Source: Patescibacteria group bacterium (GTDB lineage Bacteria; Patescibacteriota; Minisyncoccia; Ryanbacterales; GWA2-47-10b). Taken from it: a DNA stretch of 64,000 nt. The translations under genes were made by a program, and so were the position numbers. The notes beneath the pieces are model-generated. The model was not told the origin of the DNA and searched no databases. It saw only the letters and a program-made list of their open reading frames with translations. The stretch spans positions 14,464 through 78,463 of the forward strand of contig JBBTQY010000003.1 of NCBI GenBank assembly GCA_038065475.1, given 5' to 3'. Shown here piece after piece: positions 1 through 64,000 of the stretch. Numbering within the stretch: the stretch's first letter is position 1; each line of letters starts with the position of its first letter.

Positions 1-992
1 ATAGTAAGCCCCGCAGTTTTGATAGTGAGAAGTGGACCACTCACGTTACCTACTGGTTGCAATGGTACCGGCTGACCTGTACGAGTGTTGGATGCTTGCC
101 AACTATCAAAGTTGGGATTTGCTGAAACATACACCGTTTGATTGTTAGCGAAACTCCCGCTGATATTTCCCTTTACTGTATAAACAGAGTTGCCGGACAA
201 AGATACAAACTCATCAGTAATCGTCACCCTGCCATTCACGGGGTCAACGGGTCCTGCTATCCGCACATTACTTGCATTGTAAATGGAAACGCCCGTGACG
301 TTGTCAGCTATTCCTGGCGCACCAGACACATGAATTGTAAAAACAGATCTTCTCACTGCGACAGAATCTAATCCTTGTACACTGAAGTTAAAAAGACCGA
401 GCGTCGCTTGTTGCACACCTGCAGAAATATTTTGTGGAACTAATCCGCCAGCAGACAGAGTTAACTCAGAGACATCACCACATTGAGTCGCTATCCCATC
501 TCGAGTTTCCTGCAACACCTTCCCATACTCAGGGTCGCCCTGATTTGGATAGGCAACGCCAAACTCACGCTGAAACGCCTGCACTACAGTTGCAGTGCGA
601 TCACCATAGTAGCCAGTCACAAGATCGCTCTTATCAGTAAGTCGATTTAAATTATTCCAATAGGTCGCTGAGTAACGCCCCTTGTATTGCCAAAGAAATT
701 CTTGAAGCGCAGTAACTTCGCCGCGCTCACGTACAATTGGATTATATGAAAGGATGCGATCGGCACTTGTTTTTTTAAGATCTGAGATGATTCGTGGGGA
801 CGGACAAGCAACTGAAGGAGTGGTAAGTTGAGTTTCAAGTGTATTGACAGTATTGAGCGCTGAAATAATTTGCGCCTGCAACATGGTAACCTCATCTACC
901 GAAAGATGAGATGCACTCGCAATTGATCCGAGCGAGAGCATCAACGAAACTGTACCGACAATAAAAAATTGCGGCTTAAAGAAATACTTCAT
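1..992 (-). CDS. Partial (3' end beyond window) secreted protein. Has an N-terminal signal peptide, a putative peptidoglycan-binding-like domain, and a Ser/Thr/Asn-rich beta-rich C-terminal region.
   Basis: I translated the minus strand by hand from the ATG at 992-990, giving MKYFFKPQFFIVGTVSLMLSLGSIASA... followed by a VTALQEFLWQYKG...AFQREFG motif resembling a PG_binding_1 domain. I checked for stops in this frame only over 1-120 and near the start and found none there. The ORF runs off the window edge, so it is absent from the supplied ORF track. Long antisense ORFs on the plus strand (138-371, 434-640) are consistent with a real gene here. Confidence 0.45.
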   Translation of the reverse strand, partial: MKYFFKPQFFIVGTVSLMLSLGSIASASHLSVDEVTMLQAQIISALNTVNTLETQLTTPSVACPSPRIISDLKKTSADRILSYNPIVRERGEVTALQEFLWQYKGRYSATYWNNLNRLTDKSDLVTGYYGDRTATVVQAFQREFGVAYPNQGDPEYGKVLQETRDGIATQCGDVSELTLSAGGLVPQNISAGVQQATLGLFNFSVQGLDSVAVRRSVFTIHVSGAPGIADNVTGVSIYNASNVRIAGPVDPVNGRVTITDEFVSLSGNSVYTVKGNISGSFANNQTVYVSANPNFDSWQASNTRTGQPVPLQPVGNVSGPLLTIKTAGLT

Positions 993-1126
993 GAGTTTGG
1001 AATAAATAATGTGTGATGGGTAAGCAACCAGCGTAAGCGACCAACTTGACGCGCACTTTTTGAGCAGCAAAAAGTATACCTTTATTGTAAAAAAGGCTTT
1101 CTTTTTAGTCGCTTATAATAGAAGAT

Positions 1127-1795
1127 TTACTTGTTGATAACCAAGACAAACTCGCCCTTGATGTTTTTTTCTTTTTCGATGGAATCTCTTATCGAAACAA
1201 TATTCATTCTTAATGTTGTCTCATAAACCTTACTAATTTCTTTTATAAGTACTGCATCAAACATTGATAAACCCATATCAGAAAGCTCTGTTAGCGTCTT
1301 TAAAATCCTGTGCGGAGATTCATAGAGTACTACGGGGTATGGAGAGGCTTTTACCTCTTCAAAAAACGACTTCCTTCCCTTTTTAACTGGAGGAAAGCCA
1401 AGAAAAGTAAATTTATCTTCATGAAGACCTGCGATAGATATTGCCGCAGCAAGTGCTGATGCACCAGGAATTGGTATAATCGTAACTTGCGGCAATTCGC
1501 GCGCAACACGTGATACAAAATGCGCACCTGGATCAGCGATACCGGGAGTACCTGCATCAACCACGTAGGCAATAGACTTTCCCTGCTCAAGCAGATTGAT
1601 TACGCCATTAAACGCGTTGCGTGGTGAATGTTCATGGAGTGCAATGAGCTGTTTATGAATATCGTAGTGTGACAAAAGTTTACGCGTATGGCGCGTATCT
1701 TCGGCAACAATAATATCAACCTCACGCAATACCTCGAGTGCGCGTAAGGTAATATCTTTTAAATTACCAATGGGCGTGGCGACGATATAGAGCAT
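1127..1795 (-). CDS. rsmI: 16S rRNA (cytidine1402-2'-O)-methyltransferase RsmI (tetrapyrrole methylase family)
   Basis: N-terminus MLYIVATPIGNLKDITLRALEVL...IVAEDTR is the classic RsmI signature. Length is 222 aa. Confidence 0.9.
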   Translation of the reverse strand: MLYIVATPIGNLKDITLRALEVLREVDIIVAEDTRHTRKLLSHYDIHKQLIALHEHSPRNAFNGVINLLEQGKSIAYVVDAGTPGIADPGAHFVSRVARELPQVTIIPIPGASALAAAISIAGLHEDKFTFLGFPPVKKGRKSFFEEVKASPYPVVLYESPHRILKTLTELSDMGLSMFDAVLIKEISKVYETTLRMNIVSIRDSIEKEKNIKGEFVLVINK

Positions 1796-1804
1796 GCGCC
1801 CACC

Positions 1805-2254
1805 CTACCATACGCGCGCGCCAATTTGAATATTATGTCGCTCGGCCAACCCGCTATTCACTTCGAGTACACGATCTACCTCGCTCGGTGATGAAACTGT
1901 CGTGAGACCTTCATTGATTGTGGGAAGAACATCGACACCAATCACGACATCACCGCGAATCCAAATAACATCGAGGGGTATCAATGTGTTTTTATTCCAA
2001 AAAGTTTGAAGACTGGAACTCTCAAAAAGAAAAAGCATGCCAGCGTTCTCGGCAAGCTCGCGGCGATGCATAAGACCGCGCGCATGTTCGCTGGACGTGC
2101 GCGCAAGCTCTACAATAAGTTTATTTTCTCCGAGAATAATTTCTTGGGTAGACATCCCTCTTTGCACACGGTCCGTGGACTGATAGATTCCATACCCCGC
2201 GAGAAGAATAAATATACCGATATAAATAAAAAGTGGCTTCTTCATTGCTTTCAA
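1805..2254 (-). CDS. DUF192 (COG1430) domain protein with an N-terminal membrane anchor
   Basis: LFLFESSSLQTFWNKNTLIPLDVIWI is the DUF192 core motif. The N-terminus is hydrophobic. Confidence 0.7.
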   Translation of the reverse strand: MKAMKKPLFIYIGIFILLAGYGIYQSTDRVQRGMSTQEIILGENKLIVELARTSSEHARGLMHRRELAENAGMLFLFESSSLQTFWNKNTLIPLDVIWIRGDVVIGVDVLPTINEGLTTVSSPSEVDRVLEVNSGLAERHNIQIGARVW

Positions 2255-2283
2255 TCTAGCATGAAAAACCCTACAATAGAAAA

Positions 2284-3252
2284 ATGAAACGTGCAGTCCT
2301 TATCACTTTTATCTTTGTGGGAAGTCTTTTTTTGTTTTCAACGCAATCCTCTCACGAAGAAATAATTGAGCAAAAATTAATTGAAGAAATCCCGCCTCCT
2401 CAGCCAGCTACCTCGCTACCTGCAGCGGCTGAGGAAAACAATCCACCGCCTCCTACTGAAGAGCAGGAAGAGTTGCCATCCCCCACCCCTCCGTCACCGA
2501 CACCCGTTACAGAATTGCCGCCTCCACCGCCGCCAAAAAAACCGATTGCGCAATCACAACTTTATACCAAAGGGCTTTCAGCGACGGTAAACTTTCTCTG
2601 CCCCAACTCTGACAATACGTATACTGTAGCGACAGGTGCTATCATCGATGCGCACGGATATATTATCTCAAATGCTCATATCGTAAATAAAAATAATTCT
2701 CAACCACTTTGCACTATTCGCGCTGGATCTCCTGCAGTACCCATCGGCAAAGCGAAACTTGTATTTATACCGCGCGATTATCAGTCTACATTAGACGAAC
2801 AGGCGAAGGCCTATTTGGACATTTCACTTTGGAAGCTAGAGGAGTCACACAATGATTGGCCGCATTGGGATATCAATTTTGACTCACGAGTAAACGAAAA
2901 TGATGAGATTTTAACTCAAAGCTACCCGGCAGAGCTTCTTTCGAGTGAAATTATTTTCAAAAATCTAGGCTTACTTTTCTCTACCGCCATCGTCTCAGAA
3001 AAAGATGAGGCTCTTATCTCTGCACACGCAACAATATCGGCACAGCATGGATCATCGGGCGGTATTCTCATTGATCCTTATACCGGAAAACTGTATGGCA
3101 TTATTTTTGGTATTAGTGCCGATCCAAAGCAGTCGGTTAGCGAACGACTTCTTTATGCCATTACGCCTTCACGCATCAACGCAATCATATGGCAGGAGAC
3201 CAAAAAACAATTCGGGGAGTATCTTGCGACACTCCCCGAACCGGCTTATTAA
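2284..3252 (+). CDS. Secreted trypsin-like (S1/S1C family) serine peptidase with a Pro-rich linker
   Basis: Signal/anchor MKRAVLITFIFVGSLFLFS is followed by a PPPQP/PTPPSP linker. GHIISNAHIV fits the His-region and HGSSGGILID fits the catalytic Ser motif GxSGG of trypsin-like proteases. Confidence 0.7.
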   Translation: MKRAVLITFIFVGSLFLFSTQSSHEEIIEQKLIEEIPPPQPATSLPAAAEENNPPPPTEEQEELPSPTPPSPTPVTELPPPPPPKKPIAQSQLYTKGLSATVNFLCPNSDNTYTVATGAIIDAHGYIISNAHIVNKNNSQPLCTIRAGSPAVPIGKAKLVFIPRDYQSTLDEQAKAYLDISLWKLEESHNDWPHWDINFDSRVNENDEILTQSYPAELLSSEIIFKNLGLLFSTAIVSEKDEALISAHATISAQHGSSGGILIDPYTGKLYGIIFGISADPKQSVSERLLYAITPSRINAIIWQETKKQFGEYLATLPEPAY

Positions 3253-3263
3253 ATTTTATTTAT

Positions 3264-3575
3264 CTATAGCGTTTGAAGGTCTGCGTCGATGTCTTTAAAC
3301 TCGGCATCGAGATTTATATCTTCAGTCCCGTTAAAATCGGCCTCTATGGCTGATGTCGAATCAGCAGCAGGTGCTTGTTGATTTTGCACTTGCGCTGGAG
3401 GAACGTAGACATCACTTGTCTGCCAAAACATCCAATAATAGACGCCTCCCGCTATTGCGAGCACGGCGAGTGCGATAACAACAACGATAAGGCCCGTATG
3501 CGATCCTGCGATTTGCGGCTGCTGTTGTGGCATTTGTGGATTGAGATTCGGCATACTTGGCGTTGGTGAATCCAT
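3264..3575 (-). CDS. Small single-pass membrane protein with a Gln/Pro-rich N-terminus and an acidic C-terminus (hypothetical)
   Basis: One clear TM helix (LIVVVIALAVLAIAGGVYYWMFW). The ORF is 103 aa and tightly packed between flanking genes. Confidence 0.4.
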   Translation of the reverse strand: MDSPTPSMPNLNPQMPQQQPQIAGSHTGLIVVVIALAVLAIAGGVYYWMFWQTSDVYVPPAQVQNQQAPAADSTSAIEADFNGTEDINLDAEFKDIDADLQTL

Positions 3576-3602
3576 AAGAAAAAGATTAGCTAATAATAAT
3601 TA

Positions 3603-4535
3603 TTAAGCTGATGGCGTTGTTGTCGCCGCTGGCGGCGGAGTGACTGGCGGCTCATCGTTGATTCCGGGAATAGCCTTGAGTGCTTCGAGAGCTGTTTTTA
3701 CTGCTTCGCGAGCAGCCTGAATGGCATCACGAATCTTTTTGAGATCATCATGAAGCGTTTTGCGAACGGTGCTTACCGAAGAGCCGAGATTTGCCTCGGT
3801 AGTTATAGTAATCGGATAGGTCTTGCTAGCTGCGTCAGCAACCAATTTCTTTGCCGTATCGATCAATCCACGTGCGGTAGTGACAGCAGCTTCAACCTGT
3901 GCGGCATCTTTACCATTGGCAGCGGCTTTGTCAGCGCGCGTGTCTATTTTGTTTAAAATCTCATCCAGATTTTCAAGAACACGATTGAAGTGTTCGATCA
4001 TTTTGTCATAGACTTCTTCAAAACGCTTATCAAGACGCTCTACAACTAACTTTTTGCGCTCATCTTTAACTATCTTAAGCTTTTCTTTGAGCTTTGCACG
4101 CTCCTGTTCTATCTTTTGCTTGGCCTCTTCTCTATGCTTTTTAGCAAGCTCCATGTGCTCTTTCCACTCTTCACTTCGATCCTCTTGAAACTCTTTGCGG
4201 GCCTCCATAATATCTTCTTGGAGCTCACGACGCTGCTCAGGAGTACTGGTACTCGCGCGAAATTCACGGCGCTTCGCATTGATATCCATGTGAAGATCAA
4301 CACGATCTTTGCGAATGCCCGCCCTTGTATCTACGCGATCAGTCTTAATATCTTTTTGCATCTCACGACGCTCTTCTTGCTTCTTTTCATTAAACTCTTT
4401 TAAAGCTTCCATGCGCTCACGATTGAGCTCTTCGAAGGGGCGTCCTGACGTGGTTGTGCTGGTTTGTGCCAGAGCAAACGAGCCCATAGAGAGGATGCTG
4501 GCGACACTCAAAACGACGATTTTTTTCATAGTCAA
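3603..4535 (-). CDS. Secreted, highly charged coiled-coil protein (hypothetical)
   Basis: Signal peptide MTMKKIVVLSVASILSMGSFALA is followed by about 250 aa of K/E/R-rich heptad-like sequence and a Pro/Thr C-terminal tail. Confidence 0.55.
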   Translation of the reverse strand: MTMKKIVVLSVASILSMGSFALAQTSTTTSGRPFEELNRERMEALKEFNEKKQEERREMQKDIKTDRVDTRAGIRKDRVDLHMDINAKRREFRASTSTPEQRRELQEDIMEARKEFQEDRSEEWKEHMELAKKHREEAKQKIEQERAKLKEKLKIVKDERKKLVVERLDKRFEEVYDKMIEHFNRVLENLDEILNKIDTRADKAAANGKDAAQVEAAVTTARGLIDTAKKLVADAASKTYPITITTEANLGSSVSTVRKTLHDDLKKIRDAIQAAREAVKTALEALKAIPGINDEPPVTPPPAATTTPSA

Positions 4536-4611
4536 AAAATATACCCTAGAATTGACCTGCTAATAATAGATACTCCTATTGTACTCTTGTTTTGAATATC
4601 GAGGGCTGTGA

Positions 4612-4645
4612 ATAATTTTAAAAAGAAAAAGGCCCGCGAACGGGC
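4612..4645 (-). terminator. Rho-independent terminator downstream of the small basic ORF and ABC exporter
   Basis: Hairpin GGCCCG-cgaa-CGGGCC is followed on the minus strand by TTTTTCTTTTTAAAA. Confidence 0.6.
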
Positions 4646-4656
4646 CGCTGGCACAG

Positions 4657-4773
4657 CTAACGCTTGAGCTTCTTGGTTGGCCGCTTCTTTTTCGCCTTTG
4701 ACGCGAGCCTAACCTTGTCACCGCGCTGGTGCCGCTTCGGATTCGGAGTATTGGACGTACCACATCCCTTCAT
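4657..4773 (-). CDS. 38-aa highly basic small protein (ribosomal-protein-like composition; identity not recognised)
   Basis: ATG at 4773 has a strong SD (GAGGGAGGG) 4 nt upstream. Product is MKGCGTSNTPNPKRHQRGDKVRLASKAKKKRPTKKLKR. An intrinsic terminator follows immediately downstream. Confidence 0.45.
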   Translation of the reverse strand: MKGCGTSNTPNPKRHQRGDKVRLASKAKKKRPTKKLKR

Positions 4774-4829
4774 CACGCCCTCCCTCTCGGTACTGTTTAA
4801 GAATACTTTAGAAAAAGTGTCTTCTCTCG

Positions 4830-6599
4830 TCAATCTTCCTCCGGCAAAAAACCGCCCGCTTGGTGCTCCCACAAAGCGGCATAAAGACCCTTTTTCTTGA
4901 CTAGCTGATCATGCGTGCCGTCCTCTACGATCTTTCCCTGATCGAGCACGATCAAACGATCCATCGCGCGAAGCGTCGAGAGGCGGTGCGCGATTGCAAT
5001 AACCGTGCGGCCCTTCATAAGATTGAGTAGTGCTTTTTGTACAGCAACTTCACTCTCACTATCGAGAGAGCTGGTCGCCTCATCAAGTAACAAAATTGGC
5101 GCATCTTTAACAAACACACGAGCAATCGCGACGCGTTGACGCTGACCGCCCGAAAGTTTTACCCCGCGCTCGCCCACCAGCGCCTCATACCCCTGTGGAA
5201 TTGCCCCGATAAATTCATGAGCCTCGGCCTGGCGTGCGGCGCGTTCTACCTCTTCCATGGTTGCATCGTCTTTGCCATACTCGATGTTGTGCCTGATAGA
5301 CCGGTGAAACAACATCGGCTCCTGTGGCACAATAGCGATCGCGCGGCGCAAGCTCTCTTTAGTAATATCAGAAATATTTATTCCATCAATATTAATAGCA
5401 CCACTGTGCAGATCATAATGACGTAGCAATAATTTTACGAGAGTAGACTTGCCCGCGCCCGATCTGCCTACCAAGCCTACCTTTTGTCCCGCAGGGATTA
5501 TAAAGGAAAGCTTTTCAAATACGTGGGCGCCACCGTAATCAAAAGAAATATCATCAAATACAATCTCGCCTTTGCGTATAGCAAGATCCTTTGCGTCAGA
5601 CTTATCAGTAACTGTGTGTTCCAAAATGATATCGGCGAGACTCTCCTCGACTGTACCCCAAGTATCGGCAAAACTATTAAACTTACTGCCAATGAACGTA
5701 AGACGATCTTCCATGAAGACAACAACTGTCAAAATTAAAATAATATCGCCCGGGGTAATACTTCCTAACCGCGCGAGGGCAATCACGCTTAAAATCATGC
5801 CGCCGATGAAAACTGCTTGCAAAAAATTATTTATCGTCAGTACAAACTCACCATACGTCCAGTTACGAAGACCAGTAGCACGCCTATCGATAATAAATTT
5901 CTTAATTCGCTCAAGCTCAAAAGAGTGATGAGTATATTCCTCCACTGCTGCCATATTAGTCAACATATCAACCGTGGCACCACCCAATGCAGTTTCTGCT
6001 TTTTGTGTTGCCGCAGAAATCGGCACACGCTTTCGAGACAACACTATATTGAGAGGCGTGATAACTGTGATCCATGCCAAAAAAATATAAGCGACTGTCG
6101 GGTTCACTCTGAACACGATGACAAAGCCCGCAATCATCGAGACGACAAAACCAAAAAACGACCACAGAAACTGATCAGCAATATCTTTGGCACCATTTGC
6201 TGCATGAATAATTTTACTTGAAAGGGCACCAGCAAAACGATCAGCAAAATATTGATGACTATGACGTGTCACGTAGGAAGTTAGCATGTAGCGACTTGAG
6301 GCGCGTACACCAGTAATCCATCGCATGCCTGTAAGCCCACTCGCTCGGTAAAGTAAATTGGAACCGAACGAAATACCTACGTAAGCAATCACCGCCCAAG
6401 TCAGCTCATCATATGAAGCGCGCGCCGCTGCATCAACGATTGTTTTAAATGCATACGGAATAGCCATGGACGTCACTGACGCCAGCGTAACCATAATAAC
6501 CGCAGCGATCATCCATCCACGATACGGCTGCGACGAGGCCCACAAAAATCGAAGCGGGCTCGTGCTTTTTGGCACATTGTCAGGCCAAAGTGACTGCAT
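4830..6599 (-). CDS. ABC transporter fused permease/ATP-binding protein (MsbA/exporter type)
   Basis: A six-TM N-terminal half is followed by Walker A GRSGAGKST, ABC signature LSGGQRQRVAIAR and Walker B ILLLDEATSSLD. Confidence 0.9.
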   Translation of the reverse strand: MQSLWPDNVPKSTSPLRFLWASSQPYRGWMIAAVIMVTLASVTSMAIPYAFKTIVDAAARASYDELTWAVIAYVGISFGSNLLYRASGLTGMRWITGVRASSRYMLTSYVTRHSHQYFADRFAGALSSKIIHAANGAKDIADQFLWSFFGFVVSMIAGFVIVFRVNPTVAYIFLAWITVITPLNIVLSRKRVPISAATQKAETALGGATVDMLTNMAAVEEYTHHSFELERIKKFIIDRRATGLRNWTYGEFVLTINNFLQAVFIGGMILSVIALARLGSITPGDIILILTVVVFMEDRLTFIGSKFNSFADTWGTVEESLADIILEHTVTDKSDAKDLAIRKGEIVFDDISFDYGGAHVFEKLSFIIPAGQKVGLVGRSGAGKSTLVKLLLRHYDLHSGAINIDGINISDITKESLRRAIAIVPQEPMLFHRSIRHNIEYGKDDATMEEVERAARQAEAHEFIGAIPQGYEALVGERGVKLSGGQRQRVAIARVFVKDAPILLLDEATSSLDSESEVAVQKALLNLMKGRTVIAIAHRLSTLRAMDRLIVLDQGKIVEDGTHDQLVKKKGLYAALWEHQAGGFLPEED

Positions 6600-6636
6600 A
6601 GACAGTCAGTATAGCCGAAAAGGCACCTTTTTGGAA

Positions 6637-6864
6637 TTACGGCCTTTCGGCTCCTATAAACCTAAACCTCGGTACTTTCTTGCCCTCTACCTCAACGTCT
6701 TCTAAAAACATTTTGAGCGGCCGCACCCATAAACTTTGATCGTCATACAATTTTTGATACACAACCAACTCTTCGAGCGTTTCGCTATGCTGTGCTACAC
6801 CAATAACTTTATAGCGCTTGCCTTTATAGTGTTCGTACTCTCCGAGCCTCGCATCATTACTCAT
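6637..6864 (-). CDS. DUF1653 domain protein
   Basis: YEHYKGKRYKVIGVAQHSETLEELVVYQKLY...WVRPLKMF matches the DUF1653 pattern. Confidence 0.65.
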   Translation of the reverse strand: MSNDARLGEYEHYKGKRYKVIGVAQHSETLEELVVYQKLYDDQSLWVRPLKMFLEDVEVEGKKVPRFRFIGAERP

Positions 6865-6884
6865 ATATATTATTTTATGTCTAC

Positions 6885-7376
6885 TTATTCCTCTATAGGA
6901 GTGTACTGATAAGACAATTGGTTATATTCATCAGTGAGGTACTCGCCTATTCCTTCCTCGTGCCAAAGGAGAAAGTAAGTAATACCTACATCGAGCGCCA
7001 AGCGACTACATACCGTACAATACGGTTTACCTGATTTTTTTATCTTTCCGCCCTCATCGACTCTTACAAAATAAAGCTTTGAGTCTTTAATCTTGTCCGG
7101 ATTTCTTTTCAGGGCATCTATGATTGCTCGCCATTCGGCGTGCACGCAACACGTTTGATCATATTTTGGTTTGCCTAGACCAAAAACTTTATCACACATT
7201 CTATATTCTTCTTTATCTAACGGTGGAGCATTGTATCCTTCCCCGATAATTTCTCCTTTTTGTACGATAACTGCTCCGCATTTCGCGCGAAGACATAAAG
7301 CCTTTTTAGCAACCTCTACTGCCCCATTCATCCATTCGATCGCTTTTTGTTCTTGCTGCTCTTTAAGATACTGCAT
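6885..7376 (-). CDS. Cytidine/deoxycytidylate deaminase-family zinc enzyme (dCMP deaminase / ComEB-like)
   Basis: Zinc-ligand motifs CVHAE and PCxxC (PYCTVCSRLA) appear in the canonical order. Confidence 0.75.
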   Translation of the reverse strand: MQYLKEQQEQKAIEWMNGAVEVAKKALCLRAKCGAVIVQKGEIIGEGYNAPPLDKEEYRMCDKVFGLGKPKYDQTCCVHAEWRAIIDALKRNPDKIKDSKLYFVRVDEGGKIKKSGKPYCTVCSRLALDVGITYFLLWHEEGIGEYLTDEYNQLSYQYTPIEE

Positions 7377-7386
7377 TTTCTATAAC

Positions 7387-7539
7387 CTATTTTTTATCAA
7401 ACAAACGAATAACCAATTGGTAACAGTTTTTGCAAATATGAAACTTTTTCACTACCTTTCCCTTTGGTGGGCTTAGTAAAATACCACCAAATTCCTTGAG
7501 TTCTTTTTTGCACTTATCGCATTTTGGTCTGATAGCCAT
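7387..7539 (-). CDS. Possible 50-aa C4 zinc-ribbon small protein (MAIRPKCDKCKKELKEFGG...ICKNCYQLVIRLFDKK)
   Basis: Hand-translated, and too short for the ORF track. Two CxxC pairs are present and no clear SD. Coordinates are approximate to +/-2 nt. Confidence 0.3.
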   Translation of the reverse strand: MAIRPKCDKCKKELKEFGGILLSPPKGKVVKKFHICKNCYQLVIRLFDKK

Positions 7540-7622
7540 ATTGTAATTAACAATATACCGTCTGATATATCAGGGAGCAAATCTAGATAGTACCTTGAGA
7601 ATACGAATTCGCCTACGATAGA

Positions 7623-7649
7623 TTGACTTTTCCATAGATTTATTATAAA
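7623..7649 (+). promoter_or_regulatory. Putative sigma70-like promoter (TTGACT-N15-TATAAA) for the small Cys-rich gene at 7681
   Basis: Read directly from the sequence. The spacer is short (15 nt), so this is tentative. Confidence 0.3.
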
Positions 7650-7680
7650 AAAGATGGAAAGTCGGAAGGAGAAAAGCGCG

Positions 7681-7857
7681 ATGCCAACCCTAACGCCGGA
7701 AGAGCAAAGGGATATGCTCGGGCCAAGGTCATACACGTGTAGCCGTTGTGGCCAAGAGCCGGTCAAGAACTATTGTAGAGAGTGCGACGAGTTCTTCAAT
7801 ACCTGTGGCTGCCCACCAGACGCGCGGGACAACCACAGAGGCCATCGCACCTACTGA
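7681..7857 (+). CDS. 58-aa Cys-rich putative zinc-binding small protein
   Basis: Internal ATG of the 7654 ORF with GGAAGGAG 9 nt upstream. CSRCG...CREC...CGC cysteine pattern. A T-rich tract follows the stop codon. Confidence 0.4.
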   Translation: MPTLTPEEQRDMLGPRSYTCSRCGQEPVKNYCRECDEFFNTCGCPPDARDNHRGHRTY

Positions 7858-7900
7858 CACGCCCAAGGCCAACGCCAAGGGCTATTTTATTTTTTATAAA
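7858..7900 (+). terminator. Weak putative intrinsic terminator after the small Cys-rich gene
   Basis: A short GC stem (GCCC...GGGC) is followed by TATTTTATTTTTTAT. Confidence 0.3.
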
Positions 7901-7910
7901 TCATAGAGAT

Positions 7911-8405
7911 CTATACCTCCCCCGTCTCAAACAGGTCTTTACTGATAATTTTGCTTGTATACTCTTGATCCGATGGTCTATCAAATATAAACTTCCCCCC
8001 AAACTTCTTCCCTTCCAAAAACAAGGGTAGCCAATAACGATCATCCGGCCACATTTGGTCGAAAGGAATCTTTTCTATATCAAACCACTGTGGCTCCATC
8101 TCTTCACTCTCCTTTGGCACCCCCTTCCATGCGATCACTTGAAAAATATGAACTTCTAGTATTTTTGGATCATTTTGAAATTCGAAATCAAGCACCCCCC
8201 GTTCTTCTAACTCGGTGGGCTCAATCCCAGCTTCTTCCCTCACTTCTCTTTTCGCCGATTCCTCAATGGCCTCGCTCAACTCTACCTTGCCACCAAAGCC
8301 ATTCCACCTCCCCTCACCAAATCCTCGTTTTTTCATCCCTAAAAGAATCTGTCCGGTTTTTTCTACAATACACAGCGTGAGAATTTTTCTCTCCTTACTG
8401 TCCAT
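7911..8405 (-). CDS. Nudix hydrolase (MutT/8-oxo-dGTP diphosphatase-like)
   Basis: Nudix box GGKVELSEAIEESAKREVREEAGI. Start placed at the internal ATG (MDSKERKIL), which overlaps the secA stop by about 11 nt. The longer track ORF would overlap secA by about 100 nt. Confidence 0.8.
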   Translation of the reverse strand: MDSKERKILTLCIVEKTGQILLGMKKRGFGEGRWNGFGGKVELSEAIEESAKREVREEAGIEPTELEERGVLDFEFQNDPKILEVHIFQVIAWKGVPKESEEMEPQWFDIEKIPFDQMWPDDRYWLPLFLEGKKFGGKFIFDRPSDQEYTSKIISKDLFETGEV

Positions 8406-10980
8406 GGCACTTCTTAAATTTTTTACCCGACCCACAATAGCAGGGGTCGTTGCGGCCGAGATCTTTGGTGCGTGCATCTTTGACGATGCGGTTGGCAACC
8501 GCGCGCTGTTCGTTGGTCACCATGCGCGTCTCGTGCTGATGGATGTGCGCATCAGAGTTAACCTTAAATATGTTTTCGATAAAAATTGCCGCAAGATTTG
8601 CGTTAAAGGTTTTGAAAAGCTTATGCGCTTCATTTTTATATTCAACAAGCGGATCGCGCTGACCATAGGCACGAAGACCCACTGACGAACGTGTATACTC
8701 CATAACCTCCAGGTGATCGCGCCAGAACATATCAATAATCTGCAAAAAGAGTGCGCGCGCATTCTGCAAAAAAAGCTCGCGATTAGCACTCATACGAAGC
8801 TGATATTCGGCCTCAAGCGCCGAGATAAACCCTTCGGGCAAGTCGAGTGATTCGGGGACGATAAACTCTTCATCGCCCTTGTGAAGTAGTGCCATGAATA
8901 CCTTTTTGGCTTCCTCGGGTGTTTCGTTGGCTTCGTGAACACGGCGCGCAAACTCGGCGATAAGTTCACGCACTTTTGTATCCACCCCGTCGAGAGACGC
9001 GCGGAGCATTTCTCTACGCTGACGATAGACAGCCGTACGCTGCTTGGAAAGCACGTCGTCATATTCGAGCAAGTGCTTGCGTGAGTCAAAATGTAACCCT
9101 TCGATCTTGGTCTGCGCTTGCTCGATAGCGCGCGTTACCATGCCAGCCTCAACCGGCTCGTCTTCAGGGATGCCAAGCTTGCCCATCAACCCTTTAAGAC
9201 GTTCGGGCGCAAAGATGCGTAAAAGATCATCTTCAAATGAAAGAAAGAAACATGATTCGCCCGGATCACCCTGGCGCCCCGCGCGACCTCGCAGCTGATT
9301 ATCAATGCGGCGCGCTTCATGCCGTTCGGTACCAAGCACAAACAAACCACCAAGTGCGCGTACTTTTTCTGCATCAGCCAGCACCGGCGGTGTACCGCCC
9401 AAGATAATATCAACGCCACGACCCGCGATATTGGTTGCGAGTGTCACCGCGCCAAGTTTACCCGCCTGTGCAATAATCTCTGCCTCTCGCTCATGGTTTT
9501 TGGCATTGAGTGCATGATGCGGCACACCCTCGCGCGTCAAAATAGCTGAGAGTATTTCATTTTTCTCGATTGACGCAGTACCAAGCAATACCGGCTGGCC
9601 CGTCTCGTGGCGTTTTTTGATTTCTCGCGCAACCGCCAAAAACTTGCCGTGCTCAGTCTGATAAATACGATCCGGATGATCGCGGCGAACCATGGGCTGA
9701 TGTGTGGGAATAACCGTCACATCAAGGTTATACACTTTCAAAAATTCTTCACGCGAAGTTTCAGCGGTACCCGTCATACCTGAGAGTTTCTCGTACATAC
9801 GAAAATAATTTTGAAACGTAATAGTAGCGAGCGTGCGTGATTCTTTTTGAATCTCAACATTTTCTTTTGCCTCAACTGCCTGATGCAAACCTTCTGACCA
9901 GCGCCGACCCGGCATCATGCGCCCCGTAAATTCGTCGACAATGATAATCTCATTGTTTTTGACCACATAATGGCGATCTTTGATAAAAAGGGCTTGCGCG
10001 CGAAGTGACTGCTCGAGGTGGCGCACGTACCGCACACCCTTTTCTGAATACATATCAGAAATACCCAATATCTTTTCTACTTTGGAAATACCCTCGTCGT
10101 TAACCAATACCGCGCGATGCTTTTCATCAACTGTGTAGTCGACATCACGCGTCAGTTTTGGTGCAATGCCGGAGAAAACGCGATATAAACTCTCTGCTTC
10201 TTCGTCAGGCGCAGAGATAATGAGTGGCGTACGTGCCTCATCAATCAAAATCGAATCTACTTCATCTACCACCGCAAAATAATGCTCGCGCTGGCGCATA
10301 CCATCGAATGACGGCGCAAGATTGTCGCGCAACCAATCAAAACCATATTCGTTGTTCGTGCCATAGGTGATGTCAGCCTCATATGCCTCGCGGCGAGTCG
10401 TCGGGCGTAAAAAGTCATCGACTACTTTGAAACTACCAAGGTCATCGCGCTTTTTATCTTCCGCCGAACCCTGGGCATACGCGGGGTCATATATAAAAGA
10501 AGTATCGTGATTGATACAACCTACTGAAAGTCCAAGAAAATGATAAATCTCTCCCATCCACACCGCATCACGACGAGCAAGATAATCATTTACCGTAACT
10601 ACATGCACGCCCTTACCTAAAAGCGCGTTGAGCGCCGTGGGAAGCGTTGCTACCAAGGTCTTACCTTCACCCGTACGCATCTCAGCAATGGTGCCGCGGT
10701 GAAGTGCAATGCCGCCCAAAAGCTGTACATCAAAATGTCGCTTGCCCGAAGTTCTGCGTGATGCCTCGCGCACCATAGCAAACACGCGCGGCAAAATTTC
10801 ATCTAAATATTCGCGAGAGAGATCTGGGTGAGCGCGCATCTCGGCAATCTCAGCCCTGATGTCTTCATCGGATTTTGCCTTGTACTCGGCTTCCAGCGCA
10901 TTAATCTCTTCAACAATAGGCAAAAAAGCGCGCGCCGCGCGCTCTTTCGAACCACTAAAAAGAGAAGAGAAAACACCCAT
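8395..10980 (-). CDS. secA: Preprotein translocase ATPase SecA
   Basis: 861 aa with the DEAD-like motor, the preprotein cross-linking domain and the C-terminal zinc-binding tail CYCGSGKKFKKCHG. Confidence 0.95.
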   Translation of the reverse strand: MGVFSSLFSGSKERAARAFLPIVEEINALEAEYKAKSDEDIRAEIAEMRAHPDLSREYLDEILPRVFAMVREASRRTSGKRHFDVQLLGGIALHRGTIAEMRTGEGKTLVATLPTALNALLGKGVHVVTVNDYLARRDAVWMGEIYHFLGLSVGCINHDTSFIYDPAYAQGSAEDKKRDDLGSFKVVDDFLRPTTRREAYEADITYGTNNEYGFDWLRDNLAPSFDGMRQREHYFAVVDEVDSILIDEARTPLIISAPDEEAESLYRVFSGIAPKLTRDVDYTVDEKHRAVLVNDEGISKVEKILGISDMYSEKGVRYVRHLEQSLRAQALFIKDRHYVVKNNEIIIVDEFTGRMMPGRRWSEGLHQAVEAKENVEIQKESRTLATITFQNYFRMYEKLSGMTGTAETSREEFLKVYNLDVTVIPTHQPMVRRDHPDRIYQTEHGKFLAVAREIKKRHETGQPVLLGTASIEKNEILSAILTREGVPHHALNAKNHEREAEIIAQAGKLGAVTLATNIAGRGVDIILGGTPPVLADAEKVRALGGLFVLGTERHEARRIDNQLRGRAGRQGDPGESCFFLSFEDDLLRIFAPERLKGLMGKLGIPEDEPVEAGMVTRAIEQAQTKIEGLHFDSRKHLLEYDDVLSKQRTAVYRQRREMLRASLDGVDTKVRELIAEFARRVHEANETPEEAKKVFMALLHKGDEEFIVPESLDLPEGFISALEAEYQLRMSANRELFLQNARALFLQIIDMFWRDHLEVMEYTRSSVGLRAYGQRDPLVEYKNEAHKLFKTFNANLAAIFIENIFKVNSDAHIHQHETRMVTNEQRAVANRIVKDARTKDLGRNDPCYCGSGKKFKKCHGQ

Positions 10981-11024
10981 AAGGTACCCTAGTGTACATC
11001 ACAAAACCCGCTTTTTCAAAGAGT

Positions 11025-11384
11025 CTAAAGTTTTTTAAGAGCTCCCTTGATCTTGCGTGCGGTGCGGATATCTTTGGTTTTTTTCTTGCCTTTAAATGAT
11101 TTTATCTCGCGCAAAAGTTCATTTTCTACGGCATCAATGACCGCATGCGGATCTTCACCCTCCTCCTCTGCGCGAATAAGGTGTTTATCTATCTTAAGAT
11201 TTGCCTCCGCCCACCACACATTGCCTTTGCGATGATGCTTTGATGTACGCGAAAGCTCTATCTCGAGTAAAGCATCAACACTACTGCCTACGAGGCGAGT
11301 TGCGGGCCCGACAATCTTTGCCTCAATATACGCGCGAATCGCGGGAGTAAGCTCTGTCTGTTTACCTTTGATGATTGTTCTCAT
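11025..11384 (-). CDS. hpf: Ribosome hibernation promoting factor (HPF/RaiA, sigma-54 modulation protein family)
   Basis: MRTIIKGKQTELTPAIRAYIEAKI...LEIELS pattern. Length is 119 aa. Confidence 0.85.
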   Translation of the reverse strand: MRTIIKGKQTELTPAIRAYIEAKIVGPATRLVGSSVDALLEIELSRTSKHHRKGNVWWAEANLKIDKHLIRAEEEGEDPHAVIDAVENELLREIKSFKGKKKTKDIRTARKIKGALKKL

Positions 11385-11408
11385 ATGTATAGTATAACGC
11401 TCTCGAGA

Positions 11409-12350
11409 TTAAAAACCGATATATTGAATTTCTTCCTCTAGGTGTAGGTCGAATTTGCGGTGAATATATTCTTTGACGAGGCCTACAAGCATCACCACCT
11501 CCTCTGCTCGCGCATTACCTCGGTTGATCATGTAGTTGCCGTGTTTTTTAGAAATGGACACGCCACCAATTGCACGCCCCTTCAAACCCAAATGATCAAT
11601 AAGAAAACCTGCGGGAATTGTTGGGTGTTGATTGAACTCAGCGAGATGTGGCAAAAGATACAGAAGATGCTTGCGTTGAGCCTCGCCCGTGGGCCATGCG
11701 ACATTTTTAAACATGCAACCCGCCGATGACTCGCCGATATCTTGGCTCTTGGATCGGCCAGCCGTGTAGTGGCGCACCATACGCTGACTGACCTCAGGAT
11801 CGCCTGGGCGCAACGCAAAGGTTGCTGAGAGTACAATAAGATTCGGATGTTTTTTAAACGTGCTTTCGCGATAGGTAAAGTGACAGAAATCATTGTCGTG
11901 CTCAGAAATCTTACCGGTATCGGCATTGAGTACGCGCACCGTATTGAGTACGTCTTTGACCTCGCCACCAAAACAGCCCGCATTACCACGCACCGATCCA
12001 CCTACCGTACCTGGAATACCGATTGCCCATTCAAGGCCTGAGAGGCCGTCTGCTACTGCGCGGGCAACGAGCACCGCGTTGGGAACGCCAGCGCCAGCGG
12101 TCAGCTCATTTTCATTGCGCTCGATGCTGCGCATCTGCATACGGATCACGAGGCCCGGAAAACCGCTATCCGCAACTACGACGTTTGACGCGGCACCCAA
12201 AATGACAAAAGGAACCTTTTGTTTTTTAGCGAATGCAATTGCTTCTTTGATGTCCTCTTCGTTTTTGGCATCAACAAGAAAACGAGCCGGCCCTCCGACT
12301 TTAAAATACGTATATGGTTTCAAGCTTACGCCCTCTTGGATAATTGCCAT
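11409..12350 (-). CDS. murB: UDP-N-acetylenolpyruvoylglucosamine reductase MurB
   Basis: FAD-binding GGPARFLVDAKNEEDIKEAIAFAKKQKVPFVILGAASNVVV and the C-terminal MurB domain. Start set at the internal ATG (MAIIQEG) with a GGGAAGG SD-like sequence upstream. The track start at 12404 is the alternative. Confidence 0.9.
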   Translation of the reverse strand: MAIIQEGVSLKPYTYFKVGGPARFLVDAKNEEDIKEAIAFAKKQKVPFVILGAASNVVVADSGFPGLVIRMQMRSIERNENELTAGAGVPNAVLVARAVADGLSGLEWAIGIPGTVGGSVRGNAGCFGGEVKDVLNTVRVLNADTGKISEHDNDFCHFTYRESTFKKHPNLIVLSATFALRPGDPEVSQRMVRHYTAGRSKSQDIGESSAGCMFKNVAWPTGEAQRKHLLYLLPHLAEFNQHPTIPAGFLIDHLGLKGRAIGGVSISKKHGNYMINRGNARAEEVVMLVGLVKEYIHRKFDLHLEEEIQYIGF

Positions 12351-12442
12351 AGAAAACCGGGCCTTCCCGCCACGCAGGGCTATTGAGGGTTTTACTCCAT
12401 ACATATGTCCTTATGTGAGTGCCAGCTCAACAGCCCTGCCTA

Positions 12443-12472
12443 GCGACAAAGTCGCCGCATCCTCAGTATAAT
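12443..12472 (+). promoter_or_regulatory. Putative promoter (GCGACA-N18-TATAAT) overlapping an inverted repeat GCGAC-aaa-GTCGC
   Basis: Read from sequence in the murB/PGT intergenic region. The -35 is a 4/6 match. Confidence 0.3.
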
Positions 12473-12510
12473 CTATTACGATTATTATGCGAAGAAATAT
12501 ACACAAAAAT

Positions 12511-12538
12511 ACAAAACCCCCGCAAGCGGGGGTTTTGT
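12511..12538. terminator. Intrinsic-terminator-like GC hairpin (CCCCCG-caag-CGGGGG) flanked by an A-run and a T-run. This is a possible attenuator in the leader of the polysaccharide operon.
   Basis: Perfect 6-bp GC stem with a 4-nt loop. TTTTG lies downstream on the plus strand and T-rich sequence downstream on the minus strand. It sits about 45 nt after the putative promoter. Confidence 0.4.
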
Positions 12539-12695
12539 ACGGACATATGCTAGAGCTCCGGCAAGCCGGAAACACAACACATTGTACTATGAGTATAAGG
12601 CACGAAGCATTTTTTGTCAAGTACCTGTCGGCTCAACGCTGTGCGTTAGTAAAGACAAGGCCCTAAATACCCGCTATGATGATAAAAATAGCTAT

Positions 12696-14036
12696 ATGAC
12701 TCTAGGCACCTATCGTACTATCTTGCTTGCAATTGGCGATGTCGCTGTTTTTTGGGCGTCACTCGTTATCACTCTCTTTTTGCGCTATGGTGCAGATCGA
12801 TTTAACGGCAATTTTGCGATCCACATCCTGCCATTCGGCGTCGTATTTGCAGTATGGATTTTAGTTTTCTATATTATCGGGCTCTACGAGGTTCGTATTA
12901 TCGGCAAACCAGAACAACTTTTTAAATATCTAACCTATGCCACGCTTTCGGGCGGCATTATCGCCATTGCTCTTTTCTATTTTGTACCGGCTTTTACGAT
13001 TACACCGCGCATCAATCTAATCCTTGATATTATAATCACATTTGCCCTTATGCTTGGTTGGCGATCACTCTTTGCCTTTGCGGGACGATCGACTGATAAA
13101 ATACGCGTACTCCTCGTTGGTTCTTCACCCGATATCGATGAGCTCGCACGCACCATCGAAGACTATCCTCACCTCGGCTACATCATCAAAGCGCGTTGCC
13201 CTGAAGTTACTCCTCATATCCTAAATCTCGTAAGCGAACATCAAGTCGATATTGTCGTTGCATCAAAAGAGAACCAAACAAACGACACCCTCTTGCAGGC
13301 TCTCTATGAAGCGATTCACCGCGGTATACGATTTGTCGATGTCTCCGTCTTTTATGAAATGATTTTGGGACGCATCCCCGTATCCCTCATCTCTAAAGTT
13401 TGGTTTTTGGAAAATATCGCTGAAGCCGAAAAACTTTTTTTTGAAATCAGCAAGCGCGCAGTCGATATCCTTTTTGCCCTTATTCTTGTGATCCCTACAA
13501 CTATCCTCATGCCGTTTGTAGCGGTTGCTATCCGCCTAAATTCACAAGGCCCAATATTTATCCGCCAAAAGCGTATAGGACGTATGGGCAAATCATTTAC
13601 CCTACTCAAGTACCGCACCATGTTAGCGCTCAGTCCTGACGGATCTGCAGAAACTCGGGGAGCCGAATGGTCTCAAGAGGGTGACAAGCGCATTACTGGT
13701 ATCGGTAAGATTCTTCGCTCAACACGTATCGATGAACTTCCACAGGTTTGGAACATTCTACGCGGAGACCTTTCGTTTATCGGTCCGCGACCTGAACGCC
13801 CTGAGTTTGTCGAGAACCTCCGCAAAGATATCCCCTATTATGATATGCGACACCTCGTGCGCCCGGGTCTCTCTGGCTGGGCACAAATCAACCCGCCTTA
13901 CTACTATGCCTCACACGACGATACGATCCTCAAGCTTCAATACGATTTGTACTACATAAAAAATCGAGACCTGGGCCTCGATCTCTCCATCGCTCTCAAA
14001 ACATTGATGGTTATGCTCTCACGCCAGGGACGCTAA
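12696..14036 (+). CDS. Polyprenyl-phosphate sugar phosphotransferase (bacterial sugar transferase, WbaP/EpsB-like initiating PGT)
   Basis: C-terminal catalytic domain RQKRIGRMGKSFTLLKYRTM...DELPQVWNILRGDLSFIGPRPERP. Start set at the first ATG (MTLGTYRTILL) because the track start at 12582 is a TTG. Confidence 0.85.
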   Translation: MTLGTYRTILLAIGDVAVFWASLVITLFLRYGADRFNGNFAIHILPFGVVFAVWILVFYIIGLYEVRIIGKPEQLFKYLTYATLSGGIIAIALFYFVPAFTITPRINLILDIIITFALMLGWRSLFAFAGRSTDKIRVLLVGSSPDIDELARTIEDYPHLGYIIKARCPEVTPHILNLVSEHQVDIVVASKENQTNDTLLQALYEAIHRGIRFVDVSVFYEMILGRIPVSLISKVWFLENIAEAEKLFFEISKRAVDILFALILVIPTTILMPFVAVAIRLNSQGPIFIRQKRIGRMGKSFTLLKYRTMLALSPDGSAETRGAEWSQEGDKRITGIGKILRSTRIDELPQVWNILRGDLSFIGPRPERPEFVENLRKDIPYYDMRHLVRPGLSGWAQINPPYYYASHDDTILKLQYDLYYIKNRDLGLDLSIALKTLMVMLSRQGR

Positions 14037-16339
14037 CGATCTGGACTTGAAGAGGCGTCATTTAGTAAAGTGCCCAACTCCCCTTGCAACAATGGATTTA
14101 AGTCAAGCGTTTTTTCAGCGTAGAGGCGGGCACTTACCTTGTCGCCTGCCTCTGCAGACGTAAGTGCAATTACGCGATATAGCTCGGGCGACGGTGATGC
14201 CCACCGTGCAAACTCTTTCAAAAAGTGAAGACGCGCGGAAACATTTTTCACATATCGAGACAGTTGGGCAACGCGAGTAATTTCATCTCTACCAAAATTT
14301 GTCATATTGGGGAGTTTAGTATCTTTACGCATGTGCTCATCGAGCATACGTAGAGCCTCGTCCGGTTTATCAGCCAGTAAATACACCGCGAGGGCAACAT
14401 GCATCATCTCTTCCGATTGCGGAGCAAGCGCAAACGCACCACGAATAAGCTCTGCAGCGTCATCGGGGCGATTGCCCATTAAATAAAGTTCTGCAAAGGC
14501 AACATGGTTTTGTATGTACTGAGGAGCAATCGAAAGTGCCTTGCGATAAGCATCCTCTGCTGCACGAAAATCGGCTTCATTGTGTTTTAGGTTAAAGCGT
14601 ACAGCATAAAGACGCCCCAAAAAAAGCTGCCGTTTGGCGCTCTCGGGATAATGCCGCGTCTCATATTCAAACCCACGGATTGCATCATCGAGTAATGCCG
14701 CGGCAAGAACATGACTCTCACGCTCTAACACAACATTCATTACTTCGTTACCAAAGCGCTCGTGAAGCTCGAGTGTGCCGAACGTATCCAGATCCTCAGT
14801 ATAGGCAAGAGTTTTCCGTATCTCACCTAGTGGCGCACCACTACTGAACTCTTGCAGGGCCTGAAGAATACCACGCGCTGCTTGCATCGCAGGTATATTC
14901 ACAAAATATATGATGCTCATGACACTAATACCAACGCAAATCATGAGTATACCGTGCATAGTACTAATAGATTTTGAACGAATGCGCTTTGATTGTTGTA
15001 CGCTCAATAAACTTTGCGTGAGTGAATATAATGCCGCAAACCAAAACAATAATGCGAGATAGGTGCCAATCGTATCAAATACAAATGCGTTTTGTATAAG
15101 ATACGCGACTCCGGTACTAGCGAGGAATAGCGCAAGACGCCAATCAATCTTTTTTTGCTGTATGCCACGCCAAAGCGCAAAAAAAGCAGCGCCAAAAACA
15201 GCAAGATATGAAAAAAATCCTATACTGCCGGTGGCTACTAACCACTCGAGAAACATATTGTGCACACGATCAAACCATGGTTCGTTGCCGTGAAGTTCTG
15301 GATTGTAAAGCCGCGAATAGGGTTCGATAAAATTACCAGGACCCCAGCCTAACAATGGCCGCTCGAGAAACGCGCGCCATCCTATCCCCCAAATAAGTAT
15401 GCGAGGATCATTTTTTAGTGAGCTCGACGAGACGGTAACAAGACGCTCAAGTACCTCGACATGACGTGTCAGTATATTGTTTGGCTGATAAAAAACAAAC
15501 ACTGCCAGCAACACCAACGCGACAAACCCTCCTATAATACTTAACCGCACCCTACGAGAAGATGTTTTCAGTAAAAACCCGACAAGTACGACAAAAACAC
15601 CCGCCACAAAACCAATGAATGCTCCTCTGCTTGCTGCAATAAAAAATATATAGCCTTCGGCCACCAACACGGCGGTATATGCTACGCGAGCCCACACTTC
15701 TCGTGAATAGATAAGAAAGAAGAGTGTAATAAAAAAATGAAAAAGAAGATATTCGGCAAGATAAATTGAATTGCCAAACCATGCGTATGGACGGTATTCG
15801 CCTACAATGGCAACAAGACCGCGAGCCTGTAGCAACGCATAGAACGTCACAACAAGGCTAACAGCTAAAGATCCGTGGAAGAGATAGGCCCAATCACGAG
15901 GCGTACGCAATATATTTGATAACACAACAAATAAAGCTCCGAGATGCAGGTAGGTTACTAGTCCCTCCATGCGCTCGAAATTCGACCAAAAACTCATCGC
16001 GGGATCGGAGCCAAAAATCGTAGCTAAAGTTACGATGATGAGAAACCCGCCAAGAGCAAGGGTTAACGGACTACGCCGAAGCCGATATGCAGGATTAATG
16101 ACTGCAAGTATAAACCATACTCCCGTTATCAATTCGACAATAATGCGAAAAAAGAAATTCTTCCCGGTGATAAACGGGAAAAGCATACTTTGACTTACAA
16201 TCAAAGGGACACATAATAATACGCCTATCCCTATGCGCGCCGCCCATATAAGCGATCGCTCAAGAGTAATCATGTTACGTAGTATGCCATACCTTTCATC
16301 CTTGAGCGATATCGTGCCCATTGTCTGCACGAGTACCAT
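14033..16339 (-). CDS. O-antigen ligase (Wzy_C)-domain polytopic membrane protein fused to C-terminal TPR repeats
   Basis: About 12 TM helices with an AASRGAFIGFVAG ligase-type loop. The C-terminal 300 aa carry repeated TPR-like AxxYxxAL motifs. Confidence 0.75.
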   Translation of the reverse strand: MVLVQTMGTISLKDERYGILRNMITLERSLIWAARIGIGVLLCVPLIVSQSMLFPFITGKNFFFRIIVELITGVWFILAVINPAYRLRRSPLTLALGGFLIIVTLATIFGSDPAMSFWSNFERMEGLVTYLHLGALFVVLSNILRTPRDWAYLFHGSLAVSLVVTFYALLQARGLVAIVGEYRPYAWFGNSIYLAEYLLFHFFITLFFLIYSREVWARVAYTAVLVAEGYIFFIAASRGAFIGFVAGVFVVLVGFLLKTSSRRVRLSIIGGFVALVLLAVFVFYQPNNILTRHVEVLERLVTVSSSSLKNDPRILIWGIGWRAFLERPLLGWGPGNFIEPYSRLYNPELHGNEPWFDRVHNMFLEWLVATGSIGFFSYLAVFGAAFFALWRGIQQKKIDWRLALFLASTGVAYLIQNAFVFDTIGTYLALLFWFAALYSLTQSLLSVQQSKRIRSKSISTMHGILMICVGISVMSIIYFVNIPAMQAARGILQALQEFSSGAPLGEIRKTLAYTEDLDTFGTLELHERFGNEVMNVVLERESHVLAAALLDDAIRGFEYETRHYPESAKRQLFLGRLYAVRFNLKHNEADFRAAEDAYRKALSIAPQYIQNHVAFAELYLMGNRPDDAAELIRGAFALAPQSEEMMHVALAVYLLADKPDEALRMLDEHMRKDTKLPNMTNFGRDEITRVAQLSRYVKNVSARLHFLKEFARWASPSPELYRVIALTSAEAGDKVSARLYAEKTLDLNPLLQGELGTLLNDASSSPDR

Positions 16340-16360
16340 ACAGTATATTGCATAGTATCG

Positions 16361-17788
16361 ATGCCTGATTCACTTATAACAAAACATAGATCCGCTCTTC
16401 TCCTCATTCTGTATCTTGTTGTGCTCTTCAATATTTTTTGGAGTCCCACGGGGTCATTTGTAGGTACACCAAAATATTGGTGGGACGAAAGTTTTGCTAT
16501 TGAGACGGCGCGTACGATACTTGAAATCGGGCGTATCGACGTAACGGTAGCCCCCAACACTCCATCCAATATCGCCGTTGCCCTCAACGCAAACGGCTTC
16601 CCTCTGACACTGCCACTTGCGGGCATTTTCTCGATCTTCGGCATCAGTCTTTTGGTCGCGCGTGTGTATATGATCTTTTGGATTATCGGGGTGCTCGTGA
16701 TGTTGTTTTATACAATAAAAAATTTTTTTGACTGGGAGAGCGCTTGGTGGGGTACACTCCTTGTGGCGACATTTGCTCCATTTTACGCAAACGGAAAAAC
16801 GGTGACCGGCGATATGCCTGGAATATTTTTTTTCCTACTCGGCATTCTTCTCGTAGGCATTCAGAAGAAATATACCTTGGGAGGCGTAGCGTTTGGGCTC
16901 GCGTTTGCCGCAAAAACTTCCCTTTTCCATATGGTATTCCCTGCTATCGCGATTGCCCTTGTGATAACCGAAAGATACGGCGCGTGGAAACCGCTCATCC
17001 GAGTCACTCTCGGATCCAGCGTCGTTGTCGCGGCATGGCTCTTACTTCTCCTGCCTCACCCCTACTCTCTTGCCAATCTTTCTCCTGCTATAGAATTTTA
17101 TAAGCATCCCATCAGCAAAGCCTCTGTCCTACAAGCACTACCGGAGAGTCTTAGTATATTTTTTTCAACCACTATTTTGTATGTCATTCTTTTGACAGTA
17201 ATCACTATAGCTGCATTTTTGCGAAAGCCAGCATTATCAAAAGAAACTCGTATATTTCTGGCGTTTATCGCCTCATATATCCTCTTACAATCAATCGTCT
17301 TTGTACGAAGTCCGGGATGGTACCGGTATCTCCTCGGCGTTGAGATGGTGTTGCTCACCCTTCTCTTCCCCGCACTCATGCGCCTTCGCTCGCGCACCGA
17401 GGTATCAAAAAAAACAATCGCATTGGGACTTACAGTGCTCGTAGCATTTCAATCGGGTCACTATCTTTTCTTTTCAAACATCTTCTCGCGACAAAACCCT
17501 ACACAAGTTTCCAACATCCTCAACGAACTCCTCGTGAAAGAACCTGGAAGCACAATAGGATTTATCGACGCACCAACCGAAGCGGCACTCATCCCCGGTA
17601 ACCGTAAATATCATTATCTCCGTGTAGGAGGCGGCACCTATGCAGGAGTTCACCCGCTCACACTACCCCCAGCACTTCAACCAACCTATATATATACAAC
17701 CAACGCAAAAGCTGCGGCCTCACTCACAGAGTCCTATGAACGTATCACGGCAACCGACGGCGTCACGCTCTATCGAAAAAAACAATAA
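16361..17788 (+). CDS. Polytopic membrane protein, putative GT-C fold glycosyltransferase (ArnT/PMT-like)
   Basis: More than 10 TM helices, with WWDESF in the first extracytoplasmic loop (the DE-type motif of GT-C enzymes). Family assignment is tentative. Confidence 0.5.
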   Translation: MPDSLITKHRSALLLILYLVVLFNIFWSPTGSFVGTPKYWWDESFAIETARTILEIGRIDVTVAPNTPSNIAVALNANGFPLTLPLAGIFSIFGISLLVARVYMIFWIIGVLVMLFYTIKNFFDWESAWWGTLLVATFAPFYANGKTVTGDMPGIFFFLLGILLVGIQKKYTLGGVAFGLAFAAKTSLFHMVFPAIAIALVITERYGAWKPLIRVTLGSSVVVAAWLLLLLPHPYSLANLSPAIEFYKHPISKASVLQALPESLSIFFSTTILYVILLTVITIAAFLRKPALSKETRIFLAFIASYILLQSIVFVRSPGWYRYLLGVEMVLLTLLFPALMRLRSRTEVSKKTIALGLTVLVAFQSGHYLFFSNIFSRQNPTQVSNILNELLVKEPGSTIGFIDAPTEAALIPGNRKYHYLRVGGGTYAGVHPLTLPPALQPTYIYTTNAKAAASLTESYERITATDGVTLYRKKQ

Positions 17789-17789
17789 A

Positions 17790-18359
17790 CTATAGATCCT
17801 TCCGAGCCTCTCCAAATAAATTGAGGCCAAATTGCCAATAGGTCAGCGTCTGGGATGCGGGAGAAAAACCCGCTTTTGTCAGTGCTGCCGAGAGCTCTTT
17901 TTTTGAATAATATCGCTTGTGATCCAAAATCTCATCTTTATTGATAACACCCCACGAGGCAAGCATCTCAAGAAGTGGTTTGTTGCGCCATGTAGGTACT
18001 GTGATCACGACGCGTCCACCTGGTTTTAAAACACGATATACCTCGGAGAGCATCCCTGCCTCATCGCTAAAATGCTCGAGGGCAGCAAGAATGGTAACAA
18101 GATCAACGGTCGCATCCGGCAACGGAACCTTATCATCAAGCTCAAGCGCTTTGAGGGTATAGGCACCCCCCTCTTCTGCGGTAATATATTTATCAAACCC
18201 ATAACCGTGCTTTATTTTCCTTGAAAAATGTTTTAACAAAAACGCCTCTCTCCCGCAGCCGAGATCACAAAGAACACTCCCTTCGCGCACAAAACGTTCG
18301 ATTTTGCGGATACGAAACCTGCGCAACATCTTATCAAACGAGGTCCACTTACTTTCCAT
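17790..18359 (-). CDS. Class I SAM-dependent methyltransferase
   Basis: Motif I VLCDLGCGREAFL and motif LKPGGRVVITVP. Confidence 0.8.
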   Translation of the reverse strand: MESKWTSFDKMLRRFRIRKIERFVREGSVLCDLGCGREAFLLKHFSRKIKHGYGFDKYITAEEGGAYTLKALELDDKVPLPDATVDLVTILAALEHFSDEAGMLSEVYRVLKPGGRVVITVPTWRNKPLLEMLASWGVINKDEILDHKRYYSKKELSAALTKAGFSPASQTLTYWQFGLNLFGEARKDL

Positions 18360-19761
18360 ACCAAGATACTATACTACGGCGCACATGAAAGATGCCAACG
18401 GCAAAAAGCGTAAACATGTACGGCGTCACAGGATAGCGCAAGCGCGCATTGGCGACCGTACCTGTCAGAAAAGCGGTTACAATAACAATAGAGAGAAGAA
18501 AAAGGGCCTCCCAACGGTAATGCGTTTGCTGCCACGTCACGTATAGAGCCCCGTACAACATCACTATACATATACCCATCCATGCCAAAACACCAAACCC
18601 GTATACCGTGAAATTGATGCCCCGAGTATTCCGTAACTCACGAAATATACCCCCCACGCCTTCTGTCAAAAACAATTTGCTTATGTGCGGAGATGATCCC
18701 CATGAGAAACCCATCTTGCGCGCCGTATCGGTAAATCCATCTGTTATAAAAAATGGGATCGTCTTGATAGTATAAAATTTTGCAAAAGACGTAGGATCCT
18801 CACGGATAATGCCGAGTGCAAAATCACGCACAACACTCGATTCTCGCAATGTCATAGTAGAGATAGTAACGCCAGTTTGTACAGCAAGCTTTGCCCGCAA
18901 AATATCTGAAGCCTCTGCATCCGAGATGCGATGCGTATATGCATAAAACAAAGTAGCATCATAAGAAAAAAGTTTGCGCACTGAGACGTCAGAAAGACCG
19001 ATGGTATCAAACACCAATACGTTACGTGCGATCCACGGTGTAAGTGCAACCACACAACAGAGCGCCACTACCACGCCCCTGGCAAATTGTTTTTTAAAAA
19101 ACAAAAACCCTATAACGATGCCGGCAACAATCAACCCAATAGGCCTTATAAGCGCAGCGCATCCTAAAAGCACCCCCACATGCCAAGCAACGCCATCCTT
19201 TTTTAAAACACTATACACTGCCCATACAAGAAAAAAAGTAAACACGCTCTCGCTCAGCACAATATTCGATAAATATATGCCCGAGGGTTCGAGTGCAAAC
19301 ATCAACGCAGCTATTAGGCTAAATTTTTCAGTAACAAAAAATCGCGTAATTCGATATACGAGCACTGCCGAAATGCCCGCAAGGATATTTTGTATAACCG
19401 CGACAGAAAAGAAGGAGCGAAATATAAGCAAACACAATGCGATGAACAAAGGATACCCCGGCGTACGAAATGCATCGGGCGCAAAAGGAGCTGAGTACGA
19501 TAAAGAAAACGTTCCGTGCTCCAAAATATTATTCGCAAGGTGTGCATATCCCATCGAGTCCGTCCCTGCAATTGGCATCTCGGCGCGTCCGGTCGCAGAC
19601 AATGCTATAAGCGCAACAAATACTATCATGCGCGCAAAAAACGCTATGCAAAAAATAATTATCTCTTTTCGCGATACTTGGTGAATGCTCAAATATCTGC
19701 GCAGGCGATCAGCTATAATTTGCATCATCTTTTTTACATACAAAAACAAGGTCATACCCAA
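18349..19761 (-). CDS. ArnT/PMT-family (GT39/GT83-like) GT-C membrane glycosyltransferase
   Basis: GTDSMGYAHLANNILEHGTFS...PGYPLFIALC matches the family's N-terminal DxxY...PxYP loop region. Many TM helices follow. Confidence 0.7.
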   Translation of the reverse strand: MGMTLFLYVKKMMQIIADRLRRYLSIHQVSRKEIIIFCIAFFARMIVFVALIALSATGRAEMPIAGTDSMGYAHLANNILEHGTFSLSYSAPFAPDAFRTPGYPLFIALCLLIFRSFFSVAVIQNILAGISAVLVYRITRFFVTEKFSLIAALMFALEPSGIYLSNIVLSESVFTFFLVWAVYSVLKKDGVAWHVGVLLGCAALIRPIGLIVAGIVIGFLFFKKQFARGVVVALCCVVALTPWIARNVLVFDTIGLSDVSVRKLFSYDATLFYAYTHRISDAEASDILRAKLAVQTGVTISTMTLRESSVVRDFALGIIREDPTSFAKFYTIKTIPFFITDGFTDTARKMGFSWGSSPHISKLFLTEGVGGIFRELRNTRGINFTVYGFGVLAWMGICIVMLYGALYVTWQQTHYRWEALFLLSIVIVTAFLTGTVANARLRYPVTPYMFTLFAVGIFHVRRSIVSWYGK

Positions 19762-20461
19762 AAAATTTCATCCCTGGGATCTTGCAGAGGAACTGATCGA
19801 GTGCAAACATAGTATCACCCCCAAACAAACGGTAGAAAACCTTGGGTATCAAGCCAAACCCATACCACCGCTCGACGGAAAGACCGTGACGACGAGCGAG
19901 CGTATGTGCTGCAAAAACTGTCATCGTATTGAGTTGCCGACCGCGCATGCGATACCACAACTTCGCAAAAATCCGATAATTGAATGCATTGCCGTGAATA
20001 TTAAAAATAAAAATGCCATCCTCCCGCAATTTTGGAACGAGAACTTTAAGTGCAGCATCTCGGAGTACTGGCTGTGCGTTGAGAAAAAATCGGAATGCGG
20101 TAATAACATCAAACTCCTCTCCAGCTAAACTGTCCTCAACGGTGATATCAGCCTCGATAAACTTTGCTTTTTTTGTTTTTTCCTTGGCACGCACAAGCAT
20201 GTCGGACGACATATCAACACCGACCGACTCTTTAAAAGAGTCTTCAAGAAACGCAATGATGCGCCCGGTACCCGTCGCGAAATCTAAATATCGCGTACGA
20301 CGACCCTCCTCTATGCACTTTATCTCTGAGGCTAATATTGCCCGCTCATAACGCCAAAGCCAATCATCATAGGAGTTTTGACGATAGATAACCTCATCAT
20401 ACTGCGTCGTCTTTCGTTCACCGAGATGGGAAAGGCGGTAATCTTTCATACTGTGAGACAT
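19709..20461 (-). CDS. Class I SAM-dependent methyltransferase
   Basis: YLDFATGTGRIIAFL motif I. Overlaps the upstream GT-C gene by about 50 nt. Confidence 0.8.
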   Translation of the reverse strand: MSHSMKDYRLSHLGERKTTQYDEVIYRQNSYDDWLWRYERAILASEIKCIEEGRRTRYLDFATGTGRIIAFLEDSFKESVGVDMSSDMLVRAKEKTKKAKFIEADITVEDSLAGEEFDVITAFRFFLNAQPVLRDAALKVLVPKLREDGIFIFNIHGNAFNYRIFAKLWYRMRGRQLNTMTVFAAHTLARRHGLSVERWYGFGLIPKVFYRLFGGDTMFALDQFLCKIPGMKFFGYDLVFVCKKDDANYS

Positions 20462-20530
20462 AACGTCTCTAGCATACCAAAGAGTTATCGTGCGTGGAAC
20501 AGCTATATGTTTTTATGCTAGCATTGAAAA

Positions 20531-22894
20531 ATGATAAATCGCGTTTTTCGCCGTCGTACCATCCTTATCTTAGGGGTAGGGATTTTTCTCCTTTTTCTAC
20601 TTATATCGATCATGTCACCCAACGCCACTGAAAGATGGCAATCACCAATCTACCAACTCGCAATACATACCTACCGATCGATAGAAAAACTACAGGATAT
20701 GCCGTATTTACCTTATCTTGTCCGCAAAAATAACCTTTCCACATATGATATTGTTATCGATCCGCAAGACATAACTGCTATGAATGCTGGGTTGCCAAAA
20801 GATATGGTGAAGGGTCGCCTCCTTGACGAACATAAAGTGCGCATAAACGCACTTTTTCAAACCACTCAATACGAGAGTAAAGTTAAAATACGTTATCGAG
20901 GACGCGGACCAAATCACTGGAATTCTCTAAAAAAATCCTATCACGTAGATTTTCCAGACGAACAACCGTTCAATAGCTTTGAAAGTATTAAATTTAATAT
21001 TCCTGAGGATCGTGGATATGCAGTGGAACCACTCAACTTTTACCGAGCAGAAAAATTTGGCATGGTCGCGCCACAACCATGGTTTACGAATCTTAAATTA
21101 AACGGACAAGCCATGGGCGTCTATATCGCAATCCCTCACTGGACGACGACTTTAATTGAACACAATAAGCGGCCTGAGACGAGCAACATCTTTGGCATTA
21201 AAGATATATCGCGAGAAGAAACATTAGAACGAAACTTTTTTGACCCCATAAATATTGATTATTGGGAAGATTACACAAAACAGGAGATCCCTCCTGCCGA
21301 TAAAAAAGCGTTGTCGGAGTTTTTATCTTTTGTCACTCATGCATCGGATACAGAATATACTCAACTCCTCCCCATCATGGTCGATATGGACGCTCTCTAC
21401 GGATGGCTTGTCATGAATACACTCGCAGCCTCCACCCATCAAAATCTGCACGTCAACATTATTCTTTTTCGAGATACAAGCACGGGGAAATTTCAGCCCA
21501 TTCCGTGGGACACGCAACTCTACCCCTACGAACCCATGCATCTTGAATCTCATCCGCTAATTGGACGCACGCTCTCGGTACCTGCGTTTCGCAGGGAATA
21601 CTTGCGACGACTTGCTGCATATACTACAAAAGAAAACCTAGCCGATGACCTTGCATTTTACGATGCCCAATGGGAATCAATACGCATTCCACTCTATCAA
21701 GACTTTGCAAAAGCACCGCTCAATACAGAAATACGCGCTTCGCGCATGCGATCGCGCGAACTGATCGAAAAAAACTTTTCTACCGTACAAGAACTATTAG
21801 AAAAAAATCCTGAAGATCTTTTTGTGGGTATGACTGAAAAATATTCCACCGAACCTCTTACCCTCTCCCCTCTTCATGCAGGAGCAACCACACCTATAGA
21901 TGTGTTTATCAAGAGTCACCCACAATTCTATCTTGAGGGACCCGATACGGTCGCGGTAGGGCCAGGAACAATCACAGTCCCATCGACAATCACGATCCCC
22001 CAAAACTATCGACTCGTCATAAAACCAGGGACACGTATTCTCTTGGGCTCTGATGCATCAATTATTTCATTTAAGTACCTTACAGCAATCGGCGCTGCTG
22101 CATCACCTATTCGTGTTGAGGGTATGTCGCAAAAACCATGGGGGTCACTCTTTGTATTAGATTCTCATAGCGGCACGAGCACCATTGCACATGCCCATAT
22201 CACCGGCGGATCCGGATTTCACCAAGACGGTATAACTGCGACGGGCATGGTCGCTCTTCACAACACTAATGCCGCGGTGAGCCACACGATATTTGAGAAC
22301 ACCCATGACGATGACGCACTCAATGTCAAGCATGGCTACGTAGAAATCAATGAAAATACTTTTCGCAATACTTTTGGTGATGCTATCGATCTTGATGCGA
22401 GTCGAGGGTTTGTGCATGACAATGCTTTTGGACATTTTGGCTTTGATGCTCATAAATCTGCGGGGCCAAATGGTGACGGTGTTGATATAAGCTTTAGCAC
22501 AATCGAAATCTCTGGAAATATCATCCGAGCCTGTGGCGATAAAGGAATTAGCGTTGGAGAGCAATCAGCGCCGCACATCATTAACAACCTTATAATGAAG
22601 TGCTCGATCGGCATTGCGGTCAAAGATCTATCAAGTGCCATCGTCAGTAATAATTATCTTATTGAAAATATGACCGGCCTTTCTCTCACCATGAAAAAAC
22701 CTCATTTTGGTGGTGGCGAGGCGACCTTAAAACAAAGCCTTCTCTGGAACAATGGGGAAGATCTTTCGATAGATCCATACTCTATCCTGCATGACGCCGG
22801 AGAAAACATCATAAAATCACGCAATGACAATCTCAAATTGCCATCCGATATACGTCCTCAATTTCAAGCGCCGCTCAGCGAGCTTCTTCGATAG
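20531..22894 (+). CDS. CotH-family (atypical kinase) domain protein with a C-terminal right-handed parallel beta-helix repeat region and an N-terminal membrane anchor
   Basis: KKSYHVDF, LNGQAMGVYIAIPHW and IPWDTQ resemble the CotH HMM core. The C-terminal 250 aa carry repeated NNxI/GIxV beta-helix motifs (NNLIMKCSIGIAVKDLSSAIVSNNYLIEN). Confidence 0.6.
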   Translation: MINRVFRRRTILILGVGIFLLFLLISIMSPNATERWQSPIYQLAIHTYRSIEKLQDMPYLPYLVRKNNLSTYDIVIDPQDITAMNAGLPKDMVKGRLLDEHKVRINALFQTTQYESKVKIRYRGRGPNHWNSLKKSYHVDFPDEQPFNSFESIKFNIPEDRGYAVEPLNFYRAEKFGMVAPQPWFTNLKLNGQAMGVYIAIPHWTTTLIEHNKRPETSNIFGIKDISREETLERNFFDPINIDYWEDYTKQEIPPADKKALSEFLSFVTHASDTEYTQLLPIMVDMDALYGWLVMNTLAASTHQNLHVNIILFRDTSTGKFQPIPWDTQLYPYEPMHLESHPLIGRTLSVPAFRREYLRRLAAYTTKENLADDLAFYDAQWESIRIPLYQDFAKAPLNTEIRASRMRSRELIEKNFSTVQELLEKNPEDLFVGMTEKYSTEPLTLSPLHAGATTPIDVFIKSHPQFYLEGPDTVAVGPGTITVPSTITIPQNYRLVIKPGTRILLGSDASIISFKYLTAIGAAASPIRVEGMSQKPWGSLFVLDSHSGTSTIAHAHITGGSGFHQDGITATGMVALHNTNAAVSHTIFENTHDDDALNVKHGYVEINENTFRNTFGDAIDLDASRGFVHDNAFGHFGFDAHKSAGPNGDGVDISFSTIEISGNIIRACGDKGISVGEQSAPHIINNLIMKCSIGIAVKDLSSAIVSNNYLIENMTGLSLTMKKPHFGGGEATLKQSLLWNNGEDLSIDPYSILHDAGENIIKSRNDNLKLPSDIRPQFQAPLSELLR

Positions 22895-24602
22895 CCCCTC
22901 GATACTCCCAAATCTCAATACGTTCGCGTAAGCTTGATTCGCCGAACGAAGCAACGGGTGCATACTGCTCTTGAACTAAAGTGCGAAATGCTGGGTAGTG
23001 CGAGAAAATATGCCTCTCCATCCGGCCATCAACAATCACGTATCGCGGGGGATCTGATCTAAGCATGTGCAATAATTCATTTGGAGATGGGAATGTGCCG
23101 GTGCGATTATCGGCGTTACCCGCAAAATGAATAGCGTACGACGTAAGATCTGCAACTGTACGACGATCTGCGATCACCACCGGCAAAGGATTTGCTGAAA
23201 AAATCCTCTCTTCCGAAGTCGTATGACTCTCGATAAACAATGCCGTGCTGTTAATTGTTTTTTGTGTCCACCACCAGCCTCCTACTTTGGGATCATAGAA
23301 CCAGGCAAAACTCGTCGCCCAAAATCCAATACCCACACATACATACAGCGTCTTTATCACTTTTGACTCGCGCCTCCAGTCAATGCGCGACAATACATAT
23401 CCGGTACCTAAAGCTATCGCGGGAATAAATTCACGAGGATATCCGGGTGCAAAAAAAGAATATGCCACAAAGAGTCCTGCTATCCATAATAACAACACCT
23501 CTACTCCGAAGTGGTCATGCGTATCCTGTTCGAAAAATTTTAAAATGCGAAACAGCAATCCAAACGCAACAAGGGAAACAATAAAAAGTGATAGAAATAC
23601 TAAGTGTCGAAATGACCCAGACGCGATAATGGTGAGCGTATGCACAACAAACGACCCGATAAAAATCAAAAGTATTCCAAGTACAAGCGCATTACGAATA
23701 CTCCTTGTACGCGCGAAAAACATACGGACCGCAATAACAAGAAACCCGACCAGCCCCACAAATAAAAGACCTCCTTGTATCGCCACGCCTTCAACAAACG
23801 TCAACAGCCAATCGCGAGCAAATAAATACCATGAGAATGTAGTACCGGAAATCTCAGCTTTTGTTGCCTGTACTGAAAATACAACAAAAAGATCGAGCCA
23901 ATACGTAACGGCTCGATCCCAGTGATGAAAAGCTGTGTAAAGAAAAACCGGCAAGAACCCAGCGAGAAATCCAACAACAATCATACTTGCTGATTCAATA
24001 TACCGCCATATATTCGACCGTGCGCGCCAAAAAGTAAGTATGACTAAAAGACCGATGGTCAGTGCCATTGCAAGGATAGATTGCCGCTCGATATACCCTA
24101 CACCAAGTGCAGCACCCGACAATATAAACCACCGCCTGTCACCACGTACTCCACGTATCGCCCCAAAAAGGGCGAGCATTGCCATAAGAATGGTCAATGA
24201 CTCCGTCTTAATAAAATGACTATTCCAAAGCGTATAAGGCACAAGCGCATGTATCAACGCACCCGCAATAACTATTTTGCGCTCAAACAGCTCACGCCCC
24301 AATAAATACAACATTCCCGTGCAAAGCGCCGAAAATAAAAGTACTGGTATGCGAAATATAAATATTGATCTACCGAACAGTACCGCAGAAAGATTGATAA
24401 ACCAAGAAAGAATAGGTGCGCGCGTTGTGTAGTCAGCAATGGGTATTTCTCCACGCCCAATACGCAGTGCGTCTTGAACAAATCTACCTTCATCGCCACC
24501 TACCATAGTAAATGGGAAAACGAGAATCAGTGCGACAAACGCAACAAATGAAAGTAGCAGCGCTACTTGAATATCAGACAAGGCTTGCATACGTCGCATC
24601 AT
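22875..24602 (-). CDS. ArnT/PMT-like GT-C membrane glycosyltransferase
   Basis: Polytopic, with an N-terminal GGDEGRFVQDAL...PIADYTTRAPILSW loop. Start set at the internal ATG (MMRRMQALSDIQVALLL), which abuts the LAB_N stop. Confidence 0.65.
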   Translation of the reverse strand: MMRRMQALSDIQVALLLSFVAFVALILVFPFTMVGGDEGRFVQDALRIGRGEIPIADYTTRAPILSWFINLSAVLFGRSIFIFRIPVLLFSALCTGMLYLLGRELFERKIVIAGALIHALVPYTLWNSHFIKTESLTILMAMLALFGAIRGVRGDRRWFILSGAALGVGYIERQSILAMALTIGLLVILTFWRARSNIWRYIESASMIVVGFLAGFLPVFLYTAFHHWDRAVTYWLDLFVVFSVQATKAEISGTTFSWYLFARDWLLTFVEGVAIQGGLLFVGLVGFLVIAVRMFFARTRSIRNALVLGILLIFIGSFVVHTLTIIASGSFRHLVFLSLFIVSLVAFGLLFRILKFFEQDTHDHFGVEVLLLWIAGLFVAYSFFAPGYPREFIPAIALGTGYVLSRIDWRRESKVIKTLYVCVGIGFWATSFAWFYDPKVGGWWWTQKTINSTALFIESHTTSEERIFSANPLPVVIADRRTVADLTSYAIHFAGNADNRTGTFPSPNELLHMLRSDPPRYVIVDGRMERHIFSHYPAFRTLVQEQYAPVASFGESSLRERIEIWEYRGAIEEAR

Positions 24603-24603
24603 A

Positions 24604-24903
24604 TTATTCTGCGAACGCCCGAACTCCTCGCCGGTGAAGTACAATATTGCGTACATAGATTGAAAACGCAATCACCTGCCCAGCAAAAAAAACTGGATCT
24701 CTTGTATGGAGCGTATAAATAAAAATCATGACACTGCCCATAGCACTCAAGTACCAATACATAATGGGAATCGTACTCCTACCACTTCGCTCCGAATCAA
24801 TCCATTGGATCATGAGCCTCAAAAAAAAGAAAAATTGTCCTAAAAACCCCACGAGAACCCAAGCGTCAATCGTAAATCCTAAAATAGTAAAGGGAGCAAA
24901 CAT
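24604..24903 (-). CDS. Lipid-A-disaccharide synthase N-terminal domain (LAB_N) small membrane protein
   Basis: 99 aa with 3 TM helices. WYLSAMGSVMIFIYTLHTRDPVFFAGQ matches the LAB_N consensus. It sits next to the GT-C and GT2 genes, as is typical. Confidence 0.6.
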   Translation of the reverse strand: MFAPFTILGFTIDAWVLVGFLGQFFFFLRLMIQWIDSERSGRSTIPIMYWYLSAMGSVMIFIYTLHTRDPVFFAGQVIAFSIYVRNIVLHRRGVRAFAE

Positions 24904-24915
24904 GGTCCTATGGTA

Positions 24916-26004
24916 TTATCCTTGGGCTGTTTTCGCAATCGCACTATATACGCGCTGACTCATAGCGTCTTCGCTACAAAGACGCTCGAATAACTTATGC
25001 CCCTCGTGCATCACGTGCTCACGAATATCGGCATGATCGCGTATCCATAAAATTTTTTCTGCTAAAGCATTGGGGTCGTTGATGCGGCAAAAAAATGCAG
25101 TCTCACCATCATGAAAAAAATGCTCGACAACTGACACCTCGGGCGGGCCCGCGGTCAAAAACGGCTGGCCCATAGCGATTGTTTCGAAGGATTTATTGAG
25201 CAGATTCCGCCGCGCCTTTGGCGTATCGCCAAACATTCCGAGACAAAGATCGGCATCTTTACGTTGTGTAATCATTTCCTCATCAGAAAGACGCCTACTG
25301 ATAAGCTCCACATTTGAAAGCTTTAACTCCCGATGAAGCTTCTCAATCACCGAAGACAACTGCCCCTTACCTGCTATACGAAAAATAATATTGGTATCTT
25401 CCAACTGCTTTGCGGCGCGTAAGACGACATCGATCCCATGGACAGGACTTATCTCCCCGCAAAATTCGACGACGAATTTATCTTTATCAGCCGGCAATTT
25501 TTCTTGTACCCGTGGATAAAAAATGGTGCGATCTGCGCACATAGGAATCTCTACAAATCGATCCCGTGGCGTACCAAACGTCTCATGAATTCGGTCAGCG
25601 TGTATTGGATCGTGCACAACGATAACTGTTGATTTAGTATGCGCCTGCCGATCAAGCCACCACACAACGCGACATCGCCACGAACCGTGCATAAAAAGTT
25701 TTCGATCAACACACGCCCCATCATGAAGCTCTGTTTGGAGATCAAAAATGATAGGTTTTTTTGTAAATAAACGCAAAAACGGAACAATCGGATGGCCCAT
25801 CCATCCTACAAAAAATATATCATGCGAATACATCAAAAAAGGTAATCGTAAAAAAATACTGAGAAAACGGAGTGGGAAAGAATTTTGCTTCGATGCCAGC
25901 AGCGTCGTCTGATGCCGCTTCTTAAGAATTCGGTATTTTATGCGATTACTAGGGTAGCTTGGCGATGCGCCGCAGACAAAAAGTATCTTAGGCCTCTCGA
26001 TCAT
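24916..26004 (-). CDS. Glycosyltransferase family 4 (GT-B, glycosyl transferases group 1)
   Basis: C-terminal EFCGEISPVHGIDVVLRAA...GDTPKARRNLLNKSFETIAMGQPFLT (EX7E-type region). Start at the internal ATG (MIERPKILFV). Confidence 0.8.
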   Translation of the reverse strand: MIERPKILFVCGASPSYPSNRIKYRILKKRHQTTLLASKQNSFPLRFLSIFLRLPFLMYSHDIFFVGWMGHPIVPFLRLFTKKPIIFDLQTELHDGACVDRKLFMHGSWRCRVVWWLDRQAHTKSTVIVVHDPIHADRIHETFGTPRDRFVEIPMCADRTIFYPRVQEKLPADKDKFVVEFCGEISPVHGIDVVLRAAKQLEDTNIIFRIAGKGQLSSVIEKLHRELKLSNVELISRRLSDEEMITQRKDADLCLGMFGDTPKARRNLLNKSFETIAMGQPFLTAGPPEVSVVEHFFHDGETAFFCRINDPNALAEKILWIRDHADIREHVMHEGHKLFERLCSEDAMSQRVYSAIAKTAQG

Positions 26005-26908
26005 ATTTAGGCACGGTCGGGTCTGAACGATTGATAATCTCAGCGATAAGCCCCATGAGAATAAACTGGAAACCAATCAATATACATACTGCCGCGAGTA
26101 TCGGGAGTGGCGTGCGGATAAAATGAGTATCTTCAAAAACCTTGAGCCAGAGCGCCCACATGCCTGCTACGGCGCCGAGCAAAAAACTTGCAAAGCCTAC
26201 GGCTCCAAAAAAATGCATGGGACGGCGCGCATATTTATAAAAAAAGTGAAACGCGAGCACATCAAGTAATACCTTAAATGTACGCGAAATGCCGTATTTT
26301 GAAGTACCGAACTTGCGGGACTCAAAAGCAACGGGCATCTCGGCAACGCGTGCACCTTCGCGTTTAGCATATGCCACGATCATGCGATGCATATCACCCG
26401 TAAAATGCAGTCCTTCTAGAATCTCACGACGATATATCTTGAGCGTGCAACCATGATCGTGTAAGTGCACGCGCGTCACCAGCGAGATAAGGCGATTGGC
26501 AATCGCCGACGGAATACGCCGAGTAAATAGTTTTCCCTTCCAACGATCTTTACGCCATCCTGATACGATATCGTACCCTTCATCAAGCTTGGCTAGCAGG
26601 CGCGGAATATCACTCGGGCGGTTCTCGAGATCGCCGTCAAGCGTGATAATAACCTCTCCGCGGGATTCTCGCACGCCAACGCCCAATGCCGCAGTCTGGC
26701 CTGCGTTGCGTTTCAAACGAAGCAACAAAAGAGGCTTTATACCGCGCAATACATCGCTTGTTCCATCTGAAGATCCATCATCGACAAAAATAAGTTCGTA
26801 CGGTTTACCGAGAGCATCGAAAACGGAAATAAGCTCTTTATGCAACAAGGGAGCCGATTCCTTTTCATTATAGAGCGGCACAATAACTGAATACGTAGGT
26901 CGTTCCAT
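25988..26908 (-). CDS. GT2 polyprenyl-phosphate sugar synthase (Dpm1/ArnC/GtrB-like) with C-terminal TM helices
   Basis: YSVIVPLYNEKES...ELIFVDDGSSDGT...LDGDL motifs plus two C-terminal TM helices. Confidence 0.85.
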   Translation of the reverse strand: MERPTYSVIVPLYNEKESAPLLHKELISVFDALGKPYELIFVDDGSSDGTSDVLRGIKPLLLLRLKRNAGQTAALGVGVRESRGEVIITLDGDLENRPSDIPRLLAKLDEGYDIVSGWRKDRWKGKLFTRRIPSAIANRLISLVTRVHLHDHGCTLKIYRREILEGLHFTGDMHRMIVAYAKREGARVAEMPVAFESRKFGTSKYGISRTFKVLLDVLAFHFFYKYARRPMHFFGAVGFASFLLGAVAGMWALWLKVFEDTHFIRTPLPILAAVCILIGFQFILMGLIAEIINRSDPTVPKYDREA

Positions 26909-26929
26909 AATAAAAATTAAACAATATAA

Positions 26930-28246
26930 TCAAGAAAAAATCAAGCTTCCGGAACAAACTGCTTCTACTGCTTCTTTTACGTCAGTATAATGTGGATATT
27001 CTCTCAAGAGTACCTCACGCTCATCTTTGCAACTATATCCCGTCTTGACTCCGACAAATGCTATACCCGCGCGCTCTGCTGTTTTTGCATCGATAGTAGA
27101 ATCGCCAATCAACACACTTCGCGAGAGATCGATATTAAAATCTTTCACTGCCAACTCTATCATACCGATGCCAGGCTTTCGACACTCGCACGATACTTTT
27201 AACCCCTCCACCTCACCTGGGAACCCCTTTTCGGGATAATGCGGACACATATATATCGCATCTAACTTTGCACCTACAGCACCGAGTGTATTTTCAATCT
27301 TTATATTGATCTGCCTCGCTACTACATTAGTGACCAATCCCTTAGCGATCACTGGTTGATTCGTCACTAAAATTGCTAAATACTCCGTATCATTAATACG
27401 GCGTATCGCCTCTACAGCTTCCGGATACACATCACAATCCTCGGGGCGCGTAACACCGCCGATTTCTTTATTGATCACACCATCACGATCGAGAAAAATG
27501 GCGGGGCGCGGATACTCGCTGTTCATGCGAGATATCTTCCCCGCAGCGCAATCTCTCTCTGCTTCGCGCAAACGCTCAGGCGTACCAATATCTTTGAGAT
27601 ATTCAGCGGAATGATATGCGTATATCTCACCGCCATTTGCAAGAATACTTGGAAACACGTTTTTTTCGAGATCGGCAAAACCCTTAACTGGAATATATGA
27701 AAATATTTTTGGGGAAATAATGTATACGGACCCTACACTAAAATTTCCAACGAGCATGCCGGCATCACGGGGACGTGAATACAGCGCGGCAATTTTCCCC
27801 GACATATCCCGCTCAACGAGGTCGCTGTCATGCATATGATCAGTCGGGTGACCCAACACTGTCAGTGTTGCATTAGCGTGTTGTTGGTGCCATTTTTGAA
27901 ATCGTGGAATATTGACATCGAGCATGATATCGCCCGATAACAACAAAAAATCCTCGCGCATCTTATCGTGAAGCGCTCGCAACGCGCCAGCCGTGCCTTG
28001 CGGCTCATCTTCTGTAAGATACGAAATAGAAGCTCCCCACTGCAAACCATCATTACAATACTCGCGTATACTGCTTGCCTGATATCCCAGAAGTAATGTT
28101 ATATCTATAATACCATAACGTTTTAATAACAAAATCTGATGCTCAAGAATTGTTTTTCCTCCAATTAAAACAAGTGATTTTGGAGTATCTCGCGTGAGCT
28201 CCCCGAGACGTGTGCCACGCCCACCAGCTAAAATGACTGCTCTCAT
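26930..28246 (-). CDS. Bifunctional fusion: sugar-1-phosphate nucleotidylyltransferase (HddC-like heptose-1-P guanylyltransferase) joined to a HAD-IIIA D,D-heptose 1,7-bisphosphate phosphatase (GmhB-like)
   Basis: N-terminal MRAVILAGGRGTRLGELT...GTAGAL nucleotidyltransferase signature. C-terminal AIFLDRDGVINKE...CECRKPGIGM is the GmhB signature. Confidence 0.8.
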   Translation of the reverse strand: MRAVILAGGRGTRLGELTRDTPKSLVLIGGKTILEHQILLLKRYGIIDITLLLGYQASSIREYCNDGLQWGASISYLTEDEPQGTAGALRALHDKMREDFLLLSGDIMLDVNIPRFQKWHQQHANATLTVLGHPTDHMHDSDLVERDMSGKIAALYSRPRDAGMLVGNFSVGSVYIISPKIFSYIPVKGFADLEKNVFPSILANGGEIYAYHSAEYLKDIGTPERLREAERDCAAGKISRMNSEYPRPAIFLDRDGVINKEIGGVTRPEDCDVYPEAVEAIRRINDTEYLAILVTNQPVIAKGLVTNVVARQINIKIENTLGAVGAKLDAIYMCPHYPEKGFPGEVEGLKVSCECRKPGIGMIELAVKDFNIDLSRSVLIGDSTIDAKTAERAGIAFVGVKTGYSCKDEREVLLREYPHYTDVKEAVEAVCSGSLIFS

Positions 28247-29253
28247 GCGAGAAACTGTTCTGAATCTGGGTTCATGCTGTAAATAACCGTGCTACCCAAG
28301 TTTTCAAAACGAAAGGGAACGTGCAAATACTGCCCCAACTTTGCGCGAACACGCGATTGATCCTCTGGGCGGACAAACAACAGCATGAACCCTCCCCCGC
28401 CTGCACCCAAAAGCTTCCCTCCGATCGCCCCCGCGCTTTGCGCATCGGCATACATAGTATCAATCGCAGACGTTGAAATCTTTGACGTAAGACTGCGCTT
28501 AACGAGCCAACCTTCATGAAGCAGTTTTCCAAAGTCGTCGATGGATTCTGGGCTACCTTTTAAAATCTCATACGCCTCATCTACCATTGTACGCATACGC
28601 GTGAGCTCTTTTGCTTTTTGTGGTGTTGTCTTTATTTGTTCGGCAGCAATCTCAGAAGCATTGCGCGGATATCCAGTAAAAAATAACATCAATCTTCCGT
28701 GGAAAATACGCATGCTCTCTTGTGAAATATCCACTGGCTCCACCCTCAATTCATCCTGCCCACCAAAGTATATTTTATTCAAACCACCAAATGCTGCAGC
28801 AACTTGATCTTGAGAGCCGACATTTTCCTTGATCATGTTCTGCTCAACATGAATGGCACTGCGAGCTAAAGCATCTTTTGATATTGTCTTACCTTCAAGT
28901 GCATGAAGAGCATTGAGAAATCCAACAGTAAATGCCGAGCTTGATCCGATACCTGACATGCCAGGCACGTCAGTGTTGTGCTGCATCTCGATACCTTGAT
29001 CGAAGGTAAGATGCGCAAGACACTCGCGCACTGATGGATGCTGAATATCAGCGAGAGCATTTACTTCTTCTTGGCGACCGTAGCGAATACGATATTTGCA
29101 GTCAAAAAACGGCGGGAGATATCTCGTCGTAATATAACAATATTTATCAATTGTCGCCGATAACACCGCCCCCCCGTGTTCTCGATACCATATAGGATAA
29201 TCCGTGCCCCCACCGAAAAAGGAGATGCGAAACGGCGTACGCGTAATAACCAT
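28243..29253 (-). CDS. hddA: GHMP-family sugar kinase (D-glycero-alpha-D-manno-heptose 7-phosphate kinase, HddA-like)
   Basis: FFGGGTDYP...PGMSGIGSSSAFTVG is the GHMP motif. True start is the internal ATG at 29253 (MVITRTPF). The longer track ORF is an alternate-frame read-through over the radical-SAM gene. Confidence 0.8.
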   Translation of the reverse strand: MVITRTPFRISFFGGGTDYPIWYREHGGAVLSATIDKYCYITTRYLPPFFDCKYRIRYGRQEEVNALADIQHPSVRECLAHLTFDQGIEMQHNTDVPGMSGIGSSSAFTVGFLNALHALEGKTISKDALARSAIHVEQNMIKENVGSQDQVAAAFGGLNKIYFGGQDELRVEPVDISQESMRIFHGRLMLFFTGYPRNASEIAAEQIKTTPQKAKELTRMRTMVDEAYEILKGSPESIDDFGKLLHEGWLVKRSLTSKISTSAIDTMYADAQSAGAIGGKLLGAGGGGFMLLFVRPEDQSRVRAKLGQYLHVPFRFENLGSTVIYSMNPDSEQFLA

Positions 29254-29285
29254 TGAAGTTACCTTACGCTTTTTAGCGTATTTTT

Positions 29286-29322
29286 TCAATAAAAAATGGG
29301 CCGCGAAATGACTTCGCGGCCC
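29286..29322 (-). terminator. Rho-independent terminator of the radical-SAM gene
   Basis: 10-bp stem GGGCCGCGAA/TTCGCGGCCC 5 nt after the stop codon, followed by ATTTTTTATT on the minus strand. Confidence 0.6.
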
Positions 29323-29326
29323 CGTG

Positions 29327-31300
29327 CTAGTAGTGCCCCTCTCGTTCGAGGTTCGCAGCCGTACCGTAGAGGTAGGCGCCCTTCTTGTTGCCATACCACA
29401 CGACGTGCTGCATCCAGTCTTCCCACGTCGACCATTGTTCCGTGGTGCGATCGATATGGTGCCACACCATACACTCTTTAAGATCCACCGCTTCGGATCC
29501 TTCGAGCATACGGCGCGCCGAATGGTAGACCCCCCACACATTGTAACGAAGTGAGAGATCGACATCTTTGGTCTGAAAAGGAAGTTTGACAAGACTCTGG
29601 TTGAGCAGAACCGCATCCGCAAGAAGTAGTGCGGGAATCGTAACGGAACGCTCCGAGAAGAAACGAGCGAGAAGAGAGCTAGCTTCTTGGTAAAACGCGG
29701 AGAGCTTACCCTCACGCGCGAGCTTGATGAAGACGTACTCGTCCGGCGGCCAGTAGACATTGAGCCACTCTGGTGCCGGACATTGCTCGATATCGCCTCC
29801 TTGGATACGCCGTGCCTTCTCTTGGAAAAAGGCGCGGATCTCCGAGAGAACCGGATATCCTGCGAGCGATCCTTCGGTGAACACCTCGATGAGCTCCCGA
29901 TACGAGACACCCGTCGTCTTTTGAAGAACCACGAGTGGTATCTGAAAAAGCTTGTCGAAGTGAAGAAGTGCGGTCATCCAGGAAAAGACACGCGCCCTGA
30001 CCCAGTCTTCGCGTGGCATCGCGTTAGTTGCGACGACCAAGTCTTCGTACTCACGAATCTGATCCGGCGTCGTATCGATGACGCCATGGTAGATGACAGC
30101 TTCGACTGATACCGACTGAATGCCGAATTGTGCCTGATAGTCAGGATTACCCATCTCAGCATTTGGCAAGATGGAACAGTTGCTGAACTGGATCCGATTG
30201 TGCTGACCCGATTCGATCGCCTCCGATACTCCGGCGACGAACGTTTCGTAGGTCTCTCCCGGCAGCGCGAGAATCAAATCGCTATACGTCTCGATGCCCG
30301 CGGCGGTAAACCGCTTTTGCAGGCGACGAAAATCTTCGAGCGAAATATTCCGACGCTTGATGGATTCGAGCGTGACCGGATCAAGAGATTGGAACGCGAG
30401 CGTCACCCCCTTGTTGAGGCCGGCGTCTGCGAGAATCTTCTGCGCCTGAAAGATGCGCTCTTCTGCGTTCTTCGCGTTCTGTACGGAGAGCGCGTGAGGA
30501 TACCCTAGGCGCGCCTTCACGCTCGCTGCATACCGTGCGATCTCAACATCCCGAGGGAAAATGCCGAAGTTCGCATCGCAGCAAAACATGAACTCGATAC
30601 GATGGGCAGCGACCCACTCGAGCTCGGCGTAGAGGCGACTTTCATCAAACCTAAACACCTTACTCGCAATCGCAGAACCCCAATCGCAAAATGTGCATGC
30701 GAACGGGCATCCGCGATTTGTCTCCCACAGAAACAACCACTGCTCTTCGGGATGTTCAGCCATAAGTTGGCTAAACACGCCGGAGGTGTAGGGAGACGGA
30801 ATGAGTGAAAGATCGGGAATGCGCGGCATGCGCTCGTTTTGCACGTACCGTCCTTCTTCGTCGATGAAGCTCGTCGAAGGAATGTCGTGCCAATCGCGCA
30901 CGGATGCGCGCTCGAGCACGCGTGTGAACACCTGCTCGCCTTCATTGTGACACGCGACATCCACCCATGGATGCGCGCGCAAGAACAACTCTGACCGATC
31001 GGGTACCTGTGGTCCGCCGAAGACGATGATCACGGCGGGGTTTTGCTCTTTGAGCTGTCGCGCGATCTCGAGCGAGATATTTTGATTCCAGACATAGAGA
31101 CTGAAACCTACGATATCCGCGCTACGAAGCGCTTCGAGGGCATCATCAAGCGCGATGCGCTTGTAGAGCGGTGGGAGAAATTCGTACTCATGAGATGCGG
31201 CGAGGTGCTGTTGGGCATACGCCTGCAATATCCCTACGGAGTACGGAAGATAGTTTTGTCCTGAGAAACTGTTGTTGATCTGTACGAGTCCGACTCTCAT
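29327..31300 (-). CDS. Cobalamin(B12)-binding radical SAM enzyme (class B radical SAM) with a C-terminal extension of about 250 aa
   Basis: N-terminal B12-binding region, then the radical SAM cluster motif CPFACTFC (CxxxCxxC). Total length 657 aa. SD AAAGGAGG lies 9 nt upstream of the ATG. GC-rich. Confidence 0.85.
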   Translation of the reverse strand: MRVGLVQINNSFSGQNYLPYSVGILQAYAQQHLAASHEYEFLPPLYKRIALDDALEALRSADIVGFSLYVWNQNISLEIARQLKEQNPAVIIVFGGPQVPDRSELFLRAHPWVDVACHNEGEQVFTRVLERASVRDWHDIPSTSFIDEEGRYVQNERMPRIPDLSLIPSPYTSGVFSQLMAEHPEEQWLFLWETNRGCPFACTFCDWGSAIASKVFRFDESRLYAELEWVAAHRIEFMFCCDANFGIFPRDVEIARYAASVKARLGYPHALSVQNAKNAEERIFQAQKILADAGLNKGVTLAFQSLDPVTLESIKRRNISLEDFRRLQKRFTAAGIETYSDLILALPGETYETFVAGVSEAIESGQHNRIQFSNCSILPNAEMGNPDYQAQFGIQSVSVEAVIYHGVIDTTPDQIREYEDLVVATNAMPREDWVRARVFSWMTALLHFDKLFQIPLVVLQKTTGVSYRELIEVFTEGSLAGYPVLSEIRAFFQEKARRIQGGDIEQCPAPEWLNVYWPPDEYVFIKLAREGKLSAFYQEASSLLARFFSERSVTIPALLLADAVLLNQSLVKLPFQTKDVDLSLRYNVWGVYHSARRMLEGSEAVDLKECMVWHHIDRTTEQWSTWEDWMQHVVWYGNKKGAYLYGTAANLEREGHY

Positions 31301-31342
31301 CAGTACTTTCCTCCTTTCATTTTTTTAAGGTTCGTACTGGTG

Positions 31343-31371
31343 TTCCTGTGTCAATAAACCAATAAAATAGT
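31343..31371 (-). promoter_or_regulatory. Putative sigma70-like promoter TTGACA-N17-TTTATT for the radical-SAM gene
   Basis: Consensus -35 with a 17-nt spacer, about 35 nt upstream of the SD and ATG. It lies between an upstream terminator and the gene. Confidence 0.4.
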
Positions 31372-31390
31372 ATTTTGTCAATATTCCTCA

Positions 31391-31424
31391 AAAAGAAAAG
31401 CAGGGGCCCCGTGAGGAGTCCCTG
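31391..31424 (-). terminator. Putative intrinsic terminator after the methyltransferase gene
   Basis: GC-rich hairpin CAGGG-(GGGGCCCC-containing loop)-CCCTG followed by CTTTTCTTTTT on the minus strand. Confidence 0.35.
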
Positions 31425-31448
31425 ATGTTTGATGGCGTGCCTTTTTTT

Positions 31449-32393
31449 TCATAAAGGCCGCCACACGATGTAGGAGTACGCGTCGTGATAGAGATTGCCG
31501 AAATGCACCCGTTGCACGCGCTCAAGCTCGATACGGCCTTGGCCTTCGAGCTCGCGAAGCCGCGTCAAGTATCCCGACAAATAGTTGCGTTTGCGAGAAA
31601 ACTGCAGCGCGAGCGCATCAGTCACCTGCGTCGGATCGTAAAGCTCCTCGATCCCGTCAACATGCACGAAGCACACGCATGGGTGTTCGAGTACCGACTG
31701 GATGAAGGGTTCGAATGCTCCACCGACTTGCTCGAGTGCATGAAATGCCAAGAGCGCATCGCTCGGCGCATGATCCATACGCACTGATGGAGCGAAAAGA
31801 TCGAAGACATCGCCCCGCACATTCCACCCACATCCTGTACGCATGACCTCGATTATGTCACGCGACGCTTCCGCCCAATCGTACCCGAAGAGTTTCTTTT
31901 CGGGATACATCACGGCGAGCGTCGCGAGATTCATTCCAGAACCGCATCCGAACTCGTGTATTGCCGAGGCGTTGGCGAAATACTTTTCGAACAGCCATCG
32001 GCAAAACACCTGACGCACGTTGAGCTCGAAGAGATTGCTCGCCGGCTCAATGTACTCGCCGAATAGCCGTACAGGCGCCCCAGGCCGATCATAGTACTTC
32101 GGCACGAGAGCACGAATGTTGTAGCCACTCGCCTTGAAGTCGACCAGATTCTCTGACCATCCTTCTTGCCAGCGAGGCTGTCTTCCTCGCCCCGCGGGCG
32201 CGAGACTTGGTGTATCTTCGCCGAGCCTTTCCTGGATCATCGCTATGATTTCAGATTGTCGCGATGCAGAAAGATGAGAGAATCGAAAGTCGGTCAAAAA
32301 AATCATCGCCTGCACTGCGGGCGAGAAATCGTCAACCGTCACCCCGAATAACCGGGCGAAATCACCTATCCTGAGCGTATCCATCTTGCCCAT
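31449..32393 (-). CDS. Class I SAM-dependent methyltransferase (sugar methyltransferase candidate) with an N-terminal extension of about 120 aa
   Basis: Motif I IHEFGCGSGMNL. The start ATG is in a TGATG overlap with the upstream reductase stop, so the two are translationally coupled. GC-rich. Confidence 0.7.
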   Translation of the reverse strand: MGKMDTLRIGDFARLFGVTVDDFSPAVQAMIFLTDFRFSHLSASRQSEIIAMIQERLGEDTPSLAPAGRGRQPRWQEGWSENLVDFKASGYNIRALVPKYYDRPGAPVRLFGEYIEPASNLFELNVRQVFCRWLFEKYFANASAIHEFGCGSGMNLATLAVMYPEKKLFGYDWAEASRDIIEVMRTGCGWNVRGDVFDLFAPSVRMDHAPSDALLAFHALEQVGGAFEPFIQSVLEHPCVCFVHVDGIEELYDPTQVTDALALQFSRKRNYLSGYLTRLRELEGQGRIELERVQRVHFGNLYHDAYSYIVWRPL

Positions 32394-33343
32394 CAGTGAG
32401 CACCTTGCCTTTCTCGATACCACGCGATTGTTTCTCGGAGACCGTCTCGCAAAGAAACCGCGGGACGAAATCCGATCGACTCTGCGCGTGTCGTATCCAT
32501 CACTCGTATCTGATCGCCTTCCGACTGTTCACCATCCCACACAATCGCGGGATCTTCGCCAGCCTCTTGGCAGATGATCGCGAGTAGTTCATAAATTGAA
32601 ACGCCCGTACCGCTACCGAGATTGACCGGATCGACAATACCTCGCTCGGCGACAAGCATCATCCCACGCGCAACATCGCGCGCGTGTACGAAGTCTCGTA
32701 TCTCGGTACCGTCGCCCCTCACCCGAACTGGGAATTCGCGGCTGACAACTTTGCGTACAAATGAAGGAACGACCATCGCCGCGTCTGACTCGAAGTCGTC
32801 GTGCGGGCCGTAGGTATTGGCTGGACGTACGATTGAAATAGCGTCCCAACCGTACTCAATGCGGTATGCCTCCGCCTGAAGCTCCCCCGCGCGCTTTGCG
32901 CACGCAGGAAAACGATCATTGCGTGGAAGTGGCGTGCGCCAGACATCGTCTTCACAGAAGATTGGAGCTGTATCGTACACGCCCAGAGAACTCGTGAAGA
33001 GAAATCCTTCGACGTCGCTCCGGCGCGCCGCTTCCATGAGATTCGTGTTGAACATGAGCTGCGGCACGAGCAGGTGCGCGGGCCGCGCCTTCACGGCTGC
33101 GGGTGAACCTTTCACACACAGCAGATTGAAAACGTACTCCATGCTGCTGCATGCCTGCATGCAGTTACCGAAATCCGTCAGATCGAGCCTTCGAAACTCG
33201 GCATCGGGATGTGCCAACGTCGCATCACCAAGTGACACGATGCGGACATACGCCCCCGCACGAATCAGAAGCTCGACGAGCGGGATACCGATAAGGCCGG
33301 TGCCGCCTGCGACAAGCACGTGCTTGCCTTTGAAATCAAACAT
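32393..33343 (-). CDS. NAD(P)-dependent epimerase/reductase of the GDP-L-fucose synthase (Fcl/WcaG, extended SDR) family
   Basis: Rossmann HVLVAGGTGLIG. PANTYGPHDDFESDAAMVVPSFVRK resembles the Fcl NLYGPHDNF...SHVIPALIRK region. Confidence 0.75.
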   Translation of the reverse strand: MFDFKGKHVLVAGGTGLIGIPLVELLIRAGAYVRIVSLGDATLAHPDAEFRRLDLTDFGNCMQACSSMEYVFNLLCVKGSPAAVKARPAHLLVPQLMFNTNLMEAARRSDVEGFLFTSSLGVYDTAPIFCEDDVWRTPLPRNDRFPACAKRAGELQAEAYRIEYGWDAISIVRPANTYGPHDDFESDAAMVVPSFVRKVVSREFPVRVRGDGTEIRDFVHARDVARGMMLVAERGIVDPVNLGSGTGVSIYELLAIICQEAGEDPAIVWDGEQSEGDQIRVMDTTRAESIGFRPAVSLRDGLRETIAWYRERQGAH

Positions 33344-34312
33344 TCACAACTCCTCTGGGCAAACCTGCTTGTACCAAGCAAGCGTTTGCTCGATACCTTG
33401 ATCGAGAGTGACGCGCGGACTCCACCCGTAGATTTCCCGCGCTTTAGTGATGTCGAAACATACCTTGGTCGGTATGGTGGGTTTTGAACGATCGTACGTC
33501 ACACCAAGAGTCTTCTCTGAAGCCTTGATGATACGCATGACCAGTTCCCCGATCGACACCGCGGTTCCTGCGGCGACATTAACAACGTCGTGCGGAGGAA
33601 GTGACCCTTGCCGAACATGATCGATGACGCTCGAAATGAACGCACACAGATCGCTCACGTAGAGCAGGTCTCGTTCTGGAGATCCGTCTCCCCACACGGA
33701 AAGATCTTCTCCATCCCGTGCGGCCATGATCTTGGCGACTGTCGCGCCAAAAACATGGGAATGTTCGAGATCGAACTTGTCGTGCGGTCCGTACACGTTT
33801 GATGGACGAACTACCGTGTAGCGTGTCCGACCGAGACGTGAATAGAACTCGGCGAGCTTTTCCGCGCAGATCTTCATCCAGCCAACACCGAAGTAGTTGG
33901 GGAAAAAACCATCACGCAGATCTACATCGCCTTCTGCAAACACATGAGCGGCAGTTCGCTGCGGGTATACGACACCCGAGCTCAGAAAGATCACGTGTCC
34001 GACACCCGCGTTGTGCGCCGCTTCAAACAGCAACGTATTGATGATGATGTTGCCTGCGACGTGCATTTCAGGATGATTGATGATGTCGCTCGAACCAGAA
34101 CTTTTTGCCGCGGCATGCACAATGACGTCCGTACCGCGAACAGCGGTGGCAACCTGCTGCCTATCAGTCAGATCAACCCGACGCGTGCCCGAGAGCACAC
34201 GACTGTTTGTCAGACCGACAACATCGATGTCATCACGCCCCTGCAATGCCTCGTGTATGTTGCGCCCGATGAAGCCGGACGCACCCGTAACAAGCACCCG
34301 TAACTTCTCCAT
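33344..34312 (-). CDS. Second Fcl-like NAD(P)-dependent sugar epimerase/reductase (extended SDR)
   Basis: VLVTGASGFIG and RPSNVYGPHDKFDLEHSHVFGATVAKI. Tandem paralog of the downstream gene. SD AAGGAGG lies 7 nt upstream. Confidence 0.75.
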   Translation of the reverse strand: MEKLRVLVTGASGFIGRNIHEALQGRDDIDVVGLTNSRVLSGTRRVDLTDRQQVATAVRGTDVIVHAAAKSSGSSDIINHPEMHVAGNIIINTLLFEAAHNAGVGHVIFLSSGVVYPQRTAAHVFAEGDVDLRDGFFPNYFGVGWMKICAEKLAEFYSRLGRTRYTVVRPSNVYGPHDKFDLEHSHVFGATVAKIMAARDGEDLSVWGDGSPERDLLYVSDLCAFISSVIDHVRQGSLPPHDVVNVAAGTAVSIGELVMRIIKASEKTLGVTYDRSKPTIPTKVCFDITKAREIYGWSPRVTLDQGIEQTLAWYKQVCPEEL

Positions 34313-34344
34313 AAAGCGCCTCCTTTGTCAACGAGCTCATCTTG

Positions 34345-34373
34345 CTTATAGCAAGAAATGAGCCTCCAAACAA
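34345..34373 (-). promoter_or_regulatory. Putative extended -10 promoter (TTGTTT-N17-TGCTATAAG) for the Fcl-like gene pair
   Basis: Read from sequence. The same TTGCTATAAGCA motif recurs upstream of the gene at 39210. Confidence 0.35.
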
Positions 34374-34376
34374 GCA

Positions 34377-35438
34377 CTAAAAGGGGCCTTTGAATTTACG
34401 TTCGTAGCTATAAAAATTTTCTTTCGTAAGATCGGTGGGTGTCAGTTTAAGCTGACGCTCTACCTCTCTAATGATAGTCTCAGCTCCCGGATAGAAAACC
34501 ATCTCGAGTGGGCGCGTGCACGGGCATGGAGTGTCGGCAAAATGAATGCGTCCAACTGGCGCGCGCAATACGCCAAAACATTTTTCCGAGACACGCGCAG
34601 CTATCTCAGCACCAAACCCACAAAATCCCCAATCATAGTCAGCGACAATGCAACGTTTTGTTTTTTGTACGGAACGTACGATTGTTTTTTCATCAAGTGG
34701 CACGAGTGTGCGCGGATCGACAATCTCTATCTCAACGCCACGACGCGCAAGGACTTCTGCCGCTCGGAGCGCTTCGACGTTCATCCACGATGTCGCAACA
34801 ACGGTGATATCTTTGCCACGACGCAGCACATGCGCCTTACCAAACGGCATTGGCTCCTGGCGCGCAGGAACTTTATCAATCGCGTCATAAAGCCACCGAT
34901 GTTCAATAATCAATACTGGATTATCATCACGGATTGCCGTGATGAGTAAACCCTTTGCATCCTCGGGTGTCGTTGGCATCACCACCTTCAACCCTGGAAT
35001 ATGCGCGAAGACAGATTGCATGCTTTTATTGTGCTGGTATGACTGGCCCCATCCCCTACCGATAACCGCGCGAATCACCATCGGCACTTTCATCTGTCCG
35101 CCTGATCCGTAGTGCCAGCTTGAAACCATATTTGAGAGTTGATTCATCGCGAGCAATAAAAAATCGATGCGCATATGTACGTTGATGGGTCGCAACCCCG
35201 CGAGGGCAGATCCGAGACCAAACCCGACGAGCGCCTCCTCACACAGAGGCGTACTAAATGATCGCTTTGCGCCAAACTTTTCAGCCAAACCTGCGGTCGT
35301 ACCAAAAATACCTTTGTGATCGGCAATATCAATACCATAGACAAAAACATTTTTATCTCTCTTCATCTCCTGTACCGTCGCCTCGCAAATCGCGTCCCGA
35401 TAACTCAGCATTTTTGACTGAATATTTTTTTTATCCAT
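34377..35438 (-). CDS. Thiamine-diphosphate-dependent E1 component beta subunit-like (transketolase-like pyrimidine-binding and C-terminal domains)
   Basis: KNVFVYGIDIAD...GIFGTTAGLAEKFG is the E1-beta N-terminal signature. Start ATG lies 2 nt after the alpha-subunit stop. Confidence 0.8.
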   Translation of the reverse strand: MDKKNIQSKMLSYRDAICEATVQEMKRDKNVFVYGIDIADHKGIFGTTAGLAEKFGAKRSFSTPLCEEALVGFGLGSALAGLRPINVHMRIDFLLLAMNQLSNMVSSWHYGSGGQMKVPMVIRAVIGRGWGQSYQHNKSMQSVFAHIPGLKVVMPTTPEDAKGLLITAIRDDNPVLIIEHRWLYDAIDKVPARQEPMPFGKAHVLRRGKDITVVATSWMNVEALRAAEVLARRGVEIEIVDPRTLVPLDEKTIVRSVQKTKRCIVADYDWGFCGFGAEIAARVSEKCFGVLRAPVGRIHFADTPCPCTRPLEMVFYPGAETIIREVERQLKLTPTDLTKENFYSYERKFKGPF

Positions 35439-36393
35439 AGAAAACATCTTGATATAATTCAGCATTGGCGGGAAACGGGGCGCGCTGTGCTTTACGGACA
35501 GCGCCAGCAATAGCCTGCTCAATGTCTTTCTCGATACCTAGGATTTTTGATTCTGAAAGGCCTTGTCGAATCAAACGTGCGCGCTGTAATTTTACCGGAT
35601 CGTGTTTTTCCCATACATCAAATTCCTTGCGCCCCCGATACCCAACATCAAAATCAGTATTGATCCCCACATGCTCCAAGTATCGATAATACTGCGTACT
35701 TAAAAAAACGGGCCTTTTATTTTTCTGTAATAATCGCATCGCTTTTTGTGTCGCTGCATATATCTTTTCTACATCCGTACTTTTTTCCTCAATCACCGTG
35801 CATTCAAATTTGGAAACAATAGCATCGAGTGAGCGGTACCCATGACGTCGTTCTTTTGGATTGTGTACCGCCAAACCATTGTCTTCGTAGACGAAAAGTG
35901 CCGGGATGCCGAGCGCGGCGCTCATATTTAAAGACTCCCAAAAAACACCTTCATCGACAGCACCGTCACCGAAAAAAGTCGCGGCGATAGTTTTTTTCTT
36001 CTTATATATATTGGCAAACGCCGCACCTACCGCAAGTGGTAGAGTACTCGCGACAATAGCGGAAGCTCCGAAAAAACCTGCGGATGGCGCAGAAAGATGC
36101 ATAGAACCCGCCTTTCCTTTCGCATTACCGGTACGCTTTCCGTACAGTTCCGCAAAAAAAGTATCTGCCTCACCGGTGCGCGCGAGATATACCGCGTGAC
36201 TTCTATATGAAGAAAATACTTGAGCATCCTTCCCAAGCGCATGACACACCCCGACCGAAATCGCCTCACCCCCCATAGACATATGCATGGGCGTCTTCAT
36301 GTCGTCCTCAAGATAGTGCGCAATAATAGCCTGTTCAGAAGCCCTGACAAGATAGAGTGCTTTATAGAGTTTAATACTAAGTTCTGATTTCAT
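35431..36393 (-). CDS. Thiamine-diphosphate-dependent E1 component alpha subunit-like (pyruvate/acetoin dehydrogenase E1-alpha family)
   Basis: TPP-binding FFGDGAVDEGVFWESLNMSA plus the YRSHAV...G region. Start at the internal ATG (MKSELSIKLY). Confidence 0.8.
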   Translation of the reverse strand: MKSELSIKLYKALYLVRASEQAIIAHYLEDDMKTPMHMSMGGEAISVGVCHALGKDAQVFSSYRSHAVYLARTGEADTFFAELYGKRTGNAKGKAGSMHLSAPSAGFFGASAIVASTLPLAVGAAFANIYKKKKTIAATFFGDGAVDEGVFWESLNMSAALGIPALFVYEDNGLAVHNPKERRHGYRSLDAIVSKFECTVIEEKSTDVEKIYAATQKAMRLLQKNKRPVFLSTQYYRYLEHVGINTDFDVGYRGRKEFDVWEKHDPVKLQRARLIRQGLSESKILGIEKDIEQAIAGAVRKAQRAPFPANAELYQDVFYG

Positions 36394-36511
36394 AGGTAAA
36401 CGATATCTGTAATCATAGACACTCTGAAGAAAACGTCTACCCCTGAAGCTTGCCAATGCCTTCTTTTCGGTATATCGTGCGACAAACGCATCTTAACATA
36501 CGAGGTCACTC

Positions 36512-37090
36512 ATGCGCATAAAACCGCTCGTTAAAGTTGGAAGGCCAGTCGAACTTACCAAACGCTTCTTCGGAAAAGCGATGGTGAGACAATCCTATCG
36601 ACGCCGCAACAATGGCACGATAGAAGACTACTACTTTTTCGGTCACAGCTCTCAGTGGGCATCCATCGTATTCCCACTCACGCCTACAGACGAAGTGGTC
36701 GCCATCCGGCAGTTCAGGCCTGCGGTCGGCAAAGCGATTCTCGAATTGCCTGGGGGAACCCTGGAGGACGAGGCGACGCCGGAGATAGTGGCGCGCCAAG
36801 AACTCACCGAGGAAACGGGCTACGTAGCGCGAGAACTTCTAGCTCTCACACCGCAACCGATCTTCATTGAGCCCGCAAACACGGCGCTCTCCTACCACCT
36901 CTATCTCGCGACTGGATGTCTACCGACTGGTGAACAAAGCCTTTCGCCTACCGAAGATATAGAGGTCGTGCTCATGCCGCTTCGCACATGGATACAGAAG
37001 ATTCGACGTGGCCATATCCAAGACGGCCGAAGTATCGTGGCGACCTTTCTCGCACTACCCCACCTCAAGGCGTGGGCTGGGCTCGTATGA
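36512..37090 (+). CDS. Nudix hydrolase (nucleoside-diphosphate-sugar/ADP-ribose pyrophosphatase-like)
   Basis: Nudix box GGTLEDEATPEIVARQELTEETGY. Confidence 0.75.
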   Translation: MRIKPLVKVGRPVELTKRFFGKAMVRQSYRRRNNGTIEDYYFFGHSSQWASIVFPLTPTDEVVAIRQFRPAVGKAILELPGGTLEDEATPEIVARQELTEETGYVARELLALTPQPIFIEPANTALSYHLYLATGCLPTGEQSLSPTEDIEVVLMPLRTWIQKIRRGHIQDGRSIVATFLALPHLKAWAGLV

Positions 37091-37102
37091 ATACGAGCCC
37101 TT

Positions 37103-37597
37103 TTATATAGTTTTTTTAATTTTTTCTATAATGCTCGTGGTTGAAATATTTTCAAATTCGGGTGGACACCAACGATCAAGCATGACAAACTGTATCTTAT
37201 GTTTTTTAGCAATCTCTTCCCGATAGGATAGATCGAAGGCATCCTTATTGACGACATACACGTCCGGATGGAGTCCCGCGAACAACGGCTCAAGATAAGC
37301 GTTCAAATTATCTGCAGGCACCGGACCATCGAATAAGACATAATCAACGGGCTTGAGCGAATCAACCATCTTGATACGCACCTCTTCATTCAGTATCGGG
37401 CGGCCGCTCTTATATTTTTTAATATTTTCATCACATCCAACCACGACGACTAAAATATCGCCGTACTTTTTGCACTCATCAAAAAAAAGCGCGTGACCTG
37501 CATGAGTCAAATCAAACACGCCCGAACAAAAAATAATCTTTTTGTTCTTGTGTGTCTCGCGAATATTTGGTAAGTCAGTATATGTGATGCGCGCCAT
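37103..37597 (-). CDS. Cytidylyltransferase-family nucleotidyltransferase (TagD glycerol-3-phosphate cytidylyltransferase / HldE domain II-like)
   Basis: IIFCSGVFDLTHAGHALFFDECKKYGDILVVVVGCDENI (HxGH motif) and a C-terminal ISTTSIIEKIKK that resembles the TagD C-terminus. Start at the internal ATG (MARITYTDL). Confidence 0.75.
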   Translation of the reverse strand: MARITYTDLPNIRETHKNKKIIFCSGVFDLTHAGHALFFDECKKYGDILVVVVGCDENIKKYKSGRPILNEEVRIKMVDSLKPVDYVLFDGPVPADNLNAYLEPLFAGLHPDVYVVNKDAFDLSYREEIAKKHKIQFVMLDRWCPPEFENISTTSIIEKIKKTI

Positions 37598-37684
37598 CGT
37601 GACTGTTATGGTACTGAAAAATATTGCTAACGACAACTTGATAAAAAAATGGGGGGGTGACGCCACCCCCCCTTCCTGCGTACC

Positions 37685-38215
37685 TCATGATTTAACGAAA
37701 GATGCGTCTCCAGTCTGATCTCTCTGCGAGAGAATCGGGTTGGCGATCGGCCACCAGATGCCGAAAGCGGGATCGTTCCATAGAATTGTGAATTGCGCCC
37801 CCGCGCCCTGATAGTAGGTCGACTGCTTGTAGTGGAAGATCGCCTCGCCGCTCATGACCAAGTGTCCATTGCCGAACTTCGGTGGGACGAGCACCTGCAG
37901 TCCATTCGTGTCAGACAGTGTGAACGACTCCCACTGCAGAAACTGCGCGGAATCCGGATCGTTGTTGACCACGACGAGGTAGAACGAACCGTACAGGCAC
38001 GAGATCAACTTCCATGTCTTGTCATCACCGTGAATGCCGCGAAGCACTCCGTGAGACGACCTCGAGATGTCATCTTGCACGAACTCGACGTGCGCGCCGA
38101 GTTGATCGTAGATCTTCCGGTGATAAATCTCGCGGTACCGACCGCGAAAATCTTCGAACGCTTCAGTTTCGAAGCACATCACGCCATCGAGTCTACATGC
38201 GCGTAGCTTGATCAT
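37685..38215 (-). CDS. Cupin-fold nucleotide-sugar 3,5-epimerase (RmlC-like; cf. heptose epimerases DdahB/MlghB)
   Basis: FEDFRGRYREIY...SRSSHGVLRGIHG matches the RmlC active-site region. GC-rich. Confidence 0.75.
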   Translation of the reverse strand: MIKLRACRLDGVMCFETEAFEDFRGRYREIYHRKIYDQLGAHVEFVQDDISRSSHGVLRGIHGDDKTWKLISCLYGSFYLVVVNNDPDSAQFLQWESFTLSDTNGLQVLVPPKFGNGHLVMSGEAIFHYKQSTYYQGAGAQFTILWNDPAFGIWWPIANPILSQRDQTGDASFVKS

Positions 38216-39210
38216 ACGCTCCTCCGGGCATTGGCGTAGTGCTCACGCCAGTAGTTGAGCGTGTCGATGATGGTCTGCTCAAACGGGATCTCCGGCGCCC
38301 ATCCCGTCATCGCCACGAATTTCTCGATGGACGGAATCTGGAGCGTGACATCCGACGGACGTAGGCGCGCGGGATCGACTTCCACACGAATACGTTTTCC
38401 CGTCGAATACGAGAGAAGTCTGTCGAGCATCTCCCGTATCGTCATCGTAACGCTACCGCCGATGTTGTAGACGTCGCCCGGTTTGCACCGCTCGACGAGA
38501 AGCCAGTATGCTCGCACCGCGTCACGCACATCCATCCACGTACGAACGCTGTCGAGATTGCCGACCTTCAACACGGGCTTCTGGACCCCTGCCTCGATGG
38601 CGGCGATCTGCTTTGCAAAACTCGACAGGGCAAACACCTCGCCGCGACGCGGGCCCGTATGCGTGAACATACGAGTACGAATCGTGCGGATCTGCCAGCT
38701 CAGCCAGTATTGCAGAGCGATCATGTCTTCGCCCACCTTGCTCACCGCATAGGGCGAGGCGGGACGAAACGGGTTCTCCTCCTTGATGGGAACCTCGTCT
38801 GACCTCACCTGCCCATAGACTTCAGATGAACTGCAGATGTGGATGATGGGGTCGTACGATCGCGCGTCCTTCTGCTCACGCACTACCTCGAGAAGGTTTG
38901 ATGTCCCGAGGACGTTGGTCGCCAGCGTTGCCCCAGGGGCACGGAAACTGAAATCGACATACGACTGCGCCGCGAGGTGAAAGATCACCCCGGGCGAGTG
39001 GCGCGCCAAGATCGTTCTGAGCGACGAGAGGTCGCTGAGATCTCCATACTCGAGCGTCACGCGATCCAAGATGTGCGCGATGTTGTCCTTGGGAGAGCGC
39101 CAACGCACAAGTCCGACGATCTTGGTGTCGTGGTGGTGCTCGAGAATGTAGTCAGCCAAATGGCTTCCCACAAATCCCGTGATACCGGTTATCAGTACAC
39201 ACTTCTTCAT
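38212..39210 (-). CDS. NAD-dependent nucleotide-sugar 4,6-dehydratase/reductase of the GDP-mannose 4,6-dehydratase/Rmd clade (candidate GDP-heptose 4,6-dehydratase)
   Basis: MKKCVLITGITGFVGSHLADYIL Rossmann region and a YAVSK catalytic region. There is a 4-nt overlap with the epimerase. GC-rich. SD AAGGAGG lies upstream. Confidence 0.8.
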   Translation of the reverse strand: MKKCVLITGITGFVGSHLADYILEHHHDTKIVGLVRWRSPKDNIAHILDRVTLEYGDLSDLSSLRTILARHSPGVIFHLAAQSYVDFSFRAPGATLATNVLGTSNLLEVVREQKDARSYDPIIHICSSSEVYGQVRSDEVPIKEENPFRPASPYAVSKVGEDMIALQYWLSWQIRTIRTRMFTHTGPRRGEVFALSSFAKQIAAIEAGVQKPVLKVGNLDSVRTWMDVRDAVRAYWLLVERCKPGDVYNIGGSVTMTIREMLDRLLSYSTGKRIRVEVDPARLRPSDVTLQIPSIEKFVAMTGWAPEIPFEQTIIDTLNYWREHYANARRSV

Positions 39211-39259
39211 ATGAAAGGCCTCCTTCGCCCTTGTAAATAATTCAACGAACCCCAGCCTG

Positions 39260-39288
39260 CTTATAGCAAAAAGAAGTGTCTTTGTGAA
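39260..39288 (-). promoter_or_regulatory. Putative extended -10 promoter (TTCACA-N17-TGCTATAAG) for the dehydratase/epimerase genes
   Basis: Read from sequence. Shares the TTGCTATAAGCA motif with the promoter at 34345. Confidence 0.35.
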
Positions 39289-39317
39289 GCGTTAGAGAAT
39301 ATGATAATGTCCGATAT

Positions 39318-40574
39318 ATGATGCGCCCGGCACCCATAAAAAAACTTGAACGGTTTCTCAATACTGACACCCTATATCTTGCACGTGGGAGTTTTTGGAT
39401 GTCGCTCGGCAGCATCGTCAACATGGGAGTCGCCCTTCTCTTATCGATAGCGTATGCGCGCTATATACCAAAAGAAGTGTATGGAAGCTACCGATATGTC
39501 TTTTCGGTCTTGGGTGCTGCCGGCATCTTCGCACTGCCTGGCATGGCAGTCATTATTACGCAGTCAGTCGCACGTGGTTTTTCGGGCACCTATCGCCAAG
39601 CGAATAGAATTATTTTTTACGGGTCTATTGGTATTAGTGTCATCAGCGCTGGCGCATCAATATTTTTCTTCCGGCAAGACAATCTGACACTCGCGACAGC
39701 GTTTCTCGCGGGCGCGATCGGTATACCTTTTGTCGAAGGGCTAGGTAATTGGAGAGGGTATTTTGATGGAGTGAAAGCATTCAAGAGAAAAACAATCCTC
39801 AATATAAAAATAAAAATATTCTATGGCATTTCTATGCTCAGTGCTATTTTTTGCATTTGGTTTTTCTATCTTCCACCAATGATCGCAACAGCCTTACTTG
39901 TCAGCGCGTATGTTATCCCTCTCGGCATCGCAAATATTTTTGCCGTACGAACCACGCTTCAAGAAGTCCCGCCAAATGCGCCTATAGAACCGGACTCAAT
40001 ACGATACGGCATGCACCTCTCACTCGGAACAGTACCGACAACTATTGCATCATACATAGATAGCATCATCGTCTATCACTATCTGGGTCCGATCGCACTC
40101 GCAACCTATGCGTTTGCTACCGCAATTCCCGACCAAATCAAAGTTATCTTTATTAACATCGCTAGTACGACGACGCCAAAACTGGCCCAACAAGCATTTA
40201 CCGTCGAGCAAAAACGGGAACTTACTAAAAAACTCTTCCGCGCTTCGATATTTACCACGCTGATTATCCTTGGATATATCATTGTTGCACCACTTATCTA
40301 TATGATTTTTTTTAACCGATACTTAGACGCAATTCCGTACTCACAAGTCTTTGTTATCTCGCTTGCACTGTTTCCATTTGGTATCTTTGGCAATGCGATA
40401 CGCGCAGAGGGCAACATCAAGAAAAATTATATACTTGATAGTACGGTATCGGGCATTCAAATTGTAGCGCTTTTGATGCTCATTCCATGGTACGGCCTTT
40501 GGGGAGCAATCTGGGGGCGTGTCATCGGCAGGTTTGCCAATAACTTCTTCTCTTATGTTCTTTTCCGGTACTAA
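39318..40574 (+). CDS. Wzx-type oligosaccharide/polysaccharide flippase (MOP superfamily)
   Basis: 418 aa with about 12 TM helices. Typical polysaccharide biosynthesis protein N-terminus and composition. Confidence 0.8.
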   Translation: MMRPAPIKKLERFLNTDTLYLARGSFWMSLGSIVNMGVALLLSIAYARYIPKEVYGSYRYVFSVLGAAGIFALPGMAVIITQSVARGFSGTYRQANRIIFYGSIGISVISAGASIFFFRQDNLTLATAFLAGAIGIPFVEGLGNWRGYFDGVKAFKRKTILNIKIKIFYGISMLSAIFCIWFFYLPPMIATALLVSAYVIPLGIANIFAVRTTLQEVPPNAPIEPDSIRYGMHLSLGTVPTTIASYIDSIIVYHYLGPIALATYAFATAIPDQIKVIFINIASTTTPKLAQQAFTVEQKRELTKKLFRASIFTTLIILGYIIVAPLIYMIFFNRYLDAIPYSQVFVISLALFPFGIFGNAIRAEGNIKKNYILDSTVSGIQIVALLMLIPWYGLWGAIWGRVIGRFANNFFSYVLFRY

Positions 40575-40587
40575 AACAAAAACGTGC

Positions 40588-41175
40588 ATGCCACTCGCGC
40601 GACACACAATGTACACGCATATTTTTGATGCGCTTGCACTGCCACTCGATGGGGAAATTCTCGGTATTAGCGGTCTTAAATATTTTGAAGGATCAAAAAA
40701 CTTCACTCCTCAGCGAAAGATTATTGCAAGCACTGCGCGCATCACGCGTGCCGATTATCCAGACGTCAACATTCTTTCGCTCCCCTACACCGACAATATG
40801 TTTGACGTCGTCATCGCCGATCAAGTCATCGAACACATTGAGGGGAACCCTGAACAAGCAATACATGAAATTCATCGCGTCTTAAAACCGGGCGGCATCG
40901 CGATCATAACCTCTGTACTTCTCTACCCAATTCATTGGGGACCAAAAGATCTGTGGCGCTTCACGCCAGATGGCCTTCGACACCTCTGCCGTATCTTTAA
41001 TGATATTCGCGCCGCTGATAGCTGGGGCACCAAATGGATTGTTGCACTCGCCCTCATCTACCCGCGCATTGGTGACTGGCGCGTCACAAAAAAACCCCTC
41101 AATATTGCCTCTTATCTCGCAAACATGAATGACAAAAAATATCCATGGGCGACATGGATAATCGCACGGAAATAA
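40588..41175 (+). CDS. Class I SAM-dependent methyltransferase
   Basis: DVVIADQVIEHI and VLKPGGIAIITS motifs. Start at the internal ATG (MPLARHTMY). Confidence 0.75.
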   Translation: MPLARHTMYTHIFDALALPLDGEILGISGLKYFEGSKNFTPQRKIIASTARITRADYPDVNILSLPYTDNMFDVVIADQVIEHIEGNPEQAIHEIHRVLKPGGIAIITSVLLYPIHWGPKDLWRFTPDGLRHLCRIFNDIRAADSWGTKWIVALALIYPRIGDWRVTKKPLNIASYLANMNDKKYPWATWIIARK

Positions 41176-41179
41176 TTTC

Positions 41180-42307
41180 TTAGGAAAGAATCTTTTCTAC
41201 TACTTCAATCACCTTCGAGACTTCTTTGTCGGTGAGTTTTGAATACAAAGGCAACGTTATCGTACGAGCGCCGATAGACTCTGCGTGTGGGAAATCGCCC
41301 TCACGGTACCCATATTTTTTCCGATAGTATGTCATGAGATGAATAGGGCGATAATTTACCGCCACACCAATACCGTGAGATTCTAACGCATGCAATATCT
41401 CATCGCGACGTGGAGCATCGACAAGCGCCGTAGAAAGATGCCGCGCATGCGTAACTCCCGGATCTGTCTGGAGAAATTCGATACCGGCCTTCTGAAAAGC
41501 ACGCTCGTAACGCTCAGCGATAACCGCGCGACGTTTCCATACTTTGCGAGCGCGAGCAAGCTGGCCAATCAAGAGTGCTGCTTGAATGTTAGTCATGTTA
41601 AACTTCCATCCGAGCACTGGTACATCATAATGCTGATAAAGTTTGCCGTAGCGATCCGCCATAGAGCGCGAAACACCATGGAGGCGCGTCTTTGCGATAT
41701 GATCTGCAATAGACTTATGGCGAGTGACGACTGCACCACCTTCGCCCGAGGTGATGCTCTTGGTCGCATAAAAACTAAAACACGCCGCATCAGATACCAT
41801 GCCGGGGCGAATACCGTCGCGCTCAGCCTCAAGGGCGTGAGCTGCGTCTTCAATAACAAAAAGTTTATGCGCGCGGGCGATACGCGACATTTTTTTCATA
41901 TCCACCATCTGCCCGTACAAATGCACGGGAAGAATGGCTTTTGTTTTTTTTGTTATCGCCTCAGCAATATGGTCAACATTGATATTGCCAGTTCGTGAGT
42001 CGACATCGACGAATACCGGCTTTGCACCAACTTGTTCTATCACGTGAGCAGTCGCTACATACGAGAGTGGCGTAGTGATAACCTCATCTCCTCGACCGAT
42101 ACCATGAGCCTCAAGGGAGAGAAAAAGGGCGCTTGTACAACTCGTAGTCCCGCGAACATGCCCGCCTCGAACCCCCAAAAATGCCGTGAGCTTTTCCTCA
42201 AAGGTACGGACATACGCGCCCGTGGTAAGGACAGGCCCTCGTAATACTTTCTCAACCCGCCCGATATCAGCGCGTTCAATATTATGACGAAAGAAAGGGA
42301 CCTTCAT
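41180..42307 (-). CDS. DegT/DnrJ/EryC1/StrS-family PLP-dependent nucleotide-sugar aminotransferase
   Basis: MKVPFFRHNIERADIGRVEKVLRGPVLTTG is the family N-terminus. Length and the lysine region are typical. Confidence 0.85.
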   Translation of the reverse strand: MKVPFFRHNIERADIGRVEKVLRGPVLTTGAYVRTFEEKLTAFLGVRGGHVRGTTSCTSALFLSLEAHGIGRGDEVITTPLSYVATAHVIEQVGAKPVFVDVDSRTGNINVDHIAEAITKKTKAILPVHLYGQMVDMKKMSRIARAHKLFVIEDAAHALEAERDGIRPGMVSDAACFSFYATKSITSGEGGAVVTRHKSIADHIAKTRLHGVSRSMADRYGKLYQHYDVPVLGWKFNMTNIQAALLIGQLARARKVWKRRAVIAERYERAFQKAGIEFLQTDPGVTHARHLSTALVDAPRRDEILHALESHGIGVAVNYRPIHLMTYYRKKYGYREGDFPHAESIGARTITLPLYSKLTDKEVSKVIEVVEKILS

Positions 42308-42315
42308 GCGCTCGT

Positions 42316-43317
42316 TTAAAACTCTCGTGGAAACAGGTATTCGAACTGGCGAATATTATAGTATTTTGATTCGCCCAAATCATGCTTACCCGATGCAAGC
42401 ACCTCCCATATAGATTTTGCTGCTTGCGTAAAATCACTCTGCGGATGAAATCCGATTTTTTCAAATTTCTCACCAGACACACGATAACTACGCTGTGGTC
42501 CTGTCTTCTCTGCCTTGATAATCAGATCAATATCAAACGAGTCTTTAACAATATGGACGATGTCTTCTGCGATATCTTTTACTAATTTGTTGAAGCCTAT
42601 GACGTTAAAAATGCCGCCGGATACTTTTCCAATTGGTGCTTCGAGCGCAAATAGATATGCGCGCGCAGCATCCTCAATATCCAAAAACGGCCTCCACATC
42701 CACCCGCCCGAATGTAAGATAAGTGTTTTGTTGATATAGGCGTTTTTCAAAAATGTATTGATCGCAAGATCATACCGCATGCGTGGTGAAGACCCAAACA
42801 CCGTCCCCTTGCGAAGCATGACGGGCGCAAAAGTATCTGAACGCTGTCCGAGCAAAAACTGTTCGGCCAAATGTTTTGAGAGCGAATACGGCGCCTTGGG
42901 ATAAATAATCTTTTCCTCGGTGCAAATAGTATCGTCGGGTTGCTCTGAATAATACACCGAGCATGAAGACGCGAAAATAAAACGAGGAACACCCGCCTCA
43001 CGCGCGAGTTCAGCCAGATGACGTGTACCCTCAAAATTTACTGAAAAATTTTGCATGGGATTGTATTCAGCTGTCGGATCATTCGAAAACCCCGCGAGAT
43101 GGATAACCGCGCTGACACCCTCAAACAGAGATTTTGGTGCGCTACGAATATCTCCCTCAATCAGCTCAATATCATTTTTGACTGCCGAAAGCCCTTCATG
43201 ACCAAAATATCCCACATCGATTACGCGCACTTTCCAATCAGAACGCAACAAGAGCGGCACAAGCACACTCCCTATATATCCTGAGCCTCCCGTTACGAGT
43301 ACTGTTCCTTTTGACAT
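42316..43317 (-). CDS. NAD-dependent epimerase/dehydratase (extended SDR) nucleotide-sugar enzyme
   Basis: VLVTGGSGYIGS Rossmann motif and a YSLSK catalytic region. Confidence 0.75.
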   Translation of the reverse strand: MSKGTVLVTGGSGYIGSVLVPLLLRSDWKVRVIDVGYFGHEGLSAVKNDIELIEGDIRSAPKSLFEGVSAVIHLAGFSNDPTAEYNPMQNFSVNFEGTRHLAELAREAGVPRFIFASSCSVYYSEQPDDTICTEEKIIYPKAPYSLSKHLAEQFLLGQRSDTFAPVMLRKGTVFGSSPRMRYDLAINTFLKNAYINKTLILHSGGWMWRPFLDIEDAARAYLFALEAPIGKVSGGIFNVIGFNKLVKDIAEDIVHIVKDSFDIDLIIKAEKTGPQRSYRVSGEKFEKIGFHPQSDFTQAAKSIWEVLASGKHDLGESKYYNIRQFEYLFPREF

Positions 43318-43346
43318 AGCTTCTCTTTATATAACCTTAAAAAACC

Positions 43347-43372
43347 CTAACATGTCAAAGAAAAAACCGGCC
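43347..43372 (-). terminator. Rho-independent terminator after the GNAT gene
   Basis: CCGGC-ttcg-GCCGG hairpin followed by TTTTTTCTTT on the minus strand. Confidence 0.5.
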
Positions 43373-43383
43373 GAAGCCGGTTG

Positions 43384-43833
43384 CTATGCCTTGAGGTACA
43401 GGCGAAGAGCGAAGAAGGGACGATCGGCATCCTTCTTCTTGAAGCCGAGCTTCTCGTAAAGCGTAATCGCCTCAGGATGTCGCGTGGAAACGTCGATGAA
43501 GTCGGCGCCACACTCGCGCGCCTCGCGGATCAAAGCCTCCACGAGCCTTGTGCCGATGCCTTGCCCGCGATACTCGGGATCTACCACCACGTCTTCGATG
43601 ACGAATACGCGCCCGAGAAGTTTTGTGTAAAAGGAAAGAGTTGCCATCCCAATAAGAACCTCGCCATCGTACGCGCCGACCATACGAAATGTAGTACGTG
43701 CCGCCACGAACGCAGCGAAGTGCATGGGGGTAAGCTCTTGGTCAGGGTATAGAAACGCCAGAAGCACCGCGATGCGCTGATAAGCTGCCATCAACCCCCC
43801 GCGACTCCGAATAACTTTTACATCAATATCCAT
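43384..43833 (-). CDS. GNAT-family N-acetyltransferase (candidate amino-sugar N-acetyltransferase, WecD/PseH-like role)
   Basis: VIEDVVVDPEYRGQGIGTRLVE is the acetyl-CoA binding motif A. Start at the ATG with GGAGG 7 nt upstream. GC-rich. Confidence 0.75.
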   Translation of the reverse strand: MDIDVKVIRSRGGLMAAYQRIAVLLAFLYPDQELTPMHFAAFVAARTTFRMVGAYDGEVLIGMATLSFYTKLLGRVFVIEDVVVDPEYRGQGIGTRLVEALIREARECGADFIDVSTRHPEAITLYEKLGFKKKDADRPFFALRLYLKA

Positions 43834-43900
43834 ACGTTGCCTCCAGAAGGCAAAGTACAATCTTTTGGGTAACCAGTCAAGCTGTGCTAGGATTTTCAAT

Positions 43901-44815
43901 ATGCCAAAGGTATCAGTAATCATACCAACCCATAACCGCGCTCACCTCCTTCCTCGCGCACTCGACAGCGTGCTATCGCAAAGCTACAAAGATATGGAGA
44001 TTATTATCGTCGACGATGGGTCGAGTGACGAGACGCCTGCCGTTATCGCTCGCTATACCGACCCACGCATCCGAACCATACGATACGAAACACCACAAGG
44101 AATACCGACGGTACGCAATCGCGGCATGCAAGAGGCTCGCGGCGAATATATCGCATGGCAAGACGATGACGATGAGTGGCTCCCCGGGAAGCTGGAGAAA
44201 CAAGTAGCAAAAATGGAAACGCTCTCTGAAGAATACGGGGTCGTCTATTCAGCGTATTGGCGCATGCGCAAAGATGGAACGCGCGCTTTTTTCCCACCAC
44301 GCTGGGTACAACCCCAAGAAGGTGACCTCTATAAAGTATTTCTGAAAAAAAACTTTTTATGCCTCCAATCAATGCTTATGCGAAAAAAAGTTTTTGAAAC
44401 CGTCGGAGGACTCGATAAACGATTCCCCGTACTTCAAGAATATGATTGGTTCCCAAAAATCGCCGAACGTTTTCAGTTTGCTTATATCCCAGAGCCGCTG
44501 ACGCTTTTGCATCATACGCCAAAATCAAATTCACAAAACAACACTCTTAACGCATTTGCTCGAGAATTATTTATACAAGATAGGTATCCTGACCTTCTAC
44601 GATTCAAATTTCTCGGATACCATTATGGACTCATCGGCGATCTTTATATGGGAGATAAAAAACCATGGCGCGCTGCAACTTTTCTTTGGAAATCAGTACG
44701 GCACGAACCTTTCCGTGCGCGACATTGGGTAAAAGCGCTCTGTGCGTCTTGTGGAATTAATTATTTAAAGCTCAAAATATATCTACCTACAGGCAAAAGG
44801 CGATTTAAAATATGA
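43901..44815 (+). CDS. GT2 (GT-A fold) glycosyltransferase
   Basis: VSVIIPTHNRAHLLPRALDSVLSQSY...IIVDDGSSDET and the DDDDEW (DxD) motif. Confidence 0.8.
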   Translation: MPKVSVIIPTHNRAHLLPRALDSVLSQSYKDMEIIIVDDGSSDETPAVIARYTDPRIRTIRYETPQGIPTVRNRGMQEARGEYIAWQDDDDEWLPGKLEKQVAKMETLSEEYGVVYSAYWRMRKDGTRAFFPPRWVQPQEGDLYKVFLKKNFLCLQSMLMRKKVFETVGGLDKRFPVLQEYDWFPKIAERFQFAYIPEPLTLLHHTPKSNSQNNTLNAFARELFIQDRYPDLLRFKFLGYHYGLIGDLYMGDKKPWRAATFLWKSVRHEPFRARHWVKALCASCGINYLKLKIYLPTGKRRFKI

Positions 44816-45522
44816 AACAAGTTCGATTTGAGTTTAAATATATCCTCCACCCCGCTCAGGTAGTTGAGGCGCGCGATATCATCCACCGATGCATGAACCC
44901 TGATCCATTCGCGCCATCGGGATCCTATACTGTGACGAGTCTTTACTTTGACACGCCCACACTCTCCGATTACTACGAAAAATCGAGTGGGTTTTTAGAT
45001 CGCAAAAAAGTGCGCGCACGAATATATGCGCAAAATCTTGCCCGATCAGATGGAATGATTTGGCTTGAAATAAAACGGAAACATAACGCGATATTTAGAA
45101 AAATACATACGGCAATCACAAAAGCCTCGTGGGATCTTATGATCGAACATCGCTATTCTGAATTACTCAAACTCAATACTAGCGATGAAATTCGTACGTT
45201 TCTCTGGGATCTTATACGCGAAAAACGAACGCCGACATCGTTTATCCGCTACCAGCGCACGCCGTACGTAGGAACTCATGACCCCTCATTTCGCATTACG
45301 CTTGATTCTGACATCGAAACAGCACGTCATGATGACCTGACAGAACCACTCTACACATATCCCGTAAAAAATGTAGGCGCTATCTTGGAAGTTAAATTTT
45401 CTGAAACTCTCCCCCCTTGGTTCGGTCATGTCGTGCGCAATCTTGATTTGACGCGCACCAGTTTCTCCAAGTATGCTAAGTCTATTGAAACGGCATCTTT
45501 GTGGAACCCGCTCCCACGCTAA
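44812..45522 (+). CDS. VTC-domain (CYTH-like, polyphosphate-polymerase-type domain) protein
   Basis: RFEFKYIL...SLYFDTP...RKKVRARIY resembles the bacterial VTC domain N-terminus. It has a 4-nt overlap with the upstream GT2 and is followed by its usual DUF4956 partner. Confidence 0.55.
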   Translation: MKQVRFEFKYILHPAQVVEARDIIHRCMNPDPFAPSGSYTVTSLYFDTPTLSDYYEKSSGFLDRKKVRARIYAQNLARSDGMIWLEIKRKHNAIFRKIHTAITKASWDLMIEHRYSELLKLNTSDEIRTFLWDLIREKRTPTSFIRYQRTPYVGTHDPSFRITLDSDIETARHDDLTEPLYTYPVKNVGAILEVKFSETLPPWFGHVVRNLDLTRTSFSKYAKSIETASLWNPLPR

Positions 45523-45527
45523 ATATT

Positions 45528-46211
45528 ATGGAATCAAACTTTTTAACAAACTTCTATAACCTAACCTCGACGGAACTATCGAGCGCTCTTGTGGTACTCA
45601 ATTTACTTTTGGCATTCGGGCTGGCGACACTGGTCGTGTGGGTGTGGCGCAAAACACATACGGGCCTTTCATACTCGCAATCTTTCGCTATCACCATCGT
45701 CATGATTGCCCCCCTTGCATCAGCGGTCATGATGATCGTTCAAAACAACCTCATCGGAGCATTCGCTCTCCTTGGTGCGTTCTCCCTGATTCGCTTCCGT
45801 ACCATCATGAAAGAGACGCGCGATATTGCGTTTCTCTTCTTTGCTCTCACTATCGGTGTATCCGTAGGTACTGGATACTATGCGCTCGCCTTCATCACTA
45901 CTGCGCTTCTCTCAGGCATCGTTCTCTTACTCTACCGATATCAGTTTGCCTCGTCATCAAAAAATGGCTATCTCGTGACATTCCATGCAGAACGCACATT
46001 TAATACAGCTGCGTTAGATCCCCTTTTTAGCACGGTACTTACATCTTCCGAACTCATTCATGAGAAGATATCAAATGCGGGCATCGAGTATGCGTATACT
46101 ATCATCTTCAAAGAGAAAAAAACGGAAGATCAATTTCTCAAAAAATTAAGTGACGTACAGGGTATTACAGATATCTTCCTTCTCTCTGGGAAAGATACTA
46201 TCGAATACTAA
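45528..46211 (+). CDS. DUF4956-family membrane protein (conserved partner of bacterial VTC-domain proteins)
   Basis: An N-terminal membrane region with 4 TM helices is followed by a soluble domain of about 100 aa. The adjacency to the VTC gene supports the call. Confidence 0.55.
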   Translation: MESNFLTNFYNLTSTELSSALVVLNLLLAFGLATLVVWVWRKTHTGLSYSQSFAITIVMIAPLASAVMMIVQNNLIGAFALLGAFSLIRFRTIMKETRDIAFLFFALTIGVSVGTGYYALAFITTALLSGIVLLLYRYQFASSSKNGYLVTFHAERTFNTAALDPLFSTVLTSSELIHEKISNAGIEYAYTIIFKEKKTEDQFLKKLSDVQGITDIFLLSGKDTIEY

Positions 46212-46813
46212 ACCTTCTGAAGTACAAAAAAATGATGCCGTGGGTTTTCAAGTACACGGTATTCTTTTTTTATCTGAAAACCAGCCGACCTTATACTTCT
46301 CATGATTCGATCTAGTGAGTATCCTCGCATACCAATCTCCCAAGAATGCTCATGATGTAGTGGTTGACGGGGCGAAATAAAACGTAAATTCAATAACTTT
46401 CGAAATCGTGTTATTTTCGGAATAGGCAATTCAAATCGTAAAAATGGAGTTGCGACCGGAAGTGAGATAATAACCAAAGTTTTAGCAACACGATAAAGTT
46501 CGCGAAGAGCTTTCTCTGAATCTTCATACGGCATATGCTCAAGTACCTCACATGCCGTAATACAATCAAAGGAACCATCTGGGAATGGCAACTCTTTGAT
46601 TGAACCTACAACATCTGGATTTCTCGCAGAATCAACGTCGAGAGTTGTTACCGACAAACCATGATGGCGCAGATACAACGCGACAAAACCCGTACCCACA
46701 CCGACCTCGAGAAGTGACGCTGGATGGAGCTTAAAAACCTCATCTATCTGATGCCAATAACTCGCGAAGCGAGCTTTGGAATCATACGCACGCTTAAACT
46801 CGTGACCTTTCAT
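46208..46813 (-). CDS. Class I SAM-dependent methyltransferase
   Basis: LLEVGVGTGFVALYL motif I. Confidence 0.75.
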   Translation of the reverse strand: MKGHEFKRAYDSKARFASYWHQIDEVFKLHPASLLEVGVGTGFVALYLRHHGLSVTTLDVDSARNPDVVGSIKELPFPDGSFDCITACEVLEHMPYEDSEKALRELYRVAKTLVIISLPVATPFLRFELPIPKITRFRKLLNLRFISPRQPLHHEHSWEIGMRGYSLDRIMRSIRSAGFQIKKEYRVLENPRHHFFVLQKV

Positions 46814-48104
46814 ATTTAAACGCTAGAAGTCCTAAAAGAATTAATGGGATCACAATAGGATACCGCAATCTGGCACCAACGCCAAACCCCGTACTCACCA
46901 CCGTTACCGTGATAAAATAACCTACCATGATAATCAAGAAAATTACTTGATGATGATTGACGCCACGTATACCGCGCCAAGCACCCACAACGGCGAGCGC
47001 CGACACAGCAATCCAAAACATACGCCCAAGCCCTATCAATAAAATCTCCCACCATCGAAACTCGCCGAGTGCACCCTTTATTTTCGTTGGCCAATCTTTA
47101 TTGATAAACACAACGGGCGTTAAGTAATTGTGATGTCGCTTTACTTGTTCATCCGCATCTTTTTCCAAGAGGGCTGAATATCCTTCGTTGGTTAACAACG
47201 AGATCGTACTCACGCCGATCGTGGTCGCAAATGCCCTTGGGTACTCAAGTAAAAAGATGCGCGCCGCGCTACCCACGCTCGTGCAACGAGCCTCGAGCTC
47301 CCGGTACTGCGGCAACGCCCATGCCTCCGCCCAATTGCTCGCATCAAGGCGGTATTCTGACGAAAGAACACCTGCAAGGCCCCAACTACAAATGTTGCCG
47401 GAATCATCCGACGTAAGGTCATATGAGCCCCCAACAGCATTGTTACGTAACATCCATGGACTCATAAGTAGCACTGTAACGATAACAAAAATAAATGCAT
47501 GGCGTGGCCTTCGATATACAAACAACAAAAGAAATCCGATGAGCACGACTAAATACACTGGAGCGGGTTTTATATAAAGAGTGGCTACAATAGCTACTAC
47601 CGCAAGCAAAAGTGAACTTGTACTATTTTGATCAAGATACCGAATAAACGCAAAAACAAACAGCGCTAGAAAAAAAACAAAAACCGTCTCTGGTATCAAA
47701 AGAATATGAATGGTCGCCAGAAATGGCTCAAGCGAAAATAGCAGTGCTGCCCCAAGCGCCAAACGACTCGAAGTAAAGCGACTGGCAAGCAAGAAAAGGA
47801 TAAGCGCAGTACCCGCGGCAAGCGCCGCCTGTACTAATGATAACGCTATTGCTCCTACTACCTCGCCACCCGCCCACAAAAATAGCCCGAGCAAAAACGG
47901 ATAGAGCGGCATAAAACGCGTAGATGCAAACCCCTCTCCTCGAAATATTCCCTCGCCCAGGCCACGATAGAGTGATGAATCGCTCCAGAAAAGACGATCG
48001 GCTCCAAAAAGTAAAACAAAAACAAAAACTGCGGCGATCTTGATAATAAAAACCGCCCAGAAGAAATTGCGCGGTTTTGTTATAAAAGATACAAGCCCGT
48101 TCAT
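46794..48104 (-). CDS. ArnT/PMT-like GT-C membrane glycosyltransferase
   Basis: Polytopic, with an N-terminal SDSSLYRGLGEGIFRGEGF...FMPLYPFLLGLF loop of DxxY...PxYP type. Confidence 0.7.
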   Translation of the reverse strand: MNGLVSFITKPRNFFWAVFIIKIAAVFVFVLLFGADRLFWSDSSLYRGLGEGIFRGEGFASTRFMPLYPFLLGLFLWAGGEVVGAIALSLVQAALAAGTALILFLLASRFTSSRLALGAALLFSLEPFLATIHILLIPETVFVFFLALFVFAFIRYLDQNSTSSLLLAVVAIVATLYIKPAPVYLVVLIGFLLLFVYRRPRHAFIFVIVTVLLMSPWMLRNNAVGGSYDLTSDDSGNICSWGLAGVLSSEYRLDASNWAEAWALPQYRELEARCTSVGSAARIFLLEYPRAFATTIGVSTISLLTNEGYSALLEKDADEQVKRHHNYLTPVVFINKDWPTKIKGALGEFRWWEILLIGLGRMFWIAVSALAVVGAWRGIRGVNHHQVIFLIIMVGYFITVTVVSTGFGVGARLRYPIVIPLILLGLLAFKYERSRV

Positions 48105-48107
48105 AGA

Positions 48108-48770
48108 CTACACCTTGGGTGGCGTATTACGCATGCGCACCGACACATAGAGCGAGAGATTGAGTGGCACAAATGACGGTAGAAGAAGTCGCTTCTCGAT
48201 GGTAAATTGCTTACCTAAAAATCCGAGAATATAGTTGTGATCTGATGGATGAATATCTTCGGGATCTTCGCCGACAAGTTTGAAAAAACTATCGGTAATA
48301 ATATTTTTCACCGGGAACGAGATAACAACAAGACCGCCGGGCTTTACGATACGTGCGATCTCGCGAGCAGCGCGCTCAGACTCATGGATATCTTCAAGCG
48401 TGCTTACAATCACACACGCGTCAAACAACGCATCCGCAAACGGCATAGCCATAATATCGCCTGAAATAAGTTCGACGTTGCTAACCTGATACCAATCAAG
48501 CATGCGCTTGACCGCATCAGTCTCTTTGTGAAGATCGAGTGCGGTAACTTTTTTTGCAATTTTGGAAAGTGTGGGCAAGAGAATACCACTTCCGTAGCCA
48601 ATCTCGATAAGATTTTCGAACTGATATGGCTCAAGAAGTTTATAAGTATTCTTAAGACGCTGACGATACACAATGCTCGCCACAGGGTAATAGTGATACA
48701 TTACCGGATCACCCCAATTCGTCTGGGTCATTAAACGCTTTGGTGGAATGATCAATTTTGGTTTTTTCAT
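48108..48770 (-). CDS. Class I SAM-dependent methyltransferase
   Basis: LIEIGYGSGILL motif I and VKPGGLVVISFP. Confidence 0.8.
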   Translation of the reverse strand: MKKPKLIIPPKRLMTQTNWGDPVMYHYYPVASIVYRQRLKNTYKLLEPYQFENLIEIGYGSGILLPTLSKIAKKVTALDLHKETDAVKRMLDWYQVSNVELISGDIMAMPFADALFDACVIVSTLEDIHESERAAREIARIVKPGGLVVISFPVKNIITDSFFKLVGEDPEDIHPSDHNYILGFLGKQFTIEKRLLLPSFVPLNLSLYVSVRMRNTPPKV

Positions 48771-49135
48771 TTAGGTAAAAGAATAAGAATAACACCAAAT
48801 AGAATCGCTGCGATACCTACAACATGTAACGTCGAAAGGGCTTCTTTCAGAAAGATATAGGAAAACGCAGTAATAAGAACAAGCATAACGCCTACTGACA
48901 CCGGATACACGATATTGAGCTGGAGCCGAGAAAGAATAAACACATACAGAAAAAAACTCACCGCATAAAGCACGACCCCGGCAAATAGAAAACCATTTTT
49001 AAATGGCTCAAAAATAATACCGAGAGAGAGCCCCTCGCCCGCGATACGTTTTGCGCCCGTGCGCAGCATGAGCTGCGCCGAGACAGTAAAGATGATATCG
49101 AGCATTAAAAGCGCGTAAATAAGCGGCGAAGCCAT
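48767..49135 (-). CDS. SMR/DMT-type 4-TM small membrane protein, ArnE/ArnF-like (undecaprenyl-phosphate-aminoarabinose flippase subunit family)
   Basis: 122 aa from the internal ATG (MASPLIYALLMLDIIFTVSAQLMLRTG). Four TM helices. Sits in a GT-C/GT2 context. Confidence 0.6.
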   Translation of the reverse strand: MASPLIYALLMLDIIFTVSAQLMLRTGAKRIAGEGLSLGIIFEPFKNGFLFAGVVLYAVSFFLYVFILSRLQLNIVYPVSVGVMLVLITAFSYIFLKEALSTLHVVGIAAILFGVILILLPK

Positions 49136-49264
49136 AGGACAAGGATACCGGAAAAGCACTTTTGCTTCAAGAATAAACACATGCAAAATATTGACAAAAT
49201 AATATATATATGCTATATATTGAACGGGAAATGAGTTCCCCATTGATCCGAAGAGGAGTCAACT

Positions 49265-49987
49265 TTGACAACCAAATTCGAGCTGGCAAGCCCAGTGCGC
49301 GAGATCTTCGCGTATCTCGCCCCCAACTACTTCGATCCGAAGAAGGGTCACTGCAACTGGGGGCACGACGGTCAGCACCTGCTGCGCTGCCTCGCCTCAC
49401 GCAAGGCCTACTGGCCCGCGATCATCAACGACGAGCCCAACTTTGCGGGTGAGGGCAACGATCTCGCCATCGATCTCGGCCTCGCGCTTCACGATCTCGA
49501 CAGATCGAAGGAGCTCCGGGGTCGTACCGACGAGGCCAAAACGCGCCGACGCGACTTCGCTGCCGCTCTCATGCGTCAACACGACATCGACGAGTTCATC
49601 ATCCTGGAGGTCTTCGCCGCTCTCGACACCAAGTTCCTCCAGACCGACGATCCTCAGAAGACCCCGCTTGCCCGCGTCATCGACGACCTCGACAAGGCGG
49701 ACATGGGTGCCGTCGGCCTCTACCGCATGGCGGCAGTGGCCTGCGACCGCAACTACGGCGTGTTCGCCCGCGCACGCGACTTCGACCCGGATGCGCCGGC
49801 GATCGAGGGGGACGACAACCTCGACTCGTACGCCGCCGACATCTGCTTCTGCCTCGAGTGGCGGAACAAGCCCAAGTTCGCGATCGCGACGCCGGCCATC
49901 CGTCGCGCGGTCGAGCACCGTTTCGATTTCATGGAGGCCTCCCTCGCACAGCTCAAGCGCGAGCACGAGGAGCTCGGCCTCATCTAG
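49265..49987 (+). CDS. Hypothetical protein (240 aa), strongly GC-rich and of apparently foreign origin
   Basis: Long ORF with GC-rich third codon positions (GAC/GAG/CTC/GCC). It is followed 19 nt downstream by a strong intrinsic terminator. I recognise no domain. Confidence 0.5.
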   Translation: MTTKFELASPVREIFAYLAPNYFDPKKGHCNWGHDGQHLLRCLASRKAYWPAIINDEPNFAGEGNDLAIDLGLALHDLDRSKELRGRTDEAKTRRRDFAAALMRQHDIDEFIILEVFAALDTKFLQTDDPQKTPLARVIDDLDKADMGAVGLYRMAAVACDRNYGVFARARDFDPDAPAIEGDDNLDSYAADICFCLEWRNKPKFAIATPAIRRAVEHRFDFMEASLAQLKREHEELGLI

Positions 49988-50005
49988 GCGACCAACCGCA
50001 ACGGC

Positions 50006-50046
50006 GGGTAGGACTTCATCAGAAGTCCTACCCGCTTTTCTTTTTA
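50006..50046 (+). terminator. Strong rho-independent terminator (11-bp stem GGGTAGGACTT/AAGTCCTACCC, then GCTTTTCTTTTT)
   Basis: Read directly from the sequence. Confidence 0.7.
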
Positions 50047-50054
50047 TATAAAGA

Positions 50055-50096
50055 TAAATAAAAAATGCCGCGTTCGTACCGTTGTACGAACGCGGC
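50055..50096 (-). terminator. Strong rho-independent terminator for the convergent minus-strand gene (13-bp stem GCCGCGTTCGTAC/GTACGAACGCGGC, then ATTTTTTATTT)
   Basis: Read directly. Together with the previous feature it forms a bidirectional terminator pair. Confidence 0.7.
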
Positions 50097-50118
50097 TTGA
50101 CCTACGAGGATTGCCCCG

Positions 50119-50724
50119 CTAGTTGCTACTCGCTGGAGCCGGAGAACCTGTGTCACCTCCTTCGGCGTACGCTCGCCGAAGATTCCTAATCGTCCTCCAC
50201 TGGAGATGCATCGAGGAAGGCCCCCCGAAGCCCGGAATCAGCCAGTACTTAACGCACTCGAGCTTCTGTGTCCCTGGGTCGTAGACGTGAAGAGAAGGGG
50301 TGGTATCGTCACCCTTCAGCTTACTATGCCTCCAGGTGTGCAGATAGGCATGCCCACGCTCGCAGTAGGTGAAGAGCGGCGTGTCGTAGGAGATGAAATC
50401 GCTCTGGGGAGTGGGCAGCGGGATCAGTGGAATGTCGAAACCATCATGGCCGAGAACCTTCACCCTGAGCTCGTAGACCGGCGACATGCGACTGCCGCAG
50501 ATGAGACAACGGCGCAAGGGACATACGCCCCGATGCTTCGTCCGCCAGAACCACTTCACCTCGAAATTCCGCATGAGTCGTCCCCAGAAGTGCTCCTTGA
50601 GAAACAACTGCTTGAAGCAGAGCTCAGCCATCATCAGGAAACCTGCATACACCCCCTTTTCGAATTCGCTTGCCACACCTGAAGACGAAAGGTGGATACT
50701 CCACTTGTTATCGATTTTTGCCAT
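50119..50724 (-). CDS. Hypothetical Cys/His-rich protein (201 aa), GC-rich
   Basis: True start is the internal ATG (MAKIDNKWSIH) with a GAGAGG SD. It contains CPLRRCLICGS and a cluster of H/C residues (TYCERGHAYLHTWRH). The upstream part of the track ORF is an alternate-frame overlap of the cupin gene. Confidence 0.5.
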   Translation of the reverse strand: MAKIDNKWSIHLSSSGVASEFEKGVYAGFLMMAELCFKQLFLKEHFWGRLMRNFEVKWFWRTKHRGVCPLRRCLICGSRMSPVYELRVKVLGHDGFDIPLIPLPTPQSDFISYDTPLFTYCERGHAYLHTWRHSKLKGDDTTPSLHVYDPGTQKLECVKYWLIPGFGGPSSMHLQWRTIRNLRRAYAEGGDTGSPAPASSN

Positions 50725-50734
50725 ACATCCTCTC

Positions 50735-51106
50735 TTAGTCGACCGCAATCCCCCAATAGAAGATCTTGAAGGGGGCGACGATGACGACCTGGTTGTGAAG
50801 CGCGCCCGGCGGAATGGCGATGAAATCACCCGGCCCGACGCGCACGATCTTGTCGTCCACGTAGTAGTCCGCCTCGCCTTCGAGCACCACGTAGCACTCC
50901 CACATCGTGGAGTGCCTGTGCATCTCGGCTCCGACTGGTCCCTCGGGCAACGTTGCGATCGCGATCTGTGTGACGCCGGGCAAGACATCGCCTCGGCAGA
51001 TCACCTCTTTGATGGTATGCGTACCGTGACTCGTATGCTCCACCGTGCGCTCACTGGCGCGAACGACATAAGCCTTCATTTCCTCTACCCTCACTTTCTG
51101 TATCAA
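50735..51106 (-). CDS. Cupin-domain protein (cupin_2-type metal-binding barrel)
   Basis: HRHSTMWECYVVLEGEADYY...GDFIAIPPGALH is the two-motif cupin signature. GC-rich. Confidence 0.7.
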   Translation of the reverse strand: MIQKVRVEEMKAYVVRASERTVEHTSHGTHTIKEVICRGDVLPGVTQIAIATLPEGPVGAEMHRHSTMWECYVVLEGEADYYVDDKIVRVGPGDFIAIPPGALHNQVVIVAPFKIFYWGIAVD

Positions 51107-51183
51107 GTCCTGCTAATGCATAGCAAGAACAGTTTGCAGGAACACCTGCATTTTTATATCACAAAATATAATATTTGTCTATA

Positions 51184-51639
51184 CTAGCGGATCCCCGCCT
51201 TGCGTAGGAGTTTACGTACATCTTTTTGCGTATGCGACGGGATTTTGGAGAACCACCCAACATCAGTTGATTGCGAGTCAAGAACAGTCTCTTGTCTTGC
51301 GGTTATTAAACGTGCCTCATATACAATACTGATGGTTTGAGACTTGATCCCCCAGCGTGTTTCTGGCGCGTTGAGCGTACCTAAAATGCCACCTAGCTTT
51401 ACATGCAAACCAACTTCTTCGCGCGCCTTGCGTACTGCAGCTCGTTCGGGACTTTCTCCTAAAAATACTCGCCCACCTGGAGTCCACCAAAAACCCTTGT
51501 AAGGCTCATTGGCTCGCTTGTGCAACAGAACCTTTCCCCGATGTACAATCACAACATCAACCGTCAGTATCGGAACAGTGCCGATTATTTTTTTATAAAG
51601 CGCCAATGGTACGTGCTGGCTATTTTTTGATTGCGCCAT
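51184..51639 (-). CDS. Nudix hydrolase (GDP-mannose mannosyl hydrolase/Gmm-like nucleotide-sugar hydrolase)
   Basis: Nudix box GGRVFLGESPERAAVRKAREEVGL. Lies in an operon with gmd. Start at the internal ATG (MAQSKNSQ). Confidence 0.75.
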   Translation of the reverse strand: MAQSKNSQHVPLALYKKIIGTVPILTVDVVIVHRGKVLLHKRANEPYKGFWWTPGGRVFLGESPERAAVRKAREEVGLHVKLGGILGTLNAPETRWGIKSQTISIVYEARLITARQETVLDSQSTDVGWFSKIPSHTQKDVRKLLRKAGIR

Positions 51640-51640
51640 A

Positions 51641-52324
51641 TTATTTTTTCTCCCCTGCCATAAAAATAAACATGCCAAAATATTTAAGTGGCGTACGCTC
51701 GCAGATGCGACTTAACCAGTCAAGATGCGGGATGAGAAAAATAATAGCCTTTCTTTTTTCAGTAATATGAAAATTTGCTTCGCAAAAAAAACGCTCGAGT
51801 TTTCTTTGAGTTACAAAGCGTCGCACCTTGTCATCGAAATAGGTGGCATCTCCTATCCCCAGTCTGCGCAACAACGCACGCAAACGATCATAGATGCGCA
51901 TCGTATCGTTTGCTGATGAAAGCAAAAGTCGTCCACGGGGACGTAATACACGATAAGCTTCACGCATAAAAACCTCGGGATGATCAAGATAATAAACCAT
52001 CTCAGCTCCCACCACTGTATCAAATGATGCGTCAGGGAACGGTAAGTGCTCTGCATCGGCAACCACAGCATCAATGGTGAGTTTTTTCTTTATTTCATCG
52101 ACCATATTAGGCGATATATCTGTCGCGACTACACGACATCCGTGTTCTAAAAATGCCCGTGACATCTCACCCGTACCCGCACCTACTTCGAGGACATCTC
52201 CCTTGGCATATCTGAGAAAAAAATCGCGGCGACGACTAACAGCATACGCGCTTGTCACCGCATCATAACGAGATGCGGCGCTATCAAAAATATGGGCAAA
52301 TTCCTTGTTAGCAGGCTTAGTCAC
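51641..52324 (-). CDS. Class I SAM-dependent methyltransferase
   Basis: VLEVGAGTGEMSRAFL motif I and LRPRGRLLLSS. Confidence 0.8.
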   Translation of the reverse strand: MTKPANKEFAHIFDSAASRYDAVTSAYAVSRRRDFFLRYAKGDVLEVGAGTGEMSRAFLEHGCRVVATDISPNMVDEIKKKLTIDAVVADAEHLPFPDASFDTVVGAEMVYYLDHPEVFMREAYRVLRPRGRLLLSSANDTMRIYDRLRALLRRLGIGDATYFDDKVRRFVTQRKLERFFCEANFHITEKRKAIIFLIPHLDWLSRICERTPLKYFGMFIFMAGEKK

Positions 52325-52988
52325 GATACCGACGCAAAATCATGCGCAAGATTTTGAGTCCATGCCAAAACGCATTGACTTTGGTTTTGCCCGCAAAACG
52401 TGCACGCTCAAACGCTGGGACCTCGGCAAACTTGAGTCCTGCGCGATGCGCTTTTACCACGATTTCTGTACAAAATTCAAAACCCGTCGACGTAAGATGT
52501 AGCTTCTTGAGACCGTCACGTGTAATCGCGGTAAAAAGATAAAGAGAATCCGTGACATTGGTACCATGGATCACGTTGGTCAACCAAGTGAACATGCGAT
52601 TTCCAAACCAGCGGATAATCGTGTCATCTTCACTCTTACCACCTACCGTGTAGCGCGATGCCATCACATACTCATATCCTCGGCGTACCTTCTCAATAAT
52701 CGAAGCAATTTCATGAGGATTGTGCGAGCCATCAGCATCCATCATGATCACCACATCACCTGTGACAATGTCAAATGCCTCAAGAAAGGCGCCACCGTAA
52801 CCCTTACCCTTTTGCATCACTAACTTGTCCTCGGGGCGCAATTCGGCTTTTGCTTCTTCCCACGTCTTATCAGTCGAATGCCCGTCGATGATGACGATTT
52901 CATTGACAATATCGCGGGGCACTTCGCTGATAACTTTACCAATACACCCCTCTTCGTTACGCGTCGGTATAATAAGACTAACCTTCAT
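52317..52988 (-). CDS. GT2 polyprenyl-phosphate sugar synthase (ArnC/GtrB/Dpm1-like)
   Basis: MKVSLIIPTRNEEGCIGKVISEVP...IIDGHSTDKT...MMDADGSH motifs. Confidence 0.85.
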   Translation of the reverse strand: MKVSLIIPTRNEEGCIGKVISEVPRDIVNEIVIIDGHSTDKTWEEAKAELRPEDKLVMQKGKGYGGAFLEAFDIVTGDVVIMMDADGSHNPHEIASIIEKVRRGYEYVMASRYTVGGKSEDDTIIRWFGNRMFTWLTNVIHGTNVTDSLYLFTAITRDGLKKLHLTSTGFEFCTEIVVKAHRAGLKFAEVPAFERARFAGKTKVNAFWHGLKILRMILRRYRD

Positions 52989-53022
52989 AATTTTAGTTCC
53001 TAGACCTAGTCTAATATTGACT

Positions 53023-54117
53023 TTATTTATAAAACATTTTTATTGTATCCGCAACTCTCACAATATCCGCACTAGAGAGCTGCGAAGCAGACGGCAACCA
53101 TAAACCGCGCGCGGCAACTCGCTCTGCTACGGGAAATGATTCTGTACTCCATGCATCGCAATAAATTTTCTGCGTATGAATAGCGGGATATACTCGGCGC
53201 GAACCAATACCGTGAGACTTGAGATGTGCTGCGAGTCCGTCAGGATCGTCTACAAAGACCTCAATAAACCAAGGACTTGTATCATTTGTGTTAGTCGCTA
53301 TCATCGCAACTTGAGAGACATCTTTTAAAAGCTCGCAATATTTCTTCCAAATCTCTTTTTTGCGCCCAACACGCGCGGAAAGTTTTTTCATCTGCTCGAT
53401 ACCAATCACTGCCTGGATATCGGTAAATTTAAAATTCCACCCCCACTCATCATGCAAATCACTGCCACCACCCGTGCGGCCAAAATCTTTGAGTCGGCGC
53501 AACTTGCCTGCGAGCTCATCAGAATCGGTTACCAGCGCCCCCCCCTGCCCCGTGCTAATAATTTTAGGAACACTAAAAGAAAAACTTCCAATCTGGCCAA
53601 ACGTACCAAGGTGCTTACCCGCTTGTCGCGATCCCAGAGCTTGCGCCGCATCTTCAAGTAAAAATAAATTATGCTTGCGGCAAAAATCAACAATCTGCCG
53701 CATATCACCCGCACGACCATTAAACGCCACGTACATCATCGCGCGCGTTTTTGATGTTATTGCTCTTTCTGCTGCATCCAAATCCATACAAAGTGTCTTT
53801 GGATCGATATCAACAAGCACCGGTTCGATGCCGACAAGTTTTGCGGCGTTGGGACTAGCAATCATTGTAAAATCGGGCACCAGGACTTCATTGCCCGCCT
53901 CAAGCCCGAGCGCCAGAAGCGCGAGCGTGAGGCTGATAGTACCATTGGTGGTCATCACACAATATTTAGCGCCCGTAAACTCCGCGATCATACGTTCAAG
54001 CTCTTTGGTGCGCCCAAACTCCATCGCCCACCCGCCTGATTTCATATATTCAAAAACGGCCGTGGCTTCTTCATCGCCAAACCACGGCTCCATTTGAGGA
54101 ATATTTTTTTCGGTCAT
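53023..54117 (-). CDS. DegT/DnrJ/EryC1/StrS-family PLP-dependent nucleotide-sugar aminotransferase (candidate GDP-perosamine synthase type, given the adjacent gmd)
   Basis: EPWFGDEEATAVFEYMKSGGWAM...FTGAKYCVMTTNGTISL is the family N-terminus. The Per-like role is an inference from context. Confidence 0.8.
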   Translation of the reverse strand: MTEKNIPQMEPWFGDEEATAVFEYMKSGGWAMEFGRTKELERMIAEFTGAKYCVMTTNGTISLTLALLALGLEAGNEVLVPDFTMIASPNAAKLVGIEPVLVDIDPKTLCMDLDAAERAITSKTRAMMYVAFNGRAGDMRQIVDFCRKHNLFLLEDAAQALGSRQAGKHLGTFGQIGSFSFSVPKIISTGQGGALVTDSDELAGKLRRLKDFGRTGGGSDLHDEWGWNFKFTDIQAVIGIEQMKKLSARVGRKKEIWKKYCELLKDVSQVAMIATNTNDTSPWFIEVFVDDPDGLAAHLKSHGIGSRRVYPAIHTQKIYCDAWSTESFPVAERVAARGLWLPSASQLSSADIVRVADTIKMFYK

Positions 54118-54119
54118 AT

Positions 54120-54524
54120 TTAAATCAACACCTTATCTTCTACAAAAGGTCCATTTTTCACCTCAATAAACTCTGCATCACGCGTGATGTGGATGCCATA
54201 ACCACCATTGAGTAGGATCAACACGTCGCCTTCCTTGATAGAAGTTGTTTTAAATTTCTTATAGGCACGGCCTTCTTTTACATACAAATCAATGCGTGCC
54301 GAGCCCTTGCGCACAATAAGACATTCTTGCAACGCCTTGGTTATGCGCTTTTTGGGTGCATGCGCATGTGCCTTAAGATACGTTCCCTTAGGGTGTTTGA
54401 GTGTCACCATTTGCAGTGGCTCACTACCAGGCGTTACCGGCTTTGAGCCTTTCTCGATCTTGGTAATCTTTACTGCAACAAGAGTTTTTTTGTGACGAAA
54501 TTCCTCCATGAGTCTAGTATACAC
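54120..54524 (-). CDS. Small cupin-fold protein (WbuC / sugar ketoisomerase-like), 134 aa
   Basis: LKAHAHAPKKRITKALQECLIVRKGSARIDLY...LLNGGYGIHI has a His-rich cupin motif pattern. It is tightly coupled between gmd and the aminotransferase. Confidence 0.45.
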   Translation of the reverse strand: MYTRLMEEFRHKKTLVAVKITKIEKGSKPVTPGSEPLQMVTLKHPKGTYLKAHAHAPKKRITKALQECLIVRKGSARIDLYVKEGRAYKKFKTTSIKEGDVLILLNGGYGIHITRDAEFIEVKNGPFVEDKVLI

Positions 54525-55597
54525 TACACGAGTGGTAGACGTTTTACATCAAATTTTTTACCGAGATGAGCTTCTTGCTCGACAATCTTCAGGTCGCTCT
54601 CAGCCATGATCTTCGCGAGTTCTTTAAATGTCACCTTGGGCTGCCAGTCGAGTACCGTGCGAGCCTTAGTCGGATCACCCAAAAGCAAATCAACCTCTGC
54701 GGGGCGAAAGTGCACCGGATCAATCTCGATAACTGTCTTACCAGTCTTGCGATCAACACCGCGCTCTTCGACTCCTTCTCCTTCCCAGACAATATCCATG
54801 TCATAGTGCTTACCGACTTCTTCAGCAAACTCGCGCACGGTATGTGTCTCGCCCGTTGCCAATACAAAATCATCGGGTTTATCGTGCTGTAAAATTTTCC
54901 AAATACCTTCTACATAATCTTTGGAGTAGCCCCAATCACGTTTTGCGTTTAAATTACCAAGATGAAGTACTGGCTGCAAACCAAGCTTCACGCGCGCGAG
55001 TCCCGTAGTAATTTTACGCGTGACAAAATTGATACCACGACGAGGCGACTCATGGTTGAATAAAATACCATTTGACGCAAAAAGACCGTAGCTCTCACGA
55101 TAAATGCGAGTAGAGTAAAAGGCGAATACTTTTGAAAGGCCGTAGGGCGACTGCGGATTGAAAGGTGTTGTCTCTTTTTGTGGAGTTTCTAATACCTTAC
55201 CAAACATTTCCGATGAACTTGCCTGATAGTATTTGGTAGGAAGTTTGAGATCACGAATTGCCTCCAGAATACGTAGCGGGCCCACGCCCGTTACGTTTGC
55301 CGTGTATTCGGGCACATCAAAACTAATACGCACATGCGACTGCGCGCCAAGATTATAAATCTCATCGGGCTGAATCTTTGAGATAATACGAGCAATATTT
55401 GAAGAATCACCCAAGTCCGCATACGCGGTGATGAAATGCGGATACTTGGGATTATCGTACAAATGATCAATGCGATAGGTATTTGGCGTACTAGCGCGCC
55501 GCTGGAGCCCGTAGACCTGATAGCCCTTCTCAAGCAAAAATTCGGCCAAATAGGAGCCGTCCTGACCGGTAACACCTGTAATGAGGGCTTTTTTCAT
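54524..55597 (-). CDS. gmd: GDP-mannose 4,6-dehydratase
   Basis: [36 protein letters not shown] is the canonical Gmd N-terminus. Length is 357 aa. Confidence 0.9.
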
Positions 55598-55618
55598 AAC
55601 TTGATTACTATACCATTA

Positions 55619-56668
55619 TTAATGATTTTGTGAAGGGTTCTCGACCACCTTTTGAATCTGAGAGACAGCCTCCTCCAAAGAATAACGATCGAGCACAATC
55701 TTTCGGCCATGATCTCCTAAACGAGCGCGCAACTCAGTATCACCTACTAGTCGTTCAAGTGCACTCACCCATTCAGTATCAGTCAACGCAAGAAAACCAC
55801 TTTTCCCATCATCAACGACATACTTCGCCTCACCAATACGCGAAGCGACGACGGGAAGTGCTGAAGCCATGTACTCAATAGCTTTAAGAGCGCACTTCGC
55901 ACGATTAAAATCAGAATCGACAAGCGGCATGACGCCGATATCAAAATGATACTTACCTATCAATGTGCTTGGTGTTTGCGCGTCTTTCCAATCAGCTTCA
56001 TCTATATAGACAACTTCATACCGAACATCCTTAAAGCAATCTTTGAGAGGTTGATAATTCTCTGAGCCAGCGATGACAAGGCGAAACGCTGCATTTCTTT
56101 CCGCGAGTTTATCGAGGGCGGGTTTGAGCACTGTAAAGTTTCCTTGCCGAAAATGTGCCTTCCCCTGCCCTATCCAACCAACCGTGATTGGAGGGGCAAC
56201 GCTCTTTGGCTTCTGGTACATACGTACATCAATACTTGTTGGTACCAATACAACCTGCTGCGCCTTCATACTTCGAGCATAATCAAAAATCTCATGTGAA
56301 CCCGCAAAAACTATATCAGCCATACGCATCAGTGCATGCGTCTTACGTGGCGAATGGATCCACTCAGCGTCATCGAGGTCATAGATAATTTGTTTGCCGT
56401 ATAATATTTTTGCAAGCCACAGCATAAAAGCGACGTCCCACGGAAAAAGAGACTTATGAACAAAAAGAATCTTAATATCTCGAGCACACATACGGCGCCA
56501 TAAGCTCCGTACCATATGTACTCGCGCACGCGAAATATCAGTAAATGCATACGCGATACTATGAATTACCTCGGCGTCGGGAGCTATGCTATCTCGCACC
56601 TGCCATACCCGGAGTCGCGAAGAGGCAGTATCGCGATCTCCTTTCGTTAAGAAAAGGATGGAGTTCAT
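55619..56668 (-). CDS. Glycosyltransferase family 4 (GT-B, group 1)
   Basis: C-terminal FRLVIAGSENYQ...DIGVMPLVDSDFNRAKCALKAIEYMASALPVVAS...VDDGKSGFL shows GT4 topology. Confidence 0.75.
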   Translation of the reverse strand: MNSILFLTKGDRDTASSRLRVWQVRDSIAPDAEVIHSIAYAFTDISRARVHMVRSLWRRMCARDIKILFVHKSLFPWDVAFMLWLAKILYGKQIIYDLDDAEWIHSPRKTHALMRMADIVFAGSHEIFDYARSMKAQQVVLVPTSIDVRMYQKPKSVAPPITVGWIGQGKAHFRQGNFTVLKPALDKLAERNAAFRLVIAGSENYQPLKDCFKDVRYEVVYIDEADWKDAQTPSTLIGKYHFDIGVMPLVDSDFNRAKCALKAIEYMASALPVVASRIGEAKYVVDDGKSGFLALTDTEWVSALERLVGDTELRARLGDHGRKIVLDRYSLEEAVSQIQKVVENPSQNH

Positions 56669-57744
56669 GCGCGCATTACTTTCTCTAAGAGCTCAGAAAT
56701 CTTTTGAGCTCGCGCCTCCCATGTATACTGCAGGGCGGAGGCACGCGCAGCTTTCCCTAATCGAGAGGCTAGCTCCTCATCTTCTACAATACGCAAGACC
56801 GCCTTGGCAAAAAGTTTTCCATCAAGCTTTTGTATAAGAATTCCATTTACTTCATTCTCTATCACTTCATCATTTGCTCCACCAAGCGTAGAGATGATTG
56901 GTTTACCGGCGGCGAGATATTCATATAGTTTAGAAGACACGCTGCCGGGATACACCGTTGAGAGCGGATTCACAAGAATATCGGCAGCACAGAGATACAC
57001 GGGCACCTCTGCAGGCACAATACGCTTAACAATAGTATATCGTCCCTCAAGACCCTCTTTTTTCATTTGTCTGTGTATCGCCTCCTCTTCATTCGCCGTA
57101 GGACCAACAAACACCAAATGAACATTCACACCCCTTAACTCCTGCATCATACTTACCAATACGTCGACTGAATACCACAAAAAACTTCCTGCATACATAA
57201 TGGTCGTCATGCCAGAAGGCACGCCAATACGCAAAAGATCGACGGAAGTATTATATTGCTCGACCGTGATTGCGTTGGTCGGCGCCACTATGTATGGCTG
57301 TCGCACATGATAATACTGCGCAAGCTTCTTTGTTATAAACACAACTCCATTACTTGAACGCACCGCAAAATGCCATAGCGGTAACAAAAATCGCCATTCA
57401 TGACTGCCATGTACCTCGAAAACTATTCTCTTACCTTTTATGAAACGAGCGAAAAGCGCTGGAAATATGAGCCATGGATCTCGAAAATATAAAACATCAT
57501 AATCTGCAGCACGCATAAGGTATAAAAAAGCAGATCGTCGTTTCGGACTTACGTCGAATACCAACGGAGTAGTGATCCCCTTATCAGATAAGATAGATTC
57601 GCGCGTTCGCGGCTCAGCAGCCAACGAGATGACGAGCACTCGCGTGCCTTCTACGCGCGATAAATATTCTGCTGTCTTAAGAATATTGACACTATGCGCT
57701 CGTGAAAGTGATAGTTTCGCCCGAGTAAGAATACGTATGTTCAT
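56665..57744 (-). CDS. Glycosyltransferase family 4 (GT-B, group 1)
   Basis: HLVFVGPTANEE...ADILVNPLSTVYPGSVSSKLYEYLAAGKPIIST...ENEVNGILI is the EX7E region. Confidence 0.8.
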   Translation of the reverse strand: MNIRILTRAKLSLSRAHSVNILKTAEYLSRVEGTRVLVISLAAEPRTRESILSDKGITTPLVFDVSPKRRSAFLYLMRAADYDVLYFRDPWLIFPALFARFIKGKRIVFEVHGSHEWRFLLPLWHFAVRSSNGVVFITKKLAQYYHVRQPYIVAPTNAITVEQYNTSVDLLRIGVPSGMTTIMYAGSFLWYSVDVLVSMMQELRGVNVHLVFVGPTANEEEAIHRQMKKEGLEGRYTIVKRIVPAEVPVYLCAADILVNPLSTVYPGSVSSKLYEYLAAGKPIISTLGGANDEVIENEVNGILIQKLDGKLFAKAVLRIVEDEELASRLGKAARASALQYTWEARAQKISELLEKVMRA

Positions 57745-57749
57745 TAAAT

Positions 57750-59075
57750 TTACAACGCGAGAGCATCCTGCAAGCGGCGCACAATGGCGCCACCGTGAAA
57801 TAATATATCAAGCATAGTAGCGATACCAAGAAGGGCGAGGGCAATTACAACAACTCGCCTGCTTTTTACGTCTTTCTTGTGTGCAATCAAAAAAGCAGCA
57901 GTAATCGCAAGTAAAGGATATAACACAAATCGATAACGGCTCTCAACAATAATGGGTATAACGCTCATCGGCTGCAACACAACTACAGCGCCCAAAAATA
58001 ATATTTTCACCTCACGAAATATGCGAGGTATAAGCATTAGCAAACCCGCTATACCACCTATAAATAGAAGTGCTGTCAAAATACCTGAGGCGACCAAAGT
58101 TAAAAGTCGGTGGATCGGATCGTCAGCAAGATGAATCCAAAAGCCGGTGGGTCGGATCAAGCTGAAATATAGCGCCGCCTTCTTGATTTGTAATACTATA
58201 AATTCTCCGGGTGACTCGAAAAGAAATTTTTTATATTCTCCTCGGGATATACGATCAAGCTCATTCATAGTAACCGTGTTGCGTACATGCTGAATCTCAG
58301 GTGTTTTCTCAAAACCGCCTGCAGCACCTTTATGATTTCCCACCCATAAATCATAACTACCGACGCTCGTGGTCAAAATAAAACGCCCATAGCGCTCAGA
58401 GACGGTATATGACCATGGACCAATAATGCAGATTGTGGCAAGCGCGAGCACAGCAAGGGCTCGCCAATCTCTCCTCCAGCCCAAAAGCAGCAAAACAAAG
58501 CCAAATGCAAGAAGTGCAGTTGGTCGAATCAATATAGCAAAAGGCCATAGCACTGCTGCGAGAATAAGCAGCATGCCTTGCCTGCGATCAAAAAAAGTAA
58601 AGGTTACTAGTAACGCAGCAAGGAAAACAAAAATAAAAAGTGTCTCAGTCAACAATAAACCGCTCACCACAATAAGGTCAGGAGTAAATGCAAACAAAAC
58701 ACTCGCAATCGTAGCTGCCCGCGGCATATCTGGAAACAAACGGCGAACAATGAACCACATGAGTATCACCGATGCACCTCGCAAGAGCGCTTGCAGCACC
58801 CAAACCGTCCATATCTTATGTCCAAAAATCCAATAGACAGCTGCGAGAAAAAATTGATACCCGGGCCCTACCCTAATAAGAGCCCAATCAAGCTCCGGCG
58901 TTAGCACATTACTTGCTTCTTCTATATATCCAAAACCCTGCGCAAGATTCCATCCGATCTTATCGTACGCTGCCGCATCAACACGCGGACGATCATGCCA
59001 ATAAAACGCATACGCCAGAGAGATAAGCGTGGTCGCGGCCGCAAGAACAAGAATATGCCGCGGTATATTTTTCAT
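57750..59075 (-). CDS. ArnT/PMT-like GT-C membrane glycosyltransferase
   Basis: [19 protein letters not shown]...[16 protein letters not shown] is a DxxY...PxY loop. Polytopic. 4-nt overlap with the downstream GT2. Confidence 0.7.
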
Positions 59076-59767
59076 GACCTATCAAAAAGATTGAAATAGA
59101 AGATTGCACCAATCGCCTTAAAGCCGTCACGCCAGGTAATTTTTTTACCTTCACGATAAGTTCGCCCATAGTAGTTAATCGGCACTTCATAGATACGCCA
59201 ACCATTGCGAGCTACACGAGCAACAAGCTCTGGTTCGATGCCAAATCTTTGAGATCTTAGTTTTGGAGCGATGATATCAATAACCTCTTTTTTAAATACC
59301 TTGTATCCTGTCTCCATATCGGAAAGATTAAGGTTCGTAAAAATATTGGAGAGCAATGTGAGCATGGTATTACCAAAGTAATGCCAAAAATAAAATACAC
59401 GCTGGTAATCCCCACGAAAACGAGAACCAAATACCACATCTGCCTTTCCCTCTTGAATCGGCCTTAGGAGCGCAGGGTAATCAGTCGGATCATATTCAAA
59501 ATCAGCATCTTGTATAAGGACAATATCACCCGTCGTCTCCAAAAATCCACGTTTGAGTGCCGCGCCCTTGCCCGCGTTCTTTTCAAGCAAAATGATTTTG
59601 ATATCGCTCATTTCTTTGAGAACGTCGCGCGTGCCATCGGTCGATCCATCATCAACAAGAATAATTTCCTTTTCTATACCGTCGAGCGGTACGGCAAAAA
59701 CGCGCGAGACAACCTCGCGCACCGTCTTTTTTTCATTGTATACCGGAATAACTATCGAGAGTTTCAT
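59072..59767 (-). CDS. GT2 polyprenyl-phosphate sugar synthase (ArnC/Dpm1-like)
   Basis: [20 protein letters not shown]...[17 protein letters not shown]...[11 protein letters not shown] motifs. Confidence 0.85.
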
Positions 59768-59844
59768 GCAACCAAAGAGACTTATATCTTATAACGCTCT
59801 TTATCAGCCTATCGTTTCCTCACTTCTTTCTAGCATAAAAACGC

Positions 59845-60951
59845 TTACTCTGCACCCATCAGCCCTCGCAAAAACAAAACAATACCTTCCGCACGCTTAT
59901 CCCAACTATATCGCTGTACTCGATCCCTTCCCTTTTGCGCGCGGCGAGCGCTCTCTTCGGGATTTGTTAAAACTTTTTTTATAACACGCTCAAATTCTTC
60001 TACACGATAATCTTGAACGAAAAATAATTCTTCGTCTCCTGCAACCTCACGAATTGATGGAAGGTCGGTTGCTACCGTAGGCGTACCTGATGCAAGATAC
60101 TCCATGATTTTAATGGGGGAAAAATATTTTTGCGCGCGCTCGCTATTCTTTTCATACGGTGCAATAAGCACGTCAGCGGCAAACATATACTTATTAATCT
60201 GAAGGACAGAAATAGTGGAAAATCGCCAGAAAAAATCATCTCTCTCTTCTCGCTCTGCACCAAATTCCACAAGTACAGTGCCGGGCAACGTTTTATTAAT
60301 ACGGCCGGATAACTCAGCCAAAAGAGCAGTCCCTTTCCATGCCTGCAGACTGCCCGCGTAAAGAATAATTTTTTTGTCTTCGGGCAAGTTGAGCTCCGCT
60401 CGAACTTCTGCTCGTGTTTTCTCCGGGACCAAAAGTGGATCGAATCCGTTGGGCGCAACTAAAAAACGATTTGCACTAATACCATAAGTGTTTGCGATAG
60501 CTTCTACTTTTGCCTTATTGGTCGAGACAATACCGCGTGCAGAGCGAAACACGCGACTATATATCATGGAAGGCATCTTACCAAGCGAGTGGCATTCAAA
60601 AAAGAAATTGTCTCGAAACCGTGGCGAGAGAAAAGAAAGAAGAAACGCTAGGAGAAGATCGCGAGTATAAAAAATTGTCTCGGGCGGCGCTTCGCGCACG
60701 ATACGGCGAAACGTAAGTGCACGAAAGAAGCTTTGCGGCCAAAGTATACCGAATAATTTTGGTAGCTCTTTTATAGAAAGATCGCCTGTGACGCCATAAC
60801 TCTCCAATACTTTTCTTTTCTTCTCGCCCATGCTTCCTACCCAGAGAGTAGCATCGGCGTGACGCGAAAAGGCCTCCGTCATCTTCATGACCTGGAGGCG
60901 GTTGGCGAGCGTTGAAGGATATGTGAGCGTTGTAAGATACCAGAGTGTCAT
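59845..60951 (-). CDS. Glycosyltransferase family 4 (GT-B, group 1)
   Basis: KKIILYAGSLQAWKG...ADVLIAPYEKNSERAQKYFSPIKIMEYLASGTPTVATD is the EX7E region. Confidence 0.8.
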   Translation of the reverse strand: MTLWYLTTLTYPSTLANRLQVMKMTEAFSRHADATLWVGSMGEKKRKVLESYGVTGDLSIKELPKLFGILWPQSFFRALTFRRIVREAPPETIFYTRDLLLAFLLSFLSPRFRDNFFFECHSLGKMPSMIYSRVFRSARGIVSTNKAKVEAIANTYGISANRFLVAPNGFDPLLVPEKTRAEVRAELNLPEDKKIILYAGSLQAWKGTALLAELSGRINKTLPGTVLVEFGAEREERDDFFWRFSTISVLQINKYMFAADVLIAPYEKNSERAQKYFSPIKIMEYLASGTPTVATDLPSIREVAGDEELFFVQDYRVEEFERVIKKVLTNPEESARRAQKGRDRVQRYSWDKRAEGIVLFLRGLMGAE

Positions 60952-60991
60952 CGTTGAAAATAAAGGCTTTTTTAAGTATTATTATGCTATC

Positions 60992-62422
60992 ATGGATCGT
61001 GAGAAAGTTCATTCACTAGGCTGCAATATCGACGACGATCGCACGCGCGATATTTTGGCGTCTATCACCGCATTGCCGTCGCTTGCGCGCCCCGCCGTCT
61101 GCCTCCCCGACCTTCACTTAAAAGAACGCACGGAAGCCCCCTCTTCGTTTGCGGCTGCCACACGCGACACCATCGTGCCCGAACTTACCGCGCCGTCAGT
61201 CGGCTGTGGCATGGGTGCACTCGTCACCTCGCTCTCGGTCAAAGACATTGACCATACTTTTTTTGAAGCATTTTTTCATGAGCTGCGCGCAAATCTTGGC
61301 CCGCGCTATGGGCACTTCAAAAATATTCTTTTGTGGCTCGGTATTATCGGCCGCCCCCATAAACCCTACGATCTGACCGAAGAAGAATTTGCCGATATTA
61401 TCAAACACGGTGCCCAAGCTGCAGTCGAGCGCTATAACCTACCCTCTGAATTTCTTGACCGTGTTGAATATCGTGGCTCGGTATATTCAAAAGAAGAACA
61501 AGAATCGCTCAATCTCAAAAACATCCTCCCGCGCATTTCATGGCGATCGGGCCGACATGACCTCGGCTACGGTTTTAAGGGAAATCATTTCTTGGAGATT
61601 CAGTATGTCGAGGAAATGATTGATATTAAAACTGCGCGTGATTGGGGTCTGAAAGAAGGATCGATCGTCATCATGTACCATGGTGGAGGAGGTGCGGTCT
61701 CTTATCACATTGGCCGTTACTTTGGTAACCGCAAGAAAAATACGGCAATACAAAAATTTGTACTCTTCTTTTTCAAAGCACTCTTTCATTTTGGCAATCC
61801 GAAAAAATGGAAGTATGCCGCAAAGCGCTTTCGCTACTATTTCCGCCCGAAACCCTTTATGGAAATTCCGCTTGATACGCCTGAGGGTGATCGCCTCTGG
61901 CAAGCGACTAAGGCATCGCTCAACTATAGCTACGGCTTTCGGATGGCGATCGCACGCCGCATCATTGATACGCTCTCAAAAGTATCTCCCAAAAAAGGTG
62001 TGACATCTTCGCTCATTGTCGATTCAACTCACAATGCCATCATGAAAGAAAAAGTAGGCAACGAAGAATTGGTAGTACACCGCCATACCGCAAATCGCGC
62101 ATTTCCTGACAAACCTTTGATTGTCTCAGGATTTAATACCACTAACTCTTATATTGCCGTTGGTCTTCCCAACGCAGAAGAGCATCTTTTTGCATCTGAT
62201 CACGGCGCGGGTATCACTATCAAAAAAATGCAAAATGAAGGTCTCTCGCGCCCTCACCCCAAAAACTTTGTCACCCACATCTACCAGACACGTTCGCCGT
62301 TTAAACGCGTAGTGGAACACATCACCAACGAAGGCATTGATTATGTAATGGAGACGCTCGAACGTGAAGGTATCGCGCGGCCCGTCGCCCGCCTTCGTCC
62401 ATTGGCTGTATTCAAAGGATAA
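60992..62422 (+). CDS. RtcB-family (3'-phosphate RNA ligase-like) protein
   Basis: Putative RtcB-like motifs in order: CLPDLH, VGCGMG (the Cys-containing DIGCG-like loop), GNHFLEIQ, MYHGGGGAVSYH, DSTHNAI, HRHTANRAF, SDHGAG. Start at the ATG 40 bp from the divergent GT4 gene. Confidence 0.6.
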   Translation: MDREKVHSLGCNIDDDRTRDILASITALPSLARPAVCLPDLHLKERTEAPSSFAAATRDTIVPELTAPSVGCGMGALVTSLSVKDIDHTFFEAFFHELRANLGPRYGHFKNILLWLGIIGRPHKPYDLTEEEFADIIKHGAQAAVERYNLPSEFLDRVEYRGSVYSKEEQESLNLKNILPRISWRSGRHDLGYGFKGNHFLEIQYVEEMIDIKTARDWGLKEGSIVIMYHGGGGAVSYHIGRYFGNRKKNTAIQKFVLFFFKALFHFGNPKKWKYAAKRFRYYFRPKPFMEIPLDTPEGDRLWQATKASLNYSYGFRMAIARRIIDTLSKVSPKKGVTSSLIVDSTHNAIMKEKVGNEELVVHRHTANRAFPDKPLIVSGFNTTNSYIAVGLPNAEEHLFASDHGAGITIKKMQNEGLSRPHPKNFVTHIYQTRSPFKRVVEHITNEGIDYVMETLEREGIARPVARLRPLAVFKG

Positions 62423-62429
62423 AAAATAA

Positions 62430-62470
62430 AAAAATGCCCCCACACCGCGGTGATGTGAGGGCACCCGTCA
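62430..62470 (-). terminator. Putative intrinsic terminator after the high-GC orphan gene
   Basis: Imperfect GC hairpin (TGCCC...GGGCA with an inner CAC/GTG pairing) followed on the minus strand by TTTTTTTATTTTTT. Confidence 0.4.
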
Positions 62471-62510
62471 GAGGCATATCGGGTAAAACCTTTTGTTGTA
62501 TCGCCGGAGA

Positions 62511-63083
62511 CTAGGCTGCGAGCCGCGCCGCAAGATCGTCGCCAAGCCAGTCGCGGTCGAGCCAGAAGTGGTATCCGCGCCACCTGCCGTTGAAGCAGAG
62601 ATAACGGACGTACAGGTGGCCATCCAAGCAGCGGTAGATGGTACCCCAAAAAAAGACGGCCTTCCCCTTCTCCTTCCACTCCTCGGGGATGAGGTGCTGG
62701 TTGGCGAGCAGGTAGTCCAACACGTTCGCATTGAGCACGGGTACCGAGGCGAGCTCGCGGCGGAGCTTGTTGCCCTCGATGACCTTGCCGTTCTGCTGGT
62801 TCGGTGAGAGATGAAGCGAGACCTTTGTGGGGTCCCACTCGAACTGGCCGTACCTCCGATGCTCCTCGACCCTCCATCCGTCGGGGATGAATGGGTTCGC
62901 ATCGCAGTCGATGGTGTGGCGGATGGGCGTCACCTCTCCGTGACCACGAATGATGGAGAGCACCTGTGCGAGGATATCGCCCTCGCACATCTTCTTGATG
63001 TCCGCGTTGGTGTAACCAGCGCGGCGGCACGCGAGTTTGAACTCGTTGGCCTGTCCTACATCGAGCATAAGCTCTGCGCTCAC
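62511..63083 (-). CDS. Hypothetical protein (190 aa), strongly GC-rich, lying between two RtcB-like paralogs
   Basis: GTG start with AAAGGAG 6 nt upstream. ATG alternative at 63068. I recognise no domain. The overlapping 327-aa track ORF is an Arg/Pro-rich alternate-frame artefact. Confidence 0.5.
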   Translation of the reverse strand: MSAELMLDVGQANEFKLACRRAGYTNADIKKMCEGDILAQVLSIIRGHGEVTPIRHTIDCDANPFIPDGWRVEEHRRYGQFEWDPTKVSLHLSPNQQNGKVIEGNKLRRELASVPVLNANVLDYLLANQHLIPEEWKEKGKAVFFWGTIYRCLDGHLYVRYLCFNGRWRGYHFWLDRDWLGDDLAARLAA

Positions 63084-63220
63084 AAAGAGCTCCTTTTGTC
63101 TGGCAACAGCGTTCGTCCGAACAATGTTGCGGGTTTATTTCCAGAAATATAATACTATATATATTTTTATATGTCAATGGCAGACGCGGCAATAAAAAAT
63201 CGTTATAATACAATAACTTT

Positions 63221-64000
63221 ATGAATTTCTCTTGCGACAATATTGAACACCCAGAAATTCGCGGCAAGCTCGCGCGTATTTCGCGCGTCGGCAGCATGGC
63301 GCGATCACCTGTGTGTCTCCCCAATATTCACCCCAAGGCTGGCCTTGAATCGCCTCCTCAATTTGTCGCGGCAACCCGCGACACTATCGTACCGCAGCTG
63401 ACGGCACCCGCCATGAACTGCGGTATGAGTGTATTTCGCACCACACTCAAAAAAGAAGATTTCTCGCCCGAATTTCTCAAAGATTTTGCCGCGCGACTCC
63501 GCTCAGGTGTCCTCCCCCGTGAAAGCAGATTCAAAGGATTTTTAGCGTGGCTCGGCACTTATGAGAAACCATCAACCAAATATGATCTTTCGCGTGAAGA
63601 GTTACGCGAGTTCTTTTTAGAGGGCGCGCCTGCCGCCGCACGCAAGTATGGCATAGCGCCTGCCGAACTTGAACACATGGAATACGGCGGTAACATCATC
63701 AGCGAATCCGAGAAAAAAGATATTGATTTGAGTGACCTCGTCCCCCGCTCATCATGGACCAACGGACGCCATGAGATGGGTTATAATTTCGGCGGCAATC
63801 ATTTCTTGGAACTCCACACGGTAGAAAAAATCGACAACCAAGAAATGGCATCCGCTTGGAATATTTCCGAAGGAGATATTTTAATGTTCTACCACGGCGG
63901 TGGGGGTCACGCGACCTATCACCTCGGCCGCTATTTTGGCCGCAGAAAAAAGAACACACCTGCGGAAAAACTCGCACTCTTTTTCTTGAAACTGATGTTC
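63221..64000 (+). CDS. Second RtcB-family paralog, partial (continues beyond the window end)
   Basis: Hand translation gives MNFSCDNIEHPEIRGKLARI...CLPNIH...ATRDTIVPQLTAPAMNCGMS...GGNHFLELH...FYHGGGGHATYHLGRYFGRRKKNT. It is collinear with the 60992 protein at roughly 45-50% identity. TATAAT lies 13 nt upstream. Confidence 0.6.
   Translation, partial: MNFSCDNIEHPEIRGKLARISRVGSMARSPVCLPNIHPKAGLESPPQFVAATRDTIVPQLTAPAMNCGMSVFRTTLKKEDFSPEFLKDFAARLRSGVLPRESRFKGFLAWLGTYEKPSTKYDLSREELREFFLEGAPAAARKYGIAPAELEHMEYGGNIISESEKKDIDLSDLVPRSSWTNGRHEMGYNFGGNHFLELHTVEKIDNQEMASAWNISEGDILMFYHGGGGHATYHLGRYFGRRKKNTPAEKLALFFLKLMF

Follow-up and report, generated by a model that had tools for sequence, protein, structure and literature searches.

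Small soluble class I SAM-dependent methyltransferases (MTs) are genetically locked to GT2 and GT-C glycosyltransferase genes in a Patescibacteria genome recovered from groundwater at Hainich and in other lineages. We consider it probable, with some reservation, that these genes form Gtr/Arn-type extracytoplasmic glycosylation modules in which an MT is a fourth component, methylating a polyprenyl-phosphate (polyprenyl-P) sugar before it is flipped. In such a module, a DPM1/ArnC-like GT2 would load the sugar onto polyprenyl phosphate at the cytoplasmic face; once the GT2 had acted, the MT, at the cytoplasmic membrane surface, would methylate the polyprenyl-P-sugar; the methylated product would then be flipped, presumably by a LAB_N or SMR-like small membrane protein; and on the far side of the membrane the GT-C would hand the sugar on to a polymer or a protein. 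An earlier note had proposed a methylated extracytoplasmic glycosylation system, a reading that gains support from a conserved MT, GT-C, MT triad, from a recurring GT2 neighbourhood and from natural fusions of MTs with GT2, GT-C and GT4 domains, methylation being the step that we infer.

The glycan island and its enzymes

The window (the whole 64,000-nucleotide stretch analysed) holds one glycan island, at ~12.6–61 kb and ~48 kb long, with the following genes:

12582..14036, +, initiating phosphoglycosyltransferase (Bac_transf), for a lipid-PP-linked glycan; Pfam Bac_transf 194 bits
14033..16339, -, Wzy_C (O-antigen ligase/polymerase/O-oligosaccharyltransferase-type) with C-terminal TPR; Pfam Wzy_C 76 bits + TPR
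16361..17788, +, GT-C, atypical; PMT_2 25.3 bits, just under the gathering score
17790..18359, -, class I SAM MT of the 'MT_17790 family'; Pfam Methyltransf_23/11
18349..19728 (ORF to 19761), -, GT-C with an MT on both sides; PMT_2 29 bits
19709..20461, -, class I SAM MT, upstream of and overlapping GT-C 18349; Pfam Methyltransf_31/25/11
20531..22894, +, CotH kinase-like protein, membrane-anchored, right-handed beta-helix; Pfam CotH 83 bits + Beta_helix
22875..24602 (ORF to 24671), -, GT-C of module 1, probable start MMRRMQ; PMT_2 60 bits, hhalign 93%
24604..24903, -, LAB_N 3-TM protein, candidate flippase of module 1; Pfam LAB_N 92.8 bits
24916..26004, -, GT4 glycosyltransferase; Pfam Glycos_transf_1
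25988..26908, -, ArnC/GtrB-type GT2, putative polyprenyl-phosphate sugar synthase of module 1; NCBIfam ArnC 164 bits, full length
26930..29226, -, NTP-transferase+HAD fusion and GHMP kinase (heptose-type nucleotide-sugar pathway); Pfam, kinase start corrected
29327..31300, -, B12-binding radical SAM enzyme, KedN5-family C-methyltransferase-like; NCBIfam NF033712, 266 bits against a cut-off of 700
31449..32423, -, possible seventh class I MT (weak); Pfam Methyltransf_25 E 0.027, motif EFGCGSG
39318..40574, +, Wzx-type flippase (Polysacc_synt); Pfam 62 bits
40519..41175, +, class I MT, motif I degenerate; Pfam matches the C-terminal half only
46208..46813, -, class I MT, downstream of GT-C 46794; Pfam; Ryanbacteria orthologue in the same place, 51% identical
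46794..48104, -, GT-C of the MT, GT-C, MT triad; PMT_2 35 bits
48108..48770, -, class I MT, upstream of GT-C 46794; Pfam
48767..49135 (ORF to 49243; probable start M37), -, SMR/DMT-type 4-TM protein, ArnF-like candidate flippase; NCBIfam ArnF 39 bits against a cut-off of 99
51184..51678, -, NUDIX hydrolase; Pfam
51641..52324, -, class I MT, immediately after GT2 52317; Pfam 92 bits
52317..52988, -, DPM1/AglJ-type soluble GT2; NCBIfam AglJ 149 bits
55619..57744, -, two GT4 glycosyltransferases; Pfam
57750..59075, -, GT-C; PMT_2 42 bits, overlaps the stop of GT2 59072 by 4 nt
59072..59767, -, DPM1/AglJ-type soluble GT2; NCBIfam AglJ 123 bits
59845..60951, -, GT4 glycosyltransferase at the island's right edge, RtcB next; Pfam

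Sequence similarity suggests three parts. One appears to be a lipid-PP-linked repeat-unit pathway (phosphoglycosyltransferase, GT4s, a WcaA-type GT2, Wzx and Wzy_C/TPR), in which the O-antigen-ligase/TPR fusion described earlier is borne out by a PF04932 (Wzy_C) match at residues 225-379 and 14 predicted TM helices. A second, with many nucleotide-sugar enzymes, seems to comprise unusual nucleotide-sugar pathways, and its genes at 26930..29226 sit directly upstream of module 1. The third is probably a set of several Gtr/Arn-type extracytoplasmic glycosylation modules. The island as a whole counts five intact PMT_2-type GT-Cs, three DPM1/ArnC-like GT2s, the LAB_N protein, the ArnF-like 4-TM protein, the Wzy_C/TPR protein, and six clear class I MTs plus a weak one.

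The five GT-C transferases that the earlier note listed all stand as intact genes: four exceed the Pfam PMT_2 gathering score of 26.1, and the atypical 16361, just under it, is supported by hhalign against family profile A1 (90% probability, its WDES aligned with the invariant catalytic Asp) and has a homologue in the Magasanikbacteria cluster L003. None is a pseudogene: all five reading frames are uninterrupted, are predicted to encode 7-11 TM helices and have an acidic motif following TM1; sequence and model comparisons predict for each a GT-C fold with an extracytoplasmic catalytic Asp after TM1. The AF2 model of GT-C 18349 (459 aa from the NCBI start; NCBI name 'glycosyltransferase family 39'; pLDDT 89.7) has Foldseek matches at probability >=0.9 exclusively to GT-C-fold proteins or relatives, including AglB, STT3, ALG9, ArnT, Pmt1, DPY19, AftA and GPI transamidase/mannosyltransferase subunits, and yeast Pmt1 is the sole solved structure found by its sequence profile at E <0.001 (2.8e-6, in a match spanning only ~115 residues). 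D56, PGYP, RP, PW..RN and R428 are invariant in a 25-sequence alignment, and a 10-TM assignment on the AF2 helices places all conserved motifs outside and the K/R-rich loops and C-terminus inside. Membership of the GT39 protein O-mannosyltransferases (PMT) was rejected, PF02366 reaching no more than 20 bits (gathering score 22.7), in one paralogue, and no Pfam MIR domain was reported in any of the five.

The three GT2s, proposed earlier as Dpm1/ArnC-like synthases, find their best NCBIfam and PDB matches in ArnC, AglJ, PpgS, DPMS and GtrB and thus resemble the polyprenyl-phosphate sugar synthase type (GtrB/ArnC/DPM1), all GT2 and ArnF-like matches lying under NCBIfam equivalog cut-offs. GT2 25988 carries two C-terminal TM helices (residues 237-288) and matches ArnC (2e-44), GtrB (3e-21) and DPMS (2e-16) in the PDB; GT2 52317 has dolichyl-P-hexose transferase, ArnC and PpgS as its next-best NCBIfam matches; and GT2 59072 (DPMS 6e-21, ArnC 1e-18; 63% identical orthologue in Ryanbacteria) is of the type that is partnered with or fused to the MT_17790 family elsewhere.

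Candidate flippases were named on weak or indirect similarity. The LAB_N protein, present as the earlier note had said, lies between the GT2/GT4 genes and GT-C 22875, its stop 1 nt from the start of that GT-C, and may serve module 1. The protein at 48767, upstream of MT_48108, had been called an ArnE/F-like subunit; ArnF is indeed its best match, but a score well below the cut-off leaves it 'ArnE/F-like' only. Homologues of this SMR_48767, 121 aa long, lie directly upstream of MT_17790-family genes at six loci (L018, L020, L021, L022, L024 and L028).

Seven class I MTs had been counted. Six are clear (17790, 19709, 40519, 46208, 48108 and 51641), exceeding Pfam gathering scores with a class I Rossmann-like fold, but the seventh, at 31449-32423, is weak; motif I is visible in 17790, 19709, 46208, 48108, 51641 and 31449 and degenerate in 40519. 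The MT_17790 family has the signature DLGCG...LEH...DHKRYY, and the AF2 model of MT_17790 (pLDDT 91.9) has an alternating beta/alpha fold. MT_19709 and candidate 31449 have no comparative support, MT_19709 being without a homologue in the fetched loci. No MT in the window approaches any NCBIfam curated cut-off for a named family, and both quinone MTs of the UbiE/MenG type (best 20-66 bits against cut-offs of 158-420) and rRNA MTs (RsmA 26 bits against 171; Erm 26 against 212), the two identities that would have separated these genes from glycosylation, were rejected. A class I fold gives no substrate, and the Foldseek and PDB neighbours of the MTs are generic.

Gene order and domain fusions

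Adjacent or overlapping GT-C and MT genes occur where the earlier note had placed them: MT_17790 (to 18359) overlaps the stop of GT-C 18349 by 11 nt, the latter (to 19728) and MT_19709 overlap by 20 nt, GT-C 46794 and MT_46208 (to 46813) overlap by 20 nt, and the end of the same GT-C (48104) is 3 nt from MT 48108. When gene order was shuffled, the 4-5 observed MT/GT-C adjacencies compared with a mean of 1.2-1.4 (P ~0.02-0.03 for >=4 adjacencies; 0.002-0.005 for >=5). A same-strand MT neighbour is missing for three of the five GT-Cs: no MT adjoins 22875 or 57750, and the only one beside 16361 is the convergent MT_17790, itself not adjacent to a GT2 inside the window. The description of these genes as repeated modules stands for the recurring component types but not for recent repeats: the paralogues are old, sharing 30% identity or less. 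Such islands abound in class I MTs and in glycosyltransferases, and a within-window statistic that is modest by itself (P ~0.02-0.03 for >=4) would fit a coincidental clustering in a crowded glycan island.

Other genomes argue strongly against that coincidence. In Ryanbacteria (L047), orthologues of MT_48108, GTC_46794, MT_46208 and GT2_59072 are contiguous at 61%, 39.5% (295 bits), 51% and 63% identity, so that the triad at 46208-48770 is syntenic there; MT_48108 has orthologues across Parcubacteria at 54-89% identity, always followed by a PMT_2 gene in L047 and L049. The order in L049 is MT, PMT_2, then an MT::GT2 fusion, and the equivalents of MT 51641 and GT2 52317 are fused in both Ryanbacteria and L049 (MT::GT2 of 468 and 519 aa). 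GT2, GT-C and MT genes are interleaved likewise in Magasanikbacteria and L005, and a Magasanikbacteria orthologue of GT-C 57750 scores 208 bits.

The MT_17790 family comprises at least 620 representative clusters (50% identity, E<=1e-30), and its members nearly always stand beside a DPM1-like GT2, in many lineages and several phyla. After de-duplication, a DPM1/ArnC-like GT2 lies within 1.2 kb at 11 of the 14 family loci with >=1.5 kb on each flank, and within 100 bp at 12 of 27 loci. Often the neighbourhood also includes a large polytopic protein and a small one with four TM helices, although four such polytopic neighbours (L009_555, L012_562, L042_497 and L033_565) showed no tie to PMT_2 (hhalign <2%).

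Among the best 150 of the 620 family representatives we found ten GT2::MT, three GT-C::MT (P0199, P0243 and P0259) and one GT4::MT (P0195) fusion. In the GT-C::MT proteins the domains follow one another as the paired window genes 18349 and 17790 do, GT-C first; a further, 639-aa fusion member of the P0199 cluster was seen on two contigs. Several contigs carry GT2::MT proteins of 421 aa, and L031 encodes another of 418 aa. The GT-C/MT pairing is not a local accident, because the triad is syntenic, GT2 neighbours recur and natural fusions exist. With synteny kept at 40-60% protein identity, adjacency recurring across several phyla and domain fusions that are independent, coincidence is very improbable.

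Possible substrates of the methyltransferases

The MTs might belong to the glycan pathway and act elsewhere in it, on an NDP-sugar before the GT2 or, in the manner of WbdD/WsaE-like capping, on the lipid-PP repeat unit or finished glycan, in which case their position beside GT-C genes would reflect operon packing only. The island is rich in nucleotide-sugar enzymes and has a full Wzx/Wzy-type pathway; among named NCBIfam models MT_46208 scores best with MftM, an O-methyltransferase of oligosaccharide sugars (53 bits against a cut-off of 200); and GT2::MT fusions would fit nucleotide-sugar methylation before transfer equally well. The GT4::MT fusion P0195 points the same way, and because of this fusion and the tandem MT-MT proteins in the family, the MT_17790 family is not exclusive to polyprenyl-P modules. 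Sugar O-methylation, however, usually comes after glycosyl transfer and not on the nucleotide sugar. At L009, L012 and L033 a GT2, an MT and a polytopic protein stand with no other glycan gene among the neighbours scanned, and the GT-C::MT fusions, with few residues between their regions, are hard to explain with a soluble or unrelated substrate. We regard action elsewhere in the pathway as rather unlikely, though worth keeping in view.

Methylation of the polyprenyl-P sugar itself is consistent with the geometry of these fusions. In P0243 the matched MT region begins 5 residues past the end of the matched GT-C region; since the GT-C C-terminus is assigned to the inside, the fused MT would therefore lie near the cytoplasmic membrane face. 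A bolder and doubtful extension makes SAM-dependent methylation of the polyprenyl-P-monosaccharide the integral fourth step in an extracytoplasmic glycosylation pathway that is widespread among bacteria, the MT being docked, or in some lineages fused, at the GT-C's cytoplasmic C-terminus. One assembly would then edit the donor on the inner face and use it on the outer; the methyl group may be required for translocation or hand-off, as a bacterial counterpart, by analogy, of 'transient methylation' in Halobacterium, and type IV pili may be one target in CPR bacteria.

Taken further, the same analogy would make the methyl group a transient handling tag for flipping or hand-off to the GT-C, later removed and not part of the final decoration. 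In Halobacterium salinarum it is the lipid-linked glycan alone that carries the methyl group (Lechner et al. 1985, as summarised in PMC4335974). Many cassettes lack a recognisable flippase, and the MT can be physically fused to the GT-C. Against such a tag, the cassettes show no recurrent demethylase or esterase candidate, two MTs around one GT-C suggest a multiply methylated final product, and the tag reading is an analogy only; we consider it quite improbable.

Three CPR pilus loci have an MT adjoining the prepilin peptidase gene. This observation, and structural neighbours that include UbiG, Coq5 and a phosphatidylethanolamine methyltransferase, would suit MTs with a non-sugar substrate, such as a protein (pilin, or the transferases themselves), a phospholipid or the polyprenyl carrier. 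Such substrates seem improbable, as the most constant neighbour across lineages is a DPM1-like GT2 and not a pilus gene, the fusion partners are glycosyltransferases and no curated MT family cut-off is approached.

Relation to known systems

Gtr-type and Gram-positive multi-component systems work with a polyprenyl-P-monosaccharide that is made by a GT2, flipped by a small membrane protein and used by a GT-C outside the membrane, and several such modules can share one genome (PMC11127046, PMC13390465). The island follows the GT2-flippase-GT-C logic of GtrA/GtrB/GtrC (Shigella, Salmonella), CsbB/GtcA/YfhO, GacI-L and Lactococcus Csd, but those systems as described have no MT component (PMC11127046, PMC13390465). 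The island's candidate flippases are LAB_N and SMR-like proteins, with no GtrA-family protein identified among the genes scanned, and its GT-Cs are of PMT_2 type with no close characterised relative.

The Arn pathway (ArnC, ArnD, ArnE/F and ArnT; lipid A aminoarabinose) is similar in its full-length ArnC-like GT2 (25988, 2e-44), its SMR-type flippase, ArnF-like for the island's candidate, its GT-C transferase and its cytoplasmic editing of the lipid-linked sugar before flipping, by ArnD there and by the proposed MT here. Editing in the island would be SAM-dependent methylation, whereas ArnD deformylates. The Arn pathway proper was rejected: the Pfam map contains no ArnA, ArnB or ArnD, and none of the five GT-Cs matches the NCBIfam ArnT models. 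Given Patescibacteria envelopes, lipid A is an unlikely acceptor. Elsewhere, too, lipid-linked sugars are edited before flipping, by ArnD and DprE1/E2.

Lipid-linked monosaccharides are epimerised before GT-C use in mycobacterial DPA synthesis (DprE1/E2) and in the Citrobacter youngae ORF12-15 (GT136) system, where ORF13 modifies the sugar before flipping (PMC11127046). These polyprenyl-P-pentofuranose systems differ in their PRPP-dependent synthase entry, MATE flippase and use of oxidation/reduction rather than methyl transfer. In haloarchaeal N-glycosylation, the SAM MT AglP acts on a polyprenol-phosphate-linked (dolichol-phosphate) glycan before translocation, and Halobacterium likewise methylates its dolichol-phosphate glycans (PMC4335974). 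The island's soluble GT2s score best against AglJ of this AglJ/AglD-AglP system, and its MTs are likened to AglP by role; AglP, however, methylates a hexuronic acid in a lipid-linked tetrasaccharide that AglB transfers to Asn, whereas the island's donor is presumably a monosaccharide for PMT_2-type GT-Cs. Actinobacterial protein O-mannosylation (Ppm1 + Pmt, GT39) likewise pairs a DPM1-like GT2 with a PMT-related GT-C, but no MT takes part, and the Pmt1 match in the island's GT-C covers ~115 residues with no MIR domain reported.

Should the favoured reading be correct, methylation would join deformylation and epimerisation as an edit of polyprenyl-P-sugar donors. The vague label 'class I methyltransferase' becomes testable for a family of at least 620 clusters proposed to work with DPM1-like GT2s and GT-Cs, probably on lipid-linked sugars, and the natural fusion proteins offer convenient reagents for enzymology and structural work. 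Patescibacteria are ultrasmall episymbionts with genomes typically of ~1 Mb, and their envelope and pilus glycobiology is essentially uncharted; that ~48 kb of a ~1-Mb-type genome is devoted to surface glycans suggests importance for lifestyle. A study of Saccharibacteria pili termed their glycosylation 'unexplored' (PMC11623550).

Two further genes bear on the comparison of loci. The NUDIX gene w51184 has no match in the fetched loci and no detected direct similarity to the Ryanbacteria NUDIX; a NUDIX gene nevertheless occupies the equivalent position in Ryanbacteria L047, and those genes match w36512 best. The CotH-like protein at 20531..22894 has a homologue in the Magasanikbacteria cluster.

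An island of GT-C, methyltransferase and GT2 genes

The modules lie inside a polysaccharide-type island in a window that an exact-protein look-up assigns to a 177.5-kb contig from the 0.1 µm fraction of Hainich groundwater, well H41 (NCBI protein label 'Patescibacteria group bacterium'). About 60 ORFs scanned with Pfam and NCBIfam delimit a single glycan island of ~12.6–61 kb, bordered by SecA, MurB and HPF at the left and by RtcB at the right; GC content is ~45% across the window and 54–55% (0.54–0.555) at 30–34 kb. The GT-C/methyltransferase/GT2 modules that an earlier note had read from the sequence are confirmed as a whole, together with its Wzy_C/TPR fusion (Pfam), a LAB_N protein (99 aa, 92.8 bits) and GT-C/methyltransferase overlaps that prove exact. 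Six of the seven class I methyltransferases it counted are secure while the seventh (31449) is weak, and the 4-TM protein at 48767, proposed as ArnE/F-like, resembles ArnF at 39 bits, below that model's cut-off of 99. Methyltransferase and GT-C genes adjoin four to five times, against a mean of 1.2–1.4 under shuffled gene order. Identity of 30% or less among module paralogues rules out recent tandem duplication and, at the level of sequence, indicates ancient, distinct modules rather than recent repeats.

All five GT-C genes are present as intact polytopic ORFs, and pseudogenization is therefore rejected. PMT_2 scores lie above the gathering score in four (18349, 22875, 46794 and 57750); the fifth, at 16361, reaches 25.3 against a gathering score of 26.1, matches the family profile with 90% probability and aligns a WDES motif on the invariant Asp. 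Placement came only from profile search (Pmt1) and fold search, single-sequence searches of the PDB having returned nothing useful (one empty, another with chance matches only). The transferase at 18349 (GTC_18349) has few and distant homologues, and a 25-sequence alignment gives D56, PGYP, RP, PW..RN and R428 as its invariants. Its sequence profile finds Pmt1 alone in the PDB at E below 0.001, and its AlphaFold model (pLDDT 89.7) matches, at probability 0.9 or above (TM-scores 0.3–0.5), the GT-C-fold proteins AglB, STT3, ALG9, ArnT, Pmt1, DPY19 and AftA and GPI transamidase/mannosyltransferase subunits. A 10-TM topology assigned to the helices of this model puts all conserved motifs outside, and all K/R-rich loops and both termini inside.

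The three DPM1/ArnC-like GT2s are likewise borne out: that at 25988 matches the solved ArnC over its full length (2e-44) and has two C-terminal TM helices, that at 59072 has matches in the Dol-P-Man synthase of Pyrococcus (6e-21) and in ArnC (1e-18), and that at 52317 scores highest with AglJ. Unlike these, the GT2 at 43865 is of WcaA/TuaG type. Quinone or rRNA methyltransferase identity can be rejected, since none of the window methyltransferases comes near any curated NCBIfam cut-off, whether for UbiE/MenG, for rRNA methyltransferases or for other named enzymes. MT_46208, beside the GT-C at 46794, has its best match in MftM, a sugar O-methyltransferase, scoring 53 bits where the cut-off is 200. 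PDB profile searches and Foldseek gave generic class I neighbours only, with no clue to substrate. The methyltransferase at 40519–41175 (+), a GTG-start ORF overlapping the end of a Wzx gene, has a Pfam match confined to its C-terminal half and a degenerate motif I (ILGISG), and may have diverged or partly decayed.

Gene coupling and fusion in relatives

MT_17790, which overlaps GTC_18349, belongs to a family with the signature DLGCG...LEH...DHKRYY. Exact-protein look-ups place a family member directly after a GT2 in four of six contexts, and in those six the family genes adjoin large polytopic proteins or PMT_2 genes. We added 7 genome and 29 metagenome loci, including Gaiellaceae, Saccharibacteria, Chromatiaceae and Pseudodesulfovibrio (>70% GC in L019, L023, L027 and L030), and measured methyltransferase-to-GT2 distances by tblastn. 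A DPM1/ArnC-like GT2 lies ≤1.2 kb from the family gene at 11 of the 14 de-duplicated loci with adequate flanks, and within 100 bp at 12 of 27 de-duplicated loci. Magasanikbacteria and another CPR contig interleave GT2, GT-C and methyltransferase genes as the window does, and in one lineage the gene directly upstream of the family gene encodes a 121-aa protein homologous to the 4-TM protein at 48767. Such independent comparative evidence supports the interpretation given in the earlier note, a methylated extracytoplasmic glycosylation system. Separately, locus L005 encodes an 818-aa GT4 and PMT_2 GT-C fusion (1103–3559) in a cluster interleaving GT2, methyltransferase and GT-C genes. Four large polytopic neighbours of family genes, L009_555, L012_562, L042_497 and L033_565, are not counted as GT-Cs: hhalign supported none of them, and Pfam supported neither of the two scanned (L009_555 and L012_562).

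In the P0044 locus of a relative, RtcB is followed by GT4, GT2, a 201-aa protein, methyltransferase and PMT_2, then GT4, polysaccharide deacetylase and GT4, and its RtcB, GT4 and GT2-to-GT-C stretch mirrors the right end of the window (57750–62422). There the MT_17790-type gene stands between GT2 and GT-C; in the window the GT2 at 59072 and the GT-C at 57750 overlap directly, the methyltransferase gene having apparently moved or been lost.

The coupling extends to single polypeptides. Locus L031 encodes a 418-aa GT2::methyltransferase protein, and an exhaustive MT_17790-family profile search returned 620 representative clusters at E ≤ 1e-30, the best 150 of which include ten GT2::methyltransferase fusions, three GT-C::methyltransferase fusions (P0199, from Dojkabacteria, P0243 and P0259), one GT4::methyltransferase fusion and two methyltransferase tandems. 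In the GT-C fusions the GT-C half is closest to GTC_18349 and the methyltransferase half to MT_17790, so that one polypeptide reproduces, in order, the overlapping genes 18349 and 17790 of the window; in P0243 the matched methyltransferase region begins 5 residues past the end of the matched GT-C region. We infer that the GT-C C-terminus is cytoplasmic, and therefore that the fused methyltransferase would sit at the inner membrane surface.

The proposed methylated substrate and its possible acceptors

The GT2 would make a polyprenyl-phosphate sugar and the GT-C would use it as donor. Because methyltransferases of the MT_17790 family are fused in nature to both the maker and the user, the most economical reading is that the lipid-linked sugar would be methylated ahead of flipping. 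Alternatively, methylation might act on the nucleotide sugar or on other glycan intermediates, and the GT4::methyltransferase fusion shows broader use of this family. Methylation of the lipid-linked sugar would resemble ArnD and DprE1/E2, which are donor-editing steps on such carriers. Further donor-editing parallels are the ORF13 system of C. youngae (PMC11127046) and the methylation that dolichol-phosphate glycans undergo through AglP and in Halobacterium (PMC4335974). The three-component framework of extracytoplasmic glycosylation is well known; our literature search found neither a methyltransferase-coupled GT2/GT-C system nor GT-C enzymes in Patescibacteria. The coupling, fusions included, thus appears new relative to the literature we could find, as a variant of a known system.

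In three CPR loci, one from Saccharibacteria, the MT_17790-family gene lies in a type IV pilus cluster beside prepilin peptidase (L006 2999–6423, L009 3279–7093, L012 5096–8987) with a polytopic membrane protein of 555–650 aa, which suggests that pilin is glycosylated there with a methylated sugar. L009 and L012 also contain a DPM1-like GT2, which a 5-kb range in L006 did not yield; the L006 polytopic protein reaches just 67% against the GT-C family by hhalign, and no tie to PMT_2 was found for those of L009 and L012.

Synteny and neighbouring genes

Orthologues of MT_48108, which with the GT-C at 46794 and MT_46208 forms a triad, occur across Parcubacteria (54–89% identity). The Ryanbacteria order is cytidylyltransferase, methyltransferase::GT2 fusion, NUDIX, methyltransferase (61% to MT_48108), PMT_2 (39.5% to GTC_46794), methyltransferase (51% to MT_46208), GT2 (63% to GT2_59072) and GT4 (46%); another locus runs methyltransferase, PMT_2, methyltransferase::GT2 fusion. 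This module, contiguous in Ryanbacteria, is split in the window between GT2, methyltransferase and NUDIX on one side and methyltransferase, GT-C and methyltransferase on the other, so the intervening 49244–51183 is possibly an insertion. That stretch (~1.9 kb) has higher GC (about 0.50) and compositionally odd long ORFs, with a cupin gene at 50735–51106. VTC-domain and DUF4956 proteins (44812–46211, +) adjoin MT_46208.

Between MT_19709 and the GT-C at 22875 lies a membrane-anchored CotH kinase-like protein (20531–22894, +) with a C-terminal right-handed beta-helix, a homologue of which (27% identity, E 3e-51) sits inside the Magasanikbacteria GT2/GT-C/methyltransferase cluster (L003 2436–4169); one possibility is a kinase of surface glycans or proteins. 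The block at 26930–36456 suggests a pathway to a heptose or deoxysugar that is C-methylated or branched, and encodes:

NTP-transferase and HAD fusion
28243–29910, GHMP kinase, an over-extended ORF with its true start near 29226
KedN5-family B12 radical SAM C-methyltransferase
two epimerases
E1 alpha/beta thiamine-enzyme pair

A Chthoniobacter locus (L008) likewise combines a GT2 and two methyltransferase genes with a set comprising a GHMP kinase, an NTP-transferase, and SIS and HAD proteins.

Follow-up and report, generated by a model that had tools for sequence, protein, structure and literature searches.

A candidate nucleotide-sugar pathway to a C-modified deoxy-heptose, with a TokK-like radical SAM enzyme and a ThDP-dependent E1 pair, in a Patescibacteria surface-glycan locus

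Analysis of a 64-kb window (the whole stretch of DNA examined here) from a groundwater Patescibacteria genome makes it reasonably probable that the region in Table 1 encodes the activation and tailoring parts of a nucleotide-sugar pathway within a surface-glycan locus. An earlier note on this DNA had proposed a candidate pathway to an undescribed C-modified deoxy-heptose, and the co-localization of the genes, their matches to heptose enzymes, the homology of the radical SAM enzyme to TokK, and precedents for sugar branching all argue for this proposal. Because the same combination recurs in at least eight phyla without a described product, the cassette probably makes a cell-surface sugar of unknown class; no paper or annotation that we found describes it.

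Gene identities were assigned from open reading frames, Pfam and NCBIfam profiles, and a separate set of gene calls for the source contig, which recovered all 12 enzymes of the earlier note at unchanged coordinates (Table 1). The genes do not form one contiguous minus-strand block, as had been claimed, since the Nudix gene lies on the plus strand and terminator-like hairpins divide the block. Strong hairpins follow the epimerase gene (9-bp stem with 8 GC pairs, then a T-run), the Nudix gene (37079-37100), and the radical SAM gene (11-bp stem with 8 GC pairs, then a T-run), and the layout is therefore one of several units, read from the sequence as dehydratase-epimerase; nucleotidyltransferase; Nudix; E1 alpha-E1 beta-SDR A-SDR B-methyltransferase-radical SAM; and kinase-fused nucleotidyltransferase/GmhB-GT2-GT4 and onward. 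The epimerase and dehydratase genes overlap by 4 nt, the E1 beta gene overlaps the E1 alpha gene, and direct reading of the sequence confirmed the reported TGATG overlap of the SDR B stop with the methyltransferase start. The region between the divergent Nudix and E1 alpha starts is presumed to be a promoter region, and promoter-like matches within it were no better than chance. The 555-aa kinase open reading frame in the program-made list is overextended upstream, running into the radical SAM gene.

Table 1. Features of the cassette and flanking genes (positions in the window)
Feature	Coordinates	Strand	Basis
PMT_2 (ArnT-like GT-C) membrane glycosyltransferase	22875-24599	-	PF13231
GT4 glycosyltransferase	24916-26004	-	PF00534 + PF13692
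GT2 polyprenyl-phosphate sugar synthase-like, ArnC-like (306 aa)	25988-26908	-	PF00535
Fused sugar-1-P nucleotidyltransferase + GmhB-like HAD-IIIA phosphatase (438 aa)	26930-28246	-	PF00483 + HAD-IIIA
HddA-like GHMP kinase (336 aa)	28243-29253	-	PF00288 + PF08544
Strong terminator-like hairpin, 3' of radical SAM stop	29298-29322	-	stem + T-run
TokK/CysS-type cobalamin-dependent radical SAM enzyme (657 aa)	29327-31300	-	PF02310 + PF04055
Divergent class I SAM methyltransferase (314 aa)	31449-32393	-	predicted fold, EFGCGSG motif, named homologues
Fcl-like extended SDR B (316 aa)	32393-33343	-	Fcl-like
Fcl-like extended SDR A (322 aa)	33344-34312	-	GDP-fucose synthase best match
E1 beta (about 356 aa)	34377-35447	-	PF02779 + PF02780
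ThDP-dependent E1 alpha (320 aa)	35431-36393	-	PF00676
Divergent intergenic region, 118 bp, Nudix start/E1 alpha start	36394-36511	.	gene coordinates
Nudix hydrolase, NudE/NudK-like (192 aa)	36512-37090	+	PF00293
HxGH nucleotidyltransferase, HldE-domain-II/HldC-like (164 aa)	37103-37597	-	PF01467
Terminator-like hairpin, 3' of epimerase gene	37651-37672	-	stem + T-run
RmlC-fold 3- or 3,5-epimerase (176 aa)	37685-38215	-	PF00908
GDP-heptose-type 4,6-dehydratase (GDP_Man_Dehyd extended SDR, 332 aa)	38212-39210	-	PF16363
Polysacc_synt (Wzx-type) flippase, divergent from dehydratase gene	39318-40574	+	PF01943

By sequence, the dehydratase, epimerase, and kinase are best matched by solved heptose enzymes, mostly GDP-heptose enzymes of Campylobacter jejuni. 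The dehydratase (PF16363 at 258 bits; gene GC3, 0.73) has as its nearest solved relative the C. jejuni GDP-D-glycero-D-manno-heptose 4,6-dehydratase (7US5, 306 bits, versus 218 bits for Rmd and 146 bits for Gmd), and, aligned with Escherichia coli Gmd, it keeps the S-E and YxxxK catalytic residues (SSSEVYG and SPYAVSK, versus STSELYG and SPYAVAK). The epimerase (PF00908 at 148 bits) is closest to the C. jejuni GDP-4-keto-heptose 3-/3,5-epimerases 7ANI, 8DCL, 8DAK, and 8DCO (about 122 bits, versus 97 to 99 bits for the best dTDP-type RmlC). The best NCBIfam match of the kinase is HddA (130 bits, under the cutoff of 600), and its top four solved matches (3K85, 4USM, 4USK, and 4N3O) are heptose kinases or putative sugar kinases. 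In the fused protein, PF00483 spans residues 3 to 233, whereas residues 248 to 430 match GmhB (NF006506) at 130 bits, with HAD-IIIA domain models passing their cutoff; about 25 homologous loci share this architecture. No SIS/GmhA gene was found in the 64-kb window with precomputed Pfam matches and tblastn, confirming the earlier observation, and gmhA is present inside three homologous cassettes (L086, “Ca. Sungiibacteriota”; L089, Blastocatellia; and L026), which, together with the solved-enzyme matches, strengthens the heptose assignment.

These homologies support the activation steps well. D-Glycero-D-manno-heptose 7-phosphate from a GmhA encoded elsewhere would be phosphorylated at C1 by the HddA-like kinase, its 7-phosphate would be removed by the GmhB-like domain, and GDP-heptose would be made by the fused nucleotidyltransferase. 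The heptose-type dehydratase would convert GDP-heptose to GDP-6-deoxy-4-keto-heptose, which the RmlC-like enzyme may epimerize at C3 and/or C5.

The E1 alpha subunit matches PF00676 at 167 bits and human pyruvate dehydrogenase (PDH) E1 alpha at 120 bits, and its translation contains a GDG-X27-N ThDP motif. E1 beta, which is 59 to 66% identical to cassette E1 beta proteins from other phyla, retains a Glu and a His aligned to the Glu of TPISE and the His of AAQHS in human E1 beta, which we read as the Glu that activates ThDP and the His of the active site. Such a pair might simply be a housekeeping PDH-type dehydrogenase, and the earlier note had itself named housekeeping radical SAM and E1 genes as the case against its proposal. 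However, both subunits score under the NCBI PDH equivalog cutoffs (E1 alpha, 250 bits against 394 for TIGR03182; E1 beta, 317.7 bits, slightly under 321, for NF006667), no E2 or E3 gene was found in the 64-kb window, and the E1 pair or another ThDP enzyme co-localizes with the radical SAM family, kinase, and dehydratase across at least eight phyla. Insofar as sequence can show, the housekeeping reading is excluded.

A role for the E1 pair in adding a two-carbon branch, as the earlier note had suggested, has precedent by analogy: AviB1/B2, Pau11/12, and EvdU5/S3 are E1-like pairs tied to sugar branching (PMC4425429, PMC10338323), although the window pair is likened to AviB1/B2 by described role rather than by direct comparison. 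Pau11/12 are accompanied by the aldo-keto reductase (AKR) Pau7 (PMC4425429, PMC10338323, PMC4753412). The known follow-up enzymes of acetyl-branched sugars are reductases, transaminases, and oxygenases (PMC9306805), a chemistry paralleled by the AKR/SDR, DegT aminotransferase, and PhyH dioxygenase accessories of these cassettes.

The radical SAM enzyme carries its CxxxCxxC motif at C198/C202/C205 and scores 343 to 425 bits against TokK (7KDX), 195 to 266 bits against CysS, and 266 bits against the KedN5 family (NCBIfam cutoff, 700). Its AlphaFold2 model aligns with TokK over the full length (TM score, 0.81; 640 columns), which predicts a full-length structural homologue of this iterative C-methylase. 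The equivalents of TokK W76 and W215 (W71 and W207) are invariant across the family, such that both tryptophans on the cofactor side are conserved as in TokK; a hydrophobic lower-axial residue is typical among radical methylases (PMC12931638). In contrast, the substrate-binding Arg280 of TokK, which aligns with a Ser in the window enzyme, and the sequence of the C-terminal domain are not conserved. The predicted homology to TokK and CysS and the conserved tryptophans strengthen the idea of C-methylation; nonetheless, since the product of ThnL, a member of the TokK clade, is a thioether and not a methyl group (PMC9407657), membership in this clade is no proof of methylation.

The 314-aa methyltransferase gave no match to Pfam or NCBIfam profiles. 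Some of its 70 homologues are named class I SAM methyltransferases, and the top Foldseek matches to its AlphaFold2 model (pLDDT, 94.6) are all small-molecule methyltransferases. Its identity as a SAM methyltransferase, of a divergent class I type, was thus confirmed, by the EFGCGSG motif, named homologues, and predicted fold only.

Of the “two tandem GDP-fucose-synthase-like reductases” described previously, the Fcl-like SDRs are present but the catalytic Tyr is missing in both. In SDR A, whose best match is GDP-fucose synthase (151 bits by NCBIfam; 122 bits among PDB entries), the Tyr of YxxxK is Val and a GW(M/T)K motif is conserved; in SDR B, the Tyr is Pro, and its family has a GWAKR motif. 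SDR B is the partner detected most frequently near the radical SAM gene (62 of 80 loci, low-identity SDR cross-hits included), and 15 of its homologues are at least 49% identical. Since both SDRs lack the Tyr and the AKR seen in most relatives is missing from the window, the reduction step is left without a clearly competent enzyme here.

At least 579 species genomes encode the radical SAM family, which co-localizes with the kinase, heptose-type dehydratase, ThDP enzyme, and reductase in at least eight phyla; its loci are spread over Patescibacteria, Elusimicrobiota, Omnitrophota, Planctomycetota, Nitrospirota, Acidobacteriota, Spirochaetota, and Alpha-/Betaproteobacteria. Bacteria in culture that carry the cassette include Azospirillum sp. 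TSA2s and Enhydrobacter aerosaccus ATCC 27094. Among 57 well-covered loci, each at least 14 kb, a ThDP enzyme was present in 39 (33 E1, 6 split transketolase, and 2 YerE-like), an AKR in 37, the HddA-like kinase in 36, and the dehydratase in 33. Among 69 loci, an AKR gene lies immediately 3' of the radical SAM gene in 30 and an SDR gene in 12. Two to three ThDP enzymes occur together in some loci (e.g., L009), and a split transketolase could alternatively be a source of sedoheptulose 7-phosphate. Because 12 of the 57 loci have no partner gene and L089 has heptose, E1, and methyltransferase genes but no radical SAM gene within 9 kb, the two steps appear separable.

From sequence and analogy, we infer the tailoring chemistry past 4,6-dehydration, including the substrate used, the product formed, and where and how often methylation occurs. 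The operon running from E1 alpha to the radical SAM gene would act on GDP-6-deoxy-4-keto-heptose. Using ThDP, the E1 pair would decarboxylate pyruvate and attach the hydroxyethyl carbanion at the keto carbon to form a C-acetyl-branched sugar; the branch would resemble those of paulomycose and eurekanate, and the same role has been proposed for AviB1/B2 and Pau11/12. With methylcobalamin as the donor, the TokK-like enzyme would place at least one methyl group on an unactivated carbon, most plausibly adjoining a carbonyl. The ketone would then be reduced, by the AKR 3' of the radical SAM gene in most relatives and by an atypical SDR here, and the class I methyltransferase would add one more methyl group. 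For export, the ArnC-like GT2 probably loads the product onto polyprenyl phosphate as the first transfer, and the PMT_2 enzyme probably performs a transfer step outside the membrane. The GT2 matches the ArnC family at 164 bits, under the cutoff. Locus L087, which is fully syntenic with the window, includes the GT2, PMT_2, and Polysacc_synt genes.

The HxGH nucleotidyltransferase is best matched in NCBIfam by rfaE_dom_II (77 bits, cutoff 181; TagD, 28 bits). In L086 and L087, both Patescibacteria versions of the cassette, it again adjoins a Nudix gene on the opposite strand, and it was not found in the other 80 loci. The Nudix protein matches NudE (53 bits) and NudK (33 bits), both under the NCBIfam cutoff, with no specific similarity found to E. 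coli Gmm, and its gene also lies within cassettes L003, L028, L066, L085, L086, and L087.

The window comes from a 177.5-kb contig recovered from Hainich groundwater (well H41, 0.1-µm fraction; ENA ERZ1292624), and one protein of its MAG shares a 90%-identity cluster with a Ca. Ryanbacteria protein. Gene and domain annotation placed a single large surface-glycan locus at ~12.5 to 61 kb, with SecA (MEK7649492.1) and MurB genes on one side and an RtcB gene on the other. This locus carries Bac_transf and Wzy_C genes, a Wzx-type flippase gene, five PMT_2 (GT-C) genes, and several GT2 and GT4 genes. At least eight class I methyltransferase genes, two DegT aminotransferase genes, and three Nudix genes were also observed in the same interval and, together with the five PMT_2 genes, represent an unusually big outlay on surface-glycan modification for an organism with a small genome. 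No tRNA or Rfam element was detected in the 64-kb window by tRNA and Rfam scans.

All twelve enzymes that the earlier note had assigned to a heptose cassette within this locus were recovered from ORFs, Pfam and NCBIfam matches, and independent gene calls. Its description of the cassette as one contiguous minus-strand block needs correction: the Nudix gene lies on the plus strand, convergent with the nucleotidyltransferase gene and divergent from the E1 alpha gene, and three strong terminator-like hairpins divide the cassette into more than one unit. Based on the positions of these hairpins, the E1 alpha, E1 beta, SDR-A, SDR-B, methyltransferase (MT), and radical SAM (rSAM) genes form one tightly packed tailoring unit, with intergenic gaps of −17, 64, 0, −1, and 148 nt; the TGATG stop/start overlap previously described for the reductase and MT genes was read directly from the sequence. 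A 555-aa ORF at 28243-29910 was rejected as an over-extended kinase start that overlaps the rSAM gene. Since a sigma-70 promoter scan returned 11 matches against 15.2 ± 4.0 expected, which is not above chance, we do not claim a promoter.

Coordinates of features in the window and in homologous loci (L numbers, loci gathered around homologues of the rSAM enzyme or the cassette)
Feature	Position	Strand	Remark
Hairpin, terminator-like	37672-37651		After epimerase gene
Hairpin, terminator-like	37079-37100		After Nudix gene
Hairpin, terminator-like	29322-29298		Directly after rSAM stop codon; 11-bp stem, then T-run
Nudix gene	36512-37090	+	
SDR-A gene	33344-34312		
SDR-B gene	32393-33343		
MT gene	31449-32393		314 aa
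rSAM gene	29327-31300		657 aa
Kinase gene	28243-29253		
CotH kinase domain and right-handed beta-helix protein	20531-22894	+	787 aa; inside glycan locus, syntenic in L087
Small protein, ~100 aa	24604-24903	-	Between GT4 and PMT_2 genes; counterpart L087 15865-16179
VTC-domain protein and DUF4956 protein	About 44812-46211		Among glycosyltransferase and methyltransferase genes; L084 16580-17979
Maf-family protein (Maf_flag10_N/MptE-like) and large TPR/GT41 or GT2-GT41 glycosyltransferases	L090 1928-5840; L031 833-3529; L085 1370-4396		
Three further radical SAM genes (618-aa B12-binding, 455-aa, HemN-like)	L086 (Ca. Sungiibacteriota CP066690.1) 5664-17937		Same cassette: two PhyH dioxygenases, cupin, DJ-1/PfpI protein, HAD hydrolase; GmhA and NeuB follow

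The GC3 values (GC content at third codon positions) of the cassette (26930-39210) are mosaic. They are 0.73 for the dehydratase, 0.70 for the epimerase, 0.64 for rSAM, 0.63 for MT, 0.60 for the Nudix gene, and 0.59 for the two SDRs, while E1 alpha (0.41), E1 beta (0.48), the kinase (0.43), the NTP/GmhB fusion (0.40), and the nucleotidyltransferase (within 0.40 to 0.48) resemble the rest of the locus (about 0.40 to 0.48). This composition suggests that parts of the cassette may have been acquired piecemeal by horizontal transfer.

The early enzymes of the cassette were compared with solved structures and NCBIfam models. The dehydratase scored 306 bits against the C. jejuni GDP-D-glycero-D-manno-heptose 4,6-dehydratase (7US5), relative to 218 bits for Rmd and 146 for Gmd, and its SSSEVYG and SPYAVSK segments align with STSELYG and SPYAVAK of E. 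coli Gmd, such that the catalytic Ser/Thr-Glu and YxxxK are present. The RmlC-fold epimerase matched C. jejuni GDP-4-keto-heptose 3-/3,5-epimerases at ~122 bits, compared with 97 to 99 bits for the best dTDP-type RmlC. The GHMP kinase has as its first four matches among solved structures heptose kinases or putative sugar kinases (3K85, 4USM, 4USK, and 4N3O), and its best NCBIfam match is HddA (130 bits, under the equivalog cut-off of 600). The 438-aa fusion protein combines an N-terminal sugar-1-P nucleotidyltransferase with a C-terminal GmhB-type HAD-IIIA phosphatase (residues 248 to 430). Its HAD part exceeded the cut-offs for HAD-SF-IIIA (91 versus 45) and for the histidinol-phosphatase-type domain (110 versus 84) and fell below that of the GmhB equivalog (130 versus 178); its NTP_transferase domain scored 68 bits against HddC (cut-off, 300) and 125 against mannose-1-P guanylyltransferase.

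As the earlier note had stated, gmhA is lacking: neither Pfam annotation nor tblastn found a SIS-domain GmhA gene within the 64-kb window. A search with an E. coli GmhA query, whose positives are real alignments and whose negatives are weaker evidence, did find a 42%-identical ORF with a SIS_2 domain inside the cassette of L086, directly after the NTP_transferase gene, and a further ORF of this kind in L026. The L089 cassette, which is on a Blastocatellia contig, likewise starts with a SIS_2 gene. Given the matches of the dehydratase, epimerase, kinase, and phosphatase and the presence of gmhA in homologous cassettes, the substrate is very probably GDP-heptose, and close homology to characterized enzymes predicts the steps through GDP-6-deoxy-4-keto-heptose and its epimerization.

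The predicted route resembles the GDP-6-deoxy-heptose pathways of Campylobacter jejuni, Yersinia pseudotuberculosis, and Burkholderia pseudomallei, which consist of GmhA/HddA/GmhB/HddC followed by DdahA/DmhA, DdahB/MlghB, and DdahC/MlghC/DmhB. A kinase, a GmhB-type phosphatase, a nucleotidyltransferase, a 4,6-dehydratase, and an RmlC-fold epimerase are all present in the window, several of them best matching solved heptose enzymes (mostly from C. jejuni), and Fcl-like SDRs follow, as they do in those pathways. In contrast with them, the window lacks gmhA, its phosphatase is fused to the nucleotidyltransferase, its Fcl-like SDRs lack the catalytic Tyr, and it carries in addition a ThDP-dependent E1 pair, a B12 radical SAM protein, and a novel MT. 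To our knowledge, the heptose pathways described so far contain no E1 pair, B12 radical SAM enzyme, or MT of this type. The HldE-domain-II-like nucleotidyltransferase and the Nudix protein are kept together only in the Patescibacteria versions of the cassette. The Nudix protein was rejected as a Gmm orthologue since it has no specific similarity to E. coli Gmm, and its likeness to the E. coli gmd-fcl-gmm arrangement would be an analogy of gene order only.

The rSAM enzyme, which NCBI names simply "radical SAM protein" (MEK7649508.1), contains B12-binding (PF02310) and Radical_SAM (PF04055) domains, and its best NCBIfam match is the KedN5 family of methylcobalamin-dependent C-methyltransferases (NF033712; 266 bits, under the cut-off of 700). 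TokK and CysS, which like ThnK are iterative cobalamin-dependent radical SAM C-methylases (TokK/ThnK in carbapenem C6 alkylation, CysS in cystobactamid alkoxy extension), were its sole matches among solved structures. The scores were 343 bits with the single sequence and 425 with the family profile for TokK (residues 16 to 472) and 195 and 266 bits for CysS. An AlphaFold model of the enzyme (pLDDT 82.9) superposed on TokK with a TM score of 0.81 over 640 columns, on CysS at 0.71 to 0.74, and on OxsB and TsrM at ~0.48. The full-length three-domain architecture is thus shared with TokK and CysS, and the C-terminal domain, although unalignable by sequence, has a TokK-like fold in the model. The family shows no substitution at the CxxxCxxC cysteines (C198, C202, and C205) or, in 24 members, at W71 and W207, which occupy the positions of TokK Trp76 and Trp215. 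TokK Arg280 binds the carbapenam carboxylate, and the corresponding position is an invariant Ser in the rSAM family; this substitution would be expected for a different substrate. Overall identity is ~30%, and the enzyme is encoded in a nucleotide-sugar cassette rather than in a beta-lactam or NRPS cluster. TokK positions Trp76 below the cobalt and Trp215 beside the third cluster cysteine (bioRxiv 10.1101/2021.07.10.451909).

On the basis of its sequence matches and predicted fold, the rSAM enzyme is a candidate methylase of the TokK/CysS type, with the caveat that ThnL, a member of the same clade as TokK, forms a thioether and is not a methylase (PMC9407657). An enzyme of this clade might therefore act on the keto-sugar in another way, for example by making a C-C or C-S bond, contracting the ring, or carbocyclizing the sugar, and yield a rearranged or carbocyclic higher sugar. 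Other B12 radical SAM enzymes, OxsB and HpnJ, do contract rings (PMC12931638), the substrate-binding residues of TokK are not conserved, and the cassettes of L086 and L090 contain up to three further radical SAM genes. Nevertheless, both solved close homologues are methylases, and both the cobalt-side Trp and that of the active site, common to TokK, ThnK, and CysS, are invariant in the family, such that we consider this alternative unlikely and retain the candidate methylase assignment. A cobalamin-dependent radical C-methylation of a carbohydrate carbon has a precedent in GenK, the gentamicin C6' methylase (PMC4039129, PMC4340712), although GenK modifies an aminoglycoside pseudotrisaccharide on the way to an antibiotic and was not among the significant matches of the rSAM enzyme in NCBIfam or solved structures.

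Since the tightest gene partner of the rSAM gene is a ketoreductase gene, the substrate or product of the enzyme is suggested to be a ketone. Patescibacteria are generally thought to be unable to make B12, and the window pathway would therefore need scavenged cobalamin. A different second B12-binding radical SAM protein of ~500 to 620 aa was observed beside the TokK-like one in L003, L004, L020, L086, and L090.

The E1 alpha translation contains the ThDP motif GDG-X27-N, and in E1 beta a Glu (TPLCEE) and a His (QHNKS) match conserved residues of the human subunit; we take them to be the cofactor-activating Glu and an active-site His. Among solved structures, E1 beta scored 228 bits against human PDH, 225 against the Geobacillus and 222 against the Pyrobaculum enzyme, and 212 against the Thermus 2-oxo acid dehydrogenase, and it is 59 to 66% identical to the E1 beta proteins of homologous cassettes in other phyla. 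Neither subunit reached the NCBI PDH cut-off: alpha scored 250 where 394 is required, and beta scored 317.7 where 321 is required. The narrow shortfall of E1 beta, together with its conserved Glu and His, is what might be expected if the E1 pair and the rSAM enzyme were housekeeping enzymes within a glycan locus (a PDH or acetoin dehydrogenase and an RNA or protein methylase), the product then being a plain 6-deoxy-heptose. This possibility, which the earlier note had itself raised, was not borne out. The genes recurrently co-localize in at least eight phyla, the 64-kb window carries no gene for E2 or E3, the nearest characterized relatives of the rSAM enzyme are small-molecule methylases rather than RNA or protein enzymes, and the six tailoring genes form one tight unit closed by a terminator-like hairpin. 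We therefore rejected a housekeeping PDH and an unrelated radical SAM enzyme on co-occurrence and the lack of E2/E3 in the window, and regard this explanation as highly improbable. In the window and in most E1-bearing loci of a per-locus table covering 57 loci, the E1 pair stands beside an NDP-sugar dehydratase predicted to yield the keto-sugar acceptor.

The 314-aa MT had no Pfam or NCBIfam match. It contains an EFGCGSG motif and has 70 homologues, some of which are named class I SAM-dependent methyltransferases. Its AF2 model (pLDDT 94.6) gave 699 Foldseek matches at E ≤ 0.001, and all 50 of those listed are methyltransferases or methyltransferase-fold proteins; the top structural neighbors are small-molecule SAM methyltransferases such as MppJ, RosA, DtpM, CouO, AtmM, and MitM. 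Motif, homologues, and predicted fold thus point to a class I SAM-dependent methyltransferase, for which they do not discriminate between an O, N, or C target. The two Fcl-like SDRs lack an intact Ser-Tyr-Lys triad, the Tyr of YxxxK being replaced by Val in SDR-A and by Pro in SDR-B. In both families (L003 to L082, across phyla), GW(M/T/A)K is conserved, with GYGWMR in a few members, and the NAD(P)-binding motif GxxGxxG and YGPHD are kept. These Tyr-less proteins may represent an atypical SDR subfamily of unusual catalytic arrangement.

Homologues of the rSAM enzyme are numerous: 4,324 of 8,000 candidates scored matched at E ≤ 1e-20, with 55 to 68% full-length identity, and the family comprises >4,300 clusters at 90% identity and occurs in at least 579 GTDB species genomes. 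To count co-occurring genes, the regions ±10 kb around the 80 best rSAM loci were searched by tblastn with the window proteins. Matches were found to the dehydratase and the kinase (43 loci each), E1 beta (39), E1 alpha (38), DegT (30), the NTP/HAD fusion (24), the epimerase (23), and the methyltransferase (16), while the counts for SDR-B (62) and SDR-A (59) are inflated by low-identity cross-hits among SDR paralogues. Of the 57 loci that are at least 14 kb long, 39 encode a ThDP enzyme (the E1 pair in 33, a split transketolase in 6, and a YerE/acetolactate-synthase type in 2), 37 an aldo-keto reductase (AKR; not in the window), 36 the kinase, and 33 a dehydratase at ≥45% identity; 12 have none of kinase, dehydratase, and ThDP enzyme. 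The gene immediately 3' of the rSAM gene encodes an AKR in 30 of 69 loci and an extended SDR in 12 of 69. These latter counts, like the other ORF-based ones, are approximate because crude ORF calling over the 80 loci produced spurious antisense ORFs in GC-rich genomes, and the tblastn counts are firmer. The gene-neighborhood comparison that the earlier note had proposed thus found the kinase, dehydratase, and E1 pair recurring beside rSAM genes across at least eight phyla.

Carriers among the Patescibacteria are L066, L086, and L087. Other carriers belong to the Elusimicrobiota, Omnitrophota, Planctomycetota, Nitrospirota, Acidobacteriota, a Leptonemataceae spirochaete, and the Alpha- and Betaproteobacteria. 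Cultured organisms are also represented, namely, Enhydrobacter aerosaccus ATCC 27094 (L058), Azospirillum sp. TSA2s (plasmid p2; L085), and Kovacikia minuta, which makes the function of the cassette testable in culture. In L089, Wzm/Wzt-type transporter genes precede the GmhA, dehydratase, kinase, E1 alpha, E1 beta, MT, SDR, and epimerase genes, and no rSAM gene lies within 9 kb of the cassette. The L090 cassette, in turn, adjoins a GT41-TPR gene and a gene of the Maf family, whose members are flagellin glycosyltransferases. The Maf/GT41 neighbors hint at flagellin or other protein glycosylation. Because L089 has Wzm/Wzt-type genes and no rSAM gene, whereas L090 has Maf and GT41-TPR neighbors, the E1 and rSAM steps appear to be separable modules on one sugar scaffold, with the sugar being used in different glycoconjugates.

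TokK and CysS methylate carbon stepwise. Everything past GDP-6-deoxy-4-keto-heptose and its epimerization is inferred by analogy from three lines of evidence: the precedent for branching by E1 pairs, the known follow-up enzymes of acetyl branches, and the stepwise methylation by TokK and CysS combined with the ketoreductase partner of the rSAM gene. Because of these, we propose that three tailoring steps would follow. The E1 pair would place a C-acetyl branch on the keto carbon of the 4-keto sugar; the rSAM enzyme would then perform a radical C-methylation, whose number and position we leave unspecified; and ketoreduction and further SAM-dependent methylation would complete the sugar, which would be transferred via the adjacent ArnC-like GT2 and PMT_2 GT-C enzyme. 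In avilamycin, paulomycin, and everninomicin, it is accepted that PDH-E1-like pairs attach the two-carbon branch to 4-keto sugars (PMC4425429, PMC10338323). The resulting acetyl branch is reduced by the AKR Pau7 (PMC4753412), and the association of E1 and AKR genes in the cassettes mirrors that of the Pau E1 pair with Pau7. Acetyl branches are further modified by reductases, transaminases, and oxygenases (PMC9306805), and the cassettes carry, in parallel, AKR/SDR, DegT, and PhyH genes.

The branching step has its closest counterparts in the actinomycete two-carbon branched-sugar pathways of AviB1/AviB2 (eurekanate), Pau11/Pau12 with Pau7 (paulomycose), and EvdU5/EvdS3. There, too, PDH-E1-like alpha and beta subunits without E2/E3 are encoded beside an NDP-sugar dehydratase that yields a 4-keto sugar (PMC4425429, PMC4753412, PMC10338323), and a ketoreductase follows, as the AKR does in most cassette relatives; the suggested likeness is one of subunit make-up and gene neighborhood. 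In contrast, those pathways belong to secondary-metabolite clusters of Gram-positive actinomycetes and act on hexose- or pentose-derived sugars, whereas the cassette lies in a cell-surface glycan locus with GDP-heptose enzymes, occurs in many phyla, and has an added B12 radical SAM enzyme. Yersiniose and erwiniose biosynthesis (YerE/YerF and ErwE/ErwF) shares with the proposed route the addition of a ThDP acyl carbanion to a 4-keto sugar, NAD(P)H reduction, and a surface polysaccharide as the destination (PMC9306805), and two homologous cassettes contain a YerE-like enzyme. However, YerE is a single flavoprotein of the acetolactate-synthase type that acts on a CDP-3,6-dideoxy-hexose, while the cassette has a two-subunit E1 and a GDP-heptose-derived sugar.

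It is also conceivable that the ThDP enzymes do not branch the sugar, but rather supply or extend its backbone, as a transketolase does with ketose phosphates, or decarboxylate 2-oxo acids, leaving the rSAM enzyme and MT as the sole tailoring enzymes of a 6-deoxy-heptose. The textbook product of transketolase is sedoheptulose 7-phosphate, and the split transketolase that replaces or accompanies the E1 pair in some loci could supply this compound instead of branching; several ThDP enzymes, moreover, coexist in L009. E1-type enzymes, on the other hand, take 2-oxo acids rather than ketose phosphates, and the E1 pair is the commonest form (33 of the 57 loci), standing beside a 4,6-dehydratase whose product is of the type known to accept acetyl branches (PMC10338323). 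Enzymes resembling YerE, a proven sugar-branching type, are likewise found in cassette loci, and the AKR partner parallels Pau7 (PMC4753412), all of which makes the non-branching explanation quite unlikely. A one-for-one swap of the E1 pair for a transketolase or YerE-like enzyme was considered separately and is weakened by the simultaneous presence of several ThDP enzymes in L009.

A further alternative places the chemistry outside the sugar: the E1 pair and rSAM enzyme would make a substituent for an ordinary 6-deoxy-heptose, either a branched acyl or alkyl group from pyruvate or an O-ethyl or O-isopropyl group from O-methyl. CysS extends a methoxy group that an O-methyltransferase has placed (PMC12846815), TokK and CysS both work on pantetheine-linked small molecules, and the MT gene lies directly upstream of the rSAM gene in the window and in L090. 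Still, the tailoring operon encodes no carrier protein, CoA ligase, or acyltransferase, MT occurs in just 14 to 16 rSAM loci, and the tightest partner of the rSAM gene is a reductase gene, so we judge this alternative very unlikely. Returning to acetyl branching followed by radical methylation, we tentatively raise the possibility, which we judge less likely than not, that the cassettes specify a widespread and so far unrecognized class of bacterial surface sugars, i.e., GDP-heptose-derived, carbon-branched higher sugars in which the PDH-E1-like enzyme would place an acyl branch on the 4-keto intermediate and the TokK-like enzyme would methylate, perhaps repeatedly, an unactivated carbon of the nucleotide sugar.

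Literature searches covering heptose/GDP, cobalamin radical SAM, O-antigen/capsule, PDH E1, transketolase, and bradyrhizose turned up no description of the cassette. No pathway is named in the NCBI protein names for the window MAG or in the PGAP annotation of the Azospirillum plasmid (L085), which uses generic names only, and a 2026 review of B12 radical SAM enzymes leaves sugar, heptose, GDP, and polysaccharide unmentioned (PMC12931638). The individual enzyme families are known; what is new is the way they are combined, the GDP-heptose context, how widely the cassette is distributed, and the class of product predicted. If the proposal is true, a B12 radical SAM enzyme would for the first time be assigned to a nucleotide-sugar pathway serving primary cell-envelope or flagellin glycans, cobalamin radical SAM chemistry would reach everyday surface glycans beyond antibiotics, cofactors, and RiPPs, and a large uncharacterized rSAM family would gain a testable function. 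E1-type sugar branching would likewise reach beyond the secondary metabolism of actinomycetes into many other phyla, and genome-reduced Patescibacteria would spend scavenged cobalamin on surface decoration. The new monosaccharide class would be relevant to O-antigens (L089), flagellin glycosylation (L090), and the poorly known envelopes of Patescibacteria.

Elsewhere in the glycan locus, the ~100-aa small protein may serve the GT2/GT-C pair as a membrane accessory or as a flippase subunit; its counterpart in L087 matches the LAB_N domain (lipid A biosynthesis N-terminal domain).

What the first reader, a model, noticed from the sequence alone, without database searches (positions are those of the whole stretch)
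29327..31371. Class B (cobalamin-dependent) radical SAM enzyme as its own transcription unit inside a sugar operon
The 657-aa ORF has a Rossmann-like B12-binding N-terminal region, the CPFACTFC radical-SAM cluster motif, and about 250 aa of C-terminal sequence with no recognisable motif. It has its own near-consensus promoter (TTGACA-N17-TTTATT), a strong SD (AAAGGAGG) and its own terminator (10-bp stem). Intrinsic terminators sit on both sides, so it is expressed separately from its neighbours. It is also GC-rich relative to the low-GC genes of the locus. B12-radical-SAM enzymes acting on nucleotide sugars are rare (aminoglycoside and fosfomycin-type pathways are the known examples), so finding one in a cell-surface glycan locus is unusual.
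Basis: partly seen in the sequence, partly recalled or inferred. Interest (0 to 1): 0.6.

Follow-up and report, generated by a model that had tools for sequence, protein, structure and literature searches.

The report
TokK-like B12 radical-SAM sugar methylase
This groundwater Patescibacteria gene encodes a vitamin-B12-dependent radical SAM enzyme built like the antibiotic methylases TokK and CysS; its large, uncharacterised family almost always sits beside heptose-sugar tailoring genes, so it probably methylates a cell-surface sugar precursor by a route not yet described.

Summary
ORF 29327-31300 (-) encodes a 657-aa protein with B12-binding and Radical_SAM domains and the CPFACTFC cluster motif. 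A strong hairpin terminator lies downstream. A hairpin, TTGACA-N14-TGn-TTTATT and AAAGGAGG lie upstream. All these signals are conserved in a relative with 68% protein identity.

The protein is not GenK/Fom3-like. It is a full-length structural homologue of TokK (TM 0.82 over about 640 columns) and CysS, so the "motif-less" C-terminus is the TokK-type substrate-binding domain.

The family is very large: at least 556 species representatives across many phyla, at 52-68% identity, with no functional name. Its surroundings are conserved: heptose activation genes (HddA, HddC, GmhB), a 4,6-dehydratase, an RmlC-like epimerase, Fcl-like reductases, DegT and a thiamine-dependent E1alpha/beta pair. In 57 of 73 loci a reductase gene starts directly after it.

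Best reading: a cobalamin-dependent C-methylase acting on an NDP-6-deoxy-4-keto-heptose-derived intermediate of a surface glycan. The substrate and position are inferred, not shown.

Separate transcription appears specific to this lineage and does not mean functional independence. The GC-richness is shared with the three upstream genes. I found no paper describing this family.

The parts
29327..31300 (-). 657-aa TokK/CysS-type cobalamin-dependent radical SAM enzyme: B12 Rossmann domain about res 1-135, radical SAM core about 185-400 with C198-x3-C202-x2-C205, TokK-type C-terminal domain about 420-645
31310..31317 (-). Shine-Dalgarno AAAGGAGG, 9 nt upstream of the ATG; GAAAGGAG is conserved in L001
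31353..31381 (-). promoter-like element TTGACA-N14-TGG-TTTATT (perfect -35, extended -10 TG, weak -10); -35, TG and -10 are all retained in L001
   Evidence: not called by the consensus scan
31390..31424 (-). terminator-like hairpin (10-bp stem with one mismatch) plus CTTTTCTTTTT, ending the upstream SDR-SDR-MTase genes; stem changes on both sides in L001
29288..29322 (-). strong intrinsic-terminator-like hairpin GGGCCGCGAA-gtcat-TTCGCGGCCC plus ATTTTTTATT, directly after the stop codon; conserved in position in L001
31449..32393 (-). 314-aa divergent class I SAM-dependent methyltransferase, with no Pfam or NCBIfam hit itself; homologues carry Methyltransf_25/12. Part of the GC-rich block; co-occurs with the rSAM in 13 of the clustered loci (10 of 39 well-flanked loci by tblastn)
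32393..33343 (-). Fcl-like (GDP-L-fucose-synthase-like) extended SDR, putative 4-keto reductase/epimerase
33344..34312 (-). second Fcl-like extended SDR
34377..35522 (-). thiamine-diphosphate-dependent E1 beta-like subunit (Transket_pyr + Transketolase_C); start codon uncertain
35431..36456 (-). thiamine-diphosphate-dependent E1 alpha-like subunit (E1_dh); start codon uncertain
36512..37090 (+). NUDIX hydrolase (NudE/NudK-like nucleotide-sugar pyrophosphatase)
37103..37666 (-). RfaE-domain-II-like (heptose-1-P adenylyltransferase-like) nucleotidyltransferase; start uncertain
37685..38215 (-). RmlC-like NDP-4-keto-sugar 3,5-epimerase
38212..39210 (-). NDP-sugar 4,6-dehydratase; scores equally as Gmd-like and RmlB-like, below both cutoffs
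28243..29253 (-). HddA-like D-glycero-D-manno-heptose 7-phosphate kinase (GHMP). The true start is the ATG at 29253, not the 555-aa ORF that overlaps the rSAM gene
26930..28246 (-). HddC-like sugar-1-P nucleotidyltransferase fused to a GmhB-like heptose bisphosphate phosphatase
25988..26908 (-). ArnC-like GT2 polyprenyl-phosphate glycosyltransferase
22875..24903 (-). small LAB_N membrane protein (24604-24903; LAB_N family assigned from its 65%-identical L001 counterpart) plus a PMT_2/ArnT-like GT-C glycosyltransferase (22875-24671): predicted flip-and-transfer arm for a polyprenyl-P-linked sugar

Best explanation
The ORF encodes a three-domain, TokK/CysS-type cobalamin-dependent radical SAM C-methyltransferase. 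It belongs to a very large, strongly conserved and functionally unnamed orthologous group that is part of a nucleotide-heptose tailoring cassette.

Proposed pathway (inferred). HddA, GmhB and HddC make an NDP-D-glycero-D-manno-heptose, most likely GDP-linked. The 4,6-dehydratase converts it to the 6-deoxy-4-keto sugar. The RmlC-like epimerase, DegT and the ThDP-dependent E1alpha/beta pair modify it further; by analogy, the E1 pair adds a two-carbon branch from pyruvate. The radical SAM enzyme then methylates an unactivated sp3 carbon of this intermediate, once or iteratively. A co-encoded NAD(P)H reductase reduces the remaining keto group: Fcl-like SDRs here, an aldo-keto reductase in most other lineages.

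Proposed chemistry (by homology with TokK). The reduced [4Fe-4S] cluster cleaves SAM to a 5'-deoxyadenosyl radical, which abstracts a substrate hydrogen. The substrate radical takes the methyl group from methylcobalamin. Cob(I)alamin is remethylated by a second SAM.

The finished sugar is probably passed to polyprenyl phosphate (ArnC-like GT2), flipped, and transferred by an ArnT/PMT_2-type GT-C enzyme to the Patescibacterial cell surface.

In this lineage the gene has its own extended -10 promoter and is bracketed by hairpin terminators. This would allow it to be expressed separately from the flanking sugar genes.
For: Shown:
- Domains and cluster motif.
- Sequence homology to TokK: 343 bits with the single sequence, 428 bits with the family profile, over res 16-476. 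CysS scores 195 and 264 bits.
- AF2 model with pLDDT 85 and pTM 0.88. It superposes on TokK at TM 0.82 over 637-643 columns and on CysS at TM 0.66-0.73. OxsB and TsrM reach only about 0.5.
- TokK's downstream Cbl motif A70-x-S72-x-Y74-x-W76 (PMC9204698) appears here as G65-x-S67-x-Y69-x-W71. S67, Y69 and W71 are invariant in the family.
- The best NCBIfam model is the KedN5-family methylcobalamin C-methyltransferase (266 bits).
- Family size and conservation: more than 4400 hits in the homologue search, of which the 120 best listed are full-length at 55-94% identity, and at least 556 GTDB species representatives. The whole length is conserved, including the C-terminal W626, W629, W635 and GNKKGAYLY.
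- Context: full synteny in L001. The same gene set occurs in a Sungiibacteriota genome and in the cyanobacterium Kovacikia.
- Among 39 well-flanked genome loci, counts within 10 kb are: Fcl-like SDR 33, 4,6-dehydratase 29, HddA 28, E1alpha 27, E1beta 25, DegT 21. With a 40% coverage threshold, 32 of 39 have at least 3 of 8 cassette genes, and 33 of 39 have heptose-activation genes.
- A reductase gene starts within -60 to +250 bp of the rSAM stop codon in 57 of 73 loci: AKR in 44, Fcl-like SDR in 13 (maps).
- More distant relatives (30-51% identity) in IMG/VR contigs also sit beside a 4,6-dehydratase, SDR, DegT and RmlC-like gene.
- Transcription signals are conserved in L001.

Inferred: methylation as the reaction, an NDP-sugar as the substrate, the order of steps, and the role of the E1 pair.
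Against: - No biochemical data exist for any member, and I found no paper on the family.
- The protein scores far below the curated KedN5-family cutoff (266 against 700 bits), and that match covers only residues 48-409. It is therefore a separate subfamily whose chemistry could differ.
- The substrates in the solved TokK and CysS complexes carry a pantetheinyl handle (entry titles), not a nucleotide. No carrier protein is seen in this locus.
- Class B enzymes also catalyse non-methylating reactions (OxsB, BchE, HpnJ).
- No GmhA is present in the window, and the dehydratase's nucleotide specificity is unresolved.
- Patescibacteria are not expected to make cobalamin (background knowledge), and no uptake gene or riboswitch is in the window.
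- 2 of 39 well-flanked loci show none of the cassette genes.
- The promoter and terminators are sequence predictions only. The upstream hairpin is not better than shuffles in the window (z = -1.2).
Confidence: 0.6

Rival explanations
1. The family and pathway context are as in the best explanation, but the enzyme extends a heteroatom-bound methyl group instead. It would turn an O-methyl or N-methyl group on the sugar into ethyl or isopropyl, as CysS and KedN5 do on methoxy groups. The class I methyltransferase encoded directly upstream (31449-32393) would supply the first methyl group.
For: CysS and KedN5 are among the closest characterised relatives. A class I SAM MTase sits immediately upstream in the same GC-rich block and recurs in 13 of the clustered loci.
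Against: The MTase is found in only 10 of 39 well-flanked loci, whereas a reductase directly downstream is found in 57 of 73. This fits keto-sugar chemistry better. TokK, a C-C methylase alpha to a carbonyl (background knowledge), is a closer relative than CysS.
Confidence: 0.15
2. The enzyme is a cobalamin-dependent radical SAM enzyme that does not methylate. It would catalyse a radical rearrangement, ring contraction, cyclisation or C-C coupling of the heptose-derived sugar, as OxsB, HpnJ or BchE do on their substrates.
For: HpnJ, which I recall is proposed to contract a sugar ring in hopanoid cyclitol-ether synthesis, is the second-best NCBIfam hit (88 bits). Class B enzymes have a wide reaction scope (PMC9204698). 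The cassette contains enough C-C bond-forming and redox enzymes to suggest an unusual higher sugar.
Against: Homology to the methylases TokK and CysS is far stronger in sequence and fold (343 and 195 bits; TM 0.82 and 0.7) than to OxsB (TM 0.5) or HpnJ/BchE (88 and 34 bits). The TokK-type Ser-x-Tyr-x-Trp lower-face motif is invariant.
Confidence: 0.1
3. The enzyme acts outside the nucleotide-sugar pool. The substrate could be a polyprenyl-linked sugar, an assembled glycan, or a lipid or carrier-bound small molecule. Co-localisation would then reflect a shared envelope function rather than shared intermediates.
For: The substrates in the solved TokK and CysS complexes are pantetheinylated. The window is a very large envelope-glycan locus with many transferases. 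A few loci lack the cassette.
Against: The conserved neighbours are soluble NDP-sugar tailoring enzymes (dehydratase, epimerase, aminotransferase, reductases). Glycosyltransferases and membrane proteins are not conserved with it: GT2, GT4, PMT_2 and Wzx are found in 0-1 of 39 loci. The gene is tightly coupled to a soluble reductase. No carrier protein or PPTase occurs in the locus.
Confidence: 0.1
4. The flanking hairpins and the promoter-like element do not define a separate transcription unit. The gene would be read through as part of the long minus-strand operon, with the hairpins acting as partial terminators or as mRNA-stabilising or processing elements.
For: The upstream hairpin is weak in the window (z = -1.2). 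The promoter fails the consensus scan. All genes from 39.2 to 22.9 kb except NUDIX are co-oriented. In other phyla the gene is packed without gaps against its neighbours.
Against: The -35, TG, -10 and SD motifs and both hairpins are retained in L001, although the surrounding intergenic DNA is about 53% conserved. The downstream hairpin is strong (-21 kcal/mol with a T-tract).
Confidence: 0.3

Closest known systems
TokK / ThnK (carbapenem C6 alkyl-chain-building cobalamin-dependent radical SAM methylases; PDB 7KDX/7KDY)
   Same: Same three-domain architecture and fold over the whole length (TM 0.82, about 640 aligned columns, about 31% identity). Strong sequence homology over res 16-476. Same CX3CX2C cluster motif and the same Ser-x-Tyr-x-Trp motif below the corrin.
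   Different: The C-terminal ~180 residues are not alignable by sequence. The genomic context is nucleotide-sugar tailoring for a cell-surface glycan, not a beta-lactam cluster, and no pantetheinylated substrate is apparent. The family is spread over many phyla rather than found in actinomycete secondary metabolism.
CysS / KedN5 (iterative methylation of a methoxy group to ethoxy, isopropoxy and similar groups; PDB 9N1B-D; NCBIfam NF033712)
   Same: KedN5 is the best NCBIfam family hit (266 bits). CysS is the second-best PDB hit by sequence and fold.
   Different: The score is far below the NF033712 cutoff (700), and only residues 48-409 align. The context has no NRPS/PKS or enediyne genes.
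GenK, GenD1, Fms7, MoeK5, Fom3 (class B radical SAM methylases acting on aminoglycoside or moenomycin sugars, or on cytidylyl-hydroxyethylphosphonate)
   Different: In the published similarity network, Fom3, MoeK5 and HpnJ co-localise in one cluster and GenK and Fms7 in another. Here HpnJ scores only 88 bits and PhpK 35 bits. Those enzymes belong to antibiotic pathways and, from background knowledge, none acts on a GDP- or NDP-heptose for envelope glycans.
GDP-heptose tailoring pathways of Campylobacter jejuni capsules and Yersinia/Burkholderia O-antigens (HddA/GmhB/HddC, DmhA 4,6-dehydratase, RmlC-like epimerases, Fcl-like C4 reductases); from background knowledge
   Same: Same enzyme families flank the rSAM: HddA-like kinase, an HddC-GmhB fusion, a 4,6-dehydratase, an RmlC-like epimerase and two Fcl-like SDRs.
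   Different: To my knowledge, the known pathways contain no radical SAM enzyme and no ThDP-dependent E1 pair. All the window proteins score below the equivalog cutoffs.
Two-carbon branch attachment to 4-keto sugars by ThDP enzymes (YerE in yersiniose; E1alpha/beta-type pairs such as AviB1/AviB2 in avilamycin); from background knowledge
   Same: An E1alpha/E1beta-like pair is conserved next to the rSAM in 25-27 of 39 loci, alongside a 4,6-dehydratase and ketoreductases.
   Different: The role here is inferred only from family membership. The window pair scores as PDH-E1-like, just below the NCBIfam cutoffs. No branched sugar has been shown.

Membership tests
Class B (cobalamin-binding) radical SAM enzymes | N-terminal Rossmann-type B12-binding domain (PF02310) | tested here: met
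   43.5 bits against cutoff 32.1, res 36-128. The model shows a beta-alpha Rossmann pattern at res 1-135.
Class B (cobalamin-binding) radical SAM enzymes | Radical SAM core with a CX3CX2C [4Fe-4S] motif (PF04055) | tested here: met
   47.2 bits against cutoff 29.5. C198, C202 and C205 are invariant.
Class B (cobalamin-binding) radical SAM enzymes | Actual binding of cobalamin and the Fe-S cluster; SAM cleavage | not testable with these tools
   Needs purified protein (UV-vis, EPR, activity assay).
TokK/ThnK/CysS-type three-domain methylases | Full-length fold, including the TokK-type C-terminal substrate-binding domain | tested here: met
   Foldseek against 7KDX: TM 0.82, 637-643 aligned columns of 657. 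CysS TM 0.66-0.73. Model pLDDT 85.
TokK/ThnK/CysS-type three-domain methylases | Downstream Cbl motif x-Ser-x-Tyr-x-Trp placing Trp under the corrin (TokK W76) | tested here: met
   Window G65-F-S67-L-Y69-V-W71. S67, Y69 and W71 are invariant in 27 sequences. The motif definition comes from PMC9204698.
TokK/ThnK/CysS-type three-domain methylases | Methyl transfer to an sp3 carbon via methylcobalamin | not testable with these tools
   Inferred from homology only.
NCBIfam NF033712 KedN5-family methylcobalamin-dependent radical SAM C-methyltransferase | Whole-protein score at or above the curated cutoff (700 bits) | tested here: not met
   266.5 bits, aligned over res 48-409 of the protein only. 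It is a relative, not a member.
   HpnJ 87.7 bits, BchE 34.3 bits.
MiaB/RimO and other tRNA- or ribosome-modifying radical SAM enzymes | Score at or above the curated cutoff (251) | tested here: not met
   17.4 bits. Foldseek TM to MiaB is about 0.4.
GenK/Fom3-type sugar or phosphonate methylases | Closest similarity to GenK, Fms7, Fom3 or MoeK5 | tested here: inconclusive
   No GenK or Fom3 model or structure was in the libraries searched. Their network neighbours HpnJ and PhpK score 88 and 35 bits, against 343 bits for TokK. A direct tree with GenK and Fom3 sequences was not built.
GDP-D-glycero-alpha-D-manno-heptose pathway (context) | GmhA, HddA, GmhB and HddC all present | tested here: inconclusive
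   HddA-like (128 bits against cutoff 600), HddC-like and GmhB-like proteins are present, with the latter two fused. No GmhA is found in the 64-kb window, but it is present in the cassettes of L004 and L007.

The most novel reading that the evidence does not exclude
The family marks an unrecognised and widespread pathway. It occurs in at least 556 species representatives across many phyla: Patescibacteria, Elusimicrobia, Omnitrophota, Planctomycetes, Nitrospirae, Acidobacteria, Proteobacteria, cyanobacteria and spirochaetes. The pathway would build a C-alkyl-branched or chain-extended higher sugar from a nucleotide-activated 6-deoxy-4-keto-heptose. It would combine ThDP-dependent two-carbon addition with TokK-like, possibly iterative, B12-dependent radical methylation, followed by ketoreduction. 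That would be the first cobalamin-dependent radical SAM step in primary cell-envelope glycan biosynthesis. It would also make envelope synthesis in genome-reduced Patescibacteria depend on scavenged cobalamin.
Probability: 0.3. Interest if true: 0.75.

Novelty: new variant of a known kind. Interest (0 to 1): 0.55.

Why it matters
Cobalamin-dependent radical SAM methylases are known almost entirely from antibiotic and cofactor pathways. This one represents a large, strongly conserved orthologous group (52-68% identity across distant phyla) that no source names functionally. It is tied to heptose-nucleotide tailoring genes and a ThDP-dependent enzyme pair.

If it does methylate a nucleotide-sugar intermediate, three things follow. 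A new class of bacterial surface sugars would be defined. TokK-type chemistry would extend into primary envelope metabolism. Cell-surface synthesis in ultra-small groundwater bacteria would be linked to externally supplied vitamin B12.

The question is directly testable, because cultured carriers exist (Enhydrobacter aerosaccus ATCC 27094, Kovacikia minuta CCNUW1).

Tried and rejected
- Cobalamin riboswitch or other structured RNA in the 148-bp leader: no Rfam family reaches its gathering score anywhere in the window.
- Cobalamin-related genes in the window: the only PF00590 'tetrapyrrole methylase' (1127-1795) is RsmI, the 16S rRNA 2'-O-methyltransferase (215 bits, above cutoff). No uptake or salvage genes were seen.
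- C-terminal region as a novel domain: rejected, because the whole model aligns to TokK.
- GenK/Fom3/TsrM placement: not supported. TsrM TM is about 0.5, and HpnJ/PhpK scores are low.
- The 555-aa ORF 28243-29910 overlapping the rSAM gene is an artefact of ORF extension. The real HddA-like gene starts at 29253.
- The 'unknown' upstream protein: no family hit, but its homologues identify it as a divergent class I methyltransferase.
- GmhA in the window: tblastn with two cassette GmhA proteins gave nothing better than E = 0.65.
- Literature: six full-text searches combining cobalamin/radical SAM with heptose, GDP-D-glycero, nucleotide sugar, O-antigen/capsule and TokK/ThnK found no description of this family.
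- Recent single-gene horizontal transfer as the cause of the high GC: rejected. The GC-rich block has four genes, and the same genes are relatively GC-rich in the 68% relative.
- Not attempted: a structure of the upstream methyltransferase, a tree including GenK and Fom3, and a check of whether the IMG/VR contigs are truly viral.


Full report
**1. The observation**

The minus-strand ORF 29327..31300 encodes 657 aa. Pfam finds B12-binding (res 36-128) and Radical_SAM (res 194-355), both above their gathering scores. The cluster motif CPFACTFC is at C198/C202/C205. Nothing in Pfam or NCBIfam covers the last ~250 residues.

The ATG is preceded by AAAGGAGG at a 9-nt spacing. A 10-11 bp GC-rich hairpin with a T-tract follows the stop codon directly (29322..29298). 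The terminator scan calls it, and it folds at -21 kcal/mol (z = -4.2).

Upstream, the 148-bp gap holds three elements:
- a hairpin with one mismatch plus CTTTTCTTTTT (31424..31390; -14.3 kcal/mol, no better than shuffles);
- TTGACA (31381..31376);
- after 17 nt, TTTATT (31358..31353).

The promoter is less than 'near-consensus'. The -10 lacks the A at position 2, and the scan does not call it. It does have an extended -10 TG.

The decisive support comes from comparison. In L001, a groundwater contig whose rSAM is 68% identical, intergenic DNA is only about half conserved. Even so, the -35, TG, -10 and SD are all retained. Both hairpins keep their positions, with substitutions on both sides of the upstream stem, whose one window mismatch is a proper pair in L001.

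These two gaps, plus one of 64 bp, are the only sizeable gaps in the co-oriented gene string from 39.2 to 22.9 kb. I therefore regard the 'own unit' architecture as real at the sequence level but unproven at the transcript level.

The GC claim is true: 0.547 (GC3 0.64) against 0.41-0.48 in neighbours. The property belongs to a four-gene block, though: rSAM, a methyltransferase and two SDRs. The NUDIX, RmlC-like and dehydratase genes share it. It recurs in L001.

**2. Source**

The exact protein is on record as 'radical SAM protein' (MEK7649508.1) of a Patescibacteria-group MAG from the Hainich H41 well, 0.1-um fraction. The window's SecA carries the same attribution.

The window from about 12 to 62 kb is one large envelope-glycan locus. 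It holds five PMT_2 GT-C enzymes, several GT2 and GT4 enzymes, two DegT aminotransferases, Gmd, Wzx, Wzy-like proteins and many class I methyltransferases.

**3. What the protein is**

By sequence, the nearest solved structures are:
- TokK: 343 bits with the single sequence, 428 bits with the family profile, over res 16-476;
- CysS: 195 and 264 bits.

The best NCBIfam model is the KedN5-family methylcobalamin C-methyltransferase, at 266 bits against a cutoff of 700. HpnJ (88), BchE (34), PhpK (35) and MiaB/RimO (17) lie far below.

An AlphaFold2 model built on 27 family members (pLDDT 85, pTM 0.88) superposes on TokK with TM 0.82 over 637-643 columns. That span includes the C-terminal domain. 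CysS gives TM 0.66-0.73, while OxsB and TsrM give about 0.5. The 'motif-less' C-terminus is therefore the TokK-type C-terminal domain, which in TokK contacts the substrate (PMC9204698).

TokK's lower-face cobalamin motif, A70-x-S72-x-Y74-x-W76, appears here as G65-x-S67-x-Y69-x-W71. S67, Y69 and W71 are invariant in the family.

All characterised members of this clade are methylases of sp3 carbons, often iterative: TokK, ThnK, CysS and KedN5 (background knowledge; the review read treats TokK as a radical methylase).

**4. The family and its context**

The homologue search returned more than 4400 hits. The 120 best listed are all full-length (about 650-690 aa) and 55-94% identical. They come from very different phyla, and none has a functional name.

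A scan of one genome per GTDB species found at least 556 carriers. The best 80, at 52-59% identity, include Elusimicrobia, Planctomycetes, Omnitrophota, Nitrospirae, Acidobacteria, Beta- and Alphaproteobacteria (many Reyranella, and the cultured Enhydrobacter aerosaccus ATCC 27094), Saccharibacteria, Leptonemataceae and cyanobacteria. Conservation runs to the C-terminus.

Context is conserved:
- L001 is syntenic with the window over about 20 genes.
- A Sungiibacteriota genome and Kovacikia minuta share E1alpha/beta, Fcl-like SDRs, a GHMP kinase, a nucleotidyltransferase and GmhA around the rSAM.
- In 39 genome loci with at least 6 kb on both sides, tblastn with the window's proteins finds: Fcl-like SDR in 33, 4,6-dehydratase in 29, HddA in 28, E1alpha in 27, E1beta in 25, DegT in 21, HddC/GmhB in 18, RmlC-like in 15 and the upstream methyltransferase in 10.
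- The window's glycosyltransferases, Wzx and PMT_2 are found in 0-1 of these loci.
- With a 40% coverage threshold, 32 of 39 have at least three of eight cassette genes. Heptose-activation genes are in 33 of 39.

Unbiased clustering of all ORFs added a partner that the window lacks. An aldo-keto reductase starts 0-17 bp after the rSAM in many loci. Overall, a reductase gene begins within -60 to +250 bp of the rSAM stop in 57 of 73 loci: AKR in 44 and Fcl-like SDR in 13.

The neighbours in the window were annotated as follows:
- an HddA-like kinase (true start 29253) and an HddC-GmhB fusion;
- an RfaE-domain-II-like nucleotidyltransferase and a NudE/NudK-like NUDIX hydrolase;
- a 4,6-dehydratase of unresolved nucleotide specificity;
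- an RmlC-like epimerase and two Fcl-like SDRs;
- a PDH-E1-like alpha/beta pair.

The 'unknown' protein directly upstream (31449-32393) is a divergent class I SAM methyltransferase.

Downstream of the activation genes lie an ArnC-like GT2, a GT4, a small LAB_N membrane protein and a PMT_2 GT-C enzyme (the LAB_N family is assigned from the L001 counterpart). From background knowledge, this arrangement is typical of polyprenyl-phosphate-mediated extracytoplasmic glycosylation.

**5. Mechanism proposed**

Shown: the protein is TokK-like in sequence, fold and cofactor motifs, and it is genomically coupled to NDP-heptose synthesis, 4,6-dehydration, epimerisation, transamination, a ThDP E1 pair and a reductase.

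Inferred:
- It uses a 5'-deoxyadenosyl radical to abstract hydrogen from an unactivated carbon of an NDP-6-deoxy-4-keto-heptose-derived intermediate.
- It transfers a methyl group from methylcobalamin, possibly more than once.
- The adjacent reductase then reduces the keto group.

From background knowledge, TokK methylates alpha to a carbonyl. One attractive site is therefore the methyl ketone that an E1-type ThDP enzyme would install as a C-acetyl branch. Another is a ring or side-chain carbon next to the 4-keto group. I cannot discriminate between these.

Alternatives are: extension of an O- or N-methyl group supplied by the upstream methyltransferase (CysS/KedN5-like chemistry), a non-methylating rearrangement, or a substrate outside the nucleotide-sugar pool.

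**6. Comparison with the known, and novelty**

The protein passes the tests for class B radical SAM enzymes and for the TokK-type architecture. It fails the curated KedN5-family cutoff, and it is not HpnJ, BchE or MiaB-like.

Known B12-radical-SAM sugar methylases (GenK, GenD1, Fms7, MoeK5; listed) belong to antibiotic pathways. Six literature searches found nothing on a cobalamin-dependent radical SAM enzyme in heptose or envelope-glycan pathways.

I therefore class it as a new variant of a known kind: known enzyme chemistry and fold, in an undescribed and very widespread pathway context.

**7. Caveats**

- There are no functional data for any family member.
- The substrate and the position of methylation are unknown.
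- GmhA and cobalamin transport genes are absent from the window.
- The transcription signals are predictions.
- The co-occurrence counts have no random-locus control. The contrast with the non-conserved glycosyltransferases in the same window serves as an internal control.

Noticed in passing
L091-L156 (IMG/VR contigs), e.g. L097, L099, L100, L105: 66 predicted-viral contigs, some 100-370 kb long, encode relatives of the rSAM at 27-51% identity. Many again lie beside a 4,6-dehydratase, Fcl-like SDRs, DegT and an RmlC-like gene, and four loci also have E1alpha/beta-like genes. These may be phage-borne surface-sugar genes or misclassified cellular contigs.
   Followed up: partly
loci L015, L026, L031-L033, L036, L039, L045, L046 and others, immediately 3' of the rSAM gene: An aldo-keto reductase of about 320 aa (YdjG-like, 120 bits) starts 0-17 bp after the rSAM in many loci. 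By the broader criterion (start within -60 to +250 bp of the stop), it follows the rSAM in 44 of 73 loci. The window and L001 lack it and have Fcl-like SDRs plus a class I methyltransferase upstream instead.
   Followed up: yes
window 31449-32393 (-): The 314-aa protein has no Pfam or NCBIfam hit but is a divergent class I SAM-dependent methyltransferase, judged from its homologues. The listed 324-aa ORF starts 10 codons too early compared with the called gene.
   Followed up: partly
window 16361-17788, 18349-19761, 22875-24671, 46794-48104, 57750-59075: Five PMT_2/ArnT-like GT-C glycosyltransferases and at least seven class I methyltransferases lie within one 50-kb locus of a small-genome Patescibacterium. 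This is an unusually heavy investment in extracytoplasmic glycosylation.
   Followed up: no
window 20531-22894 (+): A 787-aa protein combines a CotH kinase-like domain with a right-handed beta-helix (NosD-like) region. It is conserved next to the cassette in L001.
   Followed up: no
window 49000-51000: A second GC-rich patch (0.57-0.59 against 0.47 for the window) contains ORFs, such as 50119-50988, with no Pfam or NCBIfam hit.
   Followed up: no
window 26930-28246 (-) versus L001 13057-13776: The HddC-like nucleotidyltransferase is fused to a GmhB-like phosphatase in the window (438 aa) and in L088. It is a stand-alone 239-aa protein in the syntenic L001, at only 42% identity, the lowest in the cassette.
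   Followed up: no
L004 (Candidatus Sungiibacteriota CP066690) 5600-18000: This CPR version of the cassette carries three further radical SAM genes (a 618-aa B12-type, a 455-aa one and a HemN-like one). It also has two PhyH-family dioxygenases, a cupin, a DJ-1/PfpI protein and NeuB, which suggests a more elaborate sugar.
   Followed up: no
window 44812-46211 (+): A VTC-domain protein followed by a DUF4956 protein lies in the middle of the glycan locus.
   Followed up: no
window 60887-62422 (+): In this 511-aa ORF, only the C-terminal ~180 residues match RtcB RNA ligase (92 bits, far below cutoff). It may be a fused or truncated gene, or the ORF start may be over-extended.
   Followed up: no
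window 1127-1795 (-): The PF00590 'tetrapyrrole methylase' hit is RsmI, the 16S rRNA C1402 2'-O-methyltransferase (215 bits, above cutoff). It is not a corrin-pathway enzyme.
   Followed up: yes
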